From a virus (Duplodnaviria; Caudoviricetes): 64,000 bases of DNA. The notes under the pieces are model-generated. The model ran no database searches. It had not been told where the DNA came from and worked only from the letters and a program-made list of their open reading frames with translations. Where the stretch lies: positions 160,001 to 224,000 of the IMG/VR virus record IMGVR_UViG_3300037484_000235. One strand, given 5' to 3'. The translations under genes and the position numbers were made by a program. Positions within the stretch are counted from its first letter, which is position 1, and the number at the start of each line of letters is the position of its first letter. This document shows positions 1 to 64,000 of the stretch, piece after piece.

Positions 1-29
1 GTCCCTACGGCCAGTCGGCAGCTCCATCT

Positions 30-1139
30 ATGCCAACTGAGGCAGGTGGACACCCAGCATCGAAGGCTGCTTCGCGTGACGTCAGGGCGGCCATGGAGCA
101 CAAGGCTAGCAAGTGCATTCGTGTCGCTCAGTCGATGCTTGGCCGTAAGGCAAGCGTAGACATGATCGAAGATCAGGCTCTTGACCTCATGAACCTCACG
201 GATCGTCAGATTCAAGCGATGCTCACACGTATCGCTGTGGACGAAGATGAGACCGAGGAAGAGGATGAGGACGTAGCGGAGCCTGTCGCTGCCAAGAAGG
301 CAGACGACGAGTCCGAGGACGAAGAGGAAGATGAGGTGGAAACAGCAGCCAAGAAGGCCGCTCACTTCACTCGCCTTGCTGCCTTCTGGACGGATGCAGC
401 CAAGAAGTCCGCCAAGAAGTCTGAGGACGAGGATGATGAGGATGAGGATGAGAAGATCCTCACCGCCATGCTCAAGGAAGAGTCCAAGAAGGCTGCTCGC
501 AAGTCCGCCAAGAAGTCTGAGGACGAGGATGAGACCAAGGACGAAGAGGCTCCCAAGAAGGAAGCTAAGAAGTCTGAGGACGAGACCGAGACCGAAGACG
601 AAGAGGCCCCCAAGAAGGAAGCCAAGAAGTCTGAGGACGAGACCGAGACCGAAGAGTCTGAGGACAAGGCGGACAAGACAGCCTGCGGCGAAGACGAAGC
701 GCTTCTAGCCAGCATGGTTGCGGACATGGACTCGCCAATGGCCGACGACATGGATCCAATGGACGACATGGACCCAATGGACCCCATGATGGATGATCCA
801 ATGGCTCTCATGGACTCCGATGACATGGGTATGAGCGACGACGACATGGGCCTTCTTTACGGAAGCCGCTTTGCCAAGAAGTCTGAGGGCGACGAGCCCG
901 ATGGCGACGAAGCAGAGGAGCCAAAGAAGGAAGAGCCGAAGAAGGATGAGGCCAAGACGGCTGCTTCCAGGACCGCTGCGGCCAAGCGCACCGCTGCACT
1001 CAAGCCACAGCCCCGCCTGGCATCAACAGGCGTTCGCACCCTCGGTACGGTCACCAAGACCGCATCTTCGACAGAGATCACTGACCTCTCAAAGCTTTGG
1101 GAGTCCGCTCCTGATGTATCGAAGGTATTTGGGAACTGA
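30..1139 (+). CDS. Acidic low-complexity capsid scaffold/prohead core-like protein (probably 5'-truncated by the window)
   Basis: The frame is open back to position 3. The protein is very D/E/K-rich with repeated AKKSEDE units and a short conserved-looking C-terminus (LSKLWESAPDVSKVFG). It lies two genes upstream of the major capsid gene. Confidence 0.65.
   Translation: MPTEAGGHPASKAASRDVRAAMEHKASKCIRVAQSMLGRKASVDMIEDQALDLMNLTDRQIQAMLTRIAVDEDETEEEDEDVAEPVAAKKADDESEDEEEDEVETAAKKAAHFTRLAAFWTDAAKKSAKKSEDEDDEDEDEKILTAMLKEESKKAARKSAKKSEDEDETKDEEAPKKEAKKSEDETETEDEEAPKKEAKKSEDETETEESEDKADKTACGEDEALLASMVADMDSPMADDMDPMDDMDPMDPMMDDPMALMDSDDMGMSDDDMGLLYGSRFAKKSEGDEPDGDEAEEPKKEEPKKDEAKTAASRTAAAKRTAALKPQPRLASTGVRTLGTVTKTASSTEITDLSKLWESAPDVSKVFGN
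412..660 (+). repeat. Degenerate tandem AAGAAGTCTGAGGACGAG (KKSEDE) repeats in the scaffold
   Basis: At least four copies; two 60-nt units are near-identical. Confidence 0.8.
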
Positions 1140-1175
1140 TTTCCCGCAACAAAATAGCCTAAAAGGCTGATCGTG

Positions 1176-1215
1176 AGGGGCTGTGCGAAAAAATCGCACG
1201 GCCCCTTTCGTTTTT
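1176..1215 (+). terminator. Intrinsic terminator-like hairpin
   Basis: GGGGCTGTGCG-AAAAAAT-CGCACGGCCCC stem-loop followed by TTTCGTTTTT, just after the scaffold stop. Confidence 0.7.
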
Positions 1216-1342
1216 CCGCTAATAGCAATCACTTATACTGACAGGGCAATGATTGCCAGGTCCCACTCACAAGGTGTGGGTGGAGTTCTAGGTCACGATC
1301 CAACACCACTCCCCGAACAGGGAGCAAGACAGGAGCAAGGCT

Positions 1343-2023
1343 ATGCCATTGCTTGGACAGGCGAGCGGTGGGTGGACGGAAAGCTCTTCAGCTCTGAGGA
1401 TTCTCCACGTCGGTATTCGCAATACCGTCGGAGTCCTCTCGGATGACGCGTTTCGTCAGGTAAATCCACCCATCACGAGCACCGCAGGAACAGTCAGCAC
1501 ATCGCCCGGAGCCCTCACTGAGGTCTTCGGAGTCCTCTCGGGTTCGGTCGCGTTCACGCGTCCAGACGCGGGAACCAACCACATCGGCGGTCCCGTGAAC
1601 GTCGCTGTGTCCGGTGTGACCGCAGCACAGGCGCTCAACACGCGCCCACTTGGTTGCTTCATCAACAACGCCGCAGGAAACCCCTACGAGAACCTCCCAG
1701 CGAGCGCCTCGAACAAGGGTCCCTACGTCGCCGCGATGGGCACGTACGGAAACCGTCTCTACGAGACGCAGCTGCTTCAGGCAGCGGCCCCTCTCGGCCA
1801 GGGCGACGCGATCCCCTACCTCACCGGACAAGAGCTGATCTCGTCGATGAACGGGTATCTCATGCCACGCGGGTACGACAACGCAGGTGCGTTCGTCTCC
1901 CTCGACATCGCGACGATCGCGATTGAGCCCGAGAACGGCACGGCGGTTTCGCACCTCCTTGGCGTCCTCAAGATGGTCCCTGACTCCGTAATGACCGAAC
2001 TCGTCTACGACGCTCGCGTCTGA
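1343..2023 (+). CDS. Putative head decoration/minor capsid protein
   Basis: The 226-aa ORF is small-residue and beta-rich, sits between scaffold and MCP, and has a strong RBS (AGGAG). The call rests on synteny. Confidence 0.55.
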   Translation: MPLLGQASGGWTESSSALRILHVGIRNTVGVLSDDAFRQVNPPITSTAGTVSTSPGALTEVFGVLSGSVAFTRPDAGTNHIGGPVNVAVSGVTAAQALNTRPLGCFINNAAGNPYENLPASASNKGPYVAAMGTYGNRLYETQLLQAAAPLGQGDAIPYLTGQELISSMNGYLMPRGYDNAGAFVSLDIATIAIEPENGTAVSHLLGVLKMVPDSVMTELVYDARV

Positions 2024-2034
2024 GGAAACCAGCC

Positions 2035-2913
2035 ATGACCACCACAGTCAACAACGCCGTCAAGCAGAAGATCATCAGCGACTACCTCAAGACAGCTTCG
2101 GGCCGTAACAAGCTCGCAGCGTCGATGACGCAGCCGCTCCGCACTCGCCGCGACTACATGAGCGTCGGTCGCAAGACCTTCCTCGTGGAGCAGCTCCCCG
2201 ATGGTGCGCTTCCGATCTACGACAAGGACCCGGACGTCACCGCGTTCGTGGTCGGCGAGGAAGGCGAGAACATCCTCGCCATCACCAAGCCACGCCGTGT
2301 GATCTTCCCGCTGTTCGAGATCGCATCGAACCCGGAAATCCCACTCACGCAGATCAAGGAGCGTCGCTTCGATCTGATCGAACGCGCCCAGGATCTTGCG
2401 CGTGCGCAGATTCAGGCAGCAGAAGACGAGCGTGTCTTCGCAGTGCTTGACGCAATCGCAGTCAACGGATTCGACTCGCTTCCCGGCGGGACGAACGCTG
2501 ACATCCCGGTCATCGCACCGATCACCGGCGCGGTACTCGCAGACGCCTTCTCGCTCATCGAGCGCCACGACCTTCGGGTTGCTCGCGTTTACATGAACGC
2601 GCGGGACTACGCGGATATCCGCAAGTTCGGTCGGGACATCCTGGACATCGAGTCCCAGGCCACCCTGCTCAAGACCGGACTTCAGGCCACCCTCTGGGGC
2701 GCCCAGGTCATCACGAGCCGTCTCGTCCCCGTCGGCACCGTGTACGTGTGCTGCGAGCCCGAGATGTTTGGACGCATTCCCGTACGTACGGAACTCACGG
2801 TCCTGTCTGCCGACGACCCGAAGGCCCGCACGATTGGATTTTCGGTCTTCGAAAATTTGGGCATCGGCGCATACAACCCACGTGGGTTGGTCCGACTCAC
2901 GATCACTCGCTGA
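2035..2913 (+). CDS. Major capsid protein (HK97 fold)
   Basis: 292 aa with segments typical of large-phage MCPs (PLFEIASNPEIPLTQIKERRFDLIERAQDLARAQIQAAEDERVF; GFSVFENLGIGAYNPRG). Highly biased codon usage, RBS GAGGA and a downstream terminator support the call. Confidence 0.85.
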   Translation: MTTTVNNAVKQKIISDYLKTASGRNKLAASMTQPLRTRRDYMSVGRKTFLVEQLPDGALPIYDKDPDVTAFVVGEEGENILAITKPRRVIFPLFEIASNPEIPLTQIKERRFDLIERAQDLARAQIQAAEDERVFAVLDAIAVNGFDSLPGGTNADIPVIAPITGAVLADAFSLIERHDLRVARVYMNARDYADIRKFGRDILDIESQATLLKTGLQATLWGAQVITSRLVPVGTVYVCCEPEMFGRIPVRTELTVLSADDPKARTIGFSVFENLGIGAYNPRGLVRLTITR

Positions 2914-2941
2914 TCGTAAACCCCTGTAAAATAGGGTGACT

Positions 2942-2981
2942 GAGAGGCTCGGTTCCGAGAGGGACCGGGCCTCTCGTCTTT
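2942..2981 (+). terminator. Terminator hairpin after the MCP
   Basis: GAGAGGCTCGGTTCC-GAGA-GGGACCGGGCCTCTC followed by GTCTTT. Confidence 0.7.
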
Positions 2982-3031
2982 AACTCGCTGGGATCGGCCC
3001 AGTCCAGAAATACTTTCCGATCCTTATAGCT

Positions 3032-5626
3032 TTGGCCTCGTCCTGTGTTATGGTACCGATAATCACCGACGGGGCATACTACTTGGAAACCTCTCCGAAG
3101 AACTCCCCTAACAAGGGGTGGGCAAAACAGAATGGGCTTGATAGTAATCTTCTCAGGACTCTCTATGAGGAGATGACAGACAAAGAGATTGCGATTCGCT
3201 ATGCAGTGAGTGACGCCTTGATTTCCTACTACCGTAGGAAATGGGGCATCCAAACAAAGACGACCCGACAGAGGGTTGATAAGTCTCGGGTAGGTCAACC
3301 GACTCTGGATGACCTGACACCTGTCACCCTAGCGGACCTTTATGCGCAGATGGGTGATCGACAGGTTGCCAAGCTCTACGGGGTCCAAAAGCCTGCCATC
3401 ACAAGACTCAGACAGAAGTGGGGTATCTCAGCGCTGTCTAAGGGGGATCGCTCCGCAAATCAGTCAACTGGATTCACTGAGGTCCAGAAAGAGGCATGCG
3501 TTGGTACCCTTCTTGGGGATGGGCATCTCCTTGAGCGTGGGGTTCTGAAAGTCACCCACTCACAGGCTCAACTTCCCTACTTGATGAGGCTTCATGCTTT
3601 TCTAGCCCCCCATGTTCTCCCGATCTTCTACGAGGAGAAAGACATGGTGGAGAGCGGGCAGGTCGCCTACGCTTTCGGGTTTCGGACAGTGCAACACCCG
3701 TGGCTTGCAACCCTACGTGGTCTTTTTTACCCAGAGGGTCGAAAGGTGTTTCCGGAGGCTGTCCTATCGGCTCTTTCCCCACGATCCCTAGCTTACTGGT
3801 ATTGGGACGACGGGCATCTTGACTCCGGATTGCCCTCATTTGCGCTTGGTAACATTACAGAGTCTGAGGCTAATAGGGTGGCTCAACTCGTTGGTGAACG
3901 ATTCTCTTTGGACACCTACGTGAAGCCGCAATCCACGGAGACATGCAAGCTCCTTGGCATTAGAGCCCGTACCGCTGACGTGTTATTCTACCTGATCCGA
4001 GAGTTTGCGACGGTCGATCTCCTTTACAAAATGCCACAGAAGCATTGGCCACCTGGGATGGTCCCTAAGGTGCTTCCTTTGACCAAGGAAGCTCACGCCC
4101 TACCCGCCCCCTTAGTAGAGAGGTGTAGCGGATGGGGGAGCCTCAGTGAGGACCAGCGTGCAACCTTGTTGACTGATCTGGAGCAACACTGGCATACGAT
4201 TGGATTTCCTCACCCAGAGCCAAGACCGGAAGAGATTGGTGTGATTCACGCACTCAATCACACCCAGGTCATCCAGGATGGTGTAGTCAAGAACAGACAG
4301 GTTGGGCAGGCAACGTGTCATGCTTTTGCACCACATATCTGGAAAGCACGGTCCTATGGCGCGTCGTCAAGCCCGGATGACATCTTCCAGGATCCAACGC
4401 TTCTACAACAGGCATTCAAGTTGTGCCTCAATGGAGGGGGGATACCTAACGGCGCACGACTCAGAGGGGTTCTCAGGCTCCTTAGGCGATCTGGCGTCTA
4501 CAACTTTCGCCCATCAGCAGCTAAGGCGCTCACTGACCGTTACTGTCGTGTTGGGGGGACTGTGTGGGATCCGTGCGCTGGTTACGGGGGCCGCCTTCTG
4601 GGTGTAGCGCTCTCATCCGCCCTTCCCCATTACATCGCGTGTGAGCCCCAGAGCGAGACCTACACCCGACTTCACCATCTCCGGGATTGGGTTGACTCCT
4701 ATGTTCCTGGGGTTGCTTCCAGGGTGTCACTTCACAATGTACCTGCTGAGGAATTCGACGTTCCAACAGGAGTTGATATGGTGCTTACCTCCCCTCCTTA
4801 TTGGAAGCGGGAAACATACGGGAATGAGCCAACTCAATCCGGAATTCGTTACCCTACTTATGCAGCATGGTTGGAAGGATTTTGGAGGGTGGTGCTCACA
4901 AAGTCTGTACAGGCCCTACGCCCTGGGGGGTGGTTGGTACTCAACGTAGACAACTTCAAGATCGGGGGACAAGAGTACGGTCTCGTGGGAGACACAACCT
5001 TGCTCGTAAGGGGGTTTGGTTTCGGGGAACCAGATGTGTTGCGGTACGCGATGCCAGCCCCTGGAGACTCAGATAACGCTGAGTATGTTCTATGTTGGCC
5101 AAAGGCAGGTGTTTCATCCCAGGCGGTTCCAGTTGAGCCGATCAATGTGTCCTCGTGTTCTGGGTGTGGCAAACCGACACCGTTCTCACAGCTTTTAGGC
5201 GGGGAATGTAGTCGGTGCCGAACATTGAAGGGCGTAACAGTCGTGTGTGAGGGATGCGGGAAGCCTTTTGTGTCTCTCCGGTCTGGGACACGATTTCATA
5301 ACGAAGCCTGTTATGCTAGATTCAAACGACGGAAGTATCGGGAGGCAAATCCAGCAAAGACTTCTCGCACGTTCACCTGTGTGACTTGCGAATCCACATG
5401 GGAGACTGATCTGCATGGGAATTTCCATACTTGTCCTACGTGCCGTGAAGCCGCTGAGGTAGCAGGTCGAACGAAGATTTGCGTCTATCGGCACTGTGGC
5501 AAGTCTTTCGTGGATACATCTCCGAAGAACGGGATGAAGTTCTGTGCTCCTGAGTGTGGTAGACGGGAAAAGATGTTCAGATGTGGGAAGGCTATGGACG
5601 AGTCTTACTTCCGAGTCCGGGCGTGA
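3032..5626 (+). CDS. Fusion protein: two HTH repeats + LAGLIDADG-type endonuclease + SAM-dependent DNA amino-methyltransferase + C-terminal Cys-rich zinc fingers
   Basis: HTH-like repeats (LYEEMTDKEIAIRYAVS..RRKWGI / LYAQMGDRQVAKLYGVQ..RQKWGI), LAGLIDADG helices GTLLGDG and YWYWDDG, MTase motif I DPCAGYGG, motif IV TSPPY, and several CxxC pairs after about 5150. The exact start codon is uncertain. Confidence 0.8.
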   Translation: MASSCVMVPIITDGAYYLETSPKNSPNKGWAKQNGLDSNLLRTLYEEMTDKEIAIRYAVSDALISYYRRKWGIQTKTTRQRVDKSRVGQPTLDDLTPVTLADLYAQMGDRQVAKLYGVQKPAITRLRQKWGISALSKGDRSANQSTGFTEVQKEACVGTLLGDGHLLERGVLKVTHSQAQLPYLMRLHAFLAPHVLPIFYEEKDMVESGQVAYAFGFRTVQHPWLATLRGLFYPEGRKVFPEAVLSALSPRSLAYWYWDDGHLDSGLPSFALGNITESEANRVAQLVGERFSLDTYVKPQSTETCKLLGIRARTADVLFYLIREFATVDLLYKMPQKHWPPGMVPKVLPLTKEAHALPAPLVERCSGWGSLSEDQRATLLTDLEQHWHTIGFPHPEPRPEEIGVIHALNHTQVIQDGVVKNRQVGQATCHAFAPHIWKARSYGASSSPDDIFQDPTLLQQAFKLCLNGGGIPNGARLRGVLRLLRRSGVYNFRPSAAKALTDRYCRVGGTVWDPCAGYGGRLLGVALSSALPHYIACEPQSETYTRLHHLRDWVDSYVPGVASRVSLHNVPAEEFDVPTGVDMVLTSPPYWKRETYGNEPTQSGIRYPTYAAWLEGFWRVVLTKSVQALRPGGWLVLNVDNFKIGGQEYGLVGDTTLLVRGFGFGEPDVLRYAMPAPGDSDNAEYVLCWPKAGVSSQAVPVEPINVSSCSGCGKPTPFSQLLGGECSRCRTLKGVTVVCEGCGKPFVSLRSGTRFHNEACYARFKRRKYREANPAKTSRTFTCVTCESTWETDLHGNFHTCPTCREAAEVAGRTKICVYRHCGKSFVDTSPKNGMKFCAPECGRREKMFRCGKAMDESYFRVRA

Positions 5627-6034
5627 ATGTCAGTTGAAGTGCGTAAGGGTGCTATGGCCACCAAACCAGAAACTCCAAATCAGTTTGATGCATGGGCGGC
5701 TCCCCGTTCCAAGTTCACTCCCTCCGTGGAGGAGGCAAAAAAGAACAGTGGGATTGAACAGGTCTCTAAGGGGTATGCCGACCTGATAGCCGCAGGAATC
5801 CCGATTGCCATGAGGATCTGTGAGGAGAGGGGGAGAGTGACCTCTGTTGAAGTGGAAGCGGAGATGTTGTCAGACTCTCGTTATGCATCGAGGATGGCTG
5901 AAATCCCGGTGGGGGAAACTACGCCCGAGAGACGTTGGCTGGGGCATATCTTCCAGAGAGGTGGTTGGAAGCGTTTTGGCTACGAACCAACTGGATCTCA
6001 TGGCCGCCCTGTGTCCATCTGGAAACGTGCCTGA
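5627..6034 (+). CDS. Hypothetical phage protein
   Basis: 135-aa ORF abutting the upstream stop; an alternative start lies at 5654 after AAGGG. Confidence 0.6.
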   Translation: MSVEVRKGAMATKPETPNQFDAWAAPRSKFTPSVEEAKKNSGIEQVSKGYADLIAAGIPIAMRICEERGRVTSVEVEAEMLSDSRYASRMAEIPVGETTPERRWLGHIFQRGGWKRFGYEPTGSHGRPVSIWKRA

Positions 6035-6069
6035 CTGGGTCGGTGGCGCCCCTATCATTCTCCTAACGT

Positions 6070-6255
6070 ATGCAAGATGAGGATGGGAAGCCGCCAGACC
6101 CACGATGGATTCGTGCAGTAGACATCGTCTCTTGTGTGATTGTCTGCGCCTTTGCCCTCGCCGGTCGTTACAAGATCGCAGATAGCATTGACGACTTCAT
6201 GCACCCAGTGCTCGTCAGGGCCCGGGCCCGTGCTCGTGCAAGGAGGACTACGTGA
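6070..6255 (+). CDS. Small hypothetical membrane protein
   Basis: 61 aa with a hydrophobic stretch (IVSCVIVCAFALAG). Its stop overlaps the next start (GTGA). Confidence 0.35.
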   Translation: MQDEDGKPPDPRWIRAVDIVSCVIVCAFALAGRYKIADSIDDFMHPVLVRARARARARRTT

Positions 6256-6431
6256 CCGTGATTACGCGTTCCCAAAAAGCTGCGGATGCTGCGGTGGTTG
6301 TGGTCGATGCTGCACGCCGCCTGATACACAACAGGCATAAGGAGGGGCTCCCACGCGCCACAGAGATTGCTTTGTATGATGCACTAGAGCAGGCGGTGTT
6401 GTTCTATGAGGAGTGCAGGTCGGTAACGTAG
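6252..6431 (+). CDS. Small hypothetical protein (59 aa, not in the supplied ORF track)
   Basis: GTG start preceded by a perfect AGGAGG; reads MTVITRSQKAADAAVVVVDAARRLIHNRHKEGLPRATEIALYDALEQAVLFYEECRSVT. Confidence 0.55.
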   Translation: MTVITRSQKAADAAVVVVDAARRLIHNRHKEGLPRATEIALYDALEQAVLFYEECRSVT

Positions 6432-6453
6432 AGCAACCCGTACAGGAGCCCTC

Positions 6454-7023
6454 ATGGATTTCATCAAGAGCTGGAAGTTCGCTGTGATCGTGTTCGTTGT
6501 CATCGCCTCATTTGCCATCGTGGGTGTGATTTACGGGGTGGCTACACACACCGAACCCGGCCTCATGGAAGATGCCCCTCAATGGCGTCCTACTGATTTT
6601 CCACTGGCCACCTGTCAGCGGGCCTATGTGTCTGGCGCCACAACAGGTATTGATGTCCAAAAGGCGATCCAGACAATCAACTCCCGTTTGGGATTTCAGG
6701 CTTTCGTTAGCTCGGACTCTTCGTGCCGGGTGGACATCACTCTGGGTGTGCCTGCGGAGATGGGGTGGATGGACCCGGGTGGTGACGCCCGATTCACCGA
6801 CAGCATGAACACCATGCGGTGCGAGGTTCGGACCTCAAACGTACAGGGTGAGCTTCTGGGCCTGGTTCTACAGCACGAGCTTGGCCATTGCTTGGGTCTG
6901 GCTCATGATGACTACGAACAGAGCATCATGCGTCGGGTGCAGAACCACACCGTCCGTGGGTTGCCCCCGTGGATTTCAGACTCGGACAAGAGCCTTCTCG
7001 TGGGTCTTTACGGTCCAAGGTGA
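6454..7023 (+). CDS. Membrane-anchored matrixin-like (metzincin, M10-like) zinc metalloprotease
   Basis: N-terminal transmembrane/signal segment, HELGHCLGLAH (HExxHxxGxxH) and a Met-turn (SIM); RBS AGGAG. Confidence 0.8.
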   Translation: MDFIKSWKFAVIVFVVIASFAIVGVIYGVATHTEPGLMEDAPQWRPTDFPLATCQRAYVSGATTGIDVQKAIQTINSRLGFQAFVSSDSSCRVDITLGVPAEMGWMDPGGDARFTDSMNTMRCEVRTSNVQGELLGLVLQHELGHCLGLAHDDYEQSIMRRVQNHTVRGLPPWISDSDKSLLVGLYGPR

Positions 7024-7178
7024 TGGGGTCGACTCAGAAACCCGCAATCGACACCAGCATGGCCATACCCACACATGAGGGGATCCGTATCTCAGTGCCT
7101 ATGGGGACCTTAATGCTGAGGTTTGACGTGCGTGAGTTGGTCCTACGCCTTACGATTCAACGGCTGAATCGGATGTGA
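7023..7178 (+). CDS. Small hypothetical protein
   Basis: TGATG overlap with the protease stop; 51 aa. Confidence 0.3.
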   Translation: MGSTQKPAIDTSMAIPTHEGIRISVPMGTLMLRFDVRELVLRLTIQRLNRM

Positions 7179-7180
7179 TC

Positions 7181-7516
7181 TCAGTCGTCGTCGTCGTGTC
7201 GTGACTGGACTCGGACCCTACGAGCGCGGATCCTGGCTGACTTTCGGGTGATGGCGCGGGCGACGGGGTCTGGGTACTCGGGGTTCAGTCGCACCTCTCG
7301 ATCAACGGTGGCGGTGATGTTGCGGTGAGCGCGGTCGCCATTGTCGATGAGGTCCATGGATTCACACCATTTCCAGGCGGCCCACTCGTTCGCTTGGAGT
7401 GGGGTGGTGTACTCATCGATCAATTCGGGTTCGTGGGACATGACGAAGGCTTCCCCGATAGCTTCGAGGATTTCTTCAAAGCGCTCGTCAGTGACAGTGG
7501 ATTCCGAGATTGTCAT
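7181..7516 (-). CDS. Hypothetical protein
   Basis: 111-aa ORF coupled to the upstream minus-strand gene by an ATGA-type overlap. Confidence 0.6.
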   Translation of the reverse strand: MTISESTVTDERFEEILEAIGEAFVMSHEPELIDEYTTPLQANEWAAWKWCESMDLIDNGDRAHRNITATVDREVRLNPEYPDPVARAITRKSARIRARRVRVQSRHDDDD

Positions 7517-7908
7517 GGCGTCTCCTCGTAGTTGTAGCGTAGTGCCCAGGCTTCATCTTCGTTCGATCCAACATCAGCATGGTGCTTGTCGAACGCATAG
7601 CGGTTCTCGTAGGCAGCAAGGATTTGTTCCTCCTTACGCTGCTGCTCTTCGCCCCAGTGCGTCCCGTAGAACTCGGATCGGAAGTCATCCCACGCCTTGT
7701 CTTCCTCGCGTCCACGAGCTGAGCGCAGGCGGTCGCCCTTCTCGCGCCGCCCCTTAGCGACGACTTTGAACGTATTCAGGGGGACGCGGGCGAAGTGCTC
7801 GCAGTCGCACACCCAGCAGTAGTCCACGGCCTTCCCCAGCTGCGTACAGCCGTTCGGGTTGTGGACGGTAGGAACGTTGGCGCCCCATCGAGTCGTTGCG
7901 TTAGTCAT
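7513..7908 (-). CDS. Hypothetical protein with Cys cluster
   Basis: Likely start at 7908 (MTNATTRWG...) with CWVCDC. The longer annotated frame runs antisense into the tmRNA and is unlikely. Confidence 0.55.
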   Translation of the reverse strand: MTNATTRWGANVPTVHNPNGCTQLGKAVDYCWVCDCEHFARVPLNTFKVVAKGRREKGDRLRSARGREEDKAWDDFRSEFYGTHWGEEQQRKEEQILAAYENRYAFDKHHADVGSNEDEAWALRYNYEETP

Positions 7909-8033
7909 GCCTGAGAGACGCCCGGCCATTTGGGTTCCTGACAGAGACGGGGAACTTTTTGATCGGTCCGGTGATTTAGTGGTTGCACTCCGTTCTGGGT
8001 GGGCGTAAGAGCCTGGGGATAGGAAGTACCAAC

Positions 8034-8418
8034 GGGCTCGAAAGGTTTCGACAGGGAGGTGAAGAGAGAGGGTGCGCGCCTTGGTCGGTCGAAGGGCCAA
8101 GTAAAAAATCGACCTACGACAGCTGCCAACGATAACAGCTACGCTCTCACGGCAATCGCCGCGTGAGCCGTTCGCGGAGAGAGTTTCTCAGGTAGATCTC
8201 TTCGCGAGCGTAAAAGGAATCTGAGAGAACCTCGGGCCAGACCATCGAGGCTAAACATGGCGGTGACGGATAGACTCTGGGAAACCAAGAGCCTACCCGG
8301 TGGAAGGGCGCCAGGGACCGCAAGCCTACCGTAAGTGGCTTGGAATCCTGGAGACGCGCGTGGTGCCTGATCTTTAGTAATCGCTCTGGACGTGGTTTCA
8401 ATACCACCGAGTCCACCA
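8034..8418 (+). ncRNA. ssrA: tmRNA (transfer-messenger RNA)
   Basis: The 5' GGGCTCGAAAGGTTTCGAC pairs with the 3' CGAGTCC-ACCA as an acceptor stem, including a G3:U wobble as in tRNA-Ala. T-arm is GTGGT-TTCAAT-ACCAC. The internal tag frame 8125-8166 reads ANDNSYALTAIAA*. Length is 385 nt and CCA is encoded. Confidence 0.93.
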
Positions 8419-8426
8419 GTGGGGTA

Positions 8427-8462
8427 GGGGTAGGGGGTCAGCGTACACTGACCCCCTACCCC
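8427..8462 (+). terminator. Perfect 15-bp hairpin 3' of the tmRNA (terminator or processing signal)
   Basis: GGGGTAGGGGGTCAG-CGTACA-CTGACCCCCTACCCC; no U-tract. Confidence 0.55.
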
Positions 8463-8490
8463 CAAGGAACCCTGCCCAAAGTCCACCACA

Positions 8491-8949
8491 TTGAACACCA
8501 CACCCTACTCGGAGAAGCTCCTCGTTCAGGCACTGGGCGTGGTCCTTTGCAGTGGGATTGTATTCAAACAGAACGCTCGTCCCAGGTTCCTCAAGAATCC
8601 GGCCACCGGGACGAATCTTGAGCTTGACGTGTACCTTCCAAAGCTGCGTCTGGCTTTTGAGGTGCAGGGTCCGCAGCACCGCAAGGATGCCCAGCAGGTG
8701 GCTCGGGATGCCCTCAAGGCGGGTCTGGCGGAGGCCCGTGGGGTCAAGGTCATCCCCTTGCGCCTCGACGAGCTACGGGCTGATGGTGTGTGGCGGTGCC
8801 TTCATGCGAGGGCCCGGGAGATCGGTGTCTCCCCGTGGAAGGTTGTGCAGCCGCTCGGGTTCATCCGTGAAGGGATGCAGCTTCAACACGAGGCTGCGAC
8901 CAAGTACACCGCTCACCTTCTTGAGAAGTACGGACCGTTAGAAGTCTGA
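8491..8949 (+). CDS. PD-(D/E)xK (Vsr/DUF559-like) endonuclease
   Basis: LELDVYLPKLRLAFEVQGPQH motif; the same motif family occurs in the C-terminus of ORF 57690-58976. Confidence 0.7.
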   Translation: MNTTPYSEKLLVQALGVVLCSGIVFKQNARPRFLKNPATGTNLELDVYLPKLRLAFEVQGPQHRKDAQQVARDALKAGLAEARGVKVIPLRLDELRADGVWRCLHARAREIGVSPWKVVQPLGFIREGMQLQHEAATKYTAHLLEKYGPLEV

Positions 8950-8964
8950 TAGTCCGCCAATGGC

Positions 8965-9582
8965 ATGGCGTCCCTCAGGTCCAAGGTGATTCGACTAGCA
9001 CACTCCCGGCCGGAGCTTCGCCCGGCTCTTCTTCCTCTGTTGAAGGCGGCTTCCGAAGAGGAGAACGAGAGTGAGGCGCAGGCCAGGGCTATTCTAGAGA
9101 AGAACCTGGAGCCCCTCAAGAGAGGCTTCTGGAAGCCCCCACACAATCTGGCCCTCAACTTTGCACTGATGGGCGCGAACCTGTGGACGTTCACCATCCT
9201 CCCGCTCTTCTGGAAGAAGCAGGGTTATCGGGCTGACCTCAACGGGATTGTGATCCAACCCCTCTGGCGGTCCGTGCAGAGTGGCACCACCCTCGGGTAT
9301 AGGAATACGTCGGGATTTGCTATCCTGACTCCTGATGTTGCCCAGAGCATCGTGAGTCTGATTGGACGGGCGGAGTCAATCCAGGACACAGTCCGGGAAG
9401 AGCTTCGGCTCATCGAGACTCACTTCGGGATTGAGATTCCAAGTCAGATCAAGACGTCCCTTGCATCTACCGACATGCTGAAGGTTGCAAAACGCCGTTG
9501 GCGTGTGGACACCCTCAAGCTCAAGAAGCGCCTCATCCCATTTGATGGCAGCAAGCCTAGAGACCTGGGCTCGTTCGATTGA
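8965..9582 (+). CDS. Leader-bearing putative head cargo protein 1
   Basis: Starts MASLRSKVIRLAHSRPELRPALLPLLKAAS; the rest is unrecognised. Confidence 0.7.
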   Translation: MASLRSKVIRLAHSRPELRPALLPLLKAASEEENESEAQARAILEKNLEPLKRGFWKPPHNLALNFALMGANLWTFTILPLFWKKQGYRADLNGIVIQPLWRSVQSGTTLGYRNTSGFAILTPDVAQSIVSLIGRAESIQDTVREELRLIETHFGIEIPSQIKTSLASTDMLKVAKRRWRVDTLKLKKRLIPFDGSKPRDLGSFD

Positions 9583-9613
9583 ACCAACCTCGCGTCGCAT
9601 AGGACCCTCAAAA

Positions 9614-9937
9614 ATGGCTACTCTCTCAAGCTCTGCTTCTCTTCGACTTGCTGATGATACGAGCAGGACAATGCTCTTGCCCATTTCCACTGACGCTGGT
9701 GCTGCTGCACTCGTTGTGTCGGTGCGTTTCGGTCCATTCGTTCCTGGAGATCCCATCATCGTCGTATCTGACGCGGCGTTTCACATGGTAGCTGGCACCG
9801 TGACGATTGATGCGACCGTCGCAAGTCCAAAATTCCTCGCAGGGCTCTATGCTTTTACGATGCCTGATGATTGCACCCACGTGGCGATGATCCAGTCTGT
9901 AGCTGGTGCTGCGGTTGGCCAAGCATACCGTGGCTGA
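9614..9937 (+). CDS. Small hypothetical beta-rich protein
   Basis: Likely start ATG 9614 after AGGA; 107 aa; directly precedes the SGNH gene. Confidence 0.5.
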   Translation: MATLSSSASLRLADDTSRTMLLPISTDAGAAALVVSVRFGPFVPGDPIIVVSDAAFHMVAGTVTIDATVASPKFLAGLYAFTMPDDCTHVAMIQSVAGAAVGQAYRG

Positions 9938-9949
9938 GCGAAGAGAACC

Positions 9950-11395
9950 ATGCCCTCTTTCATCGACACTGCCCTCCGCCGTTACGCGTCTGGTTTTTCC
10001 GCGCGTAGTTCCGGGAATGGGCGTCGGCCGGGGCGTGGCTCGCGCAGGGGCGGGGGCTGGGGAGTCAATCCTTCGCTGCTCGACGCCCTATTCGGCGACG
10101 GTAGTGGTCCGCGCGTGTTGCACGTCACTGGCGACAGCACGTCCAACGATCCGATCGACTGGGCGTACAAGCTCGGCGTGCTGCTGGCCGCTCACCGGCC
10201 TGACTACGCCCTTCACTACGCCTTGTGGAACGCCGCCTCGCAGCGAATGGGGTCAACGGCGCAACTACAGAACCCGTCTGGTGCCGCGCGAAGCAGCGCT
10301 CTAGGCAGCACGGCGGCAGCGCGATTCAATGCGACGATCAACACCACCGCACTCGTCGATCTCGATGTGCGAGTGAAGCTCGCGGCCACGGACTGGACCC
10401 CGGCCGCGATTGCTGCGGTGTGTGGTGCTGACGCAGCCGACCCAAATCGTTTGTTCTGGTTTCAGATCCTGACGAACGGCAAGCTACGACTCTCGTGGTT
10501 TCCTCTGGGCACCAACGCCTCTGCGATCAATGTCGACTCAACCATAGCGACTGGCGTCGCCGATGGCACTGCCAAAGTCATCCGCGCGACGCTCGACGTT
10601 GACAACGGCGCCGCCGGATACACCGTCACGTTCTACACGAGCGCGACCAACAACTCGTGGGTGCAGCTCGGCGATCCGGTCGTCGGCGGCGCCCCAACGA
10701 ATCTGCACGGAGTCGCAGCGAGTAATCTCACCGTGGGTGGACGAGGCACCACCAACGGCGTGCCCGGCGTGTACTACTGGGCCGAGGTGCGGGACTCCAT
10801 TGACAGCGTGGGGGTGACGGCGCTGTGGGACGCGAGCGACTATGCTGGCAGCGGGACCATTACGGGCGTCGCGGGCGAGACATGGACGCCAACGGGTAGT
10901 CCCGTCACGACAGGTGCCTTTGCACTGCGCGTGATCAACGCGTCGCAAGCTGGCCAGACGTCAGTTGGGTGGGCCACGTCGCCCGCTTTTGAGGGCGGAC
11001 ACCCCGTCGCACCGGCTGTCCATCTCGTGAATCTTGGACACAACGATGGCGCGGCGGTAGACATCGTGAACTATACAGCACTCATCGACGATCTCGTGAC
11101 GCGCTGGCCGTCCGCAACTCGTGTACTCGTGCGGCAAAATGATCAGCCTCCGACGGCCGCAAATCCCACGGAGCACGCGATTCGGCAAGAGTTGATTCGC
11201 TCCCTCGCGGTGTCACGGCGATACGAGCTGCTCGACGCTGATGCCTCGCTGCGATCATACACGGCGGGCGACTGGACGACCGATCTCATGGAGGATTGGG
11301 CGGGCGGCAATGTGCACATGAATGCTGCGGGCGGGACTTGGATCGCAGCCACCTTTGGCGCGCGTTTTGTGGCACCTCGGGTGTTTGTACCATGA
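9950..11395 (+). CDS. SGNH/GDSL hydrolase with an inserted ConA/LamG-like beta domain
   Basis: Block I VTGDSTS, block II NASQAG, block III NLGHND and block V NVH. A beta-sandwich-like segment of about 200 aa lies between blocks I and II. Confidence 0.7.
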   Translation: MPSFIDTALRRYASGFSARSSGNGRRPGRGSRRGGGWGVNPSLLDALFGDGSGPRVLHVTGDSTSNDPIDWAYKLGVLLAAHRPDYALHYALWNAASQRMGSTAQLQNPSGAARSSALGSTAAARFNATINTTALVDLDVRVKLAATDWTPAAIAAVCGADAADPNRLFWFQILTNGKLRLSWFPLGTNASAINVDSTIATGVADGTAKVIRATLDVDNGAAGYTVTFYTSATNNSWVQLGDPVVGGAPTNLHGVAASNLTVGGRGTTNGVPGVYYWAEVRDSIDSVGVTALWDASDYAGSGTITGVAGETWTPTGSPVTTGAFALRVINASQAGQTSVGWATSPAFEGGHPVAPAVHLVNLGHNDGAAVDIVNYTALIDDLVTRWPSATRVLVRQNDQPPTAANPTEHAIRQELIRSLAVSRRYELLDADASLRSYTAGDWTTDLMEDWAGGNVHMNAAGGTWIAATFGARFVAPRVFVP

Positions 11396-11443
11396 CCCCA
11401 CACACGACGATCAACGCCTGACAATTTCAAGGAAACTAGGACC

Positions 11444-12526
11444 ATGACCACCACCAAGATTGCAATGCCTCGCGAGCGCCACTTCTCCTACAACGACCCC
11501 AAGGCTCCAGGGTCTCCGTGGGGTTCAACTCAGTCGCTTTACGATCATCCCACACTGCGGGGCGTCCGTATCGTGAGCACAGCAAGTCATGGTGGTATGG
11601 GTATCGCGGGTGGTATTGCCCGCAAGGTGCTCTCTCCGGCTGCGTACAAGATCGGGGAGAAGTACGGTGGGTACGTTTGGTTTGAAGAGGACGTTGGGAT
11701 CAGCATCCCCTACTACGAGCACCCTGAGTGGTATCCGCTCCTGGTGGGGAAGCCACTTACGGATGCTGTGAAGATGGACCTGGAGCGTAGTATCCGCCAA
11801 TCGTACCCTCGGTACTTCAAGATGCGGGAAGAGGGCTACAAGCTTCCTGAAGCACTTCGGGTCGGTGACACCCTCCGTGTCATTCTGCCAATCCATCTCT
11901 CTCGTGGACCTGGGCTTGCGGTTGGGGATTTGCTTTTGGTCACGAAGCTGACTGCCACGTATTTCTACGCATCGTCGCCCACAAGGACGAGCTTGCGGAT
12001 CAAGCTCCCTGTTGGGTACTACCTGGGTGCAACTGGGTGGGGCACCACGGAAGACAAGATCTACGTAGAAAAGGTGCCAAGCCCAGCTCGGGTCGCTGCC
12101 CTTAAGCTATCTGGAAGGAAGGAGAAGCCGCCAGAGACGCATGCTGTGCGCATGGAAAAGATCCTCAAGGATTTCGACAAATCAGTAGCCAAGCGCTGGC
12201 CTGGTGTAAAGCATGAGAAGGCGTCCTTTGGAAAGATTGAGGATGACACACCGATCATGCCTTGGGTAGTGGCGCAGTCTGTTATCGAGGAGGCCCAAAA
12301 GGAAACGGGGGCCTCGTTGAATGTCCGTAATCTAGTGCGGAGTCTCTCAACTCGGGCACAGACCACCTACGAGCACAATGAGGATTTTCGTAAGAAGGTC
12401 CGTGGTCGTGGGGACTCTGGTCGTGATACTCTCTATGCTTTTATGCGACACTGGCTAGCAGCCTACCTTAAGAAAGAGCAACCCGACGTCTTTCGAAAGC
12501 TTCCAGGTGACTGGTTTTCAAGGTAG
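11444..12526 (+). CDS. Multidomain protein with an N-terminal DUF7007-like domain
   Basis: SPWGSTQ...VSTASHGG...WFEED pattern recalled for DUF7007; a second domain follows SPARVAALKL. Confidence 0.55.
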   Translation: MTTTKIAMPRERHFSYNDPKAPGSPWGSTQSLYDHPTLRGVRIVSTASHGGMGIAGGIARKVLSPAAYKIGEKYGGYVWFEEDVGISIPYYEHPEWYPLLVGKPLTDAVKMDLERSIRQSYPRYFKMREEGYKLPEALRVGDTLRVILPIHLSRGPGLAVGDLLLVTKLTATYFYASSPTRTSLRIKLPVGYYLGATGWGTTEDKIYVEKVPSPARVAALKLSGRKEKPPETHAVRMEKILKDFDKSVAKRWPGVKHEKASFGKIEDDTPIMPWVVAQSVIEEAQKETGASLNVRNLVRSLSTRAQTTYEHNEDFRKKVRGRGDSGRDTLYAFMRHWLAAYLKKEQPDVFRKLPGDWFSR

Positions 12527-12580
12527 GTAAGGCAACCTTGGTAGAGTATCCCCGGAGACACAACCTCCGGAGGCTCTGCA

Positions 12581-13750
12581 ATGGCTGCTGATACCGCTGA
12601 GATCAAATTCGTTCCTGGGACGTTCCAGTCATTTCGAACTACCACCAAGATTCACCTTGGGAAGATCATCAAAGACCTCAAGTTAGGTGATGTCGTCCAA
12701 TTTGATGGACAGACACTCAAGGTCGAAGGGGTGGATTACGCCTACCCAGAGTTCCGAGCTGCTTTCAAAGCTGGTGTCGGCTGGGCTGTTCCAGAAGTGG
12801 ACAACATCTCAAGCTACACGGCCAAATCCACGGATGCAAAGGTGCGTCCCGCTCTGGATTCCAAGAAGAATCAAGGTAAACACGTTCCCATCACGGTCTC
12901 CGATGATGAGAAGGATGTTGGCCCGGCTCGTCGTGTGGTCAAGGCGGATGATCCAGACGAGGCAAAGGTGGTCGGCTCCTTCAGTAAGAAGATCCAGAAC
13001 ATGGATGACGTAGAGAAGCCTGTTGGTCCGTCGACCAAGAGAGCAATGGAAGTGAAGTCTGACTCAGTCGGCAACGAGGATGCTGTCACCGTTGGGAAGA
13101 TTCGTACTCCCGCAGTGATGAAGACAGTGGTCTCTGATGGGGCGCAAGCAGCTCGCGAGGCTGCAAGGCTTGATGAGGTCCCACCGCCCAGAGCTATTCT
13201 CAACTCCCCAAAGGGTGAGATTCACGCGGCCGAGTCCGAGGATGTGGGGTCGATCATTGACTCCCTCAATCCGGAAGACCACGCACGTATGGTGCGGGAT
13301 CAGCGCAAGGCACAGCCCCCCAAGACGGAAGCGCAAGACCACGGGTCTGTGGATTGGGCAAGTCAGGTGGCAGAGGCCAGACAGATTCTGGCAGAAGATG
13401 CACGCAGGTGGGAGGCAAAGGTGGCAGAGGCCAGACAGATTCTGGCAGAAGATGCACGCAGGCCGGCAGTAACAACAGCCTCTCCTGTTTCTGTAAGGAA
13501 GGAAGCCCCCAAGCACCCACGAACCCGCCCGGTTACAGTCGAGGAAGTCATTATGCGGGGAACTGACATCGACCTTGGTGACGGGGTCATGTGGGACAAG
13601 AATCTTCATTGGAAGACGCGGGCCAAGATTGCGGCCGAGCAGTACAGGGATAACCCGAAGATCTTGGCGGCTATTCGCCAAGCGGAGTCCCCAGCGGTGA
13701 ACGCCCTGATCTCCGAACGCATCACGGCCATCACTGGCAAAGCGGCCTAA
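12581..13750 (+). CDS. Hypothetical protein, charged/low-complexity centre
   Basis: 389-aa ORF with RBS GGAGG; contains an internal tandem duplication. Confidence 0.7.
   Translation: MAADTAEIKFVPGTFQSFRTTTKIHLGKIIKDLKLGDVVQFDGQTLKVEGVDYAYPEFRAAFKAGVGWAVPEVDNISSYTAKSTDAKVRPALDSKKNQGKHVPITVSDDEKDVGPARRVVKADDPDEAKVVGSFSKKIQNMDDVEKPVGPSTKRAMEVKSDSVGNEDAVTVGKIRTPAVMKTVVSDGAQAAREAARLDEVPPPRAILNSPKGEIHAAESEDVGSIIDSLNPEDHARMVRDQRKAQPPKTEAQDHGSVDWASQVAEARQILAEDARRWEAKVAEARQILAEDARRPAVTTASPVSVRKEAPKHPRTRPVTVEEVIMRGTDIDLGDGVMWDKNLHWKTRAKIAAEQYRDNPKILAAIRQAESPAVNALISERITAITGKAA
13365..13462 (+). repeat. 44-nt perfect direct repeat, 54-nt period (VAEARQILAEDARR x2)
   Basis: AGGTGGCAGAGGCCAGACAGATTCTGGCAGAAGATGCACGCAGG at 13365 and 13419. 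Confidence 0.9.
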
Positions 13751-13816
13751 TAGGGCTCGTTCGGTAACTCTCGGATAATGTTGGCAGGTGAGGAGCACCT
13801 TGCTTCTCCAGCCAAC

Positions 13817-14590
13817 ATGAAACGAACTAAGACAGCTTCGAGTCAGGTCGCATGGTCCCTTCTTGCGGAGGGTGTGACCCAGGCTCGTGTAGACATCCAT
13901 CGTTTGAGGCTCTTGATCGATAGAGCACAAGCCATGGTCGAGAAGTCCGAGGAACGAGAGCACATTTGGCAGGTGGCAGGTGACGTGATTCAGGGGATCC
14001 CTGATACGTTGTCCTCTGCGGAACGTGCTCTTGATCGAACCTCCTACGCCCTATCCGTTATGGGAGAGGATTTCCTACGTGGCAGATTATCATTTGATGA
14101 TCGTGCCAGAGTCGATGGCGCCGTGAAAACTTCCCCGTTCTCAGGAAATCGTGGGAAGGACTCAATGGCGTCCAGGGTAGCCCGTCGGTATCTTCTGGTT
14201 CAGGGTGTTGGTGGGAGGGGCTCAATGGAGTCCCGGGTGTCTCGCCGATACCTTTTGGCTCAGGGTGTTGCCCCAAGCGCAGAGGCCTACTTCTTCCACA
14301 ATCCGGAAATGAGGGAGGTCAGGCAACTCAGTGAGTCCAAAGCTATCTCTAATGACACCGGTGTGGCCGTCAATACGGTAAAGGGGTTGGAGTCTCCGGA
14401 TAGAACTGTATCCAAGGCACGTAGTGAGTCAAACAAGGCTCCGCCTACTCCGGATCAGATCAAGAGGATGCCAGGGGGTGCTGAGTTCTCCACTCTCAAT
14501 CGGTTCCTTGTGGAGACAGGACAGCCTGGGGTTCACGGTGTACCCGAAGGTCATTGGGAAGTCCCTAAACACCCTAAGTTGAAGCGGTGA
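13817..14590 (+). CDS. Hypothetical virion-associated protein with duplicated SRVxRRYL motif
   Basis: Likely start MKRTKTASS (alternative start 13778). Contains SMASRVARRYLLVQGV and SMESRVSRRYLLAQGV at a 60-nt period. Confidence 0.65.
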   Translation: MKRTKTASSQVAWSLLAEGVTQARVDIHRLRLLIDRAQAMVEKSEEREHIWQVAGDVIQGIPDTLSSAERALDRTSYALSVMGEDFLRGRLSFDDRARVDGAVKTSPFSGNRGKDSMASRVARRYLLVQGVGGRGSMESRVSRRYLLAQGVAPSAEAYFFHNPEMREVRQLSESKAISNDTGVAVNTVKGLESPDRTVSKARSESNKAPPTPDQIKRMPGGAEFSTLNRFLVETGQPGVHGVPEGHWEVPKHPKLKR

Positions 14591-14597
14591 GGCCCTT

Positions 14598-15170
14598 ATG
14601 TCTACCGCAATGAATCTCACAAGCAATGAACTCGATGTCCTCAAGGCGGGAGGCAGGCTTGCAGCTACGGCTGGTCCTCTTCTTCGGGCAAGTGGTTGGC
14701 GTGCAGGTCAGTGGGTCATGTACGCCACAACCCAATCCCCTCCTGTGTCTGAGTTCACCGTTGAGAAATCCAACGGAATCTACGCGGCCGGATTCATCCT
14801 GTGCGAGAGTGAAAACTATTCTGACCCCAGGCGCTCCACGTACCGAAACTACACGTCCTATCAGAACGCTGGTTCCTTTGCTTCGGCTTCGTCCGGAGCT
14901 AGCGTCATCACTATTCTGACGGACGGCGGGCGATATCTCTTTCAGCTTTACGAGACAATCGCCCTGGACGCCTTTGGGGTTCGAACCGGTGGGCCCGCAA
15001 TTTACAGCGTGAATCAGCAGCTCAAGGTCAGTGAAAACGGGATTCTCTGCCAGGATCTGGATGCCTCTCTTATTTTGGCTACGGGCGGTACCAGTGTGAT
15101 TGAGGTGGGTGTGTGCAGCAAGGTGCCAACTACCGATGATCCGCGTCTTGGGCTGGACAATCAGTTCTGA
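14598..15170 (+). CDS. Putative second head decoration-like protein
   Basis: The C-terminal half resembles ORF 1343 by eye (QQLKVSENGIL vs QELISSMNGYL; GVCSKVP vs GVLKMVP). Confidence 0.45.
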   Translation: MSTAMNLTSNELDVLKAGGRLAATAGPLLRASGWRAGQWVMYATTQSPPVSEFTVEKSNGIYAAGFILCESENYSDPRRSTYRNYTSYQNAGSFASASSGASVITILTDGGRYLFQLYETIALDAFGVRTGGPAIYSVNQQLKVSENGILCQDLDASLILATGGTSVIEVGVCSKVPTTDDPRLGLDNQF

Positions 15171-15177
15171 GTACACC

Positions 15178-17214
15178 ATGCGTGAGATCGTCCTCAAATG
15201 TGCGGACCTTAGCCCACCACTGGGAACAGGGGGTCCGTGCCGAATTGTGGATCGTATCCTCAGGGAGAAGCTCCGTCCGGATGCGAGAGAAGAGCTGATT
15301 TCGATCGTTGAGAACGACCAGTCTCTTTCTAATCCACAGGCTGATGAGATCTATGACCCTCTGGCCGAAAGGGGTCCGCACCCATTTAGCCAGTTCGTAC
15401 TGACGCCTCACGCGCAATATCGTATGGATTTGCGGGGGGTGACGGTCAAGGATTTGAAGGAGTCCCTCCTCAGATTCATGGTCCAGGTCCAAGAGTGGAA
15501 GAGAAAGAATGATCCGCGCTATGCCCAGCTGACTCAGGCTGGCAGCTCCAAGATCTCATGGGAAGACCCAAGGAGTGGGCTGTTCTTTGTCTTTGGCTTC
15601 GGCCGTCATGACGGGACCCCAACGTTGATCACCACCTATTGGAAAGGGGAAAGAGATCCATCCATCCCATCCGAGGGTTGCCAATCCAGACAGGCTGGGC
15701 ACTCCGCTCCAGCTGGTGGACTCTTCGGGATCCAGACCTTCATAAGTGAGAAGCCCGCGAAGGGTATCGAAGACCCTTCTGGGGACTCAATCTACCATCC
15801 CCCTGGAGAGTCGCCTAAGTCCGATCGGGACAGGGCAAAGCCGCAGCGTACGGATACCAAAGATAACCTCACCAAGCATCCACCTAAGCCCCCAGTGTTC
15901 AACACCCCGGGACCTTCTGAACCTGGGAACCCCCCCATCAAGGTTAGGTCCCCAGGAACTCCTGGTGAGGAGTATGGGCACCCCTACAAAGAGAACGTCT
16001 ACCCTCGTCGTACGGAGGGATCGTTTGCCATGGACTTGGATGAGGTAGCGGATACCCTGAGATTGGCTGGGTTGTATCCTTCGTTCTCCCAGAGACAGCA
16101 CAAGCAAAAGGGTCAAGCGAAAAGGTACTACCAGAGGTATTACAGGGCGCACAAGGGCCGAGCCAAGACAAAGGCGAAGCGCAGATACAAGAGGATTCAC
16201 AACAGCCCGGCTTTCAAGCGTCGTCGACGACTGCGCAATAATCCGAAGTTCAAGAATCGATTTCGTAGGCTGCCAGCAGGTGGGGCACGTTCTACATCGG
16301 AACGCGCAAAGAACTATCGCAAACGCGCCATGGATCCAATGAGCTTTTTCCACCTTTCCTTGGGGTGGGGTGACGTCATTGACTTCAACGATGAGGGTGT
16401 GGTTGTGCACCTGGACGGTGAGAATGAGGATCCTCTTACGGTTCCCCTTCAGACATTCATTCGTGGTGCAGTATTTGAGTCCGAAGAGACTACGGACGCT
16501 TTCTTCAACACTATCGATGAAGTGTACGGGGCGCCAGACCCACGTGCTGTGGTCACTGCATTCTACAGGGAAACCTTTACCCCTGGTTACAACATGGATC
16601 CGGGTGATGGGGTCCGAGACCTTGGCCTTCCTGGTCCGGAAGACGTTGAGAATCTAGGCTTCTACGAAGACAAGCACGATAAGCGGGCCCCAGGTCACAA
16701 GCTTGACATCCGGGAATTTGATGGTGGCGGAGGCTCCGCTAAGGTCATCCCTTCTGGGCATGACTTTGCCAACAAAGAGGCTTCAAGAGTCCCGTCAGCT
16801 GTTCGAGTCGCCAAACGACTTGCAGAGATGCTTGAGGAGACTTCTGGGGCAGTGATTCAGAGGTCCACTTCAATCCATCCCAAGGGAAAGAGGTTTGACC
16901 CTAAGAACTCAATGTTCTCTTTCTCGGTTCCGGGGTCTGGTGGGAAGACCTACACAGTGAGGATCAAGGTCATCCGCAAGGGCAATGCCACGAAACTCTC
17001 GAAGATGCACCTTCTGGTGTCGTGCTCTTGCGAGTTCTGGCGATGGCAGGGACCCGAACACCATGCGATGAAAGAGAACTACCTTTATGGAAAGCCTCGT
17101 GGAACGGCTTCAATCCCACATATCATGGATCCAAAAGGCAAGCATAGGGTGTGCAAGCACCTAGCCGCATGCCTCAACTCGATCAAGGAATGGGAACTGG
17201 CCGCCCCCCGGTAG
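15178..17214 (+). CDS. Polyvalent protein: DUF4258/RelE-like domain + Pro-rich linker + Arg/Lys-rich segment + acidic domain + SWIM zinc finger
   Basis: LTPHAQYRMDLRGVT...LITTYW; a very basic run (KRRRRLRNNPKFKNRFRR); C-terminal VSCSCEF...CKHLAA. Likely start ATG 15178. Confidence 0.65.
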   Translation: MREIVLKCADLSPPLGTGGPCRIVDRILREKLRPDAREELISIVENDQSLSNPQADEIYDPLAERGPHPFSQFVLTPHAQYRMDLRGVTVKDLKESLLRFMVQVQEWKRKNDPRYAQLTQAGSSKISWEDPRSGLFFVFGFGRHDGTPTLITTYWKGERDPSIPSEGCQSRQAGHSAPAGGLFGIQTFISEKPAKGIEDPSGDSIYHPPGESPKSDRDRAKPQRTDTKDNLTKHPPKPPVFNTPGPSEPGNPPIKVRSPGTPGEEYGHPYKENVYPRRTEGSFAMDLDEVADTLRLAGLYPSFSQRQHKQKGQAKRYYQRYYRAHKGRAKTKAKRRYKRIHNSPAFKRRRRLRNNPKFKNRFRRLPAGGARSTSERAKNYRKRAMDPMSFFHLSLGWGDVIDFNDEGVVVHLDGENEDPLTVPLQTFIRGAVFESEETTDAFFNTIDEVYGAPDPRAVVTAFYRETFTPGYNMDPGDGVRDLGLPGPEDVENLGFYEDKHDKRAPGHKLDIREFDGGGGSAKVIPSGHDFANKEASRVPSAVRVAKRLAEMLEETSGAVIQRSTSIHPKGKRFDPKNSMFSFSVPGSGGKTYTVRIKVIRKGNATKLSKMHLLVSCSCEFWRWQGPEHHAMKENYLYGKPRGTASIPHIMDPKGKHRVCKHLAACLNSIKEWELAAPR

Positions 17215-17224
17215 AGTGTTCTGT

Positions 17225-17611
17225 ATGCCAATCTATGAGTACAACTGCCCAAAGTGTAAGTCTGAGTTCGAGCGCGTGTTGCCCCTTGCTCAGTACCTGA
17301 GTCGGCAGAAGTGTGATTGCGGGGCTGTGGCGAAGAAGGTCATCCCATCCTCTGTGGGCGTCATTTTCAAGGGTGATGACTGGGTTAGCAAGGCCAACCG
17401 GGTCAATGGCCAGATGGCCAAGAAGAACCGCAAACTCGATGCCCGCCAAGCCGAGCGGAAGAGGGACGGGGCAGGGGTGTCCTTGGTTCCGAACGTCGGT
17501 GGGGAGTCTGTTCGGACTTGGTCCGACGCACAAAAGCTCGCAGCCTCAAAGGGCAAGAACGCCGCTTCCTACGCACCAAAGGTGCGCGAAGAGCAATCAA
17601 AGCGTCGTTGA
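17225..17611 (+). CDS. FmdB-family zinc-ribbon protein
   Basis: MPIYEYNCPKC...CDCG...VIFKGDDW signature. Confidence 0.8.
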   Translation: MPIYEYNCPKCKSEFERVLPLAQYLSRQKCDCGAVAKKVIPSSVGVIFKGDDWVSKANRVNGQMAKKNRKLDARQAERKRDGAGVSLVPNVGGESVRTWSDAQKLAASKGKNAASYAPKVREEQSKRR

Positions 17612-17641
17612 CTTCCCGATATTTCTTTGTAGGGGACTCCC

Positions 17642-18400
17642 ATGACACGTCAACGAGACATCCCATCCATCCAGTACCGCAGCCCCGGCGTCCTCAACAT
17701 GACGCTGCCCCAGGTTGCGAACAACATCGAGTACTACGAGGTTCGAGGGGCAGCCCGTCTCGTCGATGCCTATGGACCCGTAGCAGGTGTCCCAGGATTT
17801 GGGGCACTTCCAATGTTCCGTGTTGCGAATGGTGGGGACTTCCGGTCCCCAGCCATTCACGCAAAGAAGCTCTCCATCGAGGAGTCCAATCGAAAACTGA
17901 CGAGGATGGTCATCGACCTAGATGACTACGCAACCCCTGTTGTCGTGGGCGCTTCGTACCTGGCGAGCGACGAAGTGACCTCGTTTCTTCGGGTAGCCGC
18001 GTTCGACCATGTCACGGGTCTTTTTCTGGCAGAGGGGCCGATCGTGTGCGTCCCTCCCTACGACTTCTTCTCCACGAAGGGTCCAATCTTCACAGTCACT
18101 GCCAAAGCCCCCAACCTGGCTACAGGGGCTTTCCCTGGGGCGGTCCCTCCGGACTCCCTGCCTTCAACGGTCATGAATTTCATGCTCCCGGCGTACACCT
18201 CGACGATCTCCGTTACGAACCTGGAGGCCGCTGGTGGCCCCGCCTTGTTTGTCTCTTTCCACCCGGGCGTGCCTCCAACTGTGGTCATGCCGACCCAAGA
18301 GATCTCACTCACGGGAGCAGGATCCCCCGAGTTCTTTGTGGCATCCCCCAGTGGAAACCCTTACTTCACCGTCAGGTGCGCAGTCGTGAATAGCGCGTAA
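17642..18400 (+). CDS. Putative virion structural protein
   Basis: 252 aa, beta/Pro-rich, within the structural operon. Confidence 0.55.
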   Translation: MTRQRDIPSIQYRSPGVLNMTLPQVANNIEYYEVRGAARLVDAYGPVAGVPGFGALPMFRVANGGDFRSPAIHAKKLSIEESNRKLTRMVIDLDDYATPVVVGASYLASDEVTSFLRVAAFDHVTGLFLAEGPIVCVPPYDFFSTKGPIFTVTAKAPNLATGAFPGAVPPDSLPSTVMNFMLPAYTSTISVTNLEAAGGPALFVSFHPGVPPTVVMPTQEISLTGAGSPEFFVASPSGNPYFTVRCAVVNSA

Positions 18401-18507
18401 TCGAAGATTGCTCCGTTAGTGGGTTTATGGAACCCACTCTACGGAGAGAGCAACAGTTCTCATTTTTCACCCCGCCAATGCGGCGGGTTCATCTCAGGGA
18501 GATCCTA

Positions 18508-19197
18508 ATGCCTTTCATTTGCAAGCGCCGCGCAGACATCCAGAACGGGGTTCTTCAGATCACCGACTTCTGGCCCAACGCTTCCCAGCGAAATCAGAGC
18601 ATTGATCCGATTGCTCAGGGCCCCCGTTACATCAGCGCACCGGTGACTGCAACCGTTTCCCTGGGTACCACGGGTGGCAACGAGCGCCATCTTCTGGCCG
18701 CTGCCACCGGCCTTGCTGCATACCTCATCGCGAACGTTCAGGTTGGCGCAGCGGGTCCAGCACTCACCCCGACTCAAGCCAACACGGCGGCTGCGGCACT
18801 CATCGCGGCCATGGTTGCAGGGGCCACCATGGATCTTGCGGCGATTAACGTCATCCTCAACGCCACGATCGCTACCGCAGACCTCACTGCGAACACCTCG
18901 ACCGGAACGGTCATGGACGTGCTCCGAGTTCTTTCTGGCGCTACATACACAGTTCCCGCTGGCACTGTCGTCCAGATCAACGCAGGCGCGGATTTCTTCC
19001 CACAGGTGGGCCCAGCCGCTTGGAATGCCGCGAACTTCGACTACGATTCCTACAAGGACATCCTGGTTGCGGACACGTCTTTCTACATCTCGCTTGCTGA
19101 GGGCCAGATCAATGGATTCTCGGGCACAGCTTTCAGCTACCTGGGTGTCGTAGGTCCCGCAATCGTCGTGTACGACAACACGGGTGTGGTTCTCTGA
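18508..19197 (+). CDS. Putative virion structural protein, paralog A
   Basis: MPFICKRRADIQNGVLQITDFWPN...; collinear with the next gene; start after AGGGAG. Confidence 0.7.
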   Translation: MPFICKRRADIQNGVLQITDFWPNASQRNQSIDPIAQGPRYISAPVTATVSLGTTGGNERHLLAAATGLAAYLIANVQVGAAGPALTPTQANTAAAALIAAMVAGATMDLAAINVILNATIATADLTANTSTGTVMDVLRVLSGATYTVPAGTVVQINAGADFFPQVGPAAWNAANFDYDSYKDILVADTSFYISLAEGQINGFSGTAFSYLGVVGPAIVVYDNTGVVL

Positions 19198-19271
19198 TTT
19201 TGAGGGGTTCCCACGACGTGTTGGGAACCCACTCGGGAAATAAGTTACTAGGTCAAACCCAGGAGTAGAAG

Positions 19272-20324
19272 ATGCCTTTCATTTGTATGCGCCGAACAGA
19301 CATTCCGGAAGGGGTCCTCCAGGTCACCGACTTCTGGCCCAATGGTTCCCAGAGGAACCAGTCCATTGACCCGATGCCCCAGGGTCCCCGCTACCCACAC
19401 ATGCCGTCGTCAAGCACGGTTGTGCTGAGCAGCACGGGTGCCACTCAGAGGTATCTTGCAACAGCCCAGTCGGGCCTTGCAGCGTATCTCATTGCGAACG
19501 TGGAGGCTGCGAACCTTGCGGCTCTCACGCCCGCACAGGCAGACACGATTGCTGCATCCCTCATCGCTACGATGCGGGCAGCCGGTGCGGTAACTGCCAC
19601 AGCGATCAACACAGCCCTTACGCTGGCTGCTGGTGTGGCTTCTACGGCTGTTCTAACGTTCGGCGGCGCTCCCGTCAACAACGAGACAGTCACGATCAAC
19701 GGCAAGGTCTACACCTTCCGAGCGGTCATCAACGGTGCGTCCGTAGACGGTGACGTTCTGAACACCCTTGTCGCGTCTACTGCGCTCGACAACCTGATCG
19801 CAGCCATCAACCTTGGCGCAGGTGTGGGTGTTACCTACGCCACGGCCATGACGCTTCACCCCACGGTGTCCGCTGCTGCTGGCGCAGGCGACACGATGGT
19901 GGCTACGGCCAAGGTTCGCGGCTTGGCTGGTGATGCACTCACCAACGCCACGAACGTAACCCTCGGTGCATGGGCTCCTGTCGGTACCTTCACGGGCGGT
20001 CTGGATGCCTCCCTTACCGCTGGTAACTCGACCGGAACGGTCATGGATGTGCTTCGCGTTCTCGCGGGTGCAACCTACACGGTTCCCGCCGCCACCATCG
20101 TTCAGGTTGTGGTTTCGACGTTCAACCCGCAGGCCGGTCCTGTGGCATGGAACGCCGCAAACTTCGACTACACGACCTTCAAGGAGATCCTGGTCGCGGA
20201 CTCGTCTTTCTACATCAGCCTTTACCAGGGGCAGATCAGTGGATTTGCGGGCGTGGGCTTCCACTACCTTGGTGTTACAAGTCCAGCGCTTGTTGCCTAT
20301 GATAACACGGGTGCGGTTCTCTGA
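19272..20324 (+). CDS. Putative virion structural protein, paralog B, with an inserted domain of about 120 aa
   Basis: MPFICMRRTDIPEGVLQVTDFWPN...; the insertion at about 19641-20003 is shared with the tail sheath. Confidence 0.75.
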   Translation: MPFICMRRTDIPEGVLQVTDFWPNGSQRNQSIDPMPQGPRYPHMPSSSTVVLSSTGATQRYLATAQSGLAAYLIANVEAANLAALTPAQADTIAASLIATMRAAGAVTATAINTALTLAAGVASTAVLTFGGAPVNNETVTINGKVYTFRAVINGASVDGDVLNTLVASTALDNLIAAINLGAGVGVTYATAMTLHPTVSAAAGAGDTMVATAKVRGLAGDALTNATNVTLGAWAPVGTFTGGLDASLTAGNSTGTVMDVLRVLAGATYTVPAATIVQVVVSTFNPQAGPVAWNAANFDYTTFKEILVADSSFYISLYQGQISGFAGVGFHYLGVTSPALVAYDNTGAVL

Positions 20325-20394
20325 GTCCTAGTTCAGGTTAGGTTCTCAGCGGTCGGGCCTCTCACGGTATAGTCCGAGAGAGGCCCGAACTGTT

Positions 20395-20625
20395 TTGGAA
20401 GACACAACCTACCGTACAAGTGATATGTATTTCAGCGCCTTTTTAAGGGTTGCTGGGGTCAAGTTCTTGGACTCAGTTCGTGAGGGGGGTCGGATCTTCT
20501 TCCTCTTCGAGAACGGGGAGGGCATCCGAGACCTGAAGAGGGAGTACTTCAATCGGACAGCCAAGGTGAGTGCCTTGGATTACGCGGACGAAATTCGCAA
20601 CATGAAGGCCATGATTCACCAGTGA
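20395..20625 (+). CDS. DUF5659-like small protein
   Basis: YRTSDMYFSAFL..G......R...RIFFLF pattern; TTG start after GAGAGG. Confidence 0.55.
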   Translation: MEDTTYRTSDMYFSAFLRVAGVKFLDSVREGGRIFFLFENGEGIRDLKREYFNRTAKVSALDYADEIRNMKAMIHQ

Positions 20626-20698
20626 GTCTATAGACCTTGGTATGCAGTAGGGGTGGTAGCTCACCCCTCCAAAATCGAGACAGTAAGAGGATACCTAA

Positions 20699-21112
20699 AT
20701 GGCGAACGCTTTGTACGACACAGGAAGAGCTGCTTTTCTGAATGCCGGTGTAAACTGGACTGCGGATAACATCAAGGCTGTCCTTGTGGACACGGCCCTT
20801 TACCCTCTCTTCAATATCAACACAGACGCCTTTCTGTCGGACATCCCGGCTGGGGCACGTATCGCGATTTCTGGGAACTTCGCTGGAAAGACCAGCGCTG
20901 CCGGGGTAGCCGATGCCACCGACTTGACATTTACGGCAGTGGGCCCCGCTGCCTCTGTGGAAGCCCTTGTCATTTACAAGGACACTGGGGTTGAGGGGAC
21001 AAGCCAACTCATCGCGTACATTGATGTTGCAACGGGACTCCCTGTGACACCCTCTGGCGGAGATATCCTCGTCGTTTGGGATTCAGGGGCGTCGAAGATT
21101 TTCAAGCTGTAA
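20699..21112 (+). CDS. Conserved phage tail-associated protein (MANALYD family)
   Basis: MANALYDTGRAAFL...NWTADNIKAVLVD...LIAYID...LPVTPSGGDILVVWD resembles a widespread phage minor tail protein family. Confidence 0.7.
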   Translation: MANALYDTGRAAFLNAGVNWTADNIKAVLVDTALYPLFNINTDAFLSDIPAGARIAISGNFAGKTSAAGVADATDLTFTAVGPAASVEALVIYKDTGVEGTSQLIAYIDVATGLPVTPSGGDILVVWDSGASKIFKL

Positions 21113-21135
21113 CATCTTCATGTAGGGTGTGACCC

Positions 21136-21354
21136 ATGATCCAACCAACAGGCATTGGGAGTTCCGAGTCGTTCGGACTAGCCCAATTGGATCAGGAGAT
21201 CACTTTCACCACACCACTGGTGAGTGGCATGGGGGCCAGAACTGAGCCCATCGCCTCTTCAGATCAGTTCATTTACACGACCGGAATTCCAAGTGCCGAG
21301 GTTTTCGGTTCTCAGATCCAAACTCCTGTGGGTCTGGTGTCCAGATTCTTTTGA
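21136..21354 (+). CDS. Small protein with PxGIxSxExFG repeats
   Basis: QPTGIGSSESFG and TTGIPSAEVFG; the same motif is repeated at the start of ORF 25077. Confidence 0.55.
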   Translation: MIQPTGIGSSESFGLAQLDQEITFTTPLVSGMGARTEPIASSDQFIYTTGIPSAEVFGSQIQTPVGLVSRFF

Positions 21355-21366
21355 TGAGCTGAGGAA

Positions 21367-24300
21367 ATGACTATATTCAACATAGCCGCCGACGCTACCT
21401 GGGATGACGCCGCTTTTGCGACACGAGCAGGCAATGACACCTATACGCTCATCGCCACAGCAGCCGCCAAGCTCACGCTGACCATCGACACAGACACCCG
21501 GTATTGCGAGAACTCTGACGCCACGAAGGGCGCCATGGGCAACGTCAACCTTTCTGGCGGCGGAGTGCCCACAGCCGGACTCTGCGGCGAACTCCTGATC
21601 GACGGCTCGAAGGTCCGGCTCATCCCCTACGACACTGGTGCTGGATTGGTTCCTGCGTACCCAACCGCGATCACACAGGGTGGTGTGTCCGCTGTGTTTC
21701 TTGGGGTTTGGAGCGCGTTCAATGTGGCACCGACCGCCGCTGGTGCAGCGATGCCACTCACGGGCTACATCAAGGTCAAGAATGTCACCGGTGGCGTGTT
21801 CGCAGCGGGGGCTCTGGGTGGCATCGGAGCAAATGCCACGGGCGCTGATACAGTTGGTTGGATTGAGGTCGTGGGGACAGAAGCTTTAACTCTTACGGCA
21901 AACGGAAATAACAAGTTGAACATTCAAGGAGAATGGTTCGAGCATAGCACATTGGTTACAACTGGATTGTCCGGCAGCACATATCAGCTTCCAGCTTCAC
22001 TGGCGAACACTTACTTCGGCGGAGTGTGGGTTGAGACTGCGGCTGCATCTGGCGTCTACGATTTCTATCCCTCGGCCGGGTCTCTCGTCGCCGCTAACTC
22101 AGTCGCGTCCGATGCTGTGCGGGGGAAGATCTGTTGGATCTCCTCGCAAGGGCTCGTGCGTCTGGGATCGGATGGAACGAACACCAACGGGTATTTGCCA
22201 GTCGTTGGTTGTAAGATCCGTATTCCAAACATTATTACACTAAACTCGGTTGCAGCGGCGTCAGTAAATGCCGTGCCTAATGCGACCATCACACAAAGAT
22301 TCGAGACGGCATTTACGGCCGCTGGCATTGTAGACATCAACAGGGTAACGGGGGCTTGGTACTTCAACTTCCAACAGGCAAGGTCACTTACTATCCAAAA
22401 CTCGTCGTTTCTGGACGGGATTTCTGTGGTCGAGATTGGCTCTCCCTTCACCCTGACACAGGTGGGAGTGGCGCCATCCCTGGCAGGCACTACGGCTCCG
22501 GTGCAGTTCGTGGTCAATCGTTTTGGAGGAACCGTCACCGATTGCTGCTGGGTCAAGCCTACGCACGTGGCCTCGGTGCCTGCGGTGCTTATGACGAATT
22601 GCTCCGGCATCGACTTCGTTCGAGACCGAGTTTTCTATCTTGCCGAACGAACGCTGGCCACGGCGCACACGCACACGATCACTAGCTGTGATGACTGCAC
22701 CTGGACCGATTGCACGTACGGCACCAGCGACATGCTGTTTCAGTATTCGTACGATCTGACGATAACAGATCTCATCTGGTACGACGTTCTGTACGGACGG
22801 ACGCCTGGCGTGACCAACGCCAACGGCATCTTCAGCATTGGTGTAGGCACCCACGACTGCCTCTTCGATGGCCTGAGCTTCGGCGGACTAGAGGCGGTAG
22901 CACCGGCGAGTCACATTTGGAATATGCCAGCCGTGAGACCGGCCCGCATCACAATCCGCAACGTCGGCACCCCGGCAGCCCCCTTGGACCTGGGCGGTCC
23001 GACCGTAGAGGATGTGTCCTGGACCAGGGTCACCACGACAGCGACAATCACATCGGTGGGCCACGGCCTTCAAACTGGTGACTCGATCTATGTGAGCATC
23101 TCCAGTGTCCCCGCTGCAATCATTCTCGGGCTCAAGCTCAGCACAGTCATCCGGCTCACGGACGACACGTTCACGATTACTTGCCTGAATGCAGGGGCCG
23201 CTAGCGGAACACTGTCCTACAATCTCGCCATTACCAACAACGCATTTCCGATGAATGGGTCGGCGAACGGAATAGAGAGCATTGTTGTCCAGCGAGTCTA
23301 CCTCAGAGGTGCCAAGACCTCCTGTCTCCCGCTCATGCTCAACGATCAATGGGGATTTGTTCTCGACAACGTGTGGGGGAATGAGTGGAACCCCTGCCTG
23401 CCGACGTCCAACAACATGGCAGCCAGGGGCATGCTTGGCAGCCCCACGCTTGCAGCTCAAACGGCAGTGCGGGGTACCCACTGGATCGATGGGTTCAATA
23501 GCCGATTGTCCCCGACAACAACCGCTCAAGCGTGGACCCGAGTCACTACCACAGCGACGGTCACGAGTGTCGGACACGATCTGCACACAGGAGACGTTAT
23601 CCACGTTACAGCCTCTAGCGATGAAGCAGCGATCACACTGCTCAATGCCGCTGCCACACAGACTGTCACGGTCATCGACAGCAACACCTTCACGATCGTG
23701 TGTCTCAATGCAGGCGCTGCGGCAGGCACCCTAGACTACGAAAATCTTAGCGGCTTTGTTGGTATGCAGATGAATGAGTGGAGTGCAGAAACCGTGGCAC
23801 AGGTCTCGATTGACGCGGGCACTCCAAGATTTACAAACGTGGGCACAATCTCCATGCCAACGGTCGGCGATCAGGTTACCTGGACAATGCCTGATTATTG
23901 CCTGGGGCACACCGCATTCCCGGACGTGATCCCTTGGAGCACCATCACCCAAGCAAACTGGGCGAACTTCGACTGGCAATATCAGATTGACAAGAACGAT
24001 GGGGCCGGATTCAGTGGTTGGAAGAACGCACTCTACAACCAGACGGGCGACACCACTCTTGGTGGGTTCACGATCTTCAACATCCCCGACACGAGTCAGC
24101 TAGCCGTCGGTGACTATGTCTTTCGCAGCAACGCACCCACGTTCACCTTTGGTGTGAACGCTAAGATCGTTTCGATTGACAGCCCCACGCAGGTGACACT
24201 AGACCAGGCAAATGCGCAGACCGCAGTTGGCATACCAATATTGTTCCGCCAGTATCCCAATGAGGTGTTGGATGCGCAGCTCGGTTTCAAGCTGAAGTTT

Positions 24301-24450
24301 CGGTGTACTACGTGTGCAGCAAACACTGTGCTACAGGCGTTTTTTGCTCTCCGCACTTCGAGCACGGCGGTGAGCAGGGCTCTCCAGTATCCTCTGATCC
24401 CGCCAGGCCCATACGGACTGTCTGACCCTGGGGTCACTTACATCAGCTGA
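21367..24450 (+). CDS. Large virion/tail fibre-like protein with beta-helix-like region and two FCCH-like (HGLxTGD) modules
   Basis: 1027 aa, T/A/G-rich. Contains the duplicated module WTRVTTTAT(I/V)TSVGH(G/D)L(Q/H)TGD at about 23020 and 23533. Confidence 0.6.
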   Translation: MTIFNIAADATWDDAAFATRAGNDTYTLIATAAAKLTLTIDTDTRYCENSDATKGAMGNVNLSGGGVPTAGLCGELLIDGSKVRLIPYDTGAGLVPAYPTAITQGGVSAVFLGVWSAFNVAPTAAGAAMPLTGYIKVKNVTGGVFAAGALGGIGANATGADTVGWIEVVGTEALTLTANGNNKLNIQGEWFEHSTLVTTGLSGSTYQLPASLANTYFGGVWVETAAASGVYDFYPSAGSLVAANSVASDAVRGKICWISSQGLVRLGSDGTNTNGYLPVVGCKIRIPNIITLNSVAAASVNAVPNATITQRFETAFTAAGIVDINRVTGAWYFNFQQARSLTIQNSSFLDGISVVEIGSPFTLTQVGVAPSLAGTTAPVQFVVNRFGGTVTDCCWVKPTHVASVPAVLMTNCSGIDFVRDRVFYLAERTLATAHTHTITSCDDCTWTDCTYGTSDMLFQYSYDLTITDLIWYDVLYGRTPGVTNANGIFSIGVGTHDCLFDGLSFGGLEAVAPASHIWNMPAVRPARITIRNVGTPAAPLDLGGPTVEDVSWTRVTTTATITSVGHGLQTGDSIYVSISSVPAAIILGLKLSTVIRLTDDTFTITCLNAGAASGTLSYNLAITNNAFPMNGSANGIESIVVQRVYLRGAKTSCLPLMLNDQWGFVLDNVWGNEWNPCLPTSNNMAARGMLGSPTLAAQTAVRGTHWIDGFNSRLSPTTTAQAWTRVTTTATVTSVGHDLHTGDVIHVTASSDEAAITLLNAAATQTVTVIDSNTFTIVCLNAGAAAGTLDYENLSGFVGMQMNEWSAETVAQVSIDAGTPRFTNVGTISMPTVGDQVTWTMPDYCLGHTAFPDVIPWSTITQANWANFDWQYQIDKNDGAGFSGWKNALYNQTGDTTLGGFTIFNIPDTSQLAVGDYVFRSNAPTFTFGVNAKIVSIDSPTQVTLDQANAQTAVGIPILFRQYPNEVLDAQLGFKLKFRCTTCAANTVLQAFFALRTSSTAVSRALQYPLIPPGPYGLSDPGVTYIS

Positions 24451-24471
24451 GTCCTAGAGAGAGCAATCCAA

Positions 24472-24993
24472 ATGTCTGTACGCCGCAACGCCACCCTCAC
24501 CGTAAGCTTCAAGGCTGTTGACCCAACTCTTCGTCCCTACCGAAAGAGCGGGCTCGTTATTGCCAACACTGACATTTGGATCAGTAAGGACGGTGGGAAT
24601 TTCGCCAACGCTACCAATGGGGCTACAGAGCTGACGGGTGTTTTGGGTCGGTACAGCATCGTGCTGACGGCGGCCGAGATGGATGCCTCATGGGTGCACA
24701 TCGTCGTCGTCAAGGCGGGCATGGACGATGCGGATATGGTGCTGGGTACGGCAGGCTCCCCCAGTGGCCAGGCCATCGCTGGAACCCTTACTACCTCTAC
24801 GTTCACTTCTGATCGTGCTGAGGCCACAGACGATTACTGGAAGGACGCCATTGTGCTGTTCACTAGTGGGGGACTCGCTGGTCAGGTCAAGAAGGTCTCG
24901 GCATACACAGGCGTCAGTAAACTCTTCACTGTAAACGGGGCATTTACGGCAGCGCCTGTAAACGGCGACCGTTTCATCCTGATTAACATTTGA
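24472..24993 (+). CDS. Putative virion structural protein
   Basis: 173 aa; ends with FTAAPVNGDRFILI, typical of phage fibre-associated beta domains. Confidence 0.55.
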   Translation: MSVRRNATLTVSFKAVDPTLRPYRKSGLVIANTDIWISKDGGNFANATNGATELTGVLGRYSIVLTAAEMDASWVHIVVVKAGMDDADMVLGTAGSPSGQAIAGTLTTSTFTSDRAEATDDYWKDAIVLFTSGGLAGQVKKVSAYTGVSKLFTVNGAFTAAPVNGDRFILINI

Positions 24994-25076
24994 ATGGCTA
25001 TCGATCTCACTACTTCATAGGTAGAGTCACCGTTCTGTAAGGTCCCTTCTACCTCTGAGGGAAGTAAGCAGACTAG

Positions 25077-28000
25077 ATGTCTCGGATTCTCTTTGAGTTC
25101 TTTGGTGCGGATGAGGTCAAACCCTCTAGTATCGCCAGTGGAGAGGCGTTCGGCACAGCTACAATCGTTTTCGTTGTCCAACCTACTGGAATTGCCAGTG
25201 CAGAGGCATTTGGTGCGGCCTCAGTCGTTCTTGTTGTCCAACCATCTAGCATCCTCAGTGCAGAGGTGTTTGGGGCTGTACAACTCAATCAGACCCTGTA
25301 CTTCACTGGAATTGCCAGTGCAGAGGCATTTGGAACCACTACATTTGGTTCTTTTATCATTCCGCTTGGGATCCCAAGCGGGGAGTCCTTTGGGATTCTC
25401 TCTCTGCAACCGGCCCACATCCAGAGTGCTCCGGCACTCTTTGATGGGTACTTGCTGCGTGGGGCAAAGACCTCTCCCACCAACGCAACCACGAGTGCTC
25501 CGGCAGACTCTGGTGTTGCCAGGGACGTCACTGCGATTGACGCTGCGTTGTATCCGAGTGGCCAGCCTGCGTTGGTTGAAGCGCGTGGAGATCAGTACCG
25601 GTCTGCTGTGCTTCTGGGATCCACTCAGGCGGAGCAAGAGTTCCTTGTTTGGGCTGCGAACACGGGCACCCTCACAACTCTTGAGGGGGCGGCTTGGGCC
25701 GTGTCTGATGGGGTGGGGAGGATCCCACAAGGGTCTATCCCGGTTCTGGATACGACTTCTCCCACAGGACAGTCCACGGACGGGTCCTCTCGTGTCATCG
25801 TCACGGATGATGGTGGTAGAGACATTGCGGGGGTGGTATCTATCACGGTTGTTCGTGGGGACAGCCCGACTGTCTACACACTCACTTTGGTGGGCGGGGA
25901 TTTCTCGTTTGTGGCGGGCTCGGGAGCCCTCAATCTCTTGCCGACGGCAAACACGTTGGCTGCGACGCAGCCCGTCTCGCCCTCAGCCCCTGCGTTCTCC
26001 ACGGTGCGCGGAGATCAAGTCACCGCAATCTCCTACTGGGTAGCAGCGGCCCGCTTCTGGTGGACCAGAAACGACACCTACGCCCACCGCTTTGGGTGGA
26101 ACGGGGCGACCTCCAAATGGGAGCCCTACCGTGGTAGTGCTCCCCACCTGCTCGGGAAGCTCTCATCTGATGGACGGGAGTACACCCTGGACCCGCGCCC
26201 TACGGCCTCCGTAGGGTCTTTGCTTCCAGGATCTAGCCTGGGGGACTCCTACGCTATGGTCCGCCTAGGACCGTCCCCAGATGCCACCAGTTACCCTGTC
26301 GCAAGCCGGACCGTGGGCGATTACTCAGGCATCCTGGTCGTACCGGACACGCTGGCGAACACCGCCTACAACTTCGCGAGCACCTCACCGCCTTTGGCTG
26401 GTGTTCTTGGGGCGGGTGCCGGGAAGATCGTCTGGAACCCGGCCCTCATCCAGACCTACGAGGGGCTGGATGTTTGGTACATCCCACGGACGTTCACCGA
26501 GAAGTCATCGGGTGTCATCGGCACCGTACTCGACGCACAGACCACAGCCCTTTACCTGGCCCCAGTACCTGGACCAGGGGAGCGACCCATCGTGCGCCTT
26601 GGAAATCGGCAACCACTCACGGTGCTGCCGTTCGACACTGAGGCGGCACTATCTGCGGCGACGGTCCTTGAGGGTGAGGTGGGTTTCGCGCTCTCTACGG
26701 GCAGGATCAAGCTTTCCACGGCAGACATCTTGAAGGCGGATCCTGGCACGCGTGCCGTACCAAATTCAAGCTTCGACAAGCTCTACCTGGGGGCAATCGT
26801 TCGGTACGATGGGGTCACCCTCAATCTGTACCCACAGCCCCTCAAGGCTCCGGTGCTTCTCGTCGATGGTGCGGGGCTGCCCGTCTCTAGCTACGACCCT
26901 GCGCAGGAAGTTTTCATCCCCAATGCAGAGACGCTTCCCGCGCTGGGCGCTTCAGGCATTCTTCAAGTGCCCGATGGTTTGGGGAACCCTCCGGTTGTTG
27001 GGGCAGTTGCCCCACGTCCCGGGAACTCCGGCCTGATTCGAAAGCTCTCCTCGGGTATCGGTGATGCGATCCTCTTTACGGACGGGAGGGCTGTCACCAA
27101 GATCACCACGGTTTCGTTCGAAGATGAGCTTCCAACAGACGCATTCCGCGTACCGGGAGACGTTGCCTACGTAGCCTTGGAGAAAAGGGCCGGTACAGGC
27201 TCTCTCGTTATGTTCGGGAGTGTGCCCCGCAAGCAGCTTACGGGAAAGCCTGTCTACTTCCGTCAGGGCGAGTTTGTCCCGTCCGGATACGCGGATAGTG
27301 CCCGGCTCTTCTCCCGTCTACAGGACACGTTCGTTCTGGACGGGACCGAGATTCTCAAGTTCCGTGTGGGTGCGGTATCCGTCACATGGGTAGCAAGTCC
27401 ACTCGGTGCTGGCACATGGACTGCGGCTCAGGTTGCGGCCAACATCAACACCGCAATCACGATCACTGGCGCACCGGGATCGTGCTACGTTCTCTCAGGC
27501 AGGTTGGTGATTGCCCACAACGACCTTGTGAACGGACTCGTGAGCATCGGGTTCGGAACCAATGGGATCTGGGATCTCACGGGGTGCAGGGCACTGGGGT
27601 TCATCCCAGGATGGGTGGCCTCCCCACCAGGGGGAGATCAGAGCGCAACAGACTTGAACTGGCTTCCTGATTACGGTGGGGAGTTGGGTTTCTACCGGAG
27701 TCCCAGGGATATCGATGGATCTCAGGGCCTTCCAGATTACCAGGACAAGTACAGGGTCGATGAACGGACCCTCACTGAGAACATCAATCCAGTCCCCTAT
27801 CAGTTCCTTGACTTCCCACCTCGGGAGGACATCGCGGGTTACGACGAGGGTGTGTTCTTCACGTTGTCCGCTGCGGGTGCACCTGGAATCGCACCGGTGG
27901 CCGATATGCCACTCCTTCCTTGGGTGGACGTGCAGTACCGCTTCGAGGACAAGAAGTTCGCCTGGTTGGCCTCAGGCGGCAGTACAGGGCAGATCCTCTC

Positions 28001-31000
28001 CCCTGTGGCCGGGATCAATCTTGGTGCGGCAGGGATCGTTCCGGACAGCCTCATTGCCCCACTCAATGGGTTTGTGCGTGTCTCCGAAGGCGGCCCTCTT
28101 CAGTACCTGGAGCCGGACGTGGATTTCCTTCTGCCGAACTCCGGTGGAACGGGAGAGGCCACCCTCATCAATCGTGTTGGGGAACTCAAGCTCTCGGGCG
28201 CTCGTGGTCACTTCACGGCTGGGACAAGCACACTCACGGACACGAGCATCAGCTTCGCTGGTGTTTCGGTTGGGGATCGGCTCAAGGTCATCTCGGGGGA
28301 TGCCCTGGGATCGTATCTTGTCTCGTCTGTCCCCAATCCCACTTCGCTGGTGGTGAGCCCCAACTTCCTCGTGGGTGATGCGGGCAAGAACGTCTCTTAC
28401 GAAGTGTACCAGGGCGTTGCTCCGGGTGTTGTGGATGAGGCTCTCGTGGCGGATGTGGTCTTTCAGGACTTCAACCACCTTGCGTCTGAGCCCTTCGAGA
28501 TTCGGGTACTCACTCGTTTGGGGACCGCAGGTGGTTCACTTGCACCTGCCAATGCCTCTAAGGACATTGAGCGTGGGCGCCCCATCTTCGCACGCATCTC
28601 CCAGGTGGGTATAGACCTCCCACTCACGTTGCTCACGCAGTCCGATTTGGGCGTGGTGGCAAATGGCTCTTTGAGCGTTCCCACAGTGGGGGCCCGCTTC
28701 ACATCGGGCGCATTCAATCTGAGGATCGGAACCCAGGAGTTCACCCAGGGTATCGAGCTTCTCCCAGTGGCCGCCTTCTCCCCGAGCCCCGCGAACATCG
28801 AGTACATCAACACGGGCATCAATGCTGGTGACTTGAAGTTCAGCGCTGCGCTACTTGATGAGTACCAGTCTGCAACTGTTCTCTATGTCGAGACTCTCCT
28901 TCCGGCTGCGGACCTACTCTCTGGTCAGGCGGAAATCGATCCAGACTCTGGGTCCCTCTCACTCTCCCAAATCGATCTCACGGCGGGGTCTGGCAGTCCT
29001 GTCTACTTTGTGTCCCAACTTTCCACAGAGGGCACCACAGACGTAACTGCAAATCCCATCCTTGGGTCGTTCACGTTCCTAGCCAATCCGATCCAAGCAT
29101 CCCAGCTTGTGGAGGCGGTCTACTACAGGGCTGTCCCCAACTCCGGGGATCTGTTCCTAGATGCCGATGGGAACCCCGTCCAGATGCGGGAGTTTCTCCC
29201 TCTCTACATTCGGGCGGAAGTGGCAACTCGGATTTCGAGTCAGCTCTATGCGTTCAATCCAACGGGACGCACTGTTGACCAGATCGTGGATCCTGTTGTC
29301 TACACGGGATCTAGGCAGCAGACTTATGGCGCCCCTAGTGGGTGTTCGATCGACTTCAATCGGAATACGATTTCGATCAACTCCGAAGTCTCCGAAGCCA
29401 CGAACGTCACCATCTCGTACGCGGTGTATGAAGCCTTTGGAGGGGAGACTTCCTATAGCGTGTCGCTGCCACCTGTGTGGCGCCCACCGTTCCGAATCGA
29501 CAAGAATCAGACCCAGTTCCTTCTGGATACGAACCGGACAAGTGACCTGCTTGCGGGCAAGGTTCTGCGCGTGGGGTCATTCACCACCTATGTCCGAAGT
29601 GCTACCTACGACGTCATCAGTGACACAACTCTGGTCACAGTCTTCCCGTCTTCGGTCTACGGGGCTGGGTCGCTCAATCCAGGAGTAAATGCACTCTCTC
29701 TTCTCACTGATCGAACGGTCGCAGTTACAGTAGACCCCTTCGGTGTGCCCGTATCTGTGCCTGGGTCGGATCCAGGCTTCCTGCCAACCATGGCGCAGGC
29801 ATTCACCCTGGCTTCAACCCCACACTTTGAGACGGTCACTAAGGGTCAGGTCGAGATCAAGTTCGATGGAGATCTCACCCAGTATGCCGTTGCAGGGCAT
29901 CTCCTCGAACTGTTCGGGAAGCCCTTCGCAATCGTGAAGTCCGTCTTCTCTCAGGACGGCCGGGTCACAACGGTATCCGTCAGTTCTCCCTTCCCAGAAG
30001 ATTTCGTGTGGTCCTCTGGCCTGTTGGATACAGCAGCCCGAATCTCGGTACGCCCAATCTATCCAGAGGGGGCAACCCAGTTCTTGGGGGCCGGTGGGTT
30101 CCTTTCCAGTGAGCCTTACGAAGTCGTGCTCTTCGGAGAAACTGACGACTCCGGGAACACACTCCCAGGACGAACTCTCGTATCGGGTCAGGACTACAAC
30201 TTCCTCGAAGGTAACGGGAGTCTGGCATTCATTCAGCCGCATCAGGCGGGGTTCGCCGCCGGTCAGAAGCTTCTTTTTGCCCGGACTGACGTACAACAGA
30301 TTGGCCCCAAGATGTCTCTGGGGCACGTTCAGTACCCACGAGTTTCTTCGAGCTTCCTGTACGTGGACCCGCCTTCCGCTCAGAATGGGCGTGAGGGTGG
30401 TGTTTTGCAGGGCACGTACACCTTTGAGAGTCCCGACGCGTTCTACGTGCGCGCGGTTCCCCTACTCACGTACGTGGGTGAGGTGTCCCTGGATATCCAG
30501 AAGGAAGCCACTGCCCAAGACCCTGCTAAGGGCCCGACGTATTCGAGTGGTGCGAGCAAGCTCAACTCTGACTATGGGCGTATGGGGCTGGTATCCGAGA
30601 GCCAGAATCTTGTGGACCGGGACCGGGCTGCCCGCACGTTCCTCGGCTTCTACAATGCAGTTGTCTCGTCGTTCGAACAGATCGAAGAGACGCTCAATGG
30701 GGCCTTTGTTGGTGAGCGTGATGGTAAGCTCCGCCTCTACGTAGGCAAGGGAGACCCATGGGTTCCGCCCGGCTACGAGGATGAGATCACAGGTGCTCTG
30801 AATCCTCGTGTGCTCTGGTTCGATGCTTGGATGTCCGCCCGCCAGGGACTTCCAACGATCCGCCTCATCGCAACAGACCCCGTCACGGATCCCCTCAACA
30901 CCACCACGGACGCAAACGGCCGTCCTGTCGGATCGTTCCAGGACTCGTCGGGATTCCACGCACTCACAGACTACCAGGACATTCTCATCAAGAACGATGT

Positions 31001-34000
31001 GGATGACGTGGTGCTTGTCACCCGGAATAATGTCCAACGCAAGATCGCTGGATTTATCCACTTCAAGGTCACTGCCACTGGCCTGTTCTCTCAACTGAGC
31101 GAGGCCAATCCGTTCTCCCGGCTGTTCCCTGAGCGCACGTCTGGGTTCACGACCCTCGGACCTGGACTCGACGGTGACGAGACTCTCGGAAACCCGGGTG
31201 TCTACTCGGCTGGAAAGTTCGGACTGGATCCCCTCGGGTTCCTCTTCGGGTCATCCTTCTCGTCTCGATCCACGACGGGAACTGTCATCGGAACCCTGGA
31301 GAATCCGGTCCTCGGAACAATCCAGAACATCCTGGGTGTCAAGGCCCGGGACCGTCTCGCGCGTGCTCGTATCTGGTCGTACTCTGCAACGGGATTCCCC
31401 GAAGTGGATGTGCTCTCGACGGGCCTCCCGAGCTTCATCGCAACCCCACTACCACTGGTGGACTTCCCCATCCTTTCGGACACGGGTCTTCCGGACACCT
31501 CGCAGCTTGCCTCACAGAGCATCACTCCTCTGCCAACAGGGTTCAACGATCTCCTCACCGGAGACCCTGACCTGCACACCCCACCGTTTGCCTCGGGGGC
31601 TCAGCTCGCACTCGGATACCCCAAGGGCAATGCAACCGAGCTTGGATATGCAGACCCCACAACCATCATTCCCGTGGGTGCGTCGTTCCGGTACGCTGGC
31701 GTCTTCGTAGACCAAATCCTCAAGGGGTGTGTCATCACCCTCAAGAGCAAGAACACTGCGGGGGCGGACGTGCCTGTCACGGATCCTACCCTGCTATTGG
31801 CGTTGACCGGGGCCATGTCGGGAGACCCCGTCAACCCAGAACGTGGCGACACTCTGTTTGTGGTCCCAGGAACAGGCAGCGTACTTCCTGTCACCGCCGA
31901 TCCACCAACGATTGCACAACTTCAATCGTTCACAGCGGCACTTCCAGGGTACCGCACAGGCACGGACTTCAACTACACGCCACGTACCGGTGAGATCACC
32001 GACGCAACACTCCCCTCGTTCTCAGACCCCACGATCTTCGGTCTGAAGGAAATCACGGGTCAGAGGCCACCATCCCCGCTCTCTACAATCGAAGCCCAAA
32101 TCTCATTTCAGAATGGGTCTCGGTTGCCTACTAGGATCCCCGCACTGGATGGTGACAAGACCCTGGACTCAGGGGACTACTCACTTCCATACTACGGGTC
32201 GACCTTGAACGAGTTGGAACTGTTGGGTGAAACTGCCACCCTGATTACAGGGTTCATTCGAGCGGACAGCCCAGACCCGGCCCCCGTCGCCGTCCCTCAG
32301 GTTCTTCCCTATACGACAGAGGCCGTTTTCCCAGATGAGACACTGGGAGACGCAGGTGTAGTCTCCACCAACTCTGCTCTTTTGGCGACTCTCTCCACCT
32401 TCGAAGACCTCAGCAGGAAGACAACTTCTGGTGCTTACCCACCACCTCCGGGACACGCTGGGGTAGGGGATGTGGAGCCCTACGATCTTGTACTGGTTCA
32501 GGCGCCCAACACAGCGACCCCGGGCCCTGCTGGATTCCCTGCGGGAGCTACTGGCATCCACTCTATCGCTGATATTTCTCTTGGAGCCCCAAATCAGGTT
32601 GATCTACCTCGATTCACGACGGCTGTTTCCGAGGGAACCAGTCTGAATTATGACATTGGAAACGCCATCGCGTGGGTGGACTTCCCAGCTTATGCCTCTG
32701 GGGTTGTCGTCAAGGAAGACACCAATCTAGTCCCCACCGAAACGACATTTGATATTGTCTCGGTGGGTGCTGCCAACATCGTCCTCGATGATGGGCTGGG
32801 TGGCGGACTACTCCCTATCCCCGTTGGTGGTTTGAACGATGTGTTCACCCTCAACGGAAAGGGGAGCCAACTTATCATCAAGCTAATTAACAAGGCAACG
32901 GGGCAATTCGTTCCTGGAAGTATCGTGACCGTCGAGAAGGATGCTTCTGGACCAAATATCCTTGCTTGTACCTTCCTTGTCTCTGGGGATGGTACCGCTC
33001 CTACTATCCCAGTGGCGGCGGGTGGTTTCTACTTCCTGCCGGACAAGATTGTCATCAAGACCACAGCCCCCGATGTGTTCTTTGATTTTGTCCCTTTTGA
33101 TCCTGTCGCTGTACCTCCGCCAGGGACTCAGTTGACCGATGGGTTCCATGACTTCGCCCTTAGCGTTCATTGTCTGGGTTCCAGTACTGGATCTGTTGGA
33201 CGTGACCGATTGACTTTCAACGATCACATTGATTTTAGGTCGGCTTTGCCCCGTGGATTCACCCACCCTGCGAACATCGCAGGGTCACTCATGGAATGCC
33301 AACTATCCACCTTCCGATTTGAGTCTACTGTCTACAACACAGTTACGGCGCTCATGACGACGCGGGCCAACTTCGCAAATGACATCCTTGCCATCAACGC
33401 TGGTGTGGCCTTCACGTTCCCCGCCCGGTCGTGGATTACACCCTCCGTCAACGGGGTGGGTACATTTGCGTTGGGTCTGGGTTCTCTTCGAGCGCTAGGA
33501 TTCGAGGGGCAGGGAAACGTGCCTATCGAGGCTACGGGGATCACGTTCACTGCTATCCCATCCTCTCGTCAGGACGACCTTGGTCCGATCTACAACAGCT
33601 TGATGGTTGTTGGAGAGGACTTGGGAGCTGGGGCCCCGTTCCGATTCACCAACGAAAACGGATTCCTCCCACTCGTCACCTACGAGGGTGATTTGAGCCA
33701 AATCCAATCGGGAGATATTGCGGTCGTCAAGGGCTTCGTGGATCCCACCCTCTTCCCAATGGTTTTGGATGGAAGCGGAAAGGTCGGAACCTACCTCATC
33801 CGTGCAGCGGTTGCACCCACAGTTTCGACGCCTGGCCACCAGCTCGATTTGACCATGACCCTGGGATCCACCGGGGACTGGATGGACTTCACCTTCCCAC
33901 AGGTGGTCAACTTCGACCCGCTCGGACCAGACCTCACAGTCACATCGCTTCTCCCGCTGCAACCCCTCCAGGATGTGACGGGCGGTATCATCCCCGCAAG

Positions 34001-36371
34001 CGCCGCGTTCCCAGCGGCCGGGCGTGTATACGTGATCTTGGACGCAACCGCTGTGGGGCTTGCGTCCAGTGCGGTCTCTGCGGCATATGCCTCTCTGAAT
34101 CTCGGGGGCAACACCTTCGTCAATCTCTCTGGATACCAAGATGGTGTCGGGGCTGCGATCACACTTGCTCAGTTCCAGACAGCAGTTACAGCGGGCTTGT
34201 TTGTCTCGGGCATGACGGTTGTGCCCGTATCCCCATATAATGATGATGTGCCGGTGAACTTGCCCGGGTACACATTCTGGCCAATACCCGTTCCGGGAAC
34301 CGAGCACTACTTTGGGTTCCGCACGGTCACCGCGACTCGGACTGGATCCGTTACCTATGATGCAGCTGCCCTCAATCTTGTGGGCGTAGCACCGGCTCCC
34401 GGCCAGATCTCAGCCTACTCGAAGGTAAAAGTGCCCTCCACTTCGTTCATACAGTTGAACGAGCCCGTCTACGACAACATCCCAGGTGCAATGGATCTGA
34501 CAGAGTTCAACTGGGCAGGCATTCATGGCGCGGGCCCCGCGTGCATGCTGCCCGGGGACATTTGGGATCTTGAGTACCACGCACGGCACGGAATATTTAT
34601 CGAGCCCTCGTTCCCGGTATCGGGCAACGACCTTGGCCGTGTAACTGCAAATGTCGTGGATGCGACGCACACTTTAACAGCCCCTGAAGTGGGTTCCCGA
34701 GACGCCGCAATCTACCTCCTCGGGGGCCCCCCTGGCGGTTCGTACTTGGAGTGGGCACAAGTCGAAGTGCGTCGTATCCGCCGGTTTCACCCACTGCTCA
34801 ATGAGCTGGTGAGCGCGTTCCTGAGACTCCGGTTCGTTTACGAGATTCGTCGGGGCATTGTCCAGACGTTTACCCTGTTTGGTAACACGGGGGTTTTGGT
34901 CGCCGAGCCTGTAGACACCCAGCTCGTCCCTTCTCCCCTGGTTGGGGGCACTGCAACACAAATGGGAGACTTCACGGATACCGATATGGGTATTCGGTCT
35001 GGGGATCAGGTCCGGTTCCTCGATTCTCTTGGGCGGGTGGTTTCTGAAGCGGATATCTTGGTTGTCGAGACGGACGGTAAGACACTCACTCTCTCGAAGA
35101 ACGCACTCACTCTAGTCTCTCCGGGAACTAGATTTGAAGTGTACCTGCGAACGGCGCCTATTCCCCATGAGCAGTCTTGCGCAGAACTCCTCGAACTCGC
35201 GACCGATCGTGTGCTCCTTGACCGGAAGGCAGACCTGGTCACGCAAGACGGTGGCAAGGTTGACTACATCGCAGACGCAAATCAGCAGACCGCCTACGAC
35301 CAATCGATCAACGTCCTATCGGACACTGACGGGGGCATCGACTTCACCTCCCTTGGGATCTTGCCGGGAGACATACTGGTCATCGACCCAGAGGGGGCTT
35401 TGCGCGGCCCCACAGGCTCGCCTGTGCCCCCCGAGAAGGGTTCCCGACCGTTTGGGGATGATGGCGTGCTTCCTCGCGGAGGGCCCGTCTACGTGCCAGG
35501 AAGCCCGTCCCGTACGGACGACAACCGTGGCTACTACAAGGTGGCGAGCGTGTCCCCGACTGAGATCGGGGTTGTGCCCCTTGGTGGGACACTTGCTGGA
35601 AATCGCGGGACCCCGGACGTGATTTTTGATTCCGCCTACGCGGTATACCCTACGGTGCACGGTTCCAATCTCTCGGGGGCTGGGGATGGCATCGAGGGAC
35701 AGATGGATCTGCGGCCTACGGCGTTTGCGGACGTGTCCAACTCGTTCCAAAGTGATTGGCTCTCGGTTGCCCCGTTCTCTTACAAGGTGATCCGCCCTAG
35801 CTTGTTCCTTACGGAAGAGACAGTAGAGCTGATCCTATCTACCCGTGAGCGAATGCTGTCCTGGATTGAGGAACTACAGGGGCTCTTTGAAGCTAACAAG
35901 AGCGGAACGTACTTCGAGTTCCAGCGTGATGAGCACATCTCGGATCTTGGAGATCCTTCGGATCCAGCCGATGGCCTGGGTGTTCTGTTTGATGCGTACA
36001 TCGCGGGTCTTGAGGGCCGTGTGCTCGTCAGCCCGTTCGCGAACACCTCGGATTGCCTGTCGGTTTTGGATCGTCGGTTCTGGGGCTTGGACTTCAGGCT
36101 CGATTACCTTCAGCCGCCGTTTGCTCCGCTCGACCCCCCATACAGCGACTTCGTGAATGGCGTCGGTCGCCCCGTGCTTCCAGACCGCATCGAAGAGGCT
36201 CTTCAACAGAGGGACCAACTTCGGGATTCCCGCTGGGCTTGGCTCTGCAACAGAGTGGACCGCGTGACCGGCACACTCGAAGCTATCCGGCGTTTTGAGC
36301 GGGAGATCCCTCGTCGCCGTGCTGAGCAAGAACGACTCCTTACGATGGTCAAGGGAACCAAGACGCCATGA
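25077..36371 (+). CDS. Giant (3764 aa) virion structural protein, probably baseplate/tail-associated
   Basis: Uninterrupted 11.3-kb ORF in the structural module, with N-terminal PxGIxSxExFG repeats and beta-rich composition. No catalytic motif was recognised. Confidence 0.7.
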   Translation: MSRILFEFFGADEVKPSSIASGEAFGTATIVFVVQPTGIASAEAFGAASVVLVVQPSSILSAEVFGAVQLNQTLYFTGIASAEAFGTTTFGSFIIPLGIPSGESFGILSLQPAHIQSAPALFDGYLLRGAKTSPTNATTSAPADSGVARDVTAIDAALYPSGQPALVEARGDQYRSAVLLGSTQAEQEFLVWAANTGTLTTLEGAAWAVSDGVGRIPQGSIPVLDTTSPTGQSTDGSSRVIVTDDGGRDIAGVVSITVVRGDSPTVYTLTLVGGDFSFVAGSGALNLLPTANTLAATQPVSPSAPAFSTVRGDQVTAISYWVAAARFWWTRNDTYAHRFGWNGATSKWEPYRGSAPHLLGKLSSDGREYTLDPRPTASVGSLLPGSSLGDSYAMVRLGPSPDATSYPVASRTVGDYSGILVVPDTLANTAYNFASTSPPLAGVLGAGAGKIVWNPALIQTYEGLDVWYIPRTFTEKSSGVIGTVLDAQTTALYLAPVPGPGERPIVRLGNRQPLTVLPFDTEAALSAATVLEGEVGFALSTGRIKLSTADILKADPGTRAVPNSSFDKLYLGAIVRYDGVTLNLYPQPLKAPVLLVDGAGLPVSSYDPAQEVFIPNAETLPALGASGILQVPDGLGNPPVVGAVAPRPGNSGLIRKLSSGIGDAILFTDGRAVTKITTVSFEDELPTDAFRVPGDVAYVALEKRAGTGSLVMFGSVPRKQLTGKPVYFRQGEFVPSGYADSARLFSRLQDTFVLDGTEILKFRVGAVSVTWVASPLGAGTWTAAQVAANINTAITITGAPGSCYVLSGRLVIAHNDLVNGLVSIGFGTNGIWDLTGCRALGFIPGWVASPPGGDQSATDLNWLPDYGGELGFYRSPRDIDGSQGLPDYQDKYRVDERTLTENINPVPYQFLDFPPREDIAGYDEGVFFTLSAAGAPGIAPVADMPLLPWVDVQYRFEDKKFAWLASGGSTGQILSPVAGINLGAAGIVPDSLIAPLNGFVRVSEGGPLQYLEPDVDFLLPNSGGTGEATLINRVGELKLSGARGHFTAGTSTLTDTSISFAGVSVGDRLKVISGDALGSYLVSSVPNPTSLVVSPNFLVGDAGKNVSYEVYQGVAPGVVDEALVADVVFQDFNHLASEPFEIRVLTRLGTAGGSLAPANASKDIERGRPIFARISQVGIDLPLTLLTQSDLGVVANGSLSVPTVGARFTSGAFNLRIGTQEFTQGIELLPVAAFSPSPANIEYINTGINAGDLKFSAALLDEYQSATVLYVETLLPAADLLSGQAEIDPDSGSLSLSQIDLTAGSGSPVYFVSQLSTEGTTDVTANPILGSFTFLANPIQASQLVEAVYYRAVPNSGDLFLDADGNPVQMREFLPLYIRAEVATRISSQLYAFNPTGRTVDQIVDPVVYTGSRQQTYGAPSGCSIDFNRNTISINSEVSEATNVTISYAVYEAFGGETSYSVSLPPVWRPPFRIDKNQTQFLLDTNRTSDLLAGKVLRVGSFTTYVRSATYDVISDTTLVTVFPSSVYGAGSLNPGVNALSLLTDRTVAVTVDPFGVPVSVPGSDPGFLPTMAQAFTLASTPHFETVTKGQVEIKFDGDLTQYAVAGHLLELFGKPFAIVKSVFSQDGRVTTVSVSSPFPEDFVWSSGLLDTAARISVRPIYPEGATQFLGAGGFLSSEPYEVVLFGETDDSGNTLPGRTLVSGQDYNFLEGNGSLAFIQPHQAGFAAGQKLLFARTDVQQIGPKMSLGHVQYPRVSSSFLYVDPPSAQNGREGGVLQGTYTFESPDAFYVRAVPLLTYVGEVSLDIQKEATAQDPAKGPTYSSGASKLNSDYGRMGLVSESQNLVDRDRAARTFLGFYNAVVSSFEQIEETLNGAFVGERDGKLRLYVGKGDPWVPPGYEDEITGALNPRVLWFDAWMSARQGLPTIRLIATDPVTDPLNTTTDANGRPVGSFQDSSGFHALTDYQDILIKNDVDDVVLVTRNNVQRKIAGFIHFKVTATGLFSQLSEANPFSRLFPERTSGFTTLGPGLDGDETLGNPGVYSAGKFGLDPLGFLFGSSFSSRSTTGTVIGTLENPVLGTIQNILGVKARDRLARARIWSYSATGFPEVDVLSTGLPSFIATPLPLVDFPILSDTGLPDTSQLASQSITPLPTGFNDLLTGDPDLHTPPFASGAQLALGYPKGNATELGYADPTTIIPVGASFRYAGVFVDQILKGCVITLKSKNTAGADVPVTDPTLLLALTGAMSGDPVNPERGDTLFVVPGTGSVLPVTADPPTIAQLQSFTAALPGYRTGTDFNYTPRTGEITDATLPSFSDPTIFGLKEITGQRPPSPLSTIEAQISFQNGSRLPTRIPALDGDKTLDSGDYSLPYYGSTLNELELLGETATLITGFIRADSPDPAPVAVPQVLPYTTEAVFPDETLGDAGVVSTNSALLATLSTFEDLSRKTTSGAYPPPPGHAGVGDVEPYDLVLVQAPNTATPGPAGFPAGATGIHSIADISLGAPNQVDLPRFTTAVSEGTSLNYDIGNAIAWVDFPAYASGVVVKEDTNLVPTETTFDIVSVGAANIVLDDGLGGGLLPIPVGGLNDVFTLNGKGSQLIIKLINKATGQFVPGSIVTVEKDASGPNILACTFLVSGDGTAPTIPVAAGGFYFLPDKIVIKTTAPDVFFDFVPFDPVAVPPPGTQLTDGFHDFALSVHCLGSSTGSVGRDRLTFNDHIDFRSALPRGFTHPANIAGSLMECQLSTFRFESTVYNTVTALMTTRANFANDILAINAGVAFTFPARSWITPSVNGVGTFALGLGSLRALGFEGQGNVPIEATGITFTAIPSSRQDDLGPIYNSLMVVGEDLGAGAPFRFTNENGFLPLVTYEGDLSQIQSGDIAVVKGFVDPTLFPMVLDGSGKVGTYLIRAAVAPTVSTPGHQLDLTMTLGSTGDWMDFTFPQVVNFDPLGPDLTVTSLLPLQPLQDVTGGIIPASAAFPAAGRVYVILDATAVGLASSAVSAAYASLNLGGNTFVNLSGYQDGVGAAITLAQFQTAVTAGLFVSGMTVVPVSPYNDDVPVNLPGYTFWPIPVPGTEHYFGFRTVTATRTGSVTYDAAALNLVGVAPAPGQISAYSKVKVPSTSFIQLNEPVYDNIPGAMDLTEFNWAGIHGAGPACMLPGDIWDLEYHARHGIFIEPSFPVSGNDLGRVTANVVDATHTLTAPEVGSRDAAIYLLGGPPGGSYLEWAQVEVRRIRRFHPLLNELVSAFLRLRFVYEIRRGIVQTFTLFGNTGVLVAEPVDTQLVPSPLVGGTATQMGDFTDTDMGIRSGDQVRFLDSLGRVVSEADILVVETDGKTLTLSKNALTLVSPGTRFEVYLRTAPIPHEQSCAELLELATDRVLLDRKADLVTQDGGKVDYIADANQQTAYDQSINVLSDTDGGIDFTSLGILPGDILVIDPEGALRGPTGSPVPPEKGSRPFGDDGVLPRGGPVYVPGSPSRTDDNRGYYKVASVSPTEIGVVPLGGTLAGNRGTPDVIFDSAYAVYPTVHGSNLSGAGDGIEGQMDLRPTAFADVSNSFQSDWLSVAPFSYKVIRPSLFLTEETVELILSTRERMLSWIEELQGLFEANKSGTYFEFQRDEHISDLGDPSDPADGLGVLFDAYIAGLEGRVLVSPFANTSDCLSVLDRRFWGLDFRLDYLQPPFAPLDPPYSDFVNGVGRPVLPDRIEEALQQRDQLRDSRWAWLCNRVDRVTGTLEAIRRFEREIPRRRAEQERLLTMVKGTKTP

Positions 36372-36601
36372 GTCCTGAAGAACTACGGCAAAAAATTGCC
36401 GCCTTGGGAATCGACGCAGACAACCCATCGTGGGGGAAGTCGGCGCCCACGGATCTTGGGAGGCTCCCAATCATCCAGAAGCAGCGGGACGCTCTTGCCA
36501 AGGTCAGAGATCTTCTTGCAGCCCAAGTACAAGGGGATGAGGCACAGATCCAAGCCTTGCGTGAGCAGCTGGCTAGACTTCACCGTGGCGGTGGGCAATA
36601 G
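36368..36601 (+). CDS. Small coiled-coil protein coupled to the giant ORF
   Basis: ATGA overlap with the giant ORF stop; helical heptads. Confidence 0.6.
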   Translation: MSPEELRQKIAALGIDADNPSWGKSAPTDLGRLPIIQKQRDALAKVRDLLAAQVQGDEAQIQALREQLARLHRGGGQ

Positions 36602-36788
36602 ACGCTTCGCCATACAGGATGAAGACTTTCGAGCCGTCTCCTAGATAGGCCCCTTCCGTCGCTTCAGCGATAAGGATGTGGTGATGTTTGGGAGGAAAAA
36701 CACCCCCCGGACGTCCTTCATGGAAGTGCACCTCAACAGATCCACCTACGCCGCGAAGAGCTTTACGGAGTTCTTTTACTGTGATCAT
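36573..36788 (-). CDS. Small hypothetical protein
   Basis: Likely start MITVKELRKAL at 36788, with a TGATG overlap with the DHH gene stop. Confidence 0.55.
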   Translation of the reverse strand: MITVKELRKALRGVGGSVEVHFHEGRPGGVFPPKHHHILIAEATEGAYLGDGSKVFILYGEASIAHRHGEV

Positions 36789-37627
36789 CAATCCCCCATG
36801 TGAAGATCCCAAGGAGGGTGTTCACTGCTGAATCCAGATGCATTCTTGTGGCCACCACCACCGAATCTCTTTGCAATTGTTGATACGTCGAAGTCTCCGT
36901 TTGAACGCATTGAGTACCTGAAGGTGCCATCACTCACCTGATTCCAGGCCACCGCAAAATAGTTCTTTGATGCCAGCTGGTTTACCAGGTCACTGATGAT
37001 ATTGCCACCAGCATTGACCACAGGCACGTCGGGGTACCCTGCGAACTTGCTGAGTACGGCATTGCGTTTGTAGTTGGCGATATCGATAGCTTTACTGCGC
37101 TCTATGGCCTCACCCGCACGGATGAGTATGTCGCGACTGTTTTCGCACGTGTTGACTAGCATTTGCCACAGCTCAAAATCCCCGTGAGCGTAGCTTGACA
37201 GCACCGCACTCACTGCATGTGAGTCTGGCAATGCCCACCGCCAGAGGTCCCTATCTTCGACATAGTTCACGAGTGTTGGACGTGGCTTTTCCGAGTGAAA
37301 ATAGTCCCATGCCATACCTGCACCACTTCGATGTTGATCGAAGTGGCAATAGTCGAGTTGGGCACAGGTCTCTTCCGCCGACTTGTGGTGATCGAGAACC
37401 ACACACGACTTGGCGAGACTGGTGTAGGAGAGAAGTTCTGGTAGCTGCGGGCAATAGTCGAGGATGTAGACTTCACGCCCAGCCACGTCGAATACCTCAC
37501 CTGATTGGTAGGTCGCTGGAAGGTATTCTGCGGAGTCGCCAAACTTGCGCCAGGCACACCACGCAGCGGTCCAGCCGTCGGTGCAGTTGGAGTGATAAAG
37601 GACGAGGATGCCCTTACGATCAGTCAC
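36788..37627 (-). CDS. DHH/DHHA1 phosphoesterase (NrnB/nano-RNase-like)
   Basis: YHSNCTDG, ILDY, LDHHKS, RSGAGMAW, YVEDRDLWRW and GGGGHKNASGF motifs. Confidence 0.85.
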   Translation of the reverse strand: MTDRKGILVLYHSNCTDGWTAAWCAWRKFGDSAEYLPATYQSGEVFDVAGREVYILDYCPQLPELLSYTSLAKSCVVLDHHKSAEETCAQLDYCHFDQHRSGAGMAWDYFHSEKPRPTLVNYVEDRDLWRWALPDSHAVSAVLSSYAHGDFELWQMLVNTCENSRDILIRAGEAIERSKAIDIANYKRNAVLSKFAGYPDVPVVNAGGNIISDLVNQLASKNYFAVAWNQVSDGTFRYSMRSNGDFDVSTIAKRFGGGGHKNASGFSSEHPPWDLHMGD

Positions 37628-37968
37628 TTGCTGTCGCTAATCATGAGCAGAAGAAGTGTGGAGAGTGAAGAATGCTCATCTTGAGTGGCTACATTGATAC
37701 GGCTCTGCATTCGAGCGGAGAGAAACCTGCTCAGCTTCTCTTTGCATTTGGCATCCATCTCAGGGGAGAACTCCATGAAGTCGTCGTCGTCCGTCTTCAT
37801 GAGCATGATTTCTACGGCAGGGTCACCTGGGCCCCCATCCCCCTCGTAACTCAGGGAAAGAGCCATCCCTACTGGGTGAAGGACTAGCTTGTTGATTGCG
37901 TATAGAAGACCATCATCCAGTAGGATCTTCTCTGCTTTTTCGAGTGAGACAGGGACGAGTTTGCTCAT
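37624..37968 (-). CDS. Conserved hypothetical phage protein
   Basis: GLLYAINKLVLHPVGMAL motif; coupled to the DHH gene by a GTGA overlap. Confidence 0.6.
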   Translation of the reverse strand: MSKLVPVSLEKAEKILLDDGLLYAINKLVLHPVGMALSLSYEGDGGPGDPAVEIMLMKTDDDDFMEFSPEMDAKCKEKLSRFLSARMQSRINVATQDEHSSLSTLLLLMISDSK

Positions 37969-38261
37969 GCTTCAACCATACACTCACTGCGATCCTTGCA
38001 GATGACACCAATCAGAACTTCTCTGTCGAGACTGGCTTGATTAGGATTCCTCTGACGAGAAGGATTTGCGAGAATAGCTGCGAGCAGTTCTCTGCCTTTG
38101 GGTGTGATTTTCGTTCTGGGATTCCAGATTTCCATAGGGTGTATTACGCCTTTTCAGGGTGCTGCGTAGAGCAGATTCCGCGCCAACGATGGGGCTGCCC
38201 ATACTGACGCGCCTCAAAAGTGCGTCTGTGGCGGTAGAGTCCCTTTGATTCACGGGGTACA

Positions 38262-40850
38262 ATGGCGACAACAGGCGAGTGGGGTGGTCTTCAGGTTCGA
38301 TTTGACATCCCGGAGATCCGAGATGCGGTCGATGCTGTCAACTCTGTCTTCGAGATCATCATCGTTGCGCTGGATATTGCCCTGAGCGTTCTGAACATCA
38401 TCAAGGCGTTCGTTTCCAGCCTCCTGAATCCCGTCCGGGCAATCATCCAAGAGCTGATTTCGGCCTTGCAGAACTTGCTCTTGGATTTCAGACAGGCCGG
38501 ATTCTACACCAATGGTGACTGGAATCTTCTGGGGGACACGACCCGAGAGCAACTCCGTGGGGGTTACGCCGCCTACCAGAATCGGATGCTCACCCGGCTC
38601 ACGGACCGGACTGACCTCTCTCGTCCCAACTTCTCCCCTTCTACGACCGTGCTGGCACTGTTCCTCTACACAGGGGCGGACATCTCTTTCGTGGATGGGC
38701 TGACCGATTTCAGCAAGCTGAACCAAATCAATCAGCTAGTCGAGGGTTTCGCCGGGTTCTTTGGGATTGACGTGGGCGATTCACCACTGCCTATTCCTAC
38801 AGGGCTCCGGTCGAACTTCGCTGGTGGGTCGACTAGGATCACGTCGGGGGGTGTCCCTAGTTCATCAATTTCCGACTTGCGTGCCTCTGTCTCCCGGATT
38901 GCAGGTCGGACCAGTACAATCCTCCAATGGGGTCTCGCCCCAAGCCCTGGCAGCGCAAGCACCCAGCCGACCCCCGTGGTGCCACCTGACGGGTTCCTGA
39001 TCGAACTCTCGGTCTTCGCCCAGGGTCTGTACGTGGGCTATCTGGCACCGGTCCCCAGCAGCACAGGAGGTGTCGCAGGCGTGCCCAGCGAGGGCAGCAC
39101 TACGACGCCCGCCACGTACGCGACCGGCATGTATAAGGAAGCGGACACAGGTAGGCCCCTCCAAGTCTTTGGCGGATTGGACAGCGTGAGTCTGTCTGAC
39201 GGGGTGCAATGGTCCTCAGCCTTTGATTCCAACGTGGCACTGATCCCCGGCGCCCGCCCCGCATTCTTCCTCACGGACCTGTCAAGTACCCAGCTCATTC
39301 AGACGAATGTCCTACAACCGCCGCCAGGTGCTCCTGAGGGCCGTTACTACAACCAACGCACGCTCTACGTGCCCCACTCGTCAGTCCTTGCCCAGTCGCT
39401 CGTGGGAGGCACCTACAGCTTTGAGCTGTCTTCGGCAGACTTCCCCTGGCAGACGCCCATCTCTGCGGATGGGGTGCCTGACTTCGAGGGTGCCACACAG
39501 GCGACGTCCGTGTACGTTCGAGTTCTCTCGTGCAGTGACAAGGTGTCGGCGATGAACTCATTCCGATGGAATGTGGTTCCGTTCACGACGCCCGAATCCG
39601 CCATGATCTTGCCTTGGAACGATTTGGGCGTGGCAGACCGGAGTCAATCGAGTCAGATCATTCCCGTGACATTCCCTACAGCAGAAGCCGACGCCTATCT
39701 GGGGGCACTTCAAACGGCGCTGACTGTGATGCTTCTTTCGCGATCGGATTTGGTGCTACCTAGTGCAGCACTCAATCCGGAACTGGCTCTAGAAGTCACG
39801 GGCCAGACAAGCTACACGCCGACTGGGTTGGAGACGTTCGCACAGAATCTCCTGCCTGTCTTGGGTGTGGACCCCCAGGACTACTTTTCAAGTGCGGCCA
39901 CCCCCCAAGCATTTGGCTTGGACCTGCGGGCTAAGGTTGGTGTCCTCACGGACTTGATTATCGAGCGCCAGGGGAATCTTCCACAGAATACCCTCCAGGC
40001 ACTGGCCAACACGTTTACCAGGCTCACTGAGTGGGAGTGGGCAGACTCCACGGTGGCCGGGGCCAGTGGAAACACCAATCTTGGAGTGACTATCCTGAGC
40101 AGCTTGCTTGCGACGGGGCCCGACGACGACACGGACATGGGGATGTACGTCGCGAAGAACGCTGCGTCCCTCTTCGGGTATCCCACGGCCCCTGGGGCAT
40201 CTCTGGCCAAGGTCCGGAGTAGCGGTGTGCTCAACACCTATGACCAGGCTGGATTTGGGTCTGGGATTCCAACCATGCCGGACGCTACTGAGGCAGCCCC
40301 GTTCCTCGTAGATCTAGGAGTACCTGGACGCAATACCCCGATTCGGGCTTGGTACGCACGCGACCTCATCCCCGCAGAAATCTACACCGCAGCCCAACAG
40401 GTACTCAGCCTGGCTGTAGGTGAGTCTACGGCTGCGGGGGGCTGGATTTCGGTGCGTCCTTTCCAGTCTGTAGGAAACCTGGCAGGGATTCAAAACGTTT
40501 CGGCTATCATCCAAAACTACTTGGAAGCGATTGCAGCAGGTATTCAGGGCGGGGCCGACCTGATCTTGAATTTCATCTCCATGCTTGAACAGCGTGTCAA
40601 CGAGATTCAGGAACTCATCCGGCGCATCGACACGTACTTGACTATCCCGCTCTCGATTGAGATTCCGGACGCTGTGGGGCTGGCTCTCGTAGCCAACGGT
40701 ATGGATGGGGTGGTCTCCGGTCTTGTGTCGGCGACGAACAAGCCGACGGATGGCCCGGGAGCCTACGCCGGGGGCTTAGTGGTCTTGGGGGGCGGGCTCC
40801 CCGCTCTCATCACCGACCTCATGCTCTTGCTCATCGCCCCCACACCTTGA
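38262..40850 (+). CDS. Putative virion structural (baseplate/tail) protein
   Basis: 862 aa with helical N- and C-termini flanking a beta-rich core; lies in the structural module. Confidence 0.55.
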   Translation: MATTGEWGGLQVRFDIPEIRDAVDAVNSVFEIIIVALDIALSVLNIIKAFVSSLLNPVRAIIQELISALQNLLLDFRQAGFYTNGDWNLLGDTTREQLRGGYAAYQNRMLTRLTDRTDLSRPNFSPSTTVLALFLYTGADISFVDGLTDFSKLNQINQLVEGFAGFFGIDVGDSPLPIPTGLRSNFAGGSTRITSGGVPSSSISDLRASVSRIAGRTSTILQWGLAPSPGSASTQPTPVVPPDGFLIELSVFAQGLYVGYLAPVPSSTGGVAGVPSEGSTTTPATYATGMYKEADTGRPLQVFGGLDSVSLSDGVQWSSAFDSNVALIPGARPAFFLTDLSSTQLIQTNVLQPPPGAPEGRYYNQRTLYVPHSSVLAQSLVGGTYSFELSSADFPWQTPISADGVPDFEGATQATSVYVRVLSCSDKVSAMNSFRWNVVPFTTPESAMILPWNDLGVADRSQSSQIIPVTFPTAEADAYLGALQTALTVMLLSRSDLVLPSAALNPELALEVTGQTSYTPTGLETFAQNLLPVLGVDPQDYFSSAATPQAFGLDLRAKVGVLTDLIIERQGNLPQNTLQALANTFTRLTEWEWADSTVAGASGNTNLGVTILSSLLATGPDDDTDMGMYVAKNAASLFGYPTAPGASLAKVRSSGVLNTYDQAGFGSGIPTMPDATEAAPFLVDLGVPGRNTPIRAWYARDLIPAEIYTAAQQVLSLAVGESTAAGGWISVRPFQSVGNLAGIQNVSAIIQNYLEAIAAGIQGGADLILNFISMLEQRVNEIQELIRRIDTYLTIPLSIEIPDAVGLALVANGMDGVVSGLVSATNKPTDGPGAYAGGLVVLGGGLPALITDLMLLLIAPTP

Positions 40851-41167
40851 GGTAGTCTCCGCCGCCTCGTGCACGCCAGACTCGAACTGGGGGCCGTTGC
40901 CCACCTTGCTGGATGCCGTTACATCCGCCTCGGACACGAGACGGCAGAGTTCATTGGTGCCCCGTGGCTTGCGGCTGTGGAATCCACCGACGCTGGCGCC
41001 ATCTGTGCGGCGCTCTGCACGAGAGGCGATGCGCTTCCATGCGCGTCGAGCGCCTGCTACATGCGTGCTGTTGGAACCGGAGTTAGGGGGTCCGCCCTCC
41101 CACGTAGGTCCGTTGTCTTGGTGATGGCGACCATCACGGCGCATGTTGGTTCGTTGTGACACGGGGC

Positions 41168-41635
41168 TCAATCTGACTCTTCGGGCTCTTCTGTGTAGAT
41201 CAGCGCAGCGCCCGGGGGCATGGGCTGTACCTGAATCATGGACTTGCCCAGGTAGCTCATAAGAGAGTCATGGTAGTCACATGCGGTGCATCGAACTGTT
41301 CCAGAGTATGGCCCAAACAGCCTCATCATGGATCTCTCAAGAGCGCCTTTGCATCGTGGACAGCTGGATCCCTCGGGGGCAGGAATCCAAGAGATCTCGA
41401 AGAACCTTGTGACCTGAAGCGGTATGGGATTCTTCACAGCCTCAAGTAGGAGTCTGGCTTGCTCGAAGTCTTTATGTGGTTTCATTTGGCACGACCCACC
41501 GGTGTTTGTTCTGGTCTTACGCTCTTCCCTCAGAGCGTAGACCGCAAGGTGCAGAGAAAAGGGCGTGATACGGCCTGAGTAAGCAGCCCGCAGTACAACA
41601 GCTTCAAGATTGGAGAGAGGCTGGGATTGGTTCAT
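41168..41635 (-). CDS. Zinc-ribbon hypothetical protein
   Basis: CPRC...CTAC; lies directly behind a consensus promoter. Confidence 0.6.
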   Translation of the reverse strand: MNQSQPLSNLEAVVLRAAYSGRITPFSLHLAVYALREERKTRTNTGGSCQMKPHKDFEQARLLLEAVKNPIPLQVTRFFEISWIPAPEGSSCPRCKGALERSMMRLFGPYSGTVRCTACDYHDSLMSYLGKSMIQVQPMPPGAALIYTEEPEESD

Positions 41636-41642
41636 GAGCCGG

Positions 41643-41671
41643 ACCCTAGTGGACTCGGCTCACACGGTCAA
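41643..41671 (-). promoter_or_regulatory. Sigma70/SigA-type promoter, leaderless
   Basis: Minus strand TTGACC-N17-TAGGGT-N7-ATG(41635). Confidence 0.7.
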
Positions 41672-41678
41672 GAAAGCG

Positions 41679-42749
41679 TTATCGATTTGGATCGTAGGGT
41701 CTTCCGGATGGATCCGTGATGTAGAGGTCGTCATCCTCGGCATCTGTAATCCGGAATCCAGGATCTAACCCAAGGTCTTTTTCGACCGAAGCCTGCGTCT
41801 CAAGCATCTCCAATGCTTTGTTGATGGCGCGGGCAGCTGGAGGCATGCGGGAACCGCGCAGGGCGTACATGGACACCCTTCGGAGTAAGTTCGCGAAGGC
41901 GATGGCCTCATCCTCTGGGAAGCCAGAGTTCCGGCTTGCTACGACCAGTTCCTTGGCTGACTCAAGGATTTGGGTGGTGTAGAACGTCGTTCGCGAAGCG
42001 CGGCGTTGACCGTGAGGTGAACTGTGTTCGTCTAGTTCACGCAGGACTTCCCAGGGTCGCTTGGGTGTCACGCGTGGATCGTGTGCGTCAAGTGCCAAGG
42101 CCGCCTTGTAGAGAAGGCTGGCAGCCCCACGATTGCCGCCGGACTTGGCGTAGGCCGCACAGGTCAAGAGTACCTGGTGGAAGGCTTCGTCAATGTCTTC
42201 CGTCGAGCTGCGGGCCCCATGGTGCGCGTCCAGAAGGTCTTGAACGTTGGCCTTGAGCAGAAGCGCCTTCGACGCCTGATTTGCCCGCTTGGCCACGGAC
42301 GCCTTCTTGTCGTCCTTCTTGCCCTCTTCGACCTTCTTTTCGCAGTTGTCTCGCATCCCGCCCTCGGGAAGCTTCTCGCAACCGGCGGTCTTGTCAACAT
42401 CCTTGGCCTTCTTGTCGCAAACAGCGCAACGTCCAGAAGACACGTTTCCGAAGGCTCTCGCCTTTGAGACAGCGGACGGCTTGAACTTCTTGCCGCACAG
42501 GGCGACGTTGTTCACGACGTTGGATCCGTCCTCGAATACTGCGTTCTTGAAGGCGTGGGATTCTCCGTCACGTTGGTTGCCAGGACGCGCCCAGGCAACC
42601 TCGATTTTCTCCGGCGTCTCCCCGTGCATGACGGGTTCCCAGAATGGTGCTACCGCAGCTTCCTTGAGAAGGGGGAGCAAGTCAGCCCGGAGAGCCGGGT
42701 TCTGGTGGGCAAGGCGAATGAGGCGTGAGCGGAGGGCTTGGTCTGACAT
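41679..42749 (-). CDS. Leader-bearing putative head cargo protein 2 (multidomain)
   Basis: Starts MSDQALRSRLIRLAHQNPALRADLLPLLKEAA. Contains a Cys/His cluster and segments separated by KTAG, KKAS and RRAS. Confidence 0.75.
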   Translation of the reverse strand: MSDQALRSRLIRLAHQNPALRADLLPLLKEAAVAPFWEPVMHGETPEKIEVAWARPGNQRDGESHAFKNAVFEDGSNVVNNVALCGKKFKPSAVSKARAFGNVSSGRCAVCDKKAKDVDKTAGCEKLPEGGMRDNCEKKVEEGKKDDKKASVAKRANQASKALLLKANVQDLLDAHHGARSSTEDIDEAFHQVLLTCAAYAKSGGNRGAASLLYKAALALDAHDPRVTPKRPWEVLRELDEHSSPHGQRRASRTTFYTTQILESAKELVVASRNSGFPEDEAIAFANLLRRVSMYALRGSRMPPAARAINKALEMLETQASVEKDLGLDPGFRITDAEDDDLYITDPSGRPYDPNR

Positions 42750-42832
42750 ACCACCTTGGGCCTATCAAACGATTCACGGAATCGTATTTCATCGGTAGAG
42801 TCCCGGGCCAGCTACTGGCAGGAGACCCGATC

Positions 42833-43138
42833 ATGACGACAGAAAATACGACGAATGCGGATACCGAGGTCAAGGAAGTCAACAAGCTCTCCCCTGAGGA
42901 GGTTGCCCAGCTGACTCAGTTGCACCGTCAGGCGCAAGAAATTGTGCAACAGATCGGTCAGATTGAAGTCCGCAAGCACCGTATGATGGCTTCTCTCTCC
43001 GAGATTGAAGAGCATGCTCAGGGGATCATGAATGCTGCGGCCTCACGTCTGGGGATCGCTCCTGGCACCGCATGGCAAATGGCCCCGGACGGAACTGTGA
43101 TCGTTCTGCCGAAGACTCCAGCAGCTCAGACGCACTAA
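42833..43138 (+). CDS. Small coiled-coil protein
   Basis: Start ATG 42833 after AGGAG; Q/E-rich heptads. Confidence 0.6.
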   Translation: MTTENTTNADTEVKEVNKLSPEEVAQLTQLHRQAQEIVQQIGQIEVRKHRMMASLSEIEEHAQGIMNAAASRLGIAPGTAWQMAPDGTVIVLPKTPAAQTH

Positions 43139-43169
43139 CCGAGCTATCATCTAGAGAAGGGGACGCATC

Positions 43170-44558
43170 ATGTGGACCCCCACAACATACCCCTTACCAC
43201 CAATGAACGTCATGGTGGTCAGTCCCTTCGAGAGGGGTATGCTCGACGTGCGATGGGATGATCCCTCCCTTCTAGGGGGGAACTCACCATACAACGTCCT
43301 TGGGGTCAACGTCTACAGATCGGATTCGAGTGACAGAGGACCGTTCCGTAGGTTGAATTCCTATCCTGTGGGAGGGACGTTTTTCCGGGATTTCACGGAT
43401 GTGGCCCTCGTCTCTAACGAGATCATCTCTTGGGAGGCTGGGTGGCAATCTCGTGGGGATGCCCCAAACGTTCGACGATGGACTCTGCGGACACGGTACC
43501 CCATCTACAAGCCTCGGACTCAGGGAGTCGAGGCAAATGCACCCGCTGATGTGATCGTCACAATCAACGGCATACCCGCACGCATCCACGAGGTCTTTGG
43601 ATCCTCTTGTGAGATCACACTTGGGGACGCTCCGGATATCGATCCGAGACCTGATCGCTTTGCATTTGCCCCACTTCCTACAGGAAGTGGGGATGCTGTC
43701 GTCGTCACATACTACACTCTGAAGAATCTTGTCTCCCCAGGCGTGGACAAGAAGTCGTACTACCGAGTGACAACGGTTGCAGTGGATGCCACACAGCCTG
43801 GCGGCCTTGCTGAAACTCCGATGAACGTGTCCCAGCCAGCATCTGAGACACAGATTGAGCAGCTTGACTACATCTGGCGTGAGGCCATTAGGCGCAACCA
43901 CTGGATTCTTCAACAGGGTGGGGAACGCGTTAGCCTGTTCTGTCAGAAGGTGTCTGGGGTCCCTTGCGAGTGCCGCGCAGAGATAGAGAACCACGTCCGG
44001 GTGTACTCAAAACAGCACTCAAACCGGTGCAAAATCTGTTTCGGCACTGGATTCGTTGGGGGTTTTGAAGGGCCATACAACGTCATCATGGCACCGGATG
44101 ACGCTGAGAAGCGCATCTCTCAGTCACTGACTGGCCGTAGAAAGGAACACGCTTACGAGGTGTTCATGACGTTCACCCCCATTGTCTCCCAAAGGGACTT
44201 CGTGGTGAAGCAGAACAACGATCGCTACTCGATCGGCCCTGTGCGTCGCCCCACAAATCGTGGGAACGTGATGCAGCAGCATTTCACTCTGGGGTACTTG
44301 GATTCTGGTGACATTCGGTATTCGGTGCCGATCGATGGTTCTTTGGAGTCTCCAAATCTTCCATGGCCACAGACTCGCTACACATACAGTCCACCACGTG
44401 AGACGTATGATGCCCGTGAGGATGCCCCGTGGCCAGTCACGCCTGATGCAGCGCTGCCAATGGCAACCGATGTGGCACTTGTTCCGGCTCCTGTCCAGCA
44501 GAGATACCGAACGGGAACTGGGGCAAACAACACTGGCAATAAGCCAAATGATCCATAG
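43170..44558 (+). CDS. Putative neck/head-completion protein
   Basis: N-terminal fibronectin-like segment. The C-terminal part has GGERVSLF..CEC...CKICFGTGFVGGF, as in head-closure proteins of large myophages. Confidence 0.55.
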   Translation: MWTPTTYPLPPMNVMVVSPFERGMLDVRWDDPSLLGGNSPYNVLGVNVYRSDSSDRGPFRRLNSYPVGGTFFRDFTDVALVSNEIISWEAGWQSRGDAPNVRRWTLRTRYPIYKPRTQGVEANAPADVIVTINGIPARIHEVFGSSCEITLGDAPDIDPRPDRFAFAPLPTGSGDAVVVTYYTLKNLVSPGVDKKSYYRVTTVAVDATQPGGLAETPMNVSQPASETQIEQLDYIWREAIRRNHWILQQGGERVSLFCQKVSGVPCECRAEIENHVRVYSKQHSNRCKICFGTGFVGGFEGPYNVIMAPDDAEKRISQSLTGRRKEHAYEVFMTFTPIVSQRDFVVKQNNDRYSIGPVRRPTNRGNVMQQHFTLGYLDSGDIRYSVPIDGSLESPNLPWPQTRYTYSPPRETYDAREDAPWPVTPDAALPMATDVALVPAPVQQRYRTGTGANNTGNKPNDP

Positions 44559-44570
44559 TAGGGGGAACAC

Positions 44571-45125
44571 ATGCCAGATGATGATGAGATCGTACCAGGT
44601 CCAATAGAGAACAGGGTAATCCGTGCCGGCAAGCTCATGGGCGCTGTTACTGGCATCCTTGTGGCTGTTGCAGCTGTGGTGTCTGGCATTTGGCAGGTAG
44701 GCAGCATGGTGAGCGATCTGAAGGACACCAAGACAGATTTGGAGTCCCTCAAGAAGTCGTTCAACGACTATCAAATTGAGGCACGAAAAGAGAACGAGAT
44801 CCAGAAAGAGATTCTCGTCAATCTCAGGATTGCTGTTGCCTCAATACAAACTGTCAATGGCTATCAGACCTCGGGCCACTCAACTATGGCCTCCATGCCT
44901 CCCATTTCGGCCTCTCGTATCCGTCAGGTTCTACCAAGAACATTGGGACCACTAGACGACAATCCTGAGTTTGCGTCTCTGATTCGGTCATTGCCCCCAT
45001 TGCCCCCGGACCCCACCACATCTGCTGTTGGCAATATGGATTCAAGTGACGTAATTCAGCATGAGTCGGATACGGCAGATGTGGCATTGCAGAGAGCTGA
45101 GATCCTTCAGGGTAGTCTCCAGTAA
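44571..45125 (+). CDS. Single-pass membrane protein with coiled coil
   Basis: Hydrophobic LMGAVTGILVAVAAVVSGIWQVG followed by heptads; a holin- or spanin-like role is unproven. Confidence 0.55.
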   Translation: MPDDDEIVPGPIENRVIRAGKLMGAVTGILVAVAAVVSGIWQVGSMVSDLKDTKTDLESLKKSFNDYQIEARKENEIQKEILVNLRIAVASIQTVNGYQTSGHSTMASMPPISASRIRQVLPRTLGPLDDNPEFASLIRSLPPLPPDPTTSAVGNMDSSDVIQHESDTADVALQRAEILQGSLQ

Positions 45126-45712
45126 TGGCGGGACCACCAAAGCCACCTGTCCAGTTAAAATCCTCTGTCCAGGCTACAAACAAGAAGGCTGCCACTAAGC
45201 TGCACAGCGGCCCAAAGCGAGTCATCCGGAGCCGTTACGTCTCTCCTCTGGAACGACGTGTCGGAGCCGTGCTCGACAAGTCCGATCTTCAGTTTTTCGG
45301 GCGCTGCCTCATCAAGTACATCAAAGAGGAGGCAGCGAAGGATGCTGCGAAGACGCATCAGGTGCCTGTCACTGAGGAATTTTACAAGTCTTTCACTTAC
45401 CAGGTGAAAGACAACACCATTGAGGTGTCTTCAAGTTGGCCGTGGATCGACCTGATTACCTTCGGAACAAGTGGCCCATACCCCATGAAATGGCTCACTC
45501 AAGCCAAGGGCGTCTACAAGGTGCCGTTGCGTGGTGAACATGGTGAACTGCTCATCCGCTCGACACCTCTTACGACGGACAAGGCGTGGATCCACCCTGG
45601 TATCTCTCGACATACGTTCATCGAACGAGCGTTTCGTCGAGCGCGAGAGGATTGCGTCTCCAAGTTCCTCTCGAAGAACATTGGGAAGATCATGGGTGGG
45701 GTCCTCAAATGA
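45125..45712 (+). CDS. Putative neck/tail-completion protein
   Basis: Basic 195-aa ORF (WIHPGISRHTFIERAF) positioned between neck and tail genes. Confidence 0.5.
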   Translation: MAGPPKPPVQLKSSVQATNKKAATKLHSGPKRVIRSRYVSPLERRVGAVLDKSDLQFFGRCLIKYIKEEAAKDAAKTHQVPVTEEFYKSFTYQVKDNTIEVSSSWPWIDLITFGTSGPYPMKWLTQAKGVYKVPLRGEHGELLIRSTPLTTDKAWIHPGISRHTFIERAFRRAREDCVSKFLSKNIGKIMGGVLK

Positions 45713-46341
45713 ACGAAGTCGAGTTGACTTGTGTTGGGGACACAGCCCACATCCCTGATTTAGGATTGAAGATGGTCCGAGGATCCCAGTCTTTCATCAC
45801 CCTCACAGCTCTTGCCAACTCCCGCGATCTGGTTGAGGCTAGGAAATTCGGGCTTGTCACGGTGCGGGTGATCAAGGCTCAGGTAATCAAGAGGGGTTCA
45901 CCCACCGTGTCAGTCAAACACCCCAATAATCGCCAGACGATTTTTCTCCCAGCTTACCAACCGTCAACACCTGTGAATCCACCCCCCAACATTCCGGATC
46001 CACGGGACATACCCAATAACCAGATTGCCGAGTTGATCCGGGAGATTCGTGGTCTTCGGGGGGACATACAAAAACGCCCACAGGAAGTCCTGAGTGGGCA
46101 AATGGTAGGGGCCATCTCCGCAGCTATCCGAGATGCTCTACAGGGTCTCCAACTGGGTGCAATCTCTGGTTCTCAGGTGAGGGGGCCAATTGATCCTGAA
46201 GACATGTTCATTCCTAGTGGTATCGTTACAGGAGTGAAGGCAGAGATCACAACACTGAATGAGACATCTGAGAGTACCTCTGGCCTGGACGATGCTCACA
46301 GCGCCTTGAAGAAGGCTCGAAGAGATCGCCAGGAACCATGA
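45709..46341 (+). CDS. Hypothetical protein
   Basis: ATGA overlaps on both sides; Pro-rich linker. Confidence 0.6.
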   Translation: MNEVELTCVGDTAHIPDLGLKMVRGSQSFITLTALANSRDLVEARKFGLVTVRVIKAQVIKRGSPTVSVKHPNNRQTIFLPAYQPSTPVNPPPNIPDPRDIPNNQIAELIREIRGLRGDIQKRPQEVLSGQMVGAISAAIRDALQGLQLGAISGSQVRGPIDPEDMFIPSGIVTGVKAEITTLNETSESTSGLDDAHSALKKARRDRQEP

Positions 46342-47432
46342 CAGATATTGCCGTGACTACGCCTTTGGGCGTTGAGCAAACTGATATACTGACCCTGATG
46401 AAGGAGACGCCTGTGGCCAAGGACGAATCGACAAAGACTCAAGAATCCCGTGGTGTGGGGCTTGATTGCGGAACCATGAATCTAGTTTCTGCGCGCCGTA
46501 CCCCAAAGGGAATCGAAACCCGAAGGATGCGGGACGCCTTCCTAGATCTTCCGAGCGAGTCAAAGAAGATGCTCAAGCTCTCTGGGGTGTCCTATGTGGA
46601 CCGGGGAGATGAGATTCTCATCCTCGGAGATGCAGCTCTTGACATGGCCAATGTTTTTGGCAGGGAGGCTCGTCGCCCGCTTTCCGGTGGCCTTGTCTCC
46701 GCAACGGAGTCAGATTCCCTGGAGGTGCTCGGTCTGCTTGTGCAGAACGTCCTGGGGGCACCTAAAGAGAAGGGTGAGCACTGTTACTTCTCTGTCCCGG
46801 CGGCTCCGATTGATGTGGTAGGACGGGATATTGTCTACCACAAGGGAATCTTCGACAGAATCGTGTCCGAGTGTGGGTACACACCGCACTCCGGAAACGA
46901 GGCCATGGCCGTGATCTATGCGGAGTCCGCCAAGGATGGGTTCTCTGGGGTGGCGCTATCTTTCGGGAGTGGAATGTCCAATGTGGCGCTATCGGTCGGG
47001 ACGATTGAGGGACTCTCCTTTTCGGTTGGCCGTGGGGGCGACTGGATCGATTCTGGTGCGTCGAAATCTGTGGGGTCCACACAGGCTCGAATGTGTTCCA
47101 CCAAGGAGAAGGGCTTTGACCTCAATATCCCGGAAAATCGGGACCAAGAGGCACTGGCCTTCTACTACAAGAACCTGATCGAGTACGTTTTGGATCAGAT
47201 TGCTCTCCAGTTCAAGACGATCGAAGGGAAGTTCTCGCTTCCCAAGCCTATTCCAATCATCGTCTCTGGGGGCACGTCACTTGCTGGAGGGTTCCTGGAG
47301 TTCTTCACGAAGGTATTTGAGAAGAAGCGCAAGAAGTTCCCTATCAATGTGAGTGAGATACGGGCTGCAAGTGACCCACTCAACGCCGTCGCACATGGCC
47401 TACTGATTCAGGCACTCCAGGAGTACGAGTGA
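46338..47432 (+). CDS. Actin-fold ATPase (MreB/ParM/FtsA superfamily)
   Basis: All five actin/Hsp70 motifs are present in order: GLDCGTMN, NEAMAV, SFGSGMSNV, IVSGGTS and DPLNAVAHG. Confidence 0.85.
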   Translation: MTDIAVTTPLGVEQTDILTLMKETPVAKDESTKTQESRGVGLDCGTMNLVSARRTPKGIETRRMRDAFLDLPSESKKMLKLSGVSYVDRGDEILILGDAALDMANVFGREARRPLSGGLVSATESDSLEVLGLLVQNVLGAPKEKGEHCYFSVPAAPIDVVGRDIVYHKGIFDRIVSECGYTPHSGNEAMAVIYAESAKDGFSGVALSFGSGMSNVALSVGTIEGLSFSVGRGGDWIDSGASKSVGSTQARMCSTKEKGFDLNIPENRDQEALAFYYKNLIEYVLDQIALQFKTIEGKFSLPKPIPIIVSGGTSLAGGFLEFFTKVFEKKRKKFPINVSEIRAASDPLNAVAHGLLIQALQEYE

Positions 47433-48241
47433 TGGTACGCGTAATGCGCGAGGTGCATATGGCAGAAAGGGCCTGTGCGGAGCTTTCAAAGGTGTGTCAT
47501 CGATCCGGCGCCTCCGAACAGCCATGTTGGGGTCGAATAGAGCCACTCGCGGATCCTGATTGGAACGGTAGCAATGATGCCCTAAAGTTCGCTTGTAGGG
47601 CTCATCGGACTTCTCAGTACAAGGCAAAGTCTGGGATTGACCTGGATATGGACTACGCGGCGGCTCAGGCCTTGGGGATGGACCCCAGGATCGTGGGAGA
47701 TGAGTCCCACTCCTTTGCTCCAACCTTCTCTGGCAGAGAAGAGCTTGCACGAATGCAGGGTACCATGGAGGTCCCAGAAGAAATTCAAAATGTATTTGAC
47801 CTTCAAGAGGTGGTAGACGCCTCTTTAGCCCAACAGGAATGGGCCAGAAGGATGGTTGAGGGCAAAACGGGTCGGGTTGAGAACCTCTTTTATGTGCCAC
47901 GCGTCAAGATATCCACAGAGGCCGTAGAAAACCTGACTGCCAAGATTCTAGAGTACTTGGCACAGATTGAAGTACTGAAGCATAGGATCAATCAGCATCG
48001 ATGTGAGTTAGCTGGGTTCCCGCCAGAATTTGCTGTTGGCATGGGCGACCCTTGCCACAAGTACGAGCCTGAGCAGAACACACATCACTGTTTAGAGTCC
48101 GTCAACGGACCCGGTGACGTGACCACTATCTGCTGGTGTGAGAGTGCCACAACACGAACCAGGCCCATTGATGTTGAAGCCTATGTGGTGACTCCCGGTA
48201 GATTCCGGGTACGCGAAACTCAGGATCAGACGAAAGACTAA
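47429..48241 (+). CDS. Hypothetical protein
   Basis: 270-aa ORF overlapping the actin stop; several Cys/His clusters. Confidence 0.5.
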   Translation: MMVRVMREVHMAERACAELSKVCHRSGASEQPCWGRIEPLADPDWNGSNDALKFACRAHRTSQYKAKSGIDLDMDYAAAQALGMDPRIVGDESHSFAPTFSGREELARMQGTMEVPEEIQNVFDLQEVVDASLAQQEWARRMVEGKTGRVENLFYVPRVKISTEAVENLTAKILEYLAQIEVLKHRINQHRCELAGFPPEFAVGMGDPCHKYEPEQNTHHCLESVNGPGDVTTICWCESATTRTRPIDVEAYVVTPGRFRVRETQDQTKD

Positions 48242-48248
48242 TAGTTTC

Positions 48249-49370
48249 ATGTACTTCCACATGGCAGAGGCGACGCGCCGAAGACTCATCAAAGAGCTTC
48301 GAGCCTATTGGTCCTTGAACCCAAGGTACCAAGACCTCATTGACAACATCCAGGGGAAATACTCGTTCCAAGAGAGGCCCCAGTACGGGATCATTGTCAA
48401 GATGGGTTCCGCCTCAAAGGTCCAGTTCTCCGCTGACAATCTCATGGGGACGATTCAGAGTTACGTGACATTGGCTAGGATTCCAGGGTACTCGGGACTG
48501 TCTGTTGAGTGGGTTAGGGAGGATGCCTATGCCATCCAGGGCAATGGTGGGGTCTTCCCGTCGCAAGCTGGCGTCTATTACTGTGAAATGTCCTCTGCGG
48601 ATGAATTCTACGTAGACCCATTGCTCGACGTACGTGATGAGCGGGTCACGATGACTACCAATTCAGAGGGCATCCTTCAAGGTGTCCCATTCTCCGAAAG
48701 CTTGCGTCTCTTTGAGGTGCCTGGCGGCCGACTCCTTCAGCTCGGTACAGACTACTCAGTGGATGCAGACGGTGTTACAATCTACTTGGCAGTGCCGCTG
48801 GCCAATGGGCAGGCCCTCTCAGCGGACTACCGTGTAGCAGGGACAACGACTGGGCCATGGAAGGTAGAGGCACAGGCGGGGCTTCACAAGATCATCCCCG
48901 GAGTCGTGATGGTCTTTGGGCGGAACTATGTACAAGGTGATCGTTGGGCTATTCTCGTTTCTTCGATTCGGGAGCCTGCATACATGGAGTACGGCGGGAA
49001 GTGGGAGATTGGTGTAGACATCGACATCATAGCTAGGGACGTTAATTCCCAGGCAGAGATTGCAGATCAGACGGCGATGTTCCTGTGGGCCATCTTGCGA
49101 CCGAACGTCATCGATGAGGGGATTGATATCCAGGATGTGTCCATGGGCGGGGAGTCTGAAGAAATATACGACGAGAACGGGGACGACTACTTCTACAATG
49201 CGTCAATTTCCCTAACAATTCAGGCGGATTGGTTCCTTCATGTTCCGATCCTACCGAGAATTCTATCCTACCAGGAGGATATCAAGGGGCTTCCGAGGGA
49301 GCTGTCGCTCTCTCCGTTCAGAGACCCATTCTTCGCATTGAAGTCGGAACACTTCGAAAAGATCTTGTGA
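48249..49370 (+). CDS. Putative tail terminator/sheath stabiliser
   Basis: 373 aa with an acidic C-terminal domain (EEIYDENGDDYFYNASISLTIQADW); located upstream of the sheath. Confidence 0.5.
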   Translation: MYFHMAEATRRRLIKELRAYWSLNPRYQDLIDNIQGKYSFQERPQYGIIVKMGSASKVQFSADNLMGTIQSYVTLARIPGYSGLSVEWVREDAYAIQGNGGVFPSQAGVYYCEMSSADEFYVDPLLDVRDERVTMTTNSEGILQGVPFSESLRLFEVPGGRLLQLGTDYSVDADGVTIYLAVPLANGQALSADYRVAGTTTGPWKVEAQAGLHKIIPGVVMVFGRNYVQGDRWAILVSSIREPAYMEYGGKWEIGVDIDIIARDVNSQAEIADQTAMFLWAILRPNVIDEGIDIQDVSMGGESEEIYDENGDDYFYNASISLTIQADWFLHVPILPRILSYQEDIKGLPRELSLSPFRDPFFALKSEHFEKIL

Positions 49371-49415
49371 TCCGTTGGCCCCTCTATACCTATCCCTTGT
49401 TGAAGAGAGGCCACC

Positions 49416-49892
49416 ATTCCTGTTTTCAGATACCAGTGCGACTGCGGATTGAACTTCTCGACTCGTGTCGCTTCGGCAGCGAGTCCGGTGAAGTGCTCCT
49501 GCGGGTCATTGGCGAAACAAGATCTCCCCCGATCTTTTTCGGTGGGCACGTCTGTTCCTACGAATGGACTCTCTGCCCCATCAACAGGCCTATCGTCACA
49601 TGACTATGTGTTTGACAAGGTTGTGGGAGAAGATGCCAAGGGCAAGTGGGACAAGATTGCGGCCCGCCACAAGGACAAGGTTCGGCTTCTTGAGCAGACT
49701 GGGGCCACAGGATTCGATCTCACCAAGCAGCATGACGGTTCCTACGCCATCATGACCCCCCAGCAGCGGGCTGCCTCTGAACGGACACGGGCATTCCACT
49801 TCAAGATGGATGCTGCGGGTCCGGCTCAAGCCCGAAAGAAGCAGATTGAGGCAACAAGTTTGGTCCCTAAGGATCACAAAAGCCATGTCTGA
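49416..49892 (+). CDS. Second FmdB-family zinc-ribbon protein with apparent ATT start
   Basis: GAGAGG-N5-ATT CCT GTT TTC AGA TAC CAG TGC GAC TGC reads (M)PVFRYQCDC...CSCG. An in-frame TGA at 49401 precludes an upstream ATG. Confidence 0.65.
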   Translation: MPVFRYQCDCGLNFSTRVASAASPVKCSCGSLAKQDLPRSFSVGTSVPTNGLSAPSTGLSSHDYVFDKVVGEDAKGKWDKIAARHKDKVRLLEQTGATGFDLTKQHDGSYAIMTPQQRAASERTRAFHFKMDAAGPAQARKKQIEATSLVPKDHKSHV

Positions 49893-50574
49893 ACTTCGAA
49901 GTAAGCTCATTCGTTTGGCCAACTCTAACCCAGAGTTGCGATCCACATTGCTACCTTTGCTGAAGGAGGGCGCCGCCGAGAAGACCGGGTCCTCTGTCAC
50001 CTATGCGATGGCTGTGAGGGACGCTTCTCTGGAGTTGATTGGAGCGTCAAGAGGAAGTGATGTTACAGACGAGGGGCAGATGCTCATTCTGCTTCTTGCT
50101 GCATGCTCCACATTCGTCAAGAAGGGCAGGATTGGAAGCAATCAGACCGCTATCCTCATCAAAAGGGCAGCCGACTCGTTGTACAAGGAGATGTTCGGGG
50201 AGAGTCCTGATGCGGTGTCACCAGTTGTTGCCGCTCCGACCCCCAGGGATCTGTTCTTTGGTTCGGGCAAGCTAAGTGGGTATGCCCTAGAAGTCATCCG
50301 TGGGATGCAGATGTTGGATGGTGACATCCACACCAAAGGCAAAGTAAATCCCAATGGCTCGGTGGAGTTCATGCATGGTGGTGTCTACGGCACAGTTCTG
50401 GTTGAGATGGGATTGTCCAATGATGCCCGTGCGTGGGTATCTGTGTACACGACTGGGCGTCGGCCCGCTTCCATCATGTTTCCCTCAACCTTCGATGTGA
50501 AGAGCGTGGCTGGGTCAAAGTTTCCCAGGATGCTCCTGAACAAGCTCTCTGACCTGAGTGCTTGGGCTGAGTAA
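49885..50574 (+). CDS. Leader-bearing putative head cargo protein 3
   Basis: Starts MSELRSKLIRLANSNPELRSTLLPLLKEGAA. Confidence 0.75.
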   Translation: MSELRSKLIRLANSNPELRSTLLPLLKEGAAEKTGSSVTYAMAVRDASLELIGASRGSDVTDEGQMLILLLAACSTFVKKGRIGSNQTAILIKRAADSLYKEMFGESPDAVSPVVAAPTPRDLFFGSGKLSGYALEVIRGMQMLDGDIHTKGKVNPNGSVEFMHGGVYGTVLVEMGLSNDARAWVSVYTTGRRPASIMFPSTFDVKSVAGSKFPRMLLNKLSDLSAWAE

Positions 50575-50699
50575 GATTTCCCTCCCGGTGCCTTAGGGCC
50601 CCGTGGTCCACAAACATACCTAACATCCTGCGCTTTCATTTTCTCTCCTTTATTTAGGAGAGGTTGATTCACATCAGTTCTCTCAGGAGCGCGCGAACC

Positions 50700-53600
50700 A
50701 TGCCAAGTCTTCTCCGTGGCGGATACACTCCCCCAGGTGTTTACACCCAGACCACTTTCGGAGTCCCACCGACCCCGACTCCGATTCCAGCTCGTATTCC
50801 CGTGTTCGTCGGGACGGGCACTGAGATCCTCTCTCGGTCGAGTCTCCCTGTCGTGCGTGGCAGTTCCAGCACCATTGACCAACAGGTCGTGGACGAGGAT
50901 GAGGCTGGTCGTGGCGTAGTTAGCGTCACCTCAGGTGGCCTTGTCACTCTTGGGGACTTCGATGGCCTGCTCACGAAGTTCCAGGTCCGCAACCTTCCCA
51001 TCGTCTCTGGCGATGGGACTGGCACCGTTGCGGTCGATACCAGCGCAGTCTCGTGCAAGATCAACGGATTCCCCGTTGTGGTTCTTGGACTTGACGCAGC
51101 CGAGGGCATCGTCGAGCTGTCGGTAGCACCAGTGTCTACGGACGTGGTCCTCTGCACTTACTTCTTCGACCGCACAGACACTCTGACGACGGATGACGTG
51201 TCGGATCAGGTCACTGCTGAGGCGGCGATCATCGATGGCCTTGCGGGACAGAGCTTCGCGTTCGCACTTGCCGCGAACGACGTTTTCTCCCTCTCGGTAG
51301 ATGGATTGGCGTTCGTGAACATCACGATGCCCTCGTCCGCCCCATCGGTGAGCGGCGCAGTGGTAGCAGCAACCATCAACGGCACCGCAGGAATTGGCTC
51401 TCTCGTCGCCACGACCTACGTCAACAACCTTGCTCAGACTTGCATCCGGCTTACGGCCGACAAGTCCATCACCATTGGAACGGGCACGGCGAATACAACC
51501 CTTGGGTTCACGCCTGGTGCAACGACCTCTCGCAATCGTGTGTTCTACACGTTCCAGGGTCCGATCGTCGATGGTTTCGGCGGCGGTACCACAACGACGG
51601 ACCCTTCGTTGGTTGTTGTCCTTGTGGACAGCGTCCAGGTCATCCCAACAGCGGTCAATGGGTCGTCCCGGTCGATCACCTTGCCCTACGCTCCGGCAGT
51701 GGGCTCTACGGTTACGGTCCGCTACTACTTTAACACCTGGCAGGACACGTTCGATTACCTTGCCAACATCGGTGTGACGGAGATCACACGCGCAGCCCTC
51801 ACCCCTGACGGAAGCGTTGCGGGCACATACGTCCAGGGTGTGTCATACGTTCTCAAGGACGACGTGATCGTGTGGGGCACAGCGGCCCTCGTTTCCTCTG
51901 ACGTGCATACAGAGGGTGGGACGACTCTAGGCACCTCGCAAATCCAAGCGATGTTGGTAGACAACCAGGTCTACCTTGCCCCCTGCGCAACGACCGTGGA
52001 CAGCACAGGCCCAGTCTCGGTTGCAAGTCGTACGGTCTTCCAGCTTCCATACCAGCCCACGACGGGTAATGGACGGGGTAATCCCCTGGGTTCGACGCTG
52101 TACGCGTCTGTCGCCAACGGGCGGATGGATCTCCCAACGAATCGCCCCGACCTCATCACAGCCTACTGGGGCTTCGGCGTTCAGGATGCAGTGGATCGTG
52201 GCGCGGTTGCGGTCCTCAAGGTGGACAGCGAGACTTCGCAGATCACACTCGGTTCGAGTGTGCCTGAAGGTGCAAGCGTCTACGCCTCGTTCTACTACAA
52301 CACGCTTGTGGACATGGCGAACATCGGTTCGAGCCACGCATACACACTAACGTGTGTGACGCCTGGACCTGGCGGAATCGGAACGTATTCCATCGCTGAT
52401 GGTGAGGGAGTCCTGCTTTTCGGGGCGAGCCTTACAGCCAAGGGAAGCGACCTCACGACCGTAGACGTGATGTTCCCTTCGGGCTCCGAGTTCTTCCCAG
52501 ACGCGCATGTCTCGGGCGGGGCGCCTGTCGAGGAGACTGTCACAGTCCAGTTCGCTACGTCGGACGTGACACCTGCTCGGTTCACGAACCTCGGACCTGG
52601 CCCGTACTACATGATCGACAACACCTCGGATCGTCTCCGGGTGACGTTCGATGCGGCGGCACAGCAGACGGGTCTTGCGGCTGGTATGGACCTCTCCGCC
52701 CCAACGCTGGGCACACGCGCCGGTGCATTCGCCTCTCTTCTGGGTGAAGAGATTGCGTACACAGCGGCCTCCGGTGAAACCACCTACGACCTCACCTCCG
52801 GTGTGGATGATGCCCTCGATCTCATCGTAGACGGTGTGCCCCTGACCGTAGCAGTCGGTACTGCCCCAGGTACAACGGCTGCGGGCTTTGTTACGGCCAT
52901 CAACGCAGCGGCCGTCGCTGCGGGCAATGAGCCCTACTACGACACCGCGGGTACGTTCACGAGCTTCATTGTCACGGTGAACGAGTACGACCAGCTTCGT
53001 CTTCACTACACGGGTGGCACCAACGGTGCGTCCGGTGTTGAGACGATCACCATCACCCCTGGTACCTACGCATCTCTCGGTGCGCTTGTTACCGAGATCA
53101 ATGCGCAGCTTGCGCTGATCAACGGTCTGTCCAGCACCGCTCTGTTCGGTTGGGTGACGGCTTCGGCTCTCTCTTCCGGCAAGATCCGATTCACTCTCGA
53201 AATCGGAAAGGGTATGGATACCCTGACCTTCGGTGGTATCCCAATCGCGGGTGAGACTGTTACGATCAATGCCAAGATCTATACGTTCCGAGCGGTCATC
53301 AACGGAGCATCTGTAGACGGTGATGTCCTCATCGGAACGGCGAGCGGTTCGCTCGACAACCTGATTGCAGCCATCAATCTCGGTGCAGGCTCAGGCGTCA
53401 CCTACGCAGCGGCAATGACTCTTCACCCCACGGTGTCTGCGGTTGCGGGCGCAGGCGTCACGATGATCGCATACGCCAAGGCAGTTGGAACTGCGGGCAA
53501 CGCAATCACCGATGCAACCAACGTTACACTTGGTGCATGGACGAACGCAGCTCCCGCTGGATTCTTTGCGGGTGGCGATGACACGGGTTACCTGGAGTTC

Positions 53601-56027
53601 ATCGCAAACGCCACACCAGCTCGGGACTTCGCGATCATCGCGGGTATTGACACTGGCACGGCAATCAGCCTCAACCAGACCAAGATCTACAATGGTCCAA
53701 TCGCTCGCCGCTTCACTGTGGCTACGACAGCGGGCCGCTTGCCCTACGACCGGATCATCCTCCGCAATCGTCTCTTCCCAGGTGGGGCTTCGCTGTCTTA
53801 CGTACCTACCCTTGCACAGACTGGAATCACCCTTCAGGGTGGGACCGGTGCAACCAAGGCCGGGCTTCTCAATGGGGAGACGGCTGAGGCTGTGTTCGGG
53901 GCAAACGTCAAGAATCCTACCATTGTCGCCCTCACGGGATGGGCTGGCGGACAGGTAGCAACGGCTACCTACGGTGACGCACGGGACGGCCAGGCAAATG
54001 TCACCTTCTACGATGGGACGGACCCTGCCAATCCTGCCAACAACCTCATGACTTTCACCGCCGGTGGAAGTCTCGTGACGGTGACCTTCACGGCTTCGGC
54101 CTTGGGTACGGCTACGGCACTAGGCCCCGTCACTGTCGCGGGCTCTGTGCTTGGTCAGATCAACGCGGCCATCGTGGCTGCAAGCCTCACAGCGGTCGTC
54201 TCTGTCCAACAGGAGGGTGCGGCCATCCGCCTTGTTGGCGGCGGCGTCGGCCCCGCAGCAACCCTGGTCATCGGGGCAGGAAGCGCGAACGACACACTCG
54301 GATTTGTCGAGGACGACTCGGCAGCTCCGGTTCCAGTCTCCACCCGCCAGCTTGCTTCGGCACTCATGGGTGCCAGCCAGTCGAGCGCAAACTTCACTGT
54401 CGCGATGCTCAGCTACTCGGCACCGGACGCAGCGTACTTCGCAGGTCGAGCCCTCGCCGGAATCAAGGTGGACTCGACGGGCAACGTCTACCTCTACCTC
54501 CAGAGCCTGACCCTGGGCACTGCGTCGAGCATCGACTTCGGAGACGCAACCTCGAACAACGCCCTGGTGACAGGGACCTTGCTCCTCATCACGTCGGCGG
54601 ACGGATCGTCTGGCGAGGCAGCCATCAACGGCTACTTCGTGACCAGCTCGAATCCCGGGCTGGGCTCGGGTTCGGCCGATACCTCGGTGTTCAACTCGGG
54701 TACGGGCCAAGACGGTGTGGTTGGACAGACGTATGTCGATGACGTGTCTGGCTTGACCTTCACCATTCTGCCTCGCTCGGGTGGCATTGCCTACCCAGTT
54801 GGTGTGAATGCCACGCTCAACTTCCGTGTGAGCAAGACGTTCACGACGGATGGCAACATCCCCACTCTCGCAATCCCCGGAGTCGAACTCACGGTCACGA
54901 ACACATCGGGTGTGGTCGCGCTGGACTCGGCCTTCGTGGAGACCTTCAAGAAGACGGGAGACGAGCCTACCAATGGGCAGATCTACTACGTCAGCTACAA
55001 CTACGCGAAGCAGGACTTCACCCCAAAGTTCTTCTCTCGCCTCTCGGAAGTCGTCACTGAGTACGGGCCTGTCAGCCCTGACAACCCGCTCTCTCTGGCA
55101 GCCCACATCGCCTTCCTAGGCGGTTCGTCTGTCATCGCTACCTATCAGGTGCTCAAGACGACTGGGTCGTCTCAGGCGAGCGAGCAGGCGTACTTGGATG
55201 CGCTTGTAGCTCTTGAGGGCAGCTCACTCCCAGGGAACATCATCCCAACAGTGCTGGTCCTTCTGACTCCAGCCACAGCAAACCTAGCGAAGCAGACAGC
55301 CATCCACTGCGACGTGCAGAGCAGCATCCGCTACCGTGCGGAGCGTACCGCGGTCTTCGGTTTCGCTTCGGGCACCCAGCCTTCCCAGGTTGGCACAATC
55401 TCCCAGGCAACAGGATCGACACGTGTTCGGTTTGTCTACCCAGACATCTGGACAATCACGATCACCGATGTACTTGGAACCTCCAAGGCATATCTCGTGG
55501 ATGGTCGCTACATGGCAGCCTCCGTGGCAGCCTCCACGACCGCACCCTCTATCGACTCTGCAACTCCATGGACTGGTCGGCTTCTCCCAGGCTGGACTGC
55601 CAGTGGGCGGTCTCTGGACGCTGTGGAGGCAAATCAGGTCGCGTCCAAGGGCGTGACCGTGATCGAAGAGAAGTTGCCGAACATGCGGATTCGGCATGGC
55701 CTCACGTCAGACATGACCAATGTCCTGACGAAGATCCCAACGGTCATTCAGATCGCTGATGACATGCAGCGTCGTGCACGCGCAGTGCTCGACCAGTTCG
55801 TGGGTGTCAAGTTCCTCCCACAGATCCTCGGACAGATCGAGGGACAGCTGAGCGAGATGTTCAAGCGCGCCGTGCAGGAACAGATCATCACGAGCTTCAC
55901 GGGTATCAGCGTGGTTCTCGACCCTGAGGATCCCACTGCCACTCTGGTAGAAGCCTTCTACCTCCCCGTCTTCCCTCTTTTGTATCTCCAGCTAAACTTC
56001 AGGGTGTCTTCACAGTCGAACATTTGA
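50700..56027 (+). CDS. Tail sheath protein with large insertions (about 1775 aa)
   Basis: N-terminal YTPPGVYT and a C-terminal sheath domain (VTVIEE...IRHGLT...IADDMQRRAR..LDQFVG...EAFYLPVFPLLYLQLNF). Start ATG 50700 after AGGAG. Confidence 0.9.
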   Translation: MPSLLRGGYTPPGVYTQTTFGVPPTPTPIPARIPVFVGTGTEILSRSSLPVVRGSSSTIDQQVVDEDEAGRGVVSVTSGGLVTLGDFDGLLTKFQVRNLPIVSGDGTGTVAVDTSAVSCKINGFPVVVLGLDAAEGIVELSVAPVSTDVVLCTYFFDRTDTLTTDDVSDQVTAEAAIIDGLAGQSFAFALAANDVFSLSVDGLAFVNITMPSSAPSVSGAVVAATINGTAGIGSLVATTYVNNLAQTCIRLTADKSITIGTGTANTTLGFTPGATTSRNRVFYTFQGPIVDGFGGGTTTTDPSLVVVLVDSVQVIPTAVNGSSRSITLPYAPAVGSTVTVRYYFNTWQDTFDYLANIGVTEITRAALTPDGSVAGTYVQGVSYVLKDDVIVWGTAALVSSDVHTEGGTTLGTSQIQAMLVDNQVYLAPCATTVDSTGPVSVASRTVFQLPYQPTTGNGRGNPLGSTLYASVANGRMDLPTNRPDLITAYWGFGVQDAVDRGAVAVLKVDSETSQITLGSSVPEGASVYASFYYNTLVDMANIGSSHAYTLTCVTPGPGGIGTYSIADGEGVLLFGASLTAKGSDLTTVDVMFPSGSEFFPDAHVSGGAPVEETVTVQFATSDVTPARFTNLGPGPYYMIDNTSDRLRVTFDAAAQQTGLAAGMDLSAPTLGTRAGAFASLLGEEIAYTAASGETTYDLTSGVDDALDLIVDGVPLTVAVGTAPGTTAAGFVTAINAAAVAAGNEPYYDTAGTFTSFIVTVNEYDQLRLHYTGGTNGASGVETITITPGTYASLGALVTEINAQLALINGLSSTALFGWVTASALSSGKIRFTLEIGKGMDTLTFGGIPIAGETVTINAKIYTFRAVINGASVDGDVLIGTASGSLDNLIAAINLGAGSGVTYAAAMTLHPTVSAVAGAGVTMIAYAKAVGTAGNAITDATNVTLGAWTNAAPAGFFAGGDDTGYLEFIANATPARDFAIIAGIDTGTAISLNQTKIYNGPIARRFTVATTAGRLPYDRIILRNRLFPGGASLSYVPTLAQTGITLQGGTGATKAGLLNGETAEAVFGANVKNPTIVALTGWAGGQVATATYGDARDGQANVTFYDGTDPANPANNLMTFTAGGSLVTVTFTASALGTATALGPVTVAGSVLGQINAAIVAASLTAVVSVQQEGAAIRLVGGGVGPAATLVIGAGSANDTLGFVEDDSAAPVPVSTRQLASALMGASQSSANFTVAMLSYSAPDAAYFAGRALAGIKVDSTGNVYLYLQSLTLGTASSIDFGDATSNNALVTGTLLLITSADGSSGEAAINGYFVTSSNPGLGSGSADTSVFNSGTGQDGVVGQTYVDDVSGLTFTILPRSGGIAYPVGVNATLNFRVSKTFTTDGNIPTLAIPGVELTVTNTSGVVALDSAFVETFKKTGDEPTNGQIYYVSYNYAKQDFTPKFFSRLSEVVTEYGPVSPDNPLSLAAHIAFLGGSSVIATYQVLKTTGSSQASEQAYLDALVALEGSSLPGNIIPTVLVLLTPATANLAKQTAIHCDVQSSIRYRAERTAVFGFASGTQPSQVGTISQATGSTRVRFVYPDIWTITITDVLGTSKAYLVDGRYMAASVAASTTAPSIDSATPWTGRLLPGWTASGRSLDAVEANQVASKGVTVIEEKLPNMRIRHGLTSDMTNVLTKIPTVIQIADDMQRRARAVLDQFVGVKFLPQILGQIEGQLSEMFKRAVQEQIITSFTGISVVLDPEDPTATLVEAFYLPVFPLLYLQLNFRVSSQSNI

Positions 56028-56053
56028 CCTGTGTAGGGACCGGATGAAAGCTG

Positions 56054-56099
56054 AACTAGAGCGGAGTCGGGGACAAAATCCTCAGGCTCCGTTCTAGTT
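56054..56099 (+). terminator. Long hairpin after the sheath gene
   Basis: AACTAGAGCGGAGTC ... GGCTCCGTTCTAGTT inverted repeat. Confidence 0.55.
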
Positions 56100-56130
56100 T
56101 CTAGCCTATCTCACACGTCTGGAAAGAGCT

Positions 56131-57378
56131 ATGTCCAATCCACTCTCCAAACTCGTCCGGTTGGCACAGTCAAATCCAGAGCTTGCCACCATCTTGAAGC
56201 CAGAGCCATTGGCTTCTCGGGTTGCGGACGCAGCTAGGAAGGCGGGGATGCTGGGCCGCACTTCTCTTGAGGCATTCGTCTTCAAGAGGTTTCCGCCTGA
56301 CAACAAGATGAAGGGTGGGGGGCGGCTGATGGTGATGCTTACGGGCAACACCGCAACAGCAGTTGGTGTCCCCAACTACACCACTAGGTACTTGGACCAG
56401 CTTGACGACGATCAGCTCAAGGCCCTCGTGGATGCGGTAGATCCTCACGGACATGGTTATCGCCTGGCGGGCTACGGGCGAGGCTACGGATCGTCCTACA
56501 AGGGTGACCCCAGGTGGATGGAAGCCAAGTACCCTGGCGTGGACTCCAAAGGCAACTCTTTCCGTAAGGGAGAGGAAGTCCTCTACTGGCCTTCGACAAA
56601 GACCTTCATGACGGGCCCTGAAGCCAAGGCGGCTTGGCAGAAGTTCCTGTCCGAGAAGGGCGACGAAGAGGGCAATCCATACGCTCGTGCGGCTTCTGCT
56701 AAGCGGGTTGTTGCCACTTTTCTTCCCACATGTTCGGATGGCACCCCCGCAGAGTATGATGATGGGTTAGACGCTTATGCGTGTCCATCGACTGGGGAGG
56801 TTGGACCAAACGGACCTGCCTACCAAAAGTGTGCGGCTCACGGTGCGGTTTCTGTCAGGCGGGTAGCGGGGGAAATTGACCACTCAATCGCTCGCCGACA
56901 GGCAGCATTGGTGTTGAAGGGGCTCAGGCCCTCTACTCGTGCAGGAGTTCTCAAGGAACTTCTTGCAAGGATCACGGGGGATGCTGTCCTCATGGATTAT
57001 CTCTACCGGGAGACCGTCTCTGGTTCCTACGCAGGTAAAGACGGCAAGCTGAATTACCACATGATGGGGGACCTGTTTGGGGGGCCCGTCGCACAGTGGA
57101 AAGAGCGCAATGAGATTGAGGACAATCCCGCCTATGAAGAGTTGTCTCTTGACCCCAAGCTTGCAGCAGGAATTGAGAAGGCACTCAAAACCTACCGCCC
57201 ACAGAACCCAACTATCTCCAAGGTTGACTCCATCGACTTTGATAGTGTGAGGATGAAAATCCGCTTCGATCTGACAGACAAGATCAAGCGCCTTCAGGCC
57301 GGAAACAGCACGGACCCCGCTGGAGACGCAGCGGAAATCGCCCGCATCTTCGAAGAACTAGCAAGGATGTTCAAGTGA
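56131..57378 (+). CDS. Leader-bearing putative head cargo protein 4 (multidomain)
   Basis: Starts MSNPLSKLVRLAQSNPELATIL. Small domains are separated by RKAG, RLAG, RAAS and RVAG. Confidence 0.75.
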   Translation: MSNPLSKLVRLAQSNPELATILKPEPLASRVADAARKAGMLGRTSLEAFVFKRFPPDNKMKGGGRLMVMLTGNTATAVGVPNYTTRYLDQLDDDQLKALVDAVDPHGHGYRLAGYGRGYGSSYKGDPRWMEAKYPGVDSKGNSFRKGEEVLYWPSTKTFMTGPEAKAAWQKFLSEKGDEEGNPYARAASAKRVVATFLPTCSDGTPAEYDDGLDAYACPSTGEVGPNGPAYQKCAAHGAVSVRRVAGEIDHSIARRQAALVLKGLRPSTRAGVLKELLARITGDAVLMDYLYRETVSGSYAGKDGKLNYHMMGDLFGGPVAQWKERNEIEDNPAYEELSLDPKLAAGIEKALKTYRPQNPTISKVDSIDFDSVRMKIRFDLTDKIKRLQAGNSTDPAGDAAEIARIFEELARMFK

Positions 57379-57683
57379 CTACTCTCCGCAACAAAGTCAT
57401 CCGCCTCGCTCATGCCAAGCCTGAGCTTCGGGCTCAGTTGCTTCCTTTGCTCAAGGAAGCTGCCTATACCTATGAGAGCTACTCGAAGGGGCTCAATCTT
57501 CGTGGTGAGATCCGCAAGCTAGAGGCACTCGCTAGCACCCCCTTGGAAGCTTACCTCCCCAGCGAAGACTCACTCATGGACAAGCCCGGCGGGTACGACA
57601 AGGAGTTTCGTAAGCTGAAGACCCAGTTGGAAAAGATCATCGCTCTTCGAGAGCAGTATGCGAAGGACGCCGGAAACCTCTGA
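57375..57683 (+). CDS. Leader-bearing putative head cargo protein 5
   Basis: GTG start overlapping the upstream stop; MTTLRNKVIRLAHAKPELRAQLLPLLKEAA. Confidence 0.75.
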   Translation: MTTLRNKVIRLAHAKPELRAQLLPLLKEAAYTYESYSKGLNLRGEIRKLEALASTPLEAYLPSEDSLMDKPGGYDKEFRKLKTQLEKIIALREQYAKDAGNL

Positions 57684-57689
57684 TCAATC

Positions 57690-58976
57690 CTATGGCGTCA
57701 GACCCAATGTGTTGAGTCTATCTTGGAGGAAGTTCAGATCTTCCCATGGATCGTTGTAGTGGACTACCAGGTACAAATACACCCCTACGGTGAGACGCTC
57801 TTTGAGCTTGTCTCTTTCCTGTAGGGCCCTGAACTGGTTCAGGTTCTTGATGTGGGTGGACGGAAATACCGTATGTTGCCAACCTTGGAACTCAGCTAGG
57901 AGGTTGTGATCTGGGAAGTACCCATCATATCTTAGGCGCCCACCTGTCTTTGGATTGAGGAACCCAGGTGGGTTCCACTCCTGTTCGTAGGCGAGTCCAC
58001 CGAGTGCCCGAGATACGGCGTCCAAGAATAGTTCCTGGGAGATGGCCCGATGCGCTATAGGCAGACCTAGTTGGATACAGATCTTTTGAAGTGTTGTGTG
58101 GCAGTGCCCGAGACCAGTTACGGCCTTGCAGATTGCTACCTTCCCATTCTTCAATCTGTAGGGATCGAAATCTTCTGGTCGAAGAGTGAATTTCTTGTAG
58201 TCCGATCGGGTGAGGGAATATTTCCGTGTGCATCGGAGCCCCAGCTCTTGGATGTTTCTCTTCATGGGCATGATCCCAACCCCTAGCCCCTTTACGGCAG
58301 AGTGGTGATCTACCGTCCCATCAGACTCGATGTAGGGGGTCAAATCCTTGAGCGTAAGCCTGATGATTTGAGATTCAGCATACACCTGGAATTTCTTCTT
58401 CCAGATCTCGGTTTTAGGCTTACCCTTGGATTGTGCTGAGAGTTTGCTTCGGAAGGATTTTGCTGTGATTGAAGCCCCTGGATACTTGTCCCGATACTTC
58501 TTGGAGAGTTCTGGGTGTGATCTCTGGATGTGGGATGCTAGCGACTCGGACTTGTGTCCGCACTCCAGGCACGTTACATAATCATGGAGTTCTGATTTCC
58601 CATCCCACTTTTCTTTCAGAGCTTTCTGAATCTCCTCACCTTTACACTTGAGGCATTTTGTAAATGGGGATGTGCGATACGGTACCTCATTTGATTCCCC
58701 ACAGTTGGGACAATTAGCCAACCTCTTTCCTACCTTTCGGTGACTCTTCCCTCGTCTCGATGCGCCCCTTTTTTCCTTGGATACTGAACCGAAGACAAGC
58801 GCTCCAGCCCCATACAACTCTCGATACCTGACAGCTGGGGTGTTGTGTTCCTTAACAAGGTGTCGCGTAAGGGAGACGGCTTTTTTCCCACAGATCCTGC
58901 ACCTCACGTAATCAACACCCTCAACCAATCCATTGAATTGGTCTGAACGGTCGATCTCGGACTCTTTTTTGCCCAT
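57690..58976 (-). CDS. Free-standing homing-endonuclease-like protein: two ROS/MUCR-like zinc fingers + PD-(D/E)xK nuclease
   Basis: DYVRCRICG..LTRHL..H and DYVTCLECG..LASHI..H; C-terminal LRYDGYFPDHNLLAEFQGWQH. Confidence 0.7.
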   Translation of the reverse strand: MGKKESEIDRSDQFNGLVEGVDYVRCRICGKKAVSLTRHLVKEHNTPAVRYRELYGAGALVFGSVSKEKRGASRRGKSHRKVGKRLANCPNCGESNEVPYRTSPFTKCLKCKGEEIQKALKEKWDGKSELHDYVTCLECGHKSESLASHIQRSHPELSKKYRDKYPGASITAKSFRSKLSAQSKGKPKTEIWKKKFQVYAESQIIRLTLKDLTPYIESDGTVDHHSAVKGLGVGIMPMKRNIQELGLRCTRKYSLTRSDYKKFTLRPEDFDPYRLKNGKVAICKAVTGLGHCHTTLQKICIQLGLPIAHRAISQELFLDAVSRALGGLAYEQEWNPPGFLNPKTGGRLRYDGYFPDHNLLAEFQGWQHTVFPSTHIKNLNQFRALQERDKLKERLTVGVYLYLVVHYNDPWEDLNFLQDRLNTLGLTP

Positions 58977-59146
58977 ATCGAAGGCACACTATAACACCAC
59001 AAGTGGTGTTTACCTCAATCATTCTCGTTCACCTACTTATCATGCAACCAAGATAGGTGAGGGATCCTGAAACGAGTGGTCCAGCTATCCGTTTCCGTTC
59101 CTATAGCCCAACATAAATAGGAACGACATCGTCCCACGGAGAGTAC

Positions 59147-59959
59147 ATGGCTAATCAAGATTTGCATCCCGCTAACGGTACCGCTGGTTCCAGCTACTTG
59201 TATGATTTTGGAACCTCTCCGAACACGCGGGTAGCTGTCTCCCAGAAGGTGCGTCTCCTTGCCCCAGCCTATGGCTCGGGAACAAAGGCACTCTTTCAGA
59301 TGGGTGTTGTCTCTTCGTTCAGTCCCAGCCAGAGCCGCAACATCGATACGGTGCGTGGCATTGGCTTTGGAGACATGATCGCAGAGCTGGTGCCCTCCGT
59401 GACGGAACCCGTCACAGGCAGCATCGAGCGAGCGCTCCTGTATCTTGCAAATCTCTGGCAGGCGACTGGCTACGCAGGCGGCGTAGATGGTCCCGTGCGT
59501 TCGTTGGCCCATCATCGTTGGCCCTTCGACATTGAGCACCAGCTTGTGTTCTCATCCCTTGCGGACTCGGACCTTGGTTTTGCGAACGTCGGGCACTCCG
59601 GTGCGGAGAGGAATTTCGGCGGCGGCGTCCAGAAGGTTTCCTACCCTCAGGTCAGCATCCCCAACCCGGCGCCTCCCACCTATGGTGGTTCGCAGGGCCA
59701 CTCGGCCGTCATCACGATGTATGAGGCGGCTTGGTTCACGAGCTGGTCGGCGACCTACACGCAGGATGCGGGTCAGATCATGGAGTCCGGAGACGTAACT
59801 GTCTCGGATGTACATGATTTCTCTAGCCTTTACGGCGAATTCCTTCCGAGCGGGAACGATCCTTCCGTCGACCAACTAGGGTCGATTCGTTTCGGCGGGG
59901 CTGCCGAAATTGGTACGGCTACTGGCGCAGGCGCAGTGGGTGGTACTGGAATTCGCTGA
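59147..59959 (+). CDS. Tail tube protein
   Basis: Follows the sheath module. Carries the SQSRNIDTVRGIGFGDMIAELVP...PFDIE pattern of large myophage tubes. Confidence 0.8.
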   Translation: MANQDLHPANGTAGSSYLYDFGTSPNTRVAVSQKVRLLAPAYGSGTKALFQMGVVSSFSPSQSRNIDTVRGIGFGDMIAELVPSVTEPVTGSIERALLYLANLWQATGYAGGVDGPVRSLAHHRWPFDIEHQLVFSSLADSDLGFANVGHSGAERNFGGGVQKVSYPQVSIPNPAPPTYGGSQGHSAVITMYEAAWFTSWSATYTQDAGQIMESGDVTVSDVHDFSSLYGEFLPSGNDPSVDQLGSIRFGGAAEIGTATGAGAVGGTGIR

Positions 59960-60720
59960 TGCCTAGGACGATTGAAGAGCCTGTCCCCGTTTCCGGTGGT
60001 GGGCTCTACATTCTTTGGCTCTCTGATCTCCATTACTATGGGGGTCGGGCTAAGAGGTTCAAGACGCGTTGGAGAAATCACCTGCGGGATCTTCAAGCTG
60101 GGAGACACGAGAACCCTCGGGTACAGGCCGTGTACAACAAGTACGGTCAGTTCGAACCAAGAGTGGTTCTTGATCTTGGGGAAGATGCGTCATTTGAAGG
60201 TCTGAGAGACGCCGAGCAGAAGTGGCTAGATGAGCATTTCCGGAAACCCGGGTGTGTGAATCTGAGCCCATTTGCTGATGGTGGTTGCGCTTTTCGTTCT
60301 GAAGAAACGCGACAGAAGATGTCAGCAACCAGAGCGTCCCGTCCAGATCTTGTGGGAAAAGCAAGGGAATCTCTTGCGAAGAATCGGGTCTATCTGGATC
60401 CTCAAAAGAAGTTGGATCATGCACAGATAATGTCCGAAGCAAACAAGGGGCGGAAGCAATCTCCGGAACACGTTTCAAAACGTGCCACTGCCAACAGGGG
60501 ACGGAAGAACACCCCTGAGACACTCGCCCAGATGTCGGAGTCTGCAAAGCGGAGGTCTATCGCCCACCCTACCTCTCATGATTCTGAAACCCGAGCGTTG
60601 ATCTCCAGCCAGCAAAGTGGTCGGGTGTGGATTAATGATGGGTCGAGAAACTCTCGTGTGTTCCCCGACAAGATCCCAGTGGGATGGGTAACTGGTCGTT
60701 TTGCGCGGGCCTGTGATTGA
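59959..60720 (+). CDS. GIY-YIG homing endonuclease with NUMOD3-like repeats
   Basis: GLYIL...YYGGRA..FKTRWRNH..L...H.N..Q...KYG, followed by SEETRQKMS, SPEHVSKR and TPETLAQMS; TGATG overlap with the tube stop. Confidence 0.85.
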   Translation: MPRTIEEPVPVSGGGLYILWLSDLHYYGGRAKRFKTRWRNHLRDLQAGRHENPRVQAVYNKYGQFEPRVVLDLGEDASFEGLRDAEQKWLDEHFRKPGCVNLSPFADGGCAFRSEETRQKMSATRASRPDLVGKARESLAKNRVYLDPQKKLDHAQIMSEANKGRKQSPEHVSKRATANRGRKNTPETLAQMSESAKRRSIAHPTSHDSETRALISSQQSGRVWINDGSRNSRVFPDKIPVGWVTGRFARACD

Positions 60721-60807
60721 GATCCCCTTTGAGCAACCTTTCGGCGGTATGGTACGAGGAGCTTACGCAAGTGGGCTCCTCGTTTCGTTTTTAGGAGCAC
60801 TGACGCG

Positions 60808-62007
60808 ATGGCTCTCACTCTTCAAGATCTCAAGACCGCAATGGCACCCCTCGCTGAGATCGGCAAGGGAGAGTTGACCTTCGAGGTCAGCGGGACTCTT
60901 ATCACTCTTCGGGCCCTGACACCGGATGAAGAGATTCAAGTGCAGCGGCATGCCCGGTCGATTTTGGCGGACGGTGACCTCACCGATCAGGCCAACGCCC
61001 TTGAATACCTAGATCGATTCCGCATCGCCTCACTGGGTTACAGCATTGTTCATATTGGGGCTTTGGACTTTCGCGACGTGGAATTTGTCGAGACTGGTGA
61101 GAAACTCCCAAATGGTGTGGCCATCAAGGTCAAGCGGCACGAAGCGATTCAGCAGCTCGTTGGCACATGGTCGCGCAACATGGCGGTTGCCGTCTTCAAG
61201 AAGTTTGGCGAGCTGATGAACGATGTGGAGAAGGAAGTCGACGGACTCATTGTGTTTGATCCTATCGATTATGACGGAGAGATTTCCAGGCTTGAGGAGC
61301 GCGTCAGAGAGCTTCATGAGGAAAAGGCTCGTGCTAAGGCATCTGAGGACGATCTTCGAACCAACCTACGAAATCAGGTTGCCTCTTCTGGCAAATCTTT
61401 CCGCAAGCCAAACGGGGAATCCACAGCCCAGACGGAAGACTCTTTACAGGACCAGACGAGTACACGTCAGGAGGCGGATTCGGTCACCGTTCCTTCGGAC
61501 GTTGACCGTGAGGTCATCTCTGAGGATGGCACCCCACCCGAATCCCCTGATGTACAGCCTACAGCCCCAGCCGGCCCTAGGGCTCCCGTATTCGCCCGTA
61601 GTGGTGCACGAGTTCCCCCTCCAGCTCCCACGGCTGAAATCGCCTCCAGGGCGCAGCCGCAAGACCCGGAGGTAGGAAACGACCCACTATCAGGTGTCAT
61701 GTCATCCATGGTGGATATGAACGATCCCGACATGGCGGAAAAGGCCGTTGAGGCTGAGACGCGGCGACTCATCGAGATGCGTTCTGCGGGGAGGCAGCCG
61801 CCACATCAGAAAGCCAAGCAAGTGGCACAGGAGATGGCTAAGCAGGAAGTTGAGCACCCTGTTGCTGCGGGGACCAAGAATGGTGTCGAGGTCTACAAGA
61901 TGCCCACCCAGACGCTTACAGATCGCAGGCCCCCGGAAGGGCCTCCAGCGGCCCCTGTGAAAAGCAACGTCAATCCTCGTTTCAAGCCAACCCGTAGCGG
62001 TGGCTGA
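60808..62007 (+). CDS. Tail assembly chaperone-like protein
   Basis: Lies between tube and tape measure; N-terminal TLITLRALTPDEE domain plus a low-complexity tail. Confidence 0.6.
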   Translation: MALTLQDLKTAMAPLAEIGKGELTFEVSGTLITLRALTPDEEIQVQRHARSILADGDLTDQANALEYLDRFRIASLGYSIVHIGALDFRDVEFVETGEKLPNGVAIKVKRHEAIQQLVGTWSRNMAVAVFKKFGELMNDVEKEVDGLIVFDPIDYDGEISRLEERVRELHEEKARAKASEDDLRTNLRNQVASSGKSFRKPNGESTAQTEDSLQDQTSTRQEADSVTVPSDVDREVISEDGTPPESPDVQPTAPAGPRAPVFARSGARVPPPAPTAEIASRAQPQDPEVGNDPLSGVMSSMVDMNDPDMAEKAVEAETRRLIEMRSAGRQPPHQKAKQVAQEMAKQEVEHPVAAGTKNGVEVYKMPTQTLTDRRPPEGPPAAPVKSNVNPRFKPTRSGG

Positions 62008-62015
62008 ACTCTAGT

Positions 62016-63206
62016 GTGTTTCCCTCCACCTCCAAAGAGCAGAGGGCTCCAATGTACGAGGATATTGGGGCCCTGGTTGTACCAGGGTTCCTTTCCTCGC
62101 GCGTACAGGTTGGAGACGTAACGCTAGGGCTTCGTTCTCTGTCAGTGAGTGATACTAGCCTCCTTCGTAAGGTGGCCTTAGAAGGCGGACCCGACTGGCC
62201 GTTTCACCTTGCGGCAGCAAGTATCTGGATGGTTGATGGGGTTCCGCTGTTGGAGAGTCACCCCTACTCCCAGAAGATTGCCCTCACGGCTCTGATGCGG
62301 GCCCACAAGTCAATGGTTCGGATGATATTCTCACAGGCGGTGAGTTTCTTCCGCCGTATGCGTGAGGCCAACCTCGTATTTGAGTCGTTCCTGTACGAAG
62401 AGGAGTCCAGACGGTTGTGGAACTCCACAAATCATGGGGTGCACCCTCTTTGGATGCAGGCAGGAATTCCTGGCTTGGATCGTATTGGGATGAATCAGTT
62501 CCAATCCTCTTGGGTGCAATGGAATAGGACAGAGGATGACCGGCTCGACGATGACTATTCGTGGAGCTTGACCAAGGTTTTGGTCTCCGTTCAATCTTCA
62601 AAGTCAGCCAAGAAGCTTGACGCGAAGGACAAGGCTCGTGTGGATGCAGAGAAGTCTCGCCGGGCTGAGGCTCAGAACAAGGCTTGGCACGTCTTCATGG
62701 GTCTCTATGATGAGGCCGGTAATAAGCAACACCAAATCCAACAGGTGTTCCAGCCACGTACGCCTCAAGAACTTTCGGAGGAGATGCGCCGTTGGGTCTC
62801 TGGTGAGAAGGACATTCACGACTCTGTCGTGGACGACTACAAGAACCGGGTTAAGATTGAGTTTGAGGCTCGTGAGCAAGACGCAGAAACTTCGCTTCAA
62901 CAGGCGAGAGGTCGTGCGCTGCGGGAAGAGCGAAGTCTTGGGGTGCCTAAGCCAAAGATGATTGGGTACACGGCGGATCAACTTGCCAAGCTCCGGCCTG
63001 CTTCTGGGAAGGCGGGGGCCAAGTTCGTCATTGAGGCCGATATGATCTCCCGGAACTTCAACAAGTACCTGCGTGATAATCCAGATTCTGGGGCTCTTGA
63101 CGTGTCTGGAGGGAGGGTGGTCGTCAAGAAAGGCCCTATCTTAACCGATGAAGAGGACCGGCCCACTCTCAACGAACTGATTGCGAACCGGAAGCCCACT
63201 CTGTAG
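62016..63206 (+). CDS. Second tail assembly chaperone-like protein
   Basis: Related N-terminal pattern (VTLGLRSLSVSD); immediately precedes the tape measure gene. Confidence 0.55.
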   Translation: MFPSTSKEQRAPMYEDIGALVVPGFLSSRVQVGDVTLGLRSLSVSDTSLLRKVALEGGPDWPFHLAAASIWMVDGVPLLESHPYSQKIALTALMRAHKSMVRMIFSQAVSFFRRMREANLVFESFLYEEESRRLWNSTNHGVHPLWMQAGIPGLDRIGMNQFQSSWVQWNRTEDDRLDDDYSWSLTKVLVSVQSSKSAKKLDAKDKARVDAEKSRRAEAQNKAWHVFMGLYDEAGNKQHQIQQVFQPRTPQELSEEMRRWVSGEKDIHDSVVDDYKNRVKIEFEAREQDAETSLQQARGRALREERSLGVPKPKMIGYTADQLAKLRPASGKAGAKFVIEADMISRNFNKYLRDNPDSGALDVSGGRVVVKKGPILTDEEDRPTLNELIANRKPTL

Positions 63207-63208
63207 CC

Positions 63209-64000
63209 ATGGCGAAGACTAACTCGGATCACGTAGTCAAGCTATCCGCTGATTTCACTGACTTCGTCCGCCAAGCAGAGAAGGCGAGTAAGAAGTCCAG
63301 CGAGATCATGGGCAAGGCCCTTGAGGTCGGCGTCAAGTCCCATGTGATCAATGGGTTTGAGAAATCCCTGAAGGTCTATGAGAGGCTACGGGAACGCACT
63401 GAAAAGAAGATGGATGCGCTTGTCTATGCACAGGACGCAAAGCGTGCCCATAAGGTGGCAGAGAGATTCACCGAGGTTGCCGAGAAGCTTGCAAAGCTTG
63501 ATAGGGAACTCAAGGACAAGTCTCTGGATGCAGAGGTCAAACTCCGGAAGGAAGCTGAAAAAGATCTCTACAAGCAAAAGCAGAAGTATCTGCTCAAGTT
63601 GAGTTCTGGACTTGAACTAGGTTTTGAGGATGCTGAAAGATCGCTCACTGAAACCATGGGGAAGATTACAAAGGAGCAGCGCAAGGCCACTCAGGCGATG
63701 ACCCGTACCTCGGACCAAATGGCTCGGGGAGCAGAGCGCAGTGCTGAGTTCATGAAGATGTTCCGCCGGGACGCTACAAAGGGTGCAGACGATTTCAACG
63801 AGAAGCTGGGTGGGGCCCTAGAGACATTCAAGTCCGGATTGTCGGACATTGATGTGGGGTCGATGCTTTCAGGTGGCAGCAAGGGCGTCGGAAAGGGCCT
63901 GGGTGGACTTTCTGAGATGTTTAGTGGATTGGGTGCTTCGGCGGGTACTGGTCTGGGTGGTCTGGGTGGTCTCGCAACAACCTTGGGCGCAGTGCTGGCT
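63209..64000 (+). CDS. Tape measure protein, N-terminal part (runs off the window)
   Basis: ATG 63209 opens a stop-free frame to the window end. A long charged helix is followed by G/L-rich segments. Synteny after tube and chaperones supports the call. Confidence 0.75.
   Translation, partial: MAKTNSDHVVKLSADFTDFVRQAEKASKKSSEIMGKALEVGVKSHVINGFEKSLKVYERLRERTEKKMDALVYAQDAKRAHKVAERFTEVAEKLAKLDRELKDKSLDAEVKLRKEAEKDLYKQKQKYLLKLSSGLELGFEDAERSLTETMGKITKEQRKATQAMTRTSDQMARGAERSAEFMKMFRRDATKGADDFNEKLGGALETFKSGLSDIDVGSMLSGGSKGVGKGLGGLSEMFSGLGASAGTGLGGLGGLATTLGAVLA

What the first reader, a model, noticed from the sequence alone, without database searches (positions are those of the whole stretch)
30..57378. 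Recurrent [KR]-x-A-[AGS] junctions suggest a prohead protease cutting after Ala and polyprotein-like cargo
Seen in sequence: the scaffold is full of these motifs (KAAS, HKAS, RKAS, KKAA, RLAA, KTAC, KTAA, RTAA, RLAS, KTAS). The leaders end in KAAS or KEAA. The same motif falls at apparent domain boundaries in 15178 (RQAG, RLAG, KRAM, KEAS), 41679 (KTAG, KKAS, RRAS), 56131 (RKAG, RLAG, RAAS, RVAG), 13817 (KTAS), 11444 (KIAM, RVAA) and near the MCP N-terminus (KTAS). Established knowledge: T4 gp21 and phiKZ gp175 process scaffold and internal head proteins at short motifs ending in Glu. Inference: this lineage uses a basic-x-Ala specificity and releases several small effectors from one ORF.
Basis: inference. 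Interest (0 to 1): 0.7.

Follow-up and report, generated by a model that had tools for sequence, protein, structure and literature searches.

The report
Head-protease cut-site code, huge phage
A huge uncultured phage marks its head scaffold, its head protease, a shared address peptide and the joints of several multi-part proteins with the same short Lys/Arg-x-Ala-Ser/Gly/Ala site, which most likely tells a herpesvirus-like capsid protease where to cut, though no cut has been measured.

Summary
The window comes from a huge phage of the phage G / Tunturi_5 group. The head protease lies just upstream of the window and overlaps the true start of the scaffold gene. Its model has the T4 gp21 / herpesvirus assemblin fold.

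- **Enrichment:** [KR]-x-A-[AGS] (sharper as [KRH]-x-A-S) is 5-9 times over expectation in the scaffold. It is the top multi-copy pattern in 48 diverged scaffold orthologues (456 vs 115 expected; reverse motif 152).
- **Conserved positions:** it marks invariant positions in disordered stretches on both sides of the protease domain. It also marks a site 24 residues from the scaffold C-end.
- **Controls:** the tail sheath and other large ORFs show no excess (13 vs 15.4).
- **Module joints:** eleven of the 15 listed non-scaffold sites (in 56131, 15178, 41679, 11444) sit where homology to stand-alone or differently combined modules starts or stops.
- **Tags:** 29 of 42 leader tags end in the motif.
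- **Unsupported sites:** MCP KTAS (most relatives have KTP), KRAM and RRAS.

Cleavage, packaging and any "effector" role are unmeasured. This scan reported the same code earlier, in this genome and in at least eight others.

The parts
3..1139 (+). Scaffold protein, C-terminal 378 codons. The gene starts 160 nt upstream of the window (genome 159841, 432 aa) and overlaps the protease stop codon by 4 nt.
   Evidence: Acidic protein between protease and MCP. Orthologues align from residue 1. It has 11 sites vs 2.27 expected.
63..74 (+). KAAS, one of six N-terminal conserved site columns of the scaffold (full-protein positions 14, 29, 73/77, 89, 104)
   Evidence: Site present in 25-38 of 45-48 orthologues per column
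1014..1025 (+). RLAS site in the conserved scaffold C-terminal block (R-x-A-S-T-G)
   Evidence: 40 of 48 orthologues
1056..1067 (+). KTAS, the best-conserved scaffold site, 24 residues from the C-end (candidate release site, like the herpesvirus M-site)
   Evidence: 46 of 48 orthologues; Ala invariant. Myrna gp97 has RTAS 20 aa from its end.
1068..1136 (+). Near-invariant scaffold tail (DLSKLWESAPDVSKVFG); its role as the capsid-binding end is inferred
   Evidence: Invariant L, W, P, D, F columns in 48 orthologues. Binding to the MCP is not shown.
1343..2023 (+). Decoration-like protein, by position (as phage G gp26 and Tunturi_5 gp333); no motif site
   Evidence: Gene order; 0 sites
2035..2913 (+). 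Major capsid protein (HK97 fold). KTAS at 2089-2100 is not conserved; KLAAS at 2110-2124 is invariant.
   Evidence: 39% identical to phage G gp27 / PDB 6wkk. Clade consensus is KTP-x-G.
8965..9582 (+). Tag-bearing protein: tag at 8974-9042, junction KAAS at 9043-9054
   Evidence: Leader HMM E 1e-13; coordinates checked
11444..12526 (+). Two-part protein (DUF7007 module, residues 5-217). KIAM at 11456-11467 and RVAA at 12089-12100 lie at the module's ends.
   Evidence: In relative G002 the module sits inside a 558-aa protein, preceded by KKAS. Homology stops at RVAA.
13817..14590 (+). Protein with N-terminal KTAS (13829-13840) and two tandem internal RVxRRYLL helices
   Evidence: [KR]-x-A-S-S in 4 of the 6 orthologue N-termini shown (KKSS in a fifth, L109 not visible). 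The two halves are separate ORFs in G004.
15178..17214 (+). Multi-module protein. Sites: RQAG 15688-15699, RLAG 16060-16071, KEAS 16774-16785. KEAS is followed by an internal RVAKRLAEML helix (16786-16848).
   Evidence: The N-module (residues 9-168) stands alone in 51 short homologues. Orthologues in G001 and G003 start at residue 169/170. The 296-453 module is a separate ORF in G005. AF2 pLDDT falls from 91 to 45 at residue 171 and is below 50 at 173-285 and 454-557.
41679..42749 (-). Tag-bearing protein. KEAA (42654-42665) ends the tag. KTAG (42381-42392) and KKAS (42297-42308) bracket a portable 22-aa Cys module.
   Evidence: The same module, with the same brackets, occurs in two other tag proteins of this genome and alone in G001 at 77% identity.
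49885..50574 (+). Tag-bearing protein (likely start at the Met just before the tag). The junction KEGAA does not fit the motif strictly.
   Evidence: Leader HMM
50664..56027 (+). Tail sheath, used as negative control: no site
   Evidence: tblastn to the sheaths of Tunturi_5 and phage G; 0 sites vs 3.1 expected
56131..57378 (+). String of tag plus four modules. Joints: RKAG 56236-56247, RLAG 56461-56472, RAAS 56686-56697, RVAG 56860-56871.
   Evidence: 202 library hits fall into four separate blocks: about 30-104, 110-199, 183-231 and 243-415. Each block occurs in other contexts.
57375..57683 (+). Small tag-bearing protein (102 aa); the tag ends in KEAA
   Evidence: Leader HMM E 3e-14

Best explanation
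[K/R/H]-x-Ala followed by Ser (less often Gly, Ala or Met) is most likely the recognition site of this phage's own prohead protease. That protease is a gp21/assemblin-fold serine protease encoded directly upstream of the scaffold gene.

Inferred mechanism:
1. The protease frees its catalytic domain by cutting the invariant R25-x-A27 and K295-x-A297 sites in its disordered flanks.
2. It chops the scaffold at about ten sites. It also clips off the scaffold's conserved 23-residue C-terminal tail, which lets the scaffold leave the shell.
3. It removes a portable 23-24-residue two-helix address tag (LRSKLIRLAH..PELR..LLPLL) from unrelated proteins.
4. It separates the modules of multi-part proteins (56131, 15178, 41679, 11444) at their joints.

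Shown here: the motif statistics, its positional conservation, the protease fold, the module shuffling and the disorder at the joints. Inferred only: that cutting happens, that it falls between Ala and the next residue (by analogy with herpesvirus assemblin), and that tagged proteins are inside the prohead when cut.
For: Protease.
- The ORF at genome 158327-159844 overlaps the scaffold start and hits phrog_18299, head maturation protease, at E 2e-14.
- The AF2 model of residues 47-264 aligns to T4 gp21 5jbl (Z 8.6, rmsd 3.6, 128 aa) and to VZV protease 1vzv (Z 8.1). The top 32 rows are all gp21 or herpes proteases.
- H130 and S181 are invariant; H207 is conserved in at least 90% of sequences.
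- R25-x-A27 and K295-x-A297 are invariant inside otherwise variable segments with pLDDT below 50.

Scaffold.
- 48 non-redundant orthologues are all enriched: 456 sites vs 115 expected, 138 after 10-aa block shuffles, and 152 for the reverse motif.
- In an unbiased scan, R.AS (11.6x) and K.AS (8.2x) are the top multi-copy triplets.
- 62% of 516 Ala-Ser dipeptides have R, K or H two residues before the Ala.
- Site columns are conserved while the flanks diverge; KTAS near the C-end is present in 46 of 48.
- Tunturi_5's scaffold has 9 sites vs 2.5 expected, and its protease has HVAS/KVAS after the catalytic domain.

Tags. 29 of 42 distinct tags are followed at once by the motif. C-terminal and internal copies are preceded by H/K-x-A-S.

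Joints. See the parts list.

Controls. The sheath and large untagged ORFs have 13 sites vs 15.4 expected.
Against: - No proteomic or biochemical datum exists for this phage or any relative I could read (the phage G capsid paper is not held).
- In this phage's own scaffold the loose motif equals its reverse (11 vs 11), so part of the count comes from K/A-rich repeats.
- Several sites lie inside confidently folded or hydrophobic regions and are probably chance: KRAM in 15178, RAAS/RLAS in the protease C-domain, and the sites in 49810.
- A crude disorder test over 24 sites was negative.
- The MCP KTAS is not conserved.
- Phage G's scaffold-like gp21 has no site, although its protease carries KVAS/KIAS.
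- The position after Ala is loosely defined (S, A, G, M).
- Only 17 of 103 homologues of module B have the motif at the N-side joint.
Confidence: 0.6

Rival explanations
1. The motif is a short docking or hinge element that is bound but not cut. For example, it could be a repeated contact point for the capsid interior, the protease C-domain or a chaperone. Its place at module joints would then reflect linker preference only.
For: Multivalent short motifs are common in scaffolds. The motif often sits next to docking helices such as KEAS + RVAKRLAEML in 15178. Nothing here shows a cut.
Against: The sites that flank the protease domain lie in disordered, otherwise unconserved linkers. That is the classic layout of self-processing in gp21, phiKZ gp175 and assemblin (PMC9026906). 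Small residues at two adjacent positions fit a protease pocket better than a binding epitope. The tags are bounded on the cargo side whichever end they sit at.
Confidence: 0.15
2. The sites are cut, but the tags and multi-module proteins are not head cargo. The protease, or another enzyme, would process them in the cytoplasm, as in a viral polyprotein strategy, and the tag would dock them to some other assembly.
For: Many tagged proteins in this phage group are reported to be enzymes (earlier notes e1-5365407 and e1-5365408, unchecked). The tag is absent from relative G004, although its MCP is 92% identical, so the tag's partner is not the conserved capsid shell.
Against: Prohead proteases of this fold are known to act inside proheads (PMC9026906). 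The densest substrates here are the scaffold and the protease itself. Several enriched ORFs cluster next to the terminase, portal and protease genes.
Confidence: 0.12
3. The pattern comes from composition and shared ancestry: K/A/S-rich low-complexity sequence inherited by homologous scaffolds, plus chance hits elsewhere.
For: In the phage's own scaffold the forward and reverse counts are equal. Per-ORF counts are not significant in 15178, 13817, 11444 or the MCP. Orthologues are not independent samples.
Against: Across orthologues, [KR].AS outnumbers SA.[KR] by 284 to 34. Block shuffles give 138 against 456 observed. Scaffolds share only 30-60% identity over parts of their length, yet they keep the site columns. 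The sites also coincide with independently defined module boundaries in unrelated proteins.
Confidence: 0.05

Closest known systems
Phage T4 prohead protease gp21 with scaffold gp22 and the capsid targeting sequence (CTS) of IPI-III and Alt
   Same: The protease fold matches (Z 8.6 to 5jbl). The protease gene lies next to the scaffold gene. The scaffold carries many copies of a 3-4-residue site. The protease has candidate self-processing sites at both ends. A short shared N-terminal peptide on unrelated proteins ends in the protease site (PMC9026906 for T4).
   Different: T4 cuts after Glu in L/I-x-E, whereas here the conserved core is basic-x-Ala-Ser. The tag is 23-24 residues and forms two helices, against 10 residues in T4. 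It also occurs internally and at C-termini. Several alternative tags (RVAxRYL, YSYDR) serve the same modules in relatives. There is no Pfam S77 match. Packaging is untested.
Herpesvirus assemblin / pUL26 protease-scaffold system (R-site and M-site, Ala|Ser)
   Same: The protease fold matches (Z 6-8.1 to VZV, PRV, HSV, KSHV, EBV and HCMV proteases). The site core is Ala-Ser. One conserved site lies just after the catalytic domain, and another lies about 24 residues from the scaffold C-end. In the related mycobacteriophage Myrna, protease and scaffold-like region are one 1211-aa protein. The herpes site rules are from my own knowledge.
   Different: The residue two before Ala is basic here, but hydrophobic or Tyr in herpesviruses. 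Protease and scaffold are separate, overlapping genes in this phage. Here the same site also bounds address tags and module joints of many other proteins.
phiKZ gp175 / SPN3US gp245 giant-phage prohead proteases and their processed head and ejection proteins
   Same: These are giant phages in which one gp21-like protease processes many head proteins and removes propeptides, and in which the protease itself is processed at its C-terminus (PMC9026906; abstracts of PMC7411985 and PMC10052503).
   Different: Those proteases cut after Glu (S/A/G-x-E, A-x-E). I found no description there of a shared portable tag or of shuffled multi-module precursors. They belong to a different phage lineage, and this MCP is closest to phage G gp27.

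Membership tests
gp21/assemblin-fold prohead serine proteases (T4 gp21, herpesvirus assemblin) | Characteristic beta-barrel protease fold | tested here: met
   AF2 model (pLDDT 73-93 over residues 40-250). VIA-align gives Z 8.6 to 5jbl_B (rmsd 3.6, 128 aa) and Z 8.1 to 1vzv (rmsd 2.8, 112 aa). The top 32 rows are all this family. Foldseek alone was weak (E 4.5e-3).
gp21/assemblin-fold prohead serine proteases (T4 gp21, herpesvirus assemblin) | Conserved catalytic His and Ser (plus a third His or Asp) in the order His...Ser...His/Asp | tested here: inconclusive
   H130 and S181 are invariant and H207 is at least 90% conserved in 23 orthologues. The spacing resembles that of the known triads (my knowledge). 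No residue-level superposition on a solved active site was done.
gp21/assemblin-fold prohead serine proteases (T4 gp21, herpesvirus assemblin) | Sequence-family membership (Pfam S77/S21 models) | tested here: not met
   No Pfam family at E <= 0.01 and no PDB sequence hit at E <= 1. The only hits are phrog_18299, head maturation protease (E 2e-14), and phrog_2774.
gp21/assemblin-fold prohead serine proteases (T4 gp21, herpesvirus assemblin) | Gene placed with the scaffold and major capsid protein genes | tested here: met
   The order is protease, scaffold (4-nt overlap), decoration-like protein, MCP. Tunturi_5 has the same order.
gp21/assemblin-fold prohead serine proteases (T4 gp21, herpesvirus assemblin) | Cleaves scaffold, itself and head proteins during maturation | not testable with these tools
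   The only evidence is indirect: site statistics and conservation.
T4-type capsid targeting sequence system | One short peptide shared by otherwise unrelated proteins | tested here: met
   There are 11 copies in this genome, 5 of them in the window. Four of five relatives have 8-11 copies each. 44 distinct copies were tabulated.
T4-type capsid targeting sequence system | Protease site at the tag-cargo junction | tested here: met
   29 of 42 tags are followed at once by [KRH].A[AGSM]. C-terminal and internal copies are preceded by H/K-x-A-S. This is met as a motif only, not as a demonstrated cut.
T4-type capsid targeting sequence system | Tagged proteins are packaged in the head and the tag is removed | not testable with these tools
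   No virion proteome exists for this phage or for Tunturi_5.
Herpesvirus-type scaffold release (M-site) | Conserved protease site about 25 residues from the scaffold C-terminus, ahead of a conserved tail | tested here: met
   K-[TV]-A-[SAG] in 46 of 48 orthologues, followed by a near-invariant 23-residue tail. Myrna has RTAS 20 aa from its end.
Herpesvirus-type scaffold release (M-site) | Hydrophobic residue two before the Ala ((V/L/I)-x-A|S) | tested here: not met
   That position is R, K or H in 62% of the scaffolds' Ala-Ser sites.

The most novel reading that the evidence does not exclude
Huge phages of the phage G clade, comprising hundreds of environmental genomes, may run a programmable capsid-cargo system. 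Interchangeable address tags (LRxxLIRLAH, RVAxRYL, YSYDR) would load dozens of unrelated modules into the prohead. An assemblin-like protease with a basic-x-Ala|Ser rule would then strip the tags and cut multi-module precursors into separate proteins for injection. This would be a phage counterpart of both herpesvirus scaffold processing and viral polyprotein strategies.
Probability: 0.4. Interest if true: 0.8.

Novelty: new variant of a known kind. Interest (0 to 1): 0.6.

Why it matters
If the rule holds, it gives a simple sequence key for predicting two things in hundreds of uncultured huge phages. The first is which of the many unknown proteins are processed in, and probably carried by, the capsid. 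The second is what their mature forms are.

It would also be the first phage prohead protease with a herpesvirus-like Ala|Ser core, with release sites placed as in herpesvirus scaffolds. That would tighten the evolutionary link between the two groups.

It is directly testable on cultured relatives (Tunturi_5, phage G, Myrna). The tags could serve as tools for loading foreign proteins into large capsids, as the T4 CTS has done.

I found no description of this code in the papers held. This scan has, however, flagged it repeatedly, so this window adds detail rather than a first sighting.

Tried and rejected
- **Complex prediction.** Complex prediction of the MCP (alignment A4) with the last 60 scaffold residues (A3) gave no verdict: score 0.25, under the mark of 0.32. 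It counts neither for nor against binding.
- **56131 in IMG/VR.** The search for related loci with 56131 found nothing.
- **Family searches.** Pfam and PHROGs gave no family for the scaffold, the tag proteins, 15178 or most structural ORFs.
- **Phage G capsid paper.** PMC7316594 is not held, so I could not check the mature N-terminus of gp27. The 6wkk chain is near full length, which settles nothing.
- **Foldseek.** On the whole 505-aa protease model it gave only weak rows.
- **Alignment A5.** A MAFFT alignment of module fragments to 56131 misplaced modules A and D, so I did not fold it.
- **Protease C-domain as scaffold duplicate.** No similarity was found.
- **MCP maturation at KTAS.** Rejected because the Ala is Pro in most relatives.
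- **Phosphorylation site.** I considered a basic-x-x-Ser kinase site. I rejected it because Ala is the fixed residue while Ser is often Gly, Ala or Met.
- **Disorder test.** The TOP-IDP flank test over 24 sites showed no bias (mean percentile 0.47).


Full report
**What the window is**

The window is G000:C1:160001-224000 of a 252.5-kb viral contig. Its 292-aa major capsid protein (2035-2913) has three informative relatives:
- 93% identical to an uncultured 485-kb phage (LR745208.1).
- 48% identical to Tunturiibacter phage Tunturi_5.
- 39% identical to Bacillus phage G gp27 (PDB 6wkk).

More than 570 IMG/VR contigs encode a relative, and the best 80 are at least 90% identical.

The gene order is protease, scaffold, decoration-like protein, MCP, as in Tunturi_5. 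The gene starts at genome 159841 and encodes 432 aa. It overlaps by 4 nt the stop of a 505-aa ORF (158327-159844) that matches phrog_18299, head maturation protease, at E 2e-14.

**Is the motif more than chance?**

In the window:

| ORF group | [KR].A[AGS] observed | Expected |
|---|---|---|
| Scaffold (full length) | 11 | 2.27 |
| Scaffold, strict [KRH].AS | 7 | 0.75 |
| Protease | 7 | 1.95 |
| Five leader-bearing ORFs together | 18 | 5.39 |
| 15178, 13817, 11444 and MCP together | 7 | 4.15 (not significant) |
| Tail sheath (50664-56027) plus ten large untagged ORFs | 13 | 15.4 |

- Genome-wide, the scaffold ranks first of 288 ORFs, 56131 fifth and the protease sixth. At least six of the eleven leader-bearing ORFs fall in the top 20.
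- One caution applies. In this scaffold alone the loose motif is as frequent as its reverse (11 vs 11), because of K/A-rich repeats.

Comparison across relatives removes that doubt. I extracted 48 non-redundant scaffold orthologues, which share only 30-60% identity over parts of their length.
- All 48 are enriched: 456 sites against 115 expected.
- Shuffling within 10-aa blocks gives 138. The reverse motif gives 152. [KR].AS outnumbers SA.[KR] by 284 to 34.
- An unbiased scan of all residue triplets in four spacings puts R.AS (11.6x) and K.AS (8.2x) on top among patterns that recur within proteins.
- Of 516 Ala-Ser dipeptides, 320 have R, K or H two residues before the Ala.

**Where the sites sit in the head proteins**

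*Scaffold.* The site columns are conserved while the flanks drift. Six lie in the N-terminal 105 residues. Three lie near the C-end, including K-[TV]-A-[SAG] in 46 of 48 orthologues. That site is 24 residues from the C-terminus and is followed by a near-invariant tail, DLSKLWESAPDVSKxFG.

*Protease.* The alignment of 23 orthologues gives the following:
- H130 and S181 are invariant.
- R25-x-A27 and K295-x-A297 are also invariant.
- Those two sites are the only conserved positions in segments that AlphaFold leaves disordered (pLDDT below 50 at 1-34 and 255-341).

The folded domain (47-264) aligns to T4 gp21 (Z 8.6) and to herpesvirus proteases (Z up to 8.1). The first 32 rows of the list hold nothing else.

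This layout repeats what is known for T4 gp21 with gp22, for phiKZ gp175, and for herpesvirus pUL26 (PMC9026906 for the phages; my own knowledge for the herpesvirus R- and M-sites). It has three parts:
- Sites flank the protease domain.
- The scaffold carries many sites.
- One site lies just ahead of a conserved scaffold tail.

*Cultured relatives.*
- Tunturi_5 shows the same pattern: scaffold gp332 has 9 sites vs 2.5 expected, and its protease has HVAS/KVAS after the catalytic domain.
- Myrna gp97, annotated as tape measure, is in fact a protease domain fused to a long scaffold-like region. It has KVAS, and RTAS 20 residues from its end.
- Phage G's protease has KVAS/KIAS after the domain, but its scaffold-like gp21 has no site. 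The rule is therefore not uniform across the wider group.

**Leaders**

An HMM built from the leader finds 11 copies in the genome: 10 N-terminal and one internal. Five of them are in the window: 8965, 41679 (minus strand), 49810 (more likely starting at 49885), 56131 (degenerate) and 57375.
- Across this genome and the fetched relatives, 29 of 42 distinct copies are followed at once by [KRH]-x-A-[AGSM].
- Copies at C-termini or inside proteins are preceded directly by H-A-A-S, H-S-A-S, K-R-A-S or K-K-A-G.
- The site is thus always on the cargo side of the tag.
- The tag occurs 8-11 times in each of four relatives. It is absent from a fifth, whose MCP is still 92% identical. Its partner is therefore unlikely to be the conserved shell.

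**Module joints**

*56131.* A full HMMER search of 1.84 billion representatives gave 202 hits, which fall into four separate blocks:

| Module | Residues | Hits |
|---|---|---|
| A | about 30-104 | about 10 |
| B | about 110-199 | about 120, in proteins of 65 to 1438 aa, at any position |
| C | 183-231 | 2 |
| D | 243-415 | about 14, as stand-alone proteins of about 175-197 aa |

- The block edges fall on RKAG 36, RLAG 111, RAAS 186 and RVAG 244.
- In two close relatives, module B sits in other proteins and is again bracketed, by RVAG or KTSG on one side and RSAS on the other.
- Across representatives, the C-side joint of module B carries the motif in 37 of 80 cases, against 7.7% of background windows. 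The N-side joint carries it in only 17 of 103.
- Stand-alone homologues of module D carry three different N-terminal tags. One is this leader ending in KEAAG.

*15178.*
- The N-module (residues 9-168) is a widespread stand-alone protein: 51 short homologues, with ends clustering at 161-171.
- Orthologues in two relatives start at residue 169/170, right at RQAG. The 296-453 block is a separate ORF in another relative.
- The AlphaFold model drops from pLDDT 91 to 45 at residue 171 and stays below 50 to residue 285.
- RLAG 295 lies at the far end of that linker. KEAS 533 lies in a second disordered stretch, just before a short helix, RVAKRLAEML. KRAM 382 is inside a folded domain.

*41679.* KTAG and KKAS bracket a 22-residue Cys module. 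The same module recurs, with the same brackets, in two other tag proteins of this genome. It also occurs alone in a relative.

*11444.* Residues 5-217 are embedded in a 558-aa protein of a relative. There they are preceded by KKAS, where this phage has KIAM, and homology stops at RVAA 216.

*13817.* The N-terminal K-T-A-S-S is kept in four of the six orthologue N-termini shown.

*MCP.* KTAS is not kept: most relatives read K-T-P-x-G.

*Tally.* Eleven of the fifteen listed non-scaffold sites sit at independently defined joints. One more is conserved. Three have no support (KRAM, RRAS, MCP KTAS). By my rough count, about nine of fourteen internal homology breakpoints lie within four residues of a site, where about one would be expected.

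**What remains inference**
- Nothing here shows a cut, the exact bond, or the presence of tagged proteins in heads.
- Cutting between Ala and the next residue rests on the analogy with assemblin.
- The modules have no recognisable function, so 'effectors' is a guess.
- Several motif occurrences are surely chance.
- The test of scaffold-tail binding to the MCP gave no verdict.

**Known or new**

The kind of system is known: a prohead protease, a cleavable scaffold and a capsid address tag. Four features look new compared with the papers I could search:
- the basic-x-Ala-Ser rule;
- the herpes-like placement of sites in a phage;
- the long portable tag, used at either end of the cargo;
- the shuffled multi-module precursors.

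The scan's own earlier notes describe the same code in this genome and in at least eight others. I reached the same reading from independent tests on this window.

Noticed in passing
window 46338-47432 (+): A 364-aa actin-like protein matches Pfam Volactin (PF25216) at E 3e-67. It lies among tail/baseplate-region genes of a huge phage.
   Followed up: no
window 3032-5626 (+): An 864-aa ORF directly downstream of the MCP carries a LAGLIDADG_2 homing-endonuclease domain and a C-terminal zf-CGNR finger. It looks like a mobile insertion in the head module.
   Followed up: no
window 6454-7023 (+): A 189-aa protein has an N-terminal membrane helix and a matrixin-type zinc metalloprotease motif (HELGHCLGLAHD; Pfam Peptidase_M10, E 4e-7). 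It is a second, unrelated protease near the head genes.
   Followed up: no
L114 1635-5270 (Mycobacterium phage Myrna gp97): Annotated as tape measure, this protein starts with a domain homologous to this prohead protease (same SMG...C-x-x-C...C-x-H block). It ends in a scaffold-like tail with KVAS and RTAS. It looks like a protease-scaffold fusion, as in herpesvirus pUL26, and so is probably mis-annotated.
   Followed up: partly
loci L004-L083 (MCP and scaffold genes): The MCP is at least 90% identical across 80 contigs from records of 200 to 618 kb. The adjacent scaffold falls to about 30% identity, with an expandable acidic middle (390-765 aa). This is extreme rate contrast between neighbouring genes.
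   Followed up: partly
proteins P0005, P0006, P0020, P0023, P0097, P0164, P0177 (homologues of 15178 N-module and 56131 module D): A third short terminal tag, Y-x-YDRR or YSYDR-TAA, appears at N- or C-termini of the same modules that elsewhere carry the LRxxLIRLAH or RVAxRYL tags. It often runs straight into an R-T-A-A site.
   Followed up: no
window 13778-14590 (+), residues about 140-175: Two tandem copies of a 20-residue unit (G.{4}SM[AE]SRV[AS]RRYLL.QGV) hold the RVAxRYL-type helix seen as a docking tag in related phages. In relative G004 the protein is split into two ORFs at this point.
   Followed up: partly
window 18427-19197 and 19272-20324 (+): These neighbouring paralogues share conserved N- and C-terminal blocks (MPFICxRRxDIxxGVLQxTDFWPN...; ...VLRVLxGATYTVPA...) around a variable Ala/Thr-rich middle. 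No family was found.
   Followed up: no
window 25077-36371 (+): A single 3764-aa ORF begins with five or more repeats of a unit of about 19 residues (GIASAEAFG...). No site enrichment (6 vs 5.8). Identity unknown.
   Followed up: no
genome 153591-156965 (L003 8591-11965), upstream of the window: A 1124-aa ORF between portal and protease fuses a HAD (Swiss-army-knife RNA repair type) domain with a eukaryotic-type topoisomerase IB core (Pfam E 5e-27). It also contains an internal RVSTRYLL helix.
   Followed up: no

Follow-up and report, generated by a model that had tools for sequence, protein, structure and literature searches.

A LAGLIDADG nuclease joined in one gene to a probable DNA methyltransferase and predicted zinc fingers, directly behind the capsid gene of an uncultured huge phage

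Selfish elements that cut DNA come in two classic kinds, homing endonucleases and restriction-modification systems, which are usually treated apart. The usual view is that a homing enzyme leaves its carrier intact because the target has been disrupted or altered in sequence, and the homing enzymes of T-even phages derive self-immunity from differences in target sequence. The Type IIG/IIL restriction enzymes (MmeI, Eco57I) carry on a single chain an N-terminal nuclease, an amino-methyltransferase in which motif I precedes motif IV, and further DNA-binding parts; we know of no restriction enzyme with a LAGLIDADG nuclease. Seg and Mob of the T-even phages are free-standing homing endonucleases, associated with intronless homing and marker exclusion (PMC2988022), while ShiLan and other homing elements sit inside phage DNA methylase genes (PMC11855218, PMC9957025).

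Here we analyze a window of 64,000 nucleotides (the whole stretch of DNA under study) from an uncultured huge-phage genome in which one gene joins a LAGLIDADG nuclease, a DNA methyltransferase and zinc fingers, directly behind the capsid gene. Our reading is that the gene probably originated as a mobile homing-endonuclease gene, free-standing and of the I-SceI type, to which a phage DNA amino-methyltransferase and a tail of zinc fingers are joined in frame.

Architecture of the fusion gene

The reading frame at 3032-5626 on the forward strand is open without internal stops and spans 864 codons counted from a TTG at 3032. The ATG at 3050 is the likelier start: all 36 homologues keep the methionine encoded there (M7), and the gene as called in the database has 858 aa. 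The first-pass annotation had described a single frame combining HTH repeats, a LAGLIDADG endonuclease, an amino-methyltransferase and zinc fingers, and this description is borne out by one open frame whose architecture is common to ~70 clusters of homologues. The gene and its modules are as follows.

3050..5626, forward strand: fusion gene, 858 aa from the ATG, with HTH-like repeats, LAGLIDADG nuclease, methyltransferase and zinc sites in that order
3143..3436, forward strand: two clearly homologous HTH-like repeats of ~39 aa each (residues 38-76 and 97-135)
3467..4051, forward strand: predicted I-SceI-like monomeric double-motif LAGLIDADG endonuclease domain (residues 146-340), from matches to PF03161 and an I-SceI profile
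4052..4471, forward strand: helical N-domain of the methyltransferase module (residues 341-480), from an AlphaFold model; candidate DNA-recognition part
4472..5131, forward strand: predicted Rossmann-fold amino-methyltransferase catalytic domain (residues 481-700), with NFRP at 491-494, motif I at 513-521 and motif IV at 586-591
5156..5557, forward strand: four predicted zinc sites, as two units of ribbon plus CGNR type

All of the motifs on which that description relied lie in frame (VGTLLGDGH, residues 157-165; AYWYWDDGH, 254-262; DPCAGYGGR, 513-521; TSPPYW, 586-591), as do its CxxC pairs (Cys 709/712, 726/729, 739/742, 783/786 and 801/804), with a further pair at 817/822. Its remark that no intein splice motifs are evident also holds, Hint and intein families in Pfam being unmatched by the fusion protein at E values up to 1. 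An intein reading was accordingly rejected: there is no Hint domain, and the HTH-LAGLIDADG module lies at the N-terminus, where no extein precedes it. A profile search of NCBIfam returned nothing useful. The HTH designation stands in part: the two repeats are evidently homologous to each other, but their HTH nature comes only from Pfam HTH_23 matches in five homologues and a weak match to a PHROG 'DNA binding protein'. A family HMM of the repeat region places the same HTH-like module in front of free-standing LAGLIDADG genes that occupy the slot behind the capsid gene in other loci.

The nuclease domain is matched by Pfam LAGLIDADG_2 (PF03161) over residues 154-311, with an E value of 5.8e-22 and a score of 78.9 bits where 25 is the cut-off (the genome search gave 82.6 bits), and the family profile covers residues 25-227 of the 235 of I-SceI (E 8.8e-26). 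Both LAGLIDADG motifs lie in one chain and each ends in an acidic residue (LLGD163G and WDD260G). These catalytic acidic residues, singled out for checking in the first-pass annotation, are intact: D163 and D260 are invariant in the 36 homologues, and ~98% of 132 distinct fusion sequences keep the pair (the first in 126 of 128, the second in 130 of 131). In the homologue alignment K333 is invariant and position 238 is either K or R. The equivalents of D44, D145 and K223 of I-SceI are conserved in the fusion protein. The dN/dS ratio of the domain is 0.065 against locus L086. Some relatives are double forms of 1229 aa, in which an extra, upstream LAGLIDADG copy has lost the catalytic residues and the methyltransferase-proximal copy keeps them.

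The helical N-domain of the methyltransferase module is also found in stand-alone relatives of ~340 aa, which are common in phages. Within the catalytic domain, DPCxGxGGR (motif I) and TSPPY (motif IV) are invariant in the 36 homologues, and the AlphaFold model of the methyltransferase part (pLDDT 94.9, pTM 0.92) adopts a class I methyltransferase fold. Foldseek on this model returns generic Rossmann methyltransferases only; amino-methyltransferase structures are matched in a flat list (Z 15-17.7, rmsd 2.2-3.4 Å, 175-190 aligned residues), the best of them being the tRNA/rRNA amino-methyltransferases TrmN, Trm11, Trm14, TrmI, RsmC and METTL5. With a flat structural list headed by tRNA/rRNA enzymes, DNA is best called the probable substrate. 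By sequence profile, the nearest solved structures are DNA methyltransferases, namely 2zie (1e-9 to 9e-15) and the N4-cytosine enzyme 8s9m. The Pfam family N6_N4_Mtase (PF01555) is sub-threshold on the fusion protein (16.1 bits against a cut-off of 26.7); roughly one in two full-length homologues has a PF01555 record, as does each of the 7 proteins of a PD-(D/E)xK variant described below. Motif I (residue 513) precedes motif IV (residue 586) and the alignment to 2zie is circularly permuted; assignment to the beta class of amino-methyltransferases, which have motif IV before motif I as in PF01555, was rejected on this reversed order. The nearest Atlas clusters of the methyltransferase are viral proteins automatically named cytosine-N4 DNA methyltransferases, and these names, together with the SPPY motif, suggest N4-cytosine as the methylated base, as a lead only.

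The predicted zinc sites are formed by C709/C712/C726/C729, C739/C742/H756/C760, C783/C786/C801/C804 and C817/C822/C838/C842, with their cysteines kept in 30-36 of 36 homologues and a Pfam zf-CGNR match over residues 813-848 (24.2 bits against a cut-off of 24). The same zinc module is located at the N-terminus of the PD-(D/E)xK-methyltransferase variant. Other fusions within the same methyltransferase family involve LAGLIDADG_3 (P0133 and P0149, both drawn from the protein database alone) and ParB_N (P0128).

Family distribution and the slot behind the capsid gene

A search for homologues with the same domain architecture, as proposed in the first-pass annotation, recovered ~70 full-length clusters from independent assemblies (at least 94% query coverage, 41-100% identity; sources JGI, ENA, Logan and NCBI; contigs of up to 528 kb), and relatives are encoded at 329 loci in IMG/VR. 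When the opening 12 kb were compared with annotated phages by megablast, no match emerged, and the sole full-length match in that phage collection is LR745208 (485 kb), an unannotated record. That annotation had also allowed for the fusion being already common and characterised. It is indeed common in metagenomes, but we found no characterisation in the literature: a search for any account of LAGLIDADG fused to a methyltransferase, or of a restriction enzyme with that fold, returned no description, with incomplete coverage and hence as absence of evidence only.

Every domain of the gene is under strong purifying selection (dN/dS 0.04-0.10 against L086), and the LAGLIDADG domain and the methyltransferase core are equally conserved (mean pairwise identity 0.51 and 0.53). 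In trees built with FastTree, for which supports are SH-like only, the clade containing the gene is fused in 75 of 76 members (methyltransferase tree) and in 77 of 77 (nuclease tree), and the fusion is stable across this clade, which has diverged to ~40% identity. Changes between fused and unfused states number at least nine in the methyltransferase tree and at least three in the nuclease tree. A fusion could arise passively if nuclease genes repeatedly landed upstream of a resident gene.

The gene is flanked by the following features.

2035..2913, forward strand: major capsid protein gene, 292 aa (phrog_2522 major head protein, E 4e-50); conserved left flank
2942..2977, forward strand: strong hairpin 3' of the capsid gene, with a 15-bp stem and a short U-tract (-36.3 kcal/mol, z -5.15, RNA fold)
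5627..6034, forward strand: downstream ORF of 135 aa, whose first base directly follows the fusion stop codon; right flank

The capsid protein is 80-99% identical in ~570 viral contigs, and the fusion ORF begins 136 nt past its stop codon as an ORF of its own between host genes. The gene had been placed right after the terminator of the major capsid protein gene; a strong terminator-like hairpin does follow the capsid gene at 2942-2977, but its U-tract is short and a consensus terminator scan made no call. DNA homology to loci with other slot contents breaks at 2913-2917, the capsid stop codon. On the right flank, homology to the nearest relatives restarts, over 5750-6023 in the comparison with L086 and over 5780-6023 in that with L083-L085. 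The downstream ORF has 59-60% protein identity in L083-L086 and no Pfam or PHROG match, the capsid protein being the sole identification made with PHROGs among the neighbouring ORFs. No Pfam domains were found in eight alternative occupants of the slot, which constitutes a hypervariable cargo island.

The contents of this slot were surveyed in 62 loci picked by the capsid gene alone, a sample that includes redundant populations and in which counts do not represent independent events. No such gene was present in 29 loci, 24 contained a free-standing HTH-LAGLIDADG gene, 6 a LAGLIDADG-methyltransferase fusion and 3 a PD-(D/E)xK-methyltransferase fusion; a methyltransferase without a fused nuclease occurred in 0 of the 62, all 9 with a methyltransferase having it fused. 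The PD-(D/E)xK sibling joins the same methyltransferase family to a tandem nuclease of a fold unrelated to LAGLIDADG, its tandem domains matching NhoI and I-Ssp6803I (Z 10.8). The two flanking genes co-vary (Spearman rho 0.76) and the cassette does so weakly with either flank (rho 0.31-0.34); between L023 and L028, for instance, identity is 90% in the upstream gene and 98% in the capsid protein, against 44% in the cassette. The cassette has thus been exchanged between lineages at a polymorphic slot. The first-pass suggestion of a selfish element is supported in this respect by presence/absence polymorphism, by the homology break at the capsid stop codon and by the discordance between cassette and flanks. 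Judging from its sequence and setting, the gene behaves as a free-standing homing gene, with no intron or intein, a polymorphic slot and a history discordant with that of its flanks. The last 75 nt of the capsid gene, in which a difference between categories might have pointed to the nuclease target or to changes behind immunity, do not visibly differ between fusion, nuclease-only and empty loci. Some fusion-bearing loci (L044, L059 and L017) have been re-invaded by other LAGLIDADG genes, and the methylase therefore does not in general bar competing nucleases from the site.

Proposed mechanism and rival explanations

Under the explanation we favor, the nuclease would make a rare double-strand break in cassette-less relatives, at or near the highly conserved 3' end of the capsid gene, and recombinational repair off a cassette-bearing genome would copy the cassette directly behind the capsid stop codon, in a process of intronless homing. 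The fused methyltransferase would travel along and methylate DNA; in the version we prefer, it would modify the carrier's own copy of the nuclease target or the whole genome. Self-methylation of this kind would let the element attack a sequence that is essential and difficult to mutate, while the carrier itself survives. It is plausible that methylation shields the phage against its own nuclease; we infer this protection, as we do cleavage, its site and the methylated base or motif. The first-pass idea of an element that both cuts and protects would gain indirect support from the absence, in the capsid-selected sample, of any methyltransferase in the slot lacking a fused nuclease, and from the second, unrelated nuclease fold (tandem PD-(D/E)xK) joined to the same methyltransferase family there. 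More tentatively, we put forward as possible a stricter version in which a single polypeptide cuts the rival and marks itself, methylation falling inside the long nuclease target at the capsid end, so that carrier immunity would be epigenetic rather than mutational and the gene would represent the first LAGLIDADG-based restriction-modification-like unit. If that version is true, the sibling fusion of PD-(D/E)xK and methyltransferase found at this slot would have solved the problem convergently.

A different account would make the methyltransferase hitch-hiking cargo: an orphan anti-restriction methylase acting against host enzymes, fused through loss of a stop codon to a nuclease that supplies mobility only, and with methylation unrelated to the nuclease target. 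The abundance of stand-alone ~340-aa relatives in phages, the repeated switches between fused and unfused forms (at least nine and at least three in the methyltransferase and nuclease trees) and the character of the slot as a hypervariable cargo island would all fit this account, which we nonetheless deem rather unlikely, given that the methyltransferase stands without a fused nuclease in 0 of its 9 slot occurrences in the capsid-selected sample, that two unrelated nuclease folds have been fused to it at the slot, and that the fusion persists to ~40% identity, nuclease and methylase being under equal constraint. Improbable, in our estimation, is a domesticated LAGLIDADG domain that does not cut and that, with the HTH repeats and zinc fingers, serves as a long-site binding module steering methylation, or as a regulator. 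Both catalytic Asp residues and the equivalent of I-SceI K223 are invariant, the Asp pair is retained in ~98% of fusions, the methyltransferase family works without LAGLIDADG, and presence/absence polymorphism with flank discordance is typical of active homing; these points stand against the co-option of LAGLIDADG folds for binding in WhiA and maturases, the three kinds of DNA-binding module in the fusion protein and the tolerance of a dead extra LAGLIDADG copy in the 1229-aa forms. The related proposal of the first-pass annotation, that LAGLIDADG is the specificity domain of the methylase, likewise appears unlikely, as stand-alone relatives have a helical N-domain of their own and the Asp pair is so widely kept; as an obligatory specificity domain it was rejected, stand-alone methylases being in existence.

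That the methyltransferase acts on RNA, as a tRNA or rRNA enzyme of the m2G/m6A type, draws on the enzymes from TrmN to METTL5 at the top of the structural list (Z 15-17.7), but the flatness of that list reflects a shared amino-methyltransferase fold, and we find the idea very hard to sustain: sequence profiles reach the DNA methyltransferases 2zie and 8s9m first, PF01555 is above threshold in many homologues, the fusion partners (LAGLIDADG, PD-(D/E)xK, ParB_N) are all DNA-targeting, and the nearest Atlas clusters carry automatic names of cytosine-N4 DNA methyltransferases. Scarcely any weight can be given to an assembly chimera or an unnoticed frameshift, which the first-pass annotation had named as a hazard. 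The same unbroken architecture recurs in many contigs of IMG/VR and in ~70 clusters whose assemblies and sources are independent, the frame contains no stops and purifying selection extends across the domain borders, all of which argues against an artefact and for a genuine single polypeptide.

The family is large and conserved, and it pairs an I-SceI-type nuclease with a probable DNA methyltransferase at what would be a homing hotspot beside the capsid gene, where a parallel family combines another nuclease fold with the same methyltransferase. Together, the two families lead to a testable hypothesis, that of epigenetic self-immunity of a homing element, a weapon with which phages would compete against each other. 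The family would also be a natural source of nucleases that read long sites, with activity possibly switched by methylation, and it marks the capsid-gene flank of a huge-phage clade as a hypervariable cargo island.

Comparison with described systems

The nuclease domain most resembles I-SceI, which it matches over nearly its full length as a single-chain pseudo-dimer with both motifs and the catalytic equivalents. I-SceI, however, consists of the nuclease alone and is the product of a group I intron in mitochondria, whereas the phage nuclease, for which cleavage is predicted, is free-standing, with HTH repeats before it and a methyltransferase and zinc fingers after it in the same chain. Fusions of ParB-like nuclease domains to N6_N4 methylases in phages and plasmids share the methyltransferase family (P0128) and a DNA-targeting N-terminal partner, but that partner has another fold and there is no evidence of homing. 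Elements of the ShiLan type likewise bring a homing nuclease and a phage DNA methylase into one reading frame; there, however, an HNH element or intein has invaded the methylase gene as its target, whereas the fusion described here has the nuclease as its N-terminal module and entered at the flank of the capsid gene.

Like the Type IIG/IIL enzymes, the fusion combines nuclease and methyltransferase in one polypeptide with the same motif order, and its sibling at the slot even has a PD-(D/E)xK nuclease. The LAGLIDADG nuclease of the fusion nevertheless falls outside the folds known in restriction enzymes (PD-(D/E)xK, HNH, GIY-YIG, PLD and half-pipe), and the gene sits in a mobile phage cassette rather than in a locus of cellular defence. 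A recognition domain shared between the two activities is not expected, because LAGLIDADG enzymes read long sites by themselves. The T-even Seg and Mob genes offer the same picture of a gene lying between conserved genes, present or absent in close relatives, discordant in phylogeny with its flanks and adjoining a conserved essential gene. Those genes encode GIY-YIG or HNH enzymes without a methyltransferase, as opposed to the LAGLIDADG-methylase fusion of the phage studied here, in which, unlike in the T-even enzymes, the fused methylase offers a possible epigenetic route to self-immunity.

Reading frame and domains of the fusion protein

The gene behind the major capsid protein (MCP) gene occupies one uninterrupted frame on the + strand (window 3032-5626; 864 codons counted from a TTG at 3032, from which residues are numbered here), as the first-pass annotation had proposed, and all of the motifs quoted there were recovered in frame, together with a Cys-rich tail. 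The ATG at 3050 (Met7) appears the likelier start, since it is unchanged in 36 of 36 homologues and the public gene call for the protein is 858 aa long. The same annotation reported no intein splicing features, and the protein lacks a Hint or intein domain. It also placed the gene right after the MCP terminator; the gene does follow the MCP, with a strong hairpin in between, but this hairpin has a short U-tract and was not called by a consensus terminator scan.

Features of the capsid-fusion junction and of the fusion protein
2035-2913, major capsid gene, upstream neighbour of the fusion gene (phrog_2522, E 4e-50)
2942-2977, hairpin between the capsid gene and the fusion gene (-36.3 kcal/mol, z -5.15)
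Residues 38-76 and 97-135, two homologous repeats of ~39 aa, N-terminal to the nuclease
Residues 157-165 and 254-262, LAGLIDADG motifs VGTLLGDGH and AYWYWDDGH
Residues 513-521, methyltransferase motif I, DPCAGYGGR
Residues 586-591, methyltransferase motif IV, TSPPYW

The two N-terminal repeats are clearly related to each other, and their description as HTH derives from Pfam HTH_23 matches in five homologues and a weak PHROG match; the same module (residues 38-135) also precedes free-standing LAGLIDADG genes at this position in other phages. Residues 154-311 match Pfam LAGLIDADG_2 with 78.9 bits (cut-off 25), and a profile of 36 homologues aligns residues 25-227 of the 235 in I-SceI (E 8.8e-26). 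In this alignment the catalytic Asp pair of I-SceI corresponds to D163 and D260, and the Lys of its YKLP motif to K333. All three residues are invariant across the family, with K or R at position 238, and among 132 distinct LAGLIDADG-methyltransferase sequences the first catalytic Asp is kept in 126/128 and the second in 130/131; a purely DNA-binding role for this domain is unlikely.

The AlphaFold model of residues 341-700 (pLDDT 94.9, pTM 0.92) predicts a helical N-domain followed by a Rossmann methyltransferase core. Its top structural matches form a flat list (TrmN, Trm11, Trm14, TrmI, RsmC and PrmC; Z 15-17.7) of amino-group methyltransferases with motif I ahead of motif IV. Among solved proteins, the closest in sequence are DNA methyltransferases, namely TTHA0409 (2zie, E 1e-9) and cytosine-N4 enzymes (8s9m), and an RNA methyltransferase is unlikely. 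Because motif I precedes motif IV and the alignments to solved DNA methyltransferases are circularly permuted, the domain is related to the N6_N4 DNA methylases in permuted form and is, strictly, not beta-class. N4-cytosine is a candidate for the methylated base, going by the SPPY motif and the names assigned automatically to relatives. The C-terminal tail has four predicted zinc sites, arranged as two ribbon-plus-CGNR units and kept in 30-36 of 36 sequences. The window belongs to a 252-kb viral contig of 57% estimated completeness, which outside the window encodes a second, beta-class PF01555 methyltransferase (G000:C1:132493-133539), matched in two stretches ~650 bases apart inside one 702-codon open frame.

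The fusion is real, conserved and under selection, with intact motifs. Some 70 protein clusters, drawn from assemblies in JGI, ENA, Logan and NCBI and on contigs as long as 528 kb, match the protein over 94% or more of its length with 41-100% identity, and 329 IMG/VR loci encode a relative. Measured against L086, the nearest relative (83% DNA identity), the HTH repeats have a dN/dS of 0.10, the LAGLIDADG domain of 0.065, the two methyltransferase parts of 0.078 and 0.041, and the zinc tail of 0.064. The nuclease domain is conserved as strongly as the methyltransferase core (mean pairwise identity 0.51 and 0.53 in 36 homologues). An assembly artefact is unlikely, given the recurrence of the architecture across clusters, assembly sources and IMG/VR loci and the purifying dN/dS.

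A polymorphic slot behind the capsid gene

When the fusion served as query, all recovered loci had the gene directly downstream of the capsid gene, even where fusion identity falls to 25-30% and the capsid protein is 80-93% identical. A reverse search by capsid protein alone yielded 573 loci; of the best 80, 62 extended 1.2 kb or more beyond the capsid gene and were counted. Neither nuclease nor methyltransferase occupies the slot in 29 of the 62, a free-standing HTH-LAGLIDADG gene (~300-350 aa) in 24, a LAGLIDADG-methyltransferase fusion in six and a PD-(D/E)xK-methyltransferase fusion in three; a methyltransferase alone was found in none (0/62). At L105:7003-10123 and L147:6956-8883 the capsid gene is immediately followed by a tandem of two or three distinct free-standing HTH-LAGLIDADG genes.

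Where the slot content differs, DNA homology to the window stops at the capsid stop codon (2913-2917); this was found for L083-L085 and L087, which have only a nuclease there, for L088 with its PD-(D/E)xK fusion and for the empty L091. In the closest relatives homology picks up again in a 135-aa ORF behind the fusion. The two flanking genes co-vary (Spearman 0.76), whereas cassette and flanks do so weakly (0.31-0.34), and cassettes only 44% identical can occur in phages with flanks 90% and 98% identical. The slot, with the capsid stop codon as its boundary, is thus polymorphic, and its cassette has been exchanged between lineages, in keeping with the selfish element suggested at first pass. 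Slot polymorphism, the break at the capsid stop and discordance with the flanks are hallmarks of the free-standing homing endonuclease genes described for T-even phages (PMC2988022).

The region from the capsid gene to a conserved gene pair (12596-13729, 13811-14584) is a hypervariable cargo island, spanning ~9.7 kb in the window (2913-12596), where most ORFs have no database match, and ~0.2 kb in L116. The capsid protein (2035-2913) is itself unusually conserved (80-99% identity across contigs, dN/dS 0.02 against L086); the 226-aa gene beside it (1343-2023) shows 40-85% identity across those contigs.

Two nuclease folds paired with one methyltransferase family

A sibling fusion occupies the slot in three loci, combining zinc fingers, a ~330-aa region and a methyltransferase of the same family.

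Sibling fusion
L088:2155-3132, +, sibling protein (also L092, L106, P0110, P0160, P0219-P0231)

The ~330-aa region is internally duplicated, with the pattern GxxGE...P(F/Y)D...VxVK. Its model (pLDDT 84.7) matches NhoI (Z 10.8), I-Ssp6803I (Z 10.8), Eco15I (Z 9.6) and Hjc, to which Foldseek adds an engineered single-chain PvuII. These matches, which include a restriction enzyme (NhoI) and a homing endonuclease (I-Ssp6803I), are PD-(D/E)xK nucleases, and the modelled region is accordingly read as a tandem PD-(D/E)xK nuclease that forms a pseudo-dimer naturally within one chain. At this slot, then, the methyltransferase is fused to either of two nucleases that are unrelated to each other and both single-chain pseudo-dimers. 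One 1560-aa ORF (P0220/P0082) carries both units in series: HTH-LAGLIDADG-methyltransferase-zinc fingers, then PD-(D/E)xK-methyltransferase.

The methyltransferase family comprises 3744 representatives (E up to 1e-3) and includes numerous stand-alone ~340-aa enzymes, as well as proteins joined to LAGLIDADG_3/LAGLIDADG_1-type domains and ParB_N (P0133, P0149, P0105, P0128). In FastTree phylogenies with SH-like supports, where truncated gene calls may account for some of the 'alone' rows, 75 of the 76 rows in the window's methyltransferase clade are fused (support 100), PD-(D/E)xK-linked enzymes form a separate clade of 19, and the LAGLIDADG-fused label requires at least nine changes. The window's clade in the nuclease tree is fused throughout (77/77), with free-standing genes placed elsewhere. 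Forms of 1229 aa (L001:5179-8868, from the 485-kb phage LR745208; L095, L096, L017) carry an additional HTH-LAGLIDADG unit, fused upstream of the first. In those of the LR745208 type this added copy has lost its catalytic residues (GNG, DRG) and the methyltransferase-proximal copy is intact; both copies are intact in L017 and P0023. These double forms look as if one element after another had invaded at the capsid stop codon, leaving stacked copies.

Interpretation and known systems

The cassette is probably a mobile free-standing homing endonuclease, active and carrying an active DNA methyltransferase. More tentatively, the methylase may shield the nuclease target in the genome that carries the cassette, a reading favoured by the absence of a lone methylase from the slot, the pairing of two nuclease folds with it and the stability of the fusion. 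Counting against shielding, other LAGLIDADG genes have invaded some loci that already had the fusion, and the fusion could have arisen passively. The main rival reading, in which an anti-restriction methylase travels with a homing gene and the two are not mechanistically coupled, is less likely.

By their sequences the parts of the fusion belong to known families. The first-pass annotation allowed that the fusion might already be common and characterised; it is common, but we found no paper characterising it. Our literature search did not find the single-chain LAGLIDADG-methyltransferase architecture, nor a description of its fixed post-capsid position or of the parallel PD-(D/E)xK-methyltransferase version. 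The closest published theme concerns phage methylase genes that harbour homing elements (PMC11855218, PMC9957025), an arrangement that differs from that of the fusion.

What the first reader, a model, noticed from the sequence alone, without database searches (positions are those of the whole stretch)
8965..57464. Shared ~30-aa N-terminal leader on five unrelated ORFs: candidate capsid-targeting signal for head-packaged cargo
Seen in sequence: five dispersed ORFs start with the same motif. 8965+: MASLRSKVIRLAHSRPELRPALLPLLKAAS. 42749-: MSDQALRSRLIRLAHQNPALRADLLPLLKEAA. 49885+: MSELRSKLIRLANSNPELRSTLLPLLKEGAA. 56131+: MSNPLSKLVRLAQSNPELATIL (partial). 57375+: MTTLRNKVIRLAHAKPELRAQLLPLLKEAA. Codons differ between copies, so conservation is at protein level, and the sequences after the leader are largely unrelated. 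Established knowledge: T4 internal proteins use a short N-terminal capsid-targeting sequence that the prohead protease removes. Inference: this is an analogous, longer, modular address tag that lets the phage load interchangeable effectors into the head for injection. I do not recognise it as a described family.
Basis: partly seen in the sequence, partly recalled or inferred. Interest (0 to 1): 0.85.

Follow-up and report, generated by a model that had tools for sequence, protein, structure and literature searches.

The report
Portable leader tag of huge phages
A conserved 27-residue two-helix tag, usually followed by a Lys/Arg-x-Ala junction, sits on dozens of unrelated proteins in one clade of 250-500 kb uncultured phages; it is most likely an address label that loads them into the phage head, but the destination is not shown.

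Summary
The window has 4 full copies and 1 degenerate copy. The 252.5-kb record (CheckV 57% complete) has 10 strong copies plus that weak one. Conservation is at protein level: 72% aa identity, 63% nt identity, and 66% of conserved residues use different codons.

A profile of the tag finds 3,705 protein clusters (E<=1e-3) among 1.84 billion. Carriers are huge-phage contigs with a near-identical capsid protein (87-96%) and 6-20 tags per genome. Both hits in 185,579 cellular species genomes are related-phage contigs binned into MAGs. Pfam, NCBIfam, annotated PHROGs and the literature search have no match.

About 75% of copies are N-terminal; the rest are internal, C-terminal or tandem. 91 cargo regions form 66 unrelated clusters. 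The few recognisable domains are ART-PolyVal/PARP-like, RelA/SpoT, GNAT, pentapeptide, WGR and DUF5710, classes typical of head-packaged effectors.

92% of N-terminal tags are followed by [KR]-x-[AG] (background 12%). The motif is also enriched in the scaffold and protease. Tagged genes sit inside head-gene blocks.

Capsid targeting with proteolytic removal is the best reading (about 0.5) but is unproven. The co-fold with the capsid protein gave no answer. First-stage readers also flagged this tag in other windows of this genome.

The parts
8965..9051 (+). Tag copy 1, N-terminus of the 205-aa ORF 8965-9582; junction K-A-A follows LLPLL
   Evidence: E 1.1e-16
42657..42749 (-). Tag copy 2, N-terminus of the 356-aa ORF 41679-42749 (P0002); junction K-E-A
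   Evidence: E 1.8e-16
42318..42386 (-). Second portable module inside P0002: a 23-aa Cys motif (AGCEKLPEGGMRDNC...), preceded by K-T-A. It is 100% identical in protein in three tagged proteins of this genome, with only synonymous DNA differences.
49885..49971 (+). Tag copy 3, N-terminus of the 229-aa ORF 49885-50574; orthologue P0003 in a metagenome
   Evidence: (E 2.4e-17)
56131..56196 (+). Degenerate tag (helix 1 kept, helix 2 lost) at the N-terminus of the 415-aa ORF 56131-57378
   Evidence: E 0.002, 16.7 bits
57375..57461 (+). Tag copy 4, N-terminus (GTG start) of the 102-aa ORF 57375-57683, overlapping the end of the previous gene; junction K-E-A
   Evidence: E 6.4e-18
30..1139 (+). Context: very acidic low-complexity 369-aa protein between protease and capsid gene, a probable scaffold. 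It has 11 [KR]xA[AGSC] sites against 2.0 expected.
   Evidence: conserved order in the 485-kb relative
2035..2913 (+). Context: major capsid protein (292 aa, HK97 type), 87-96% identical in other tag-bearing huge phages; conserved K-T-A at residues 19-21
   Evidence: (phrog_2522, 4e-50)

Best explanation
The tag is a 27-residue helix-kink-helix module with consensus L-R-S-x-L-I-R-L-A-H-x-x-P-E-L-R-x-x-L-L-P-L-L. Its invariant positions are L4, R5, I9, L11, A12, P16, R19, P24 and L26. It acts as a portable address label in one clade of uncultured huge phages. Shown: it is under strong protein-level selection. It is restricted to phages of this clade. It heads 6-20 otherwise unrelated proteins per genome. 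It is separated from its cargo by a [K/R]-x-[A/G] junction whose spacing from the tag varies. Inferred: the tag binds one conserved phage-encoded receptor in the assembling prohead (scaffold core or inner capsid surface), so that tagged proteins are enclosed. The head maturation protease (genome 158327-159844) then cuts at the [K/R]-x-A junctions. It would also trim the scaffold and the first about 21 residues of the capsid protein. The freed cargo would be ejected with the DNA; in relatives this cargo includes ADP-ribosyltransferase-like, RelA/SpoT, GNAT and pentapeptide proteins. Multi-tag proteins with low-complexity linkers would be multivalent core components or polyproteins cut into pieces. 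This is the logic of the T4 capsid targeting sequence, carried out with an unrelated, longer, structured tag and a different cleavage rule.
For: 1. Copies and selection.
2. Spread: 3,705 protein clusters at E<=1e-3 and 659 at E<=1e-10. There are 83 confirmed stretches on IMG/VR contigs of up to 497 kb, with 6-20 tags per record. All five large records tested share a capsid protein 87-96% identical to this one.
3. Phage restriction: only 2 hits in 185,579 species genomes, and both are contigs homologous to this phage, for example with a terminase at 75% identity.
4. Cargo is diverse: 66 clusters among 91 regions. The recognisable domains are ART-PolyVal x2, DUF5710 x2, Pentapeptide and WGR, RelA_SpoT x2 and WGR, and GNAT. 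ART and RelA/SpoT are classes described in phage proteins predicted or known to be head-packaged, and T4 Alt is a packaged ART (PMC5512222).
5. The ART-like cargo has five orthologues that conserve H, Y-G-x-G-I-F-L and E. Three carry this tag and two carry a different short leader, so leaders are swapped on the same cargo. The AF2 model's best PDB matches are nearly all PARP/tankyrase catalytic domains, but weakly (E 0.03-0.14, probability up to 0.9).
6. Gene position: in this genome a tagged 99-aa ORF directly follows the portal gene. In a 485-kb relative a tagged 134-aa ORF lies between the scaffold and capsid genes. The window's tagged genes lie among tail and virion genes.
7. Junction: [KR]x[AG] starts within 6 residues after LLPLL in 83 of 90 N-tagged proteins, against 12% of background windows, and its offset from the tag varies. 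71% of internal copies also have it just upstream. [KR]xA[AGSC] is enriched against shuffles in the scaffold (11 vs 2.0) and protease (7 vs 2.0) but not in the terminase or portal.
8. Fold: two helices per tag. In the ART-like model the tag has lower confidence (pLDDT about 56-63) than most of the cargo.
9. Precedent: T4 internal proteins share only a capsid targeting sequence that places them in the scaffolding core (PMC3012670).
Against: No carrier is cultured; the only GenBank phage record with the tag is an uncultured 485-kb genome. So no virion proteome or N-terminal mapping exists. The receptor is unknown, and the tag-capsid protein co-fold gave no answer. About a quarter of copies are internal, C-terminal or tandem, which a simple cleaved N-terminal leader does not need. 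Five of this genome's 11 copies lie far from the structural genes. The [KR]xA enrichment may partly reflect K/A-rich local composition, and K27 and A29 are part of the search profile. None of the window's own five cargo regions has a recognisable domain. The ART match covers only profile positions 3-49 of 140.
Confidence: 0.5

Rival explanations
1. The tag is a sorting or docking signal for a different phage-built destination. Candidates are a replication or protection compartment, a cytoskeletal element (the window encodes an actin-like Volactin homologue), or another hub protein. On this reading the tagged proteins act inside the infected cell and are not carried in the virion.
For: The tag's strong conservation, its many unrelated cargos and its restriction to this clade fit any single conserved receptor. 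About half of this genome's tagged genes lie outside the structural region. An actin-like gene lies at 46338-47432. The capsid co-fold gave no answer.
Against: Cargo classes resemble injected effectors rather than replication or transcription enzymes. Tagged genes are embedded in head-gene blocks. The junction motif is shared with the scaffold and protease. No shell or import gene was identified, although none was searched for systematically.
Confidence: 0.2
2. The tag is a self-associating helical hairpin, with two hairpins forming a four-helix bundle, that makes tagged proteins oligomerise or co-assemble with each other. Multi-tag proteins with charged linkers would act as multivalent cross-linkers of a condensate or core. 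This reading can coexist with head targeting.
For: Many proteins carry 2-5 copies, often one at each end. Some mini-proteins are little more than two tags, for example 63 and 86 aa. AF2 folds the 63-aa two-tag protein as four helices with pLDDT 79.8 and pTM 0.59.
Against: AF2 packs any two amphipathic hairpins in one chain, and inter-tag contacts were not inspected. In a sample not selected for copy number, only about 8% of tagged frames have two copies. Invariant Arg and Pro positions suggest recognition by a fixed partner. Self-association alone does not explain the junction motif.
Confidence: 0.15
3. The tag is a basic amphipathic membrane-binding or nucleic-acid-binding helix, a generic physicochemical anchor, and not a specific protein-recognition tag.
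For: The tag is net basic with a hydrophobic face, and it occurs at either terminus and in tandem, as membrane-targeting helices do (read from the sequence).
Against: Nine invariant positions, including two prolines and two arginines, are kept across 15 sequences, and the LLPLL core is near-invariant across 339 copies. This is far more sequence-specific than generic amphipathic anchors. There is no long hydrophobic stretch and no twin-arginine motif, so it is not a Sec or Tat signal. No DNA-binding family matches it.
Confidence: 0.08
4. The repeats are a by-product of recent DNA duplication or a mobile DNA cassette and have no function at protein level.
For: The copies are dispersed on both strands.
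Against: DNA identity (63%) is lower than protein identity (72%), and two thirds of the conserved residues use different codons. The same pattern holds for the Cys motif, where 8-11 of 69 nt differ and all differences are synonymous. Thousands of diverged carriers exist.
Confidence: 0.01

Closest known systems
T4 capsid targeting sequence (CTS) of the internal proteins IPI-III and Alt
   Same: A short N-terminal leader is the only element shared by a diverse set of proteins, several of them anti-defence or host-modifying (Alt is an ADP-ribosyltransferase). It places them in the scaffolding core and is followed by a prohead-protease site (PMC3012670, PMC5512222). Here there is the same architecture of tag, junction and diverse cargo, including an ART-like cargo.
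   Different: There is no sequence relation. This tag is about 27 residues with a predicted two-helix fold, whereas the T4 CTS is about 10 residues (own knowledge). It also occurs internally, C-terminally and in tandem. The junction is [KR]-x-[AG], not the T4 L/I-x-E rule (own knowledge); Glu at the matching position is found in only about 19% of copies. The T4-type protease family is absent. Packaging has not been demonstrated.
P22 scaffolding protein C-terminal helix-turn-helix coat-binding domain (own knowledge); HK97 protease C-terminal encapsidation tail (Duda et al. 2013, cited in PMC12749128)
   Same: Both are small basic helical elements that are sufficient to carry a protein into a procapsid by binding the coat or scaffold. 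The protease of this clade has a conserved C-terminal helix, T-L-I-R-L-A-x-L-L, that shares LIRLA with helix 1 of the tag.
   Different: This phage's own scaffold and protease do not carry the tag. The similarity to the protease tail covers only 7 columns (hhalign probability 6.7%). Binding to the capsid protein is untested, because one search gave no answer.
Propeptides of the phiKZ/SPN3US ejection and inner-body proteins
   Same: These are giant phages that load many proteins into the head and trim them with the prohead protease (PMC7411985, PMC10052503 abstracts).
   Different: Those propeptides are not one conserved portable motif, and the clade, capsid protein and protease are different.
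Polyvalent and MuF-anchored packaged effectors (PMC5512222)
   Same: The effector repertoire overlaps (ART, RelA/SpoT and others), and the predicted route is the same: carried in the capsid and injected.
   Different: In those systems effectors are fused to each other or to a MuF or DarA-type anchor domain. Here each effector is a separate small protein with a 27-aa tag in the anchor's place.
Encapsulin cargo-loading peptides and microcompartment encapsulation peptides (own knowledge)
   Same: They are short terminal peptides on a flexible linker that address unrelated enzymes to the inside of a protein shell. Encapsulin shells have the HK97 fold. Repeated short motifs on disordered linkers occur in shell-organising proteins.
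   Different: Those are cellular systems with different motifs and no proteolytic removal. This is a tailed phage with portal and terminase genes.

Membership tests
T4-type capsid targeting sequence | N-terminal leader shared by otherwise unrelated proteins | tested here: met
   75% of copies start at Met and cargo falls into 66 clusters among 91 regions. However, 15-25% of copies are internal or C-terminal.
T4-type capsid targeting sequence | Leader ends at an L/I-x-E prohead-protease site (own knowledge of gp21 specificity) | tested here: not met
   Glu at profile position 28 occurs in about 19% of 339 copies. The recurrent junction is [KR]-x-[AG], found in 92% of N-tagged proteins.
T4-type capsid targeting sequence | Phage encodes a T4 gp21-type protease (Peptidase_S77) | tested here: not met
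   PF03420 has no match in the record. A different head maturation protease is present (phrog_18299, 2e-14). The record is only 57% complete.
T4-type capsid targeting sequence | Leader is necessary and sufficient for packaging into the head | not testable with these tools
   This needs fusion and virion or procapsid assays. No carrier is cultured.
P22-type coat-binding helix-turn-helix | Small basic two-helix element | tested here: met
   AF2 predicts two helices per tag. R5 and R19 are invariant and R10 nearly so.
P22-type coat-binding helix-turn-helix | Binds the major capsid protein | tested here: inconclusive
   The co-fold of the tag with the 292-aa capsid protein gave no answer.
P22-type coat-binding helix-turn-helix | Is the C-terminus of the phage's scaffolding protein | tested here: not met
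   No tag-like stretch is found in the scaffold, protease, portal, terminase or capsid protein.
Any curated protein family (Pfam-A, NCBIfam, PHROGs) | Significant match of the tag to a model | tested here: not met
   Searches found nothing above any cut-off. There are only sub-threshold touches to DUF6193.
Sec or Tat signal peptide | Hydrophobic core of 7 or more residues, or a twin-arginine motif, before an A-x-A site | tested here: not met
   Read from alignment A1: the longest uncharged hydrophobic run is LLPLL, charges occur throughout, and there is no RR motif.
Polyvalent / packaged effector proteins (Iyer et al. 2017) | Effector domains of the polyvalent repertoire in a phage with a portal-terminase system | tested here: met
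   Cargo domains found are ART-PolyVal, DUF5710, RelA_SpoT, WGR and GNAT. Portal and terminase genes are present. This applies only to a minority of cargos and to none of the window's five.
Polyvalent / packaged effector proteins (Iyer et al. 2017) | Several effector domains fused in one polypeptide, or fused to a MuF or DarA anchor | not tested
   The architectures seen are a tag plus a single domain. No MuF or DarA search was run.

The most novel reading that the evidence does not exclude
The tag plus its [K/R]-x-A junction is a general two-part sorting-and-processing code of a globally abundant clade of 250-500 kb phages. On this reading it marks the whole set of proteins loaded into the head and injected: 6-20 per genome and thousands of families in metagenomes. 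Together with at least one alternative leader and further mini-motifs, it would form a modular vocabulary for building the head interior. If so, the injected effector repertoire of uncultured huge phages could be read directly from sequence.
Probability: 0.4. Interest if true: 0.85.

Novelty: new variant of a known kind. Interest (0 to 1): 0.7.

Why it matters
Huge phages are almost entirely uncultured, and most of their genes have no assigned function. A sequence-readable tag on thousands of protein families would give a first functional grouping for them: proteins sent to one place, most likely the capsid interior and then the host cell. It would point to candidate anti-defence and host-takeover effectors. 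It would also provide a testable cleavage rule for an uncharacterised head protease. Finally, it could offer a compact natural peptide for loading foreign proteins into HK97-fold shells. If the destination turns out not to be the capsid, the tag would instead be a linear sorting signal for some other structure built by the phage.

Tried and rejected
- Complex prediction of the tag (A1) with the capsid protein (A4) scored 0.00, which the tool reports as no answer. It is not evidence either way.
- Foldseek of the two-tag mini-protein against PDB found nothing with E<=0.001.
- ESM Atlas searches of three window cargos gave nothing usable.
- Pfam, PHROGs and NCBIfam on the window's five tagged proteins and this genome's other tagged proteins gave no significant family.
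- PHROGs on 42 tagged ORFs from relatives matched 13 families without a description and one marginal 'tail fiber protein' hit (E 6e-4).
- A profile of the ART-like cargo against PDB sequences found no hit.
- Megablast of 20 kb of the window against GenBank phages found no match.
- The literature search for the motif strings returned only irrelevant hits.
- The idea that the scaffold, protease, portal or capsid protein carries the tag was rejected.
- The idea that the protease C-terminal tail is a tag homologue was not supported. Only LIRLA is shared, with hhalign probability 6.7%. It is kept as a lead.
- The search for a shared promoter upstream of tagged genes found no common element.
- One alignment of 83 long hits failed in the tool and was repeated with 50.
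- The T4 L/I-x-E cleavage rule was considered and rejected in favour of [KR]-x-[AG].

Full report
**Observation**

The five leaders are present as described.
- The 57375 gene starts with GTG and overlaps the end of the 56131 gene.
- The 56131 copy keeps helix 1 only.
- The window is bases 160001-224000 of a 252,521-bp IMG/VR virus record that CheckV rates 57% complete.
- A leader HMM run over all six frames of the record gives ten hits at E 7e-19 to 1.4e-9. The 56131 copy follows at E 0.002, and noise starts at E 0.098.
- The six copies outside the window are at genome 24805(-), 24856(+), 72058(+), 93969(+), 95666(+) and 152515(+). The first two form a divergent pair 50 bp apart. The 95666 copy is internal to a 411-aa ORF and has no start codon.
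- Over the 24-residue core the ten copies are 72% identical in protein and 63% in DNA. 66% of identically conserved residues use different codons. The repeat is therefore kept by selection on the peptide, not by recent DNA copying.

**Anatomy**

- An alignment of 15 tags (A1) has invariant L4, R5, I9, L11, A12, P16, R19, P24 and L26.
- AlphaFold2 predicts two helices per tag. They are H6-16/H18-29 and H37-50/H52-62 in a 63-aa two-tag protein (pLDDT 79.8, pTM 0.59). They are H4-14/H16-27 in a tagged ART-like protein, where the tag has lower confidence than most of the cargo.
- [KR]-x-[AG] follows directly after LLPLL in 83 of 90 N-tagged proteins, against 12% of background 8-residue windows. 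Its offset from the tag varies, which suggests a separate element rather than part of the fold.
- 71% of internal or C-terminal copies have the same motif just upstream, typically G-K-K-A then S-L-R.

**Distribution**

- A profile search of 1.84 billion representative proteins finds 3,705 hits at E<=1e-3 and 659 at E<=1e-10. The top hits carry 2-5 separately significant copies at N-terminal, internal and C-terminal positions.
- IMG/VR holds 83 confirmed stretches on contigs of up to 497 kb.
- Whole-record counts are 11 tags (485 kb, 92% complete), 20 (497 kb), 17, 6 and 12. All five records encode a capsid protein 87-96% identical to the window's.
- That capsid family has more than 2,000 close homologues.
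- Among 185,579 cellular species genomes only two contigs match. Both are homologous to this phage, including a terminase at 75% identity, so they are phage contigs binned into MAGs.
- The only GenBank phage record with the tag is an uncultured 485-kb genome.
- Pfam, NCBIfam and PHROGs have no model for the tag, and a text search of the literature for the motif found nothing relevant.

**Cargo**

- 91 cargo regions form 66 clusters. Most have no family.
- The recognisable domains are ART-PolyVal (2 members), DUF5710 (2), Pentapeptide and WGR, RelA_SpoT (2), WGR, LRV and two DUFs, and GNAT.
- The ART-like cargo has five orthologues (54-71% identity) with invariant H, Y-G-x-G-I-F-L and E.
- Three of the five carry this tag. 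The other two carry a different short leader with (R/K)(V/I)AxR(Y/H). Leaders are therefore exchangeable on the same cargo.
- The AF2 model of this cargo matches PARP/tankyrase catalytic domains almost exclusively, but weakly. The Pfam match covers only the first third of the profile.
- ART and RelA/SpoT domains are classes described in phage proteins packaged into heads and injected (PMC5512222).
- None of the window's own five cargos could be assigned a function.

**Genomic context**

- The head module reads as follows: terminase (genome 148081-149922), portal (150512-152212), a tagged 99-aa ORF (152515), a 259-aa ORF, a HAD-topoisomerase IB fusion, two small ORFs, the head maturation protease (158327-159844), an acidic scaffold-like protein (window 30-1139), a 226-aa ORF and the capsid protein (window 2035-2913).
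- In the 485-kb relative the order is protease, scaffold, a tagged 134-aa ORF, the 228-aa ORF and the capsid protein.
- The window's other tagged genes lie among tail-like genes: a tail fibre match at 9950-11395 and a minor tail match at the start of the 3,764-aa ORF.
- [KR]xA[AGSC] is enriched against composition-matched shuffles in the scaffold (11 vs 2.0) and the protease (7 vs 2.0). It is also enriched in two small head-region ORFs and several tagged proteins, but not in the terminase, portal or topoisomerase fusion. The total is 66 against 23.8 expected.
- Shuffling does not preserve local composition, so this enrichment is only suggestive.
- K-T-A is conserved at residues 19-21 of the capsid protein.

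**Interpretation**

- The data establish a portable, phage-restricted, strongly selected peptide module with a flanking junction motif.
- The tag's function is inferred. The best reading is capsid targeting with removal by the head protease, parallel to the T4 capsid targeting sequence (PMC3012670).
- That reading rests on four lines: cargo classes, positions inside head-gene blocks, the junction motif shared with probable protease substrates, and leader swapping on the same cargo.
- It is weakened by the lack of any particle data, the unknown receptor, the non-N-terminal and tandem copies, and tagged genes that lie far from structural genes.
- Rival readings are another phage-built destination, self-association of the hairpins (which is compatible with head targeting), and generic membrane or nucleic-acid binding. 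The last is unlikely given the invariant positions. Duplication without function is excluded.

**Comparison with known systems**

- The tag works like the T4 signal but is not a member of that family. It differs in length, fold and junction rule, and the T4-type protease family is absent.
- It resembles the P22 scaffold's coat-binding helix-turn-helix in form, but it is not part of this phage's scaffold.
- The clade's protease has a conserved C-terminal helix that shares LIRLA with the tag. The similarity is too short to count. It is recorded as a lead because the HK97 protease is enclosed through its C-terminal tail (Duda et al. 2013, cited in PMC12749128; details from own knowledge).

**Verdict**

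- This is a new variant of a known kind: a leader-directed sorting signal.
- First-stage readers also flagged the same tag and the [K/R]-x-A junctions in other windows of this genome.

Noticed in passing
window 8034-8418 (+): A phage-encoded tmRNA is present: Rfam RF00023 at 94.3 bits with a full-length match, and ARAGORN reads the tag peptide ANDNSYALTAIAA. It lies about 550 bp upstream of the first tagged gene.
   Followed up: partly
window 42318-42386 (-); also genome 25195 (+) and 72142 (+): A second portable module, a 23-aa Cys motif (AGCEKLPEGGMRDNC...), is 100% identical in protein in three tagged proteins, while 8-11 of 69 nt differ, all synonymously. It is preceded by K-x-A. It is found in 17 of the top 150 metagenome hits. 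Its function is unknown.
   Followed up: partly
L097:1402-2181 and L098:1402-2217 (related records): Orthologues of the tagged ART-like cargo carry a different short N-terminal leader containing (R/K)(V/I)AxR(Y/H). First-stage readers flagged the same motif elsewhere in this genome. It looks like an alternative address tag.
   Followed up: partly
window 46338-47432 (+): An actin-like protein matches Pfam Volactin (PF25216, E 2.6e-67), which is unusual in a phage.
   Followed up: no
window 25077-36371 (+): A single 3,764-aa ORF has only its first about 100 residues matching a minor tail protein family (phrog_13352, 4.7e-18).
   Followed up: no
window 3032-5626 (+): An 864-aa ORF directly after the capsid gene matches LAGLIDADG homing endonuclease, DNA methyltransferase and HNH families. 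A LAGLIDADG-like gene also follows the capsid gene in the 485-kb relative (L032:5362 onward).
   Followed up: partly
L102, L103 (related records G026, G002): The head maturation protease genes match in 2-3 separated pieces within open frames of 947 and 1,371 aa with no stops. This suggests large in-frame insertions, possibly inteins.
   Followed up: no
L087:18327-19844 and A6: The protease C-terminal tail has a conserved helix, E-A-R-T-L-I-R-L-A-x-L-L, in six clade members. It shares LIRLA with helix 1 of the tag, but the similarity is not significant by profile comparison.
   Followed up: yes
L087:13591-16962 (genome 153591-156965): A 1,124-aa protein in the head-gene block combines a HAD_SAK_1 domain (1.3e-22) with a eukaryotic-type topoisomerase I catalytic core (4.6e-27).
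   Followed up: partly
genome about 78197 (+), 1,267-aa open frame (outside the window): It contains two copies of a P-T-x-N-M-S-x-E-D-x-x-x-W...K-D-E-F-K mini-motif. The same motif recurs in multi-tag metagenome proteins, which points to a wider vocabulary of short shared motifs.
   Followed up: no
L003:470-1570 and L003:1573-2805 (genome 93969-96305): An N-tagged 367-aa gene is immediately followed (the next start overlaps its stop codon) by a 411-aa gene with an internal tag at about residue 201. Some internal tags in metagenome proteins still keep a Met before the tag, which suggests an origin by fusion of adjacent tagged genes.
   Followed up: partly
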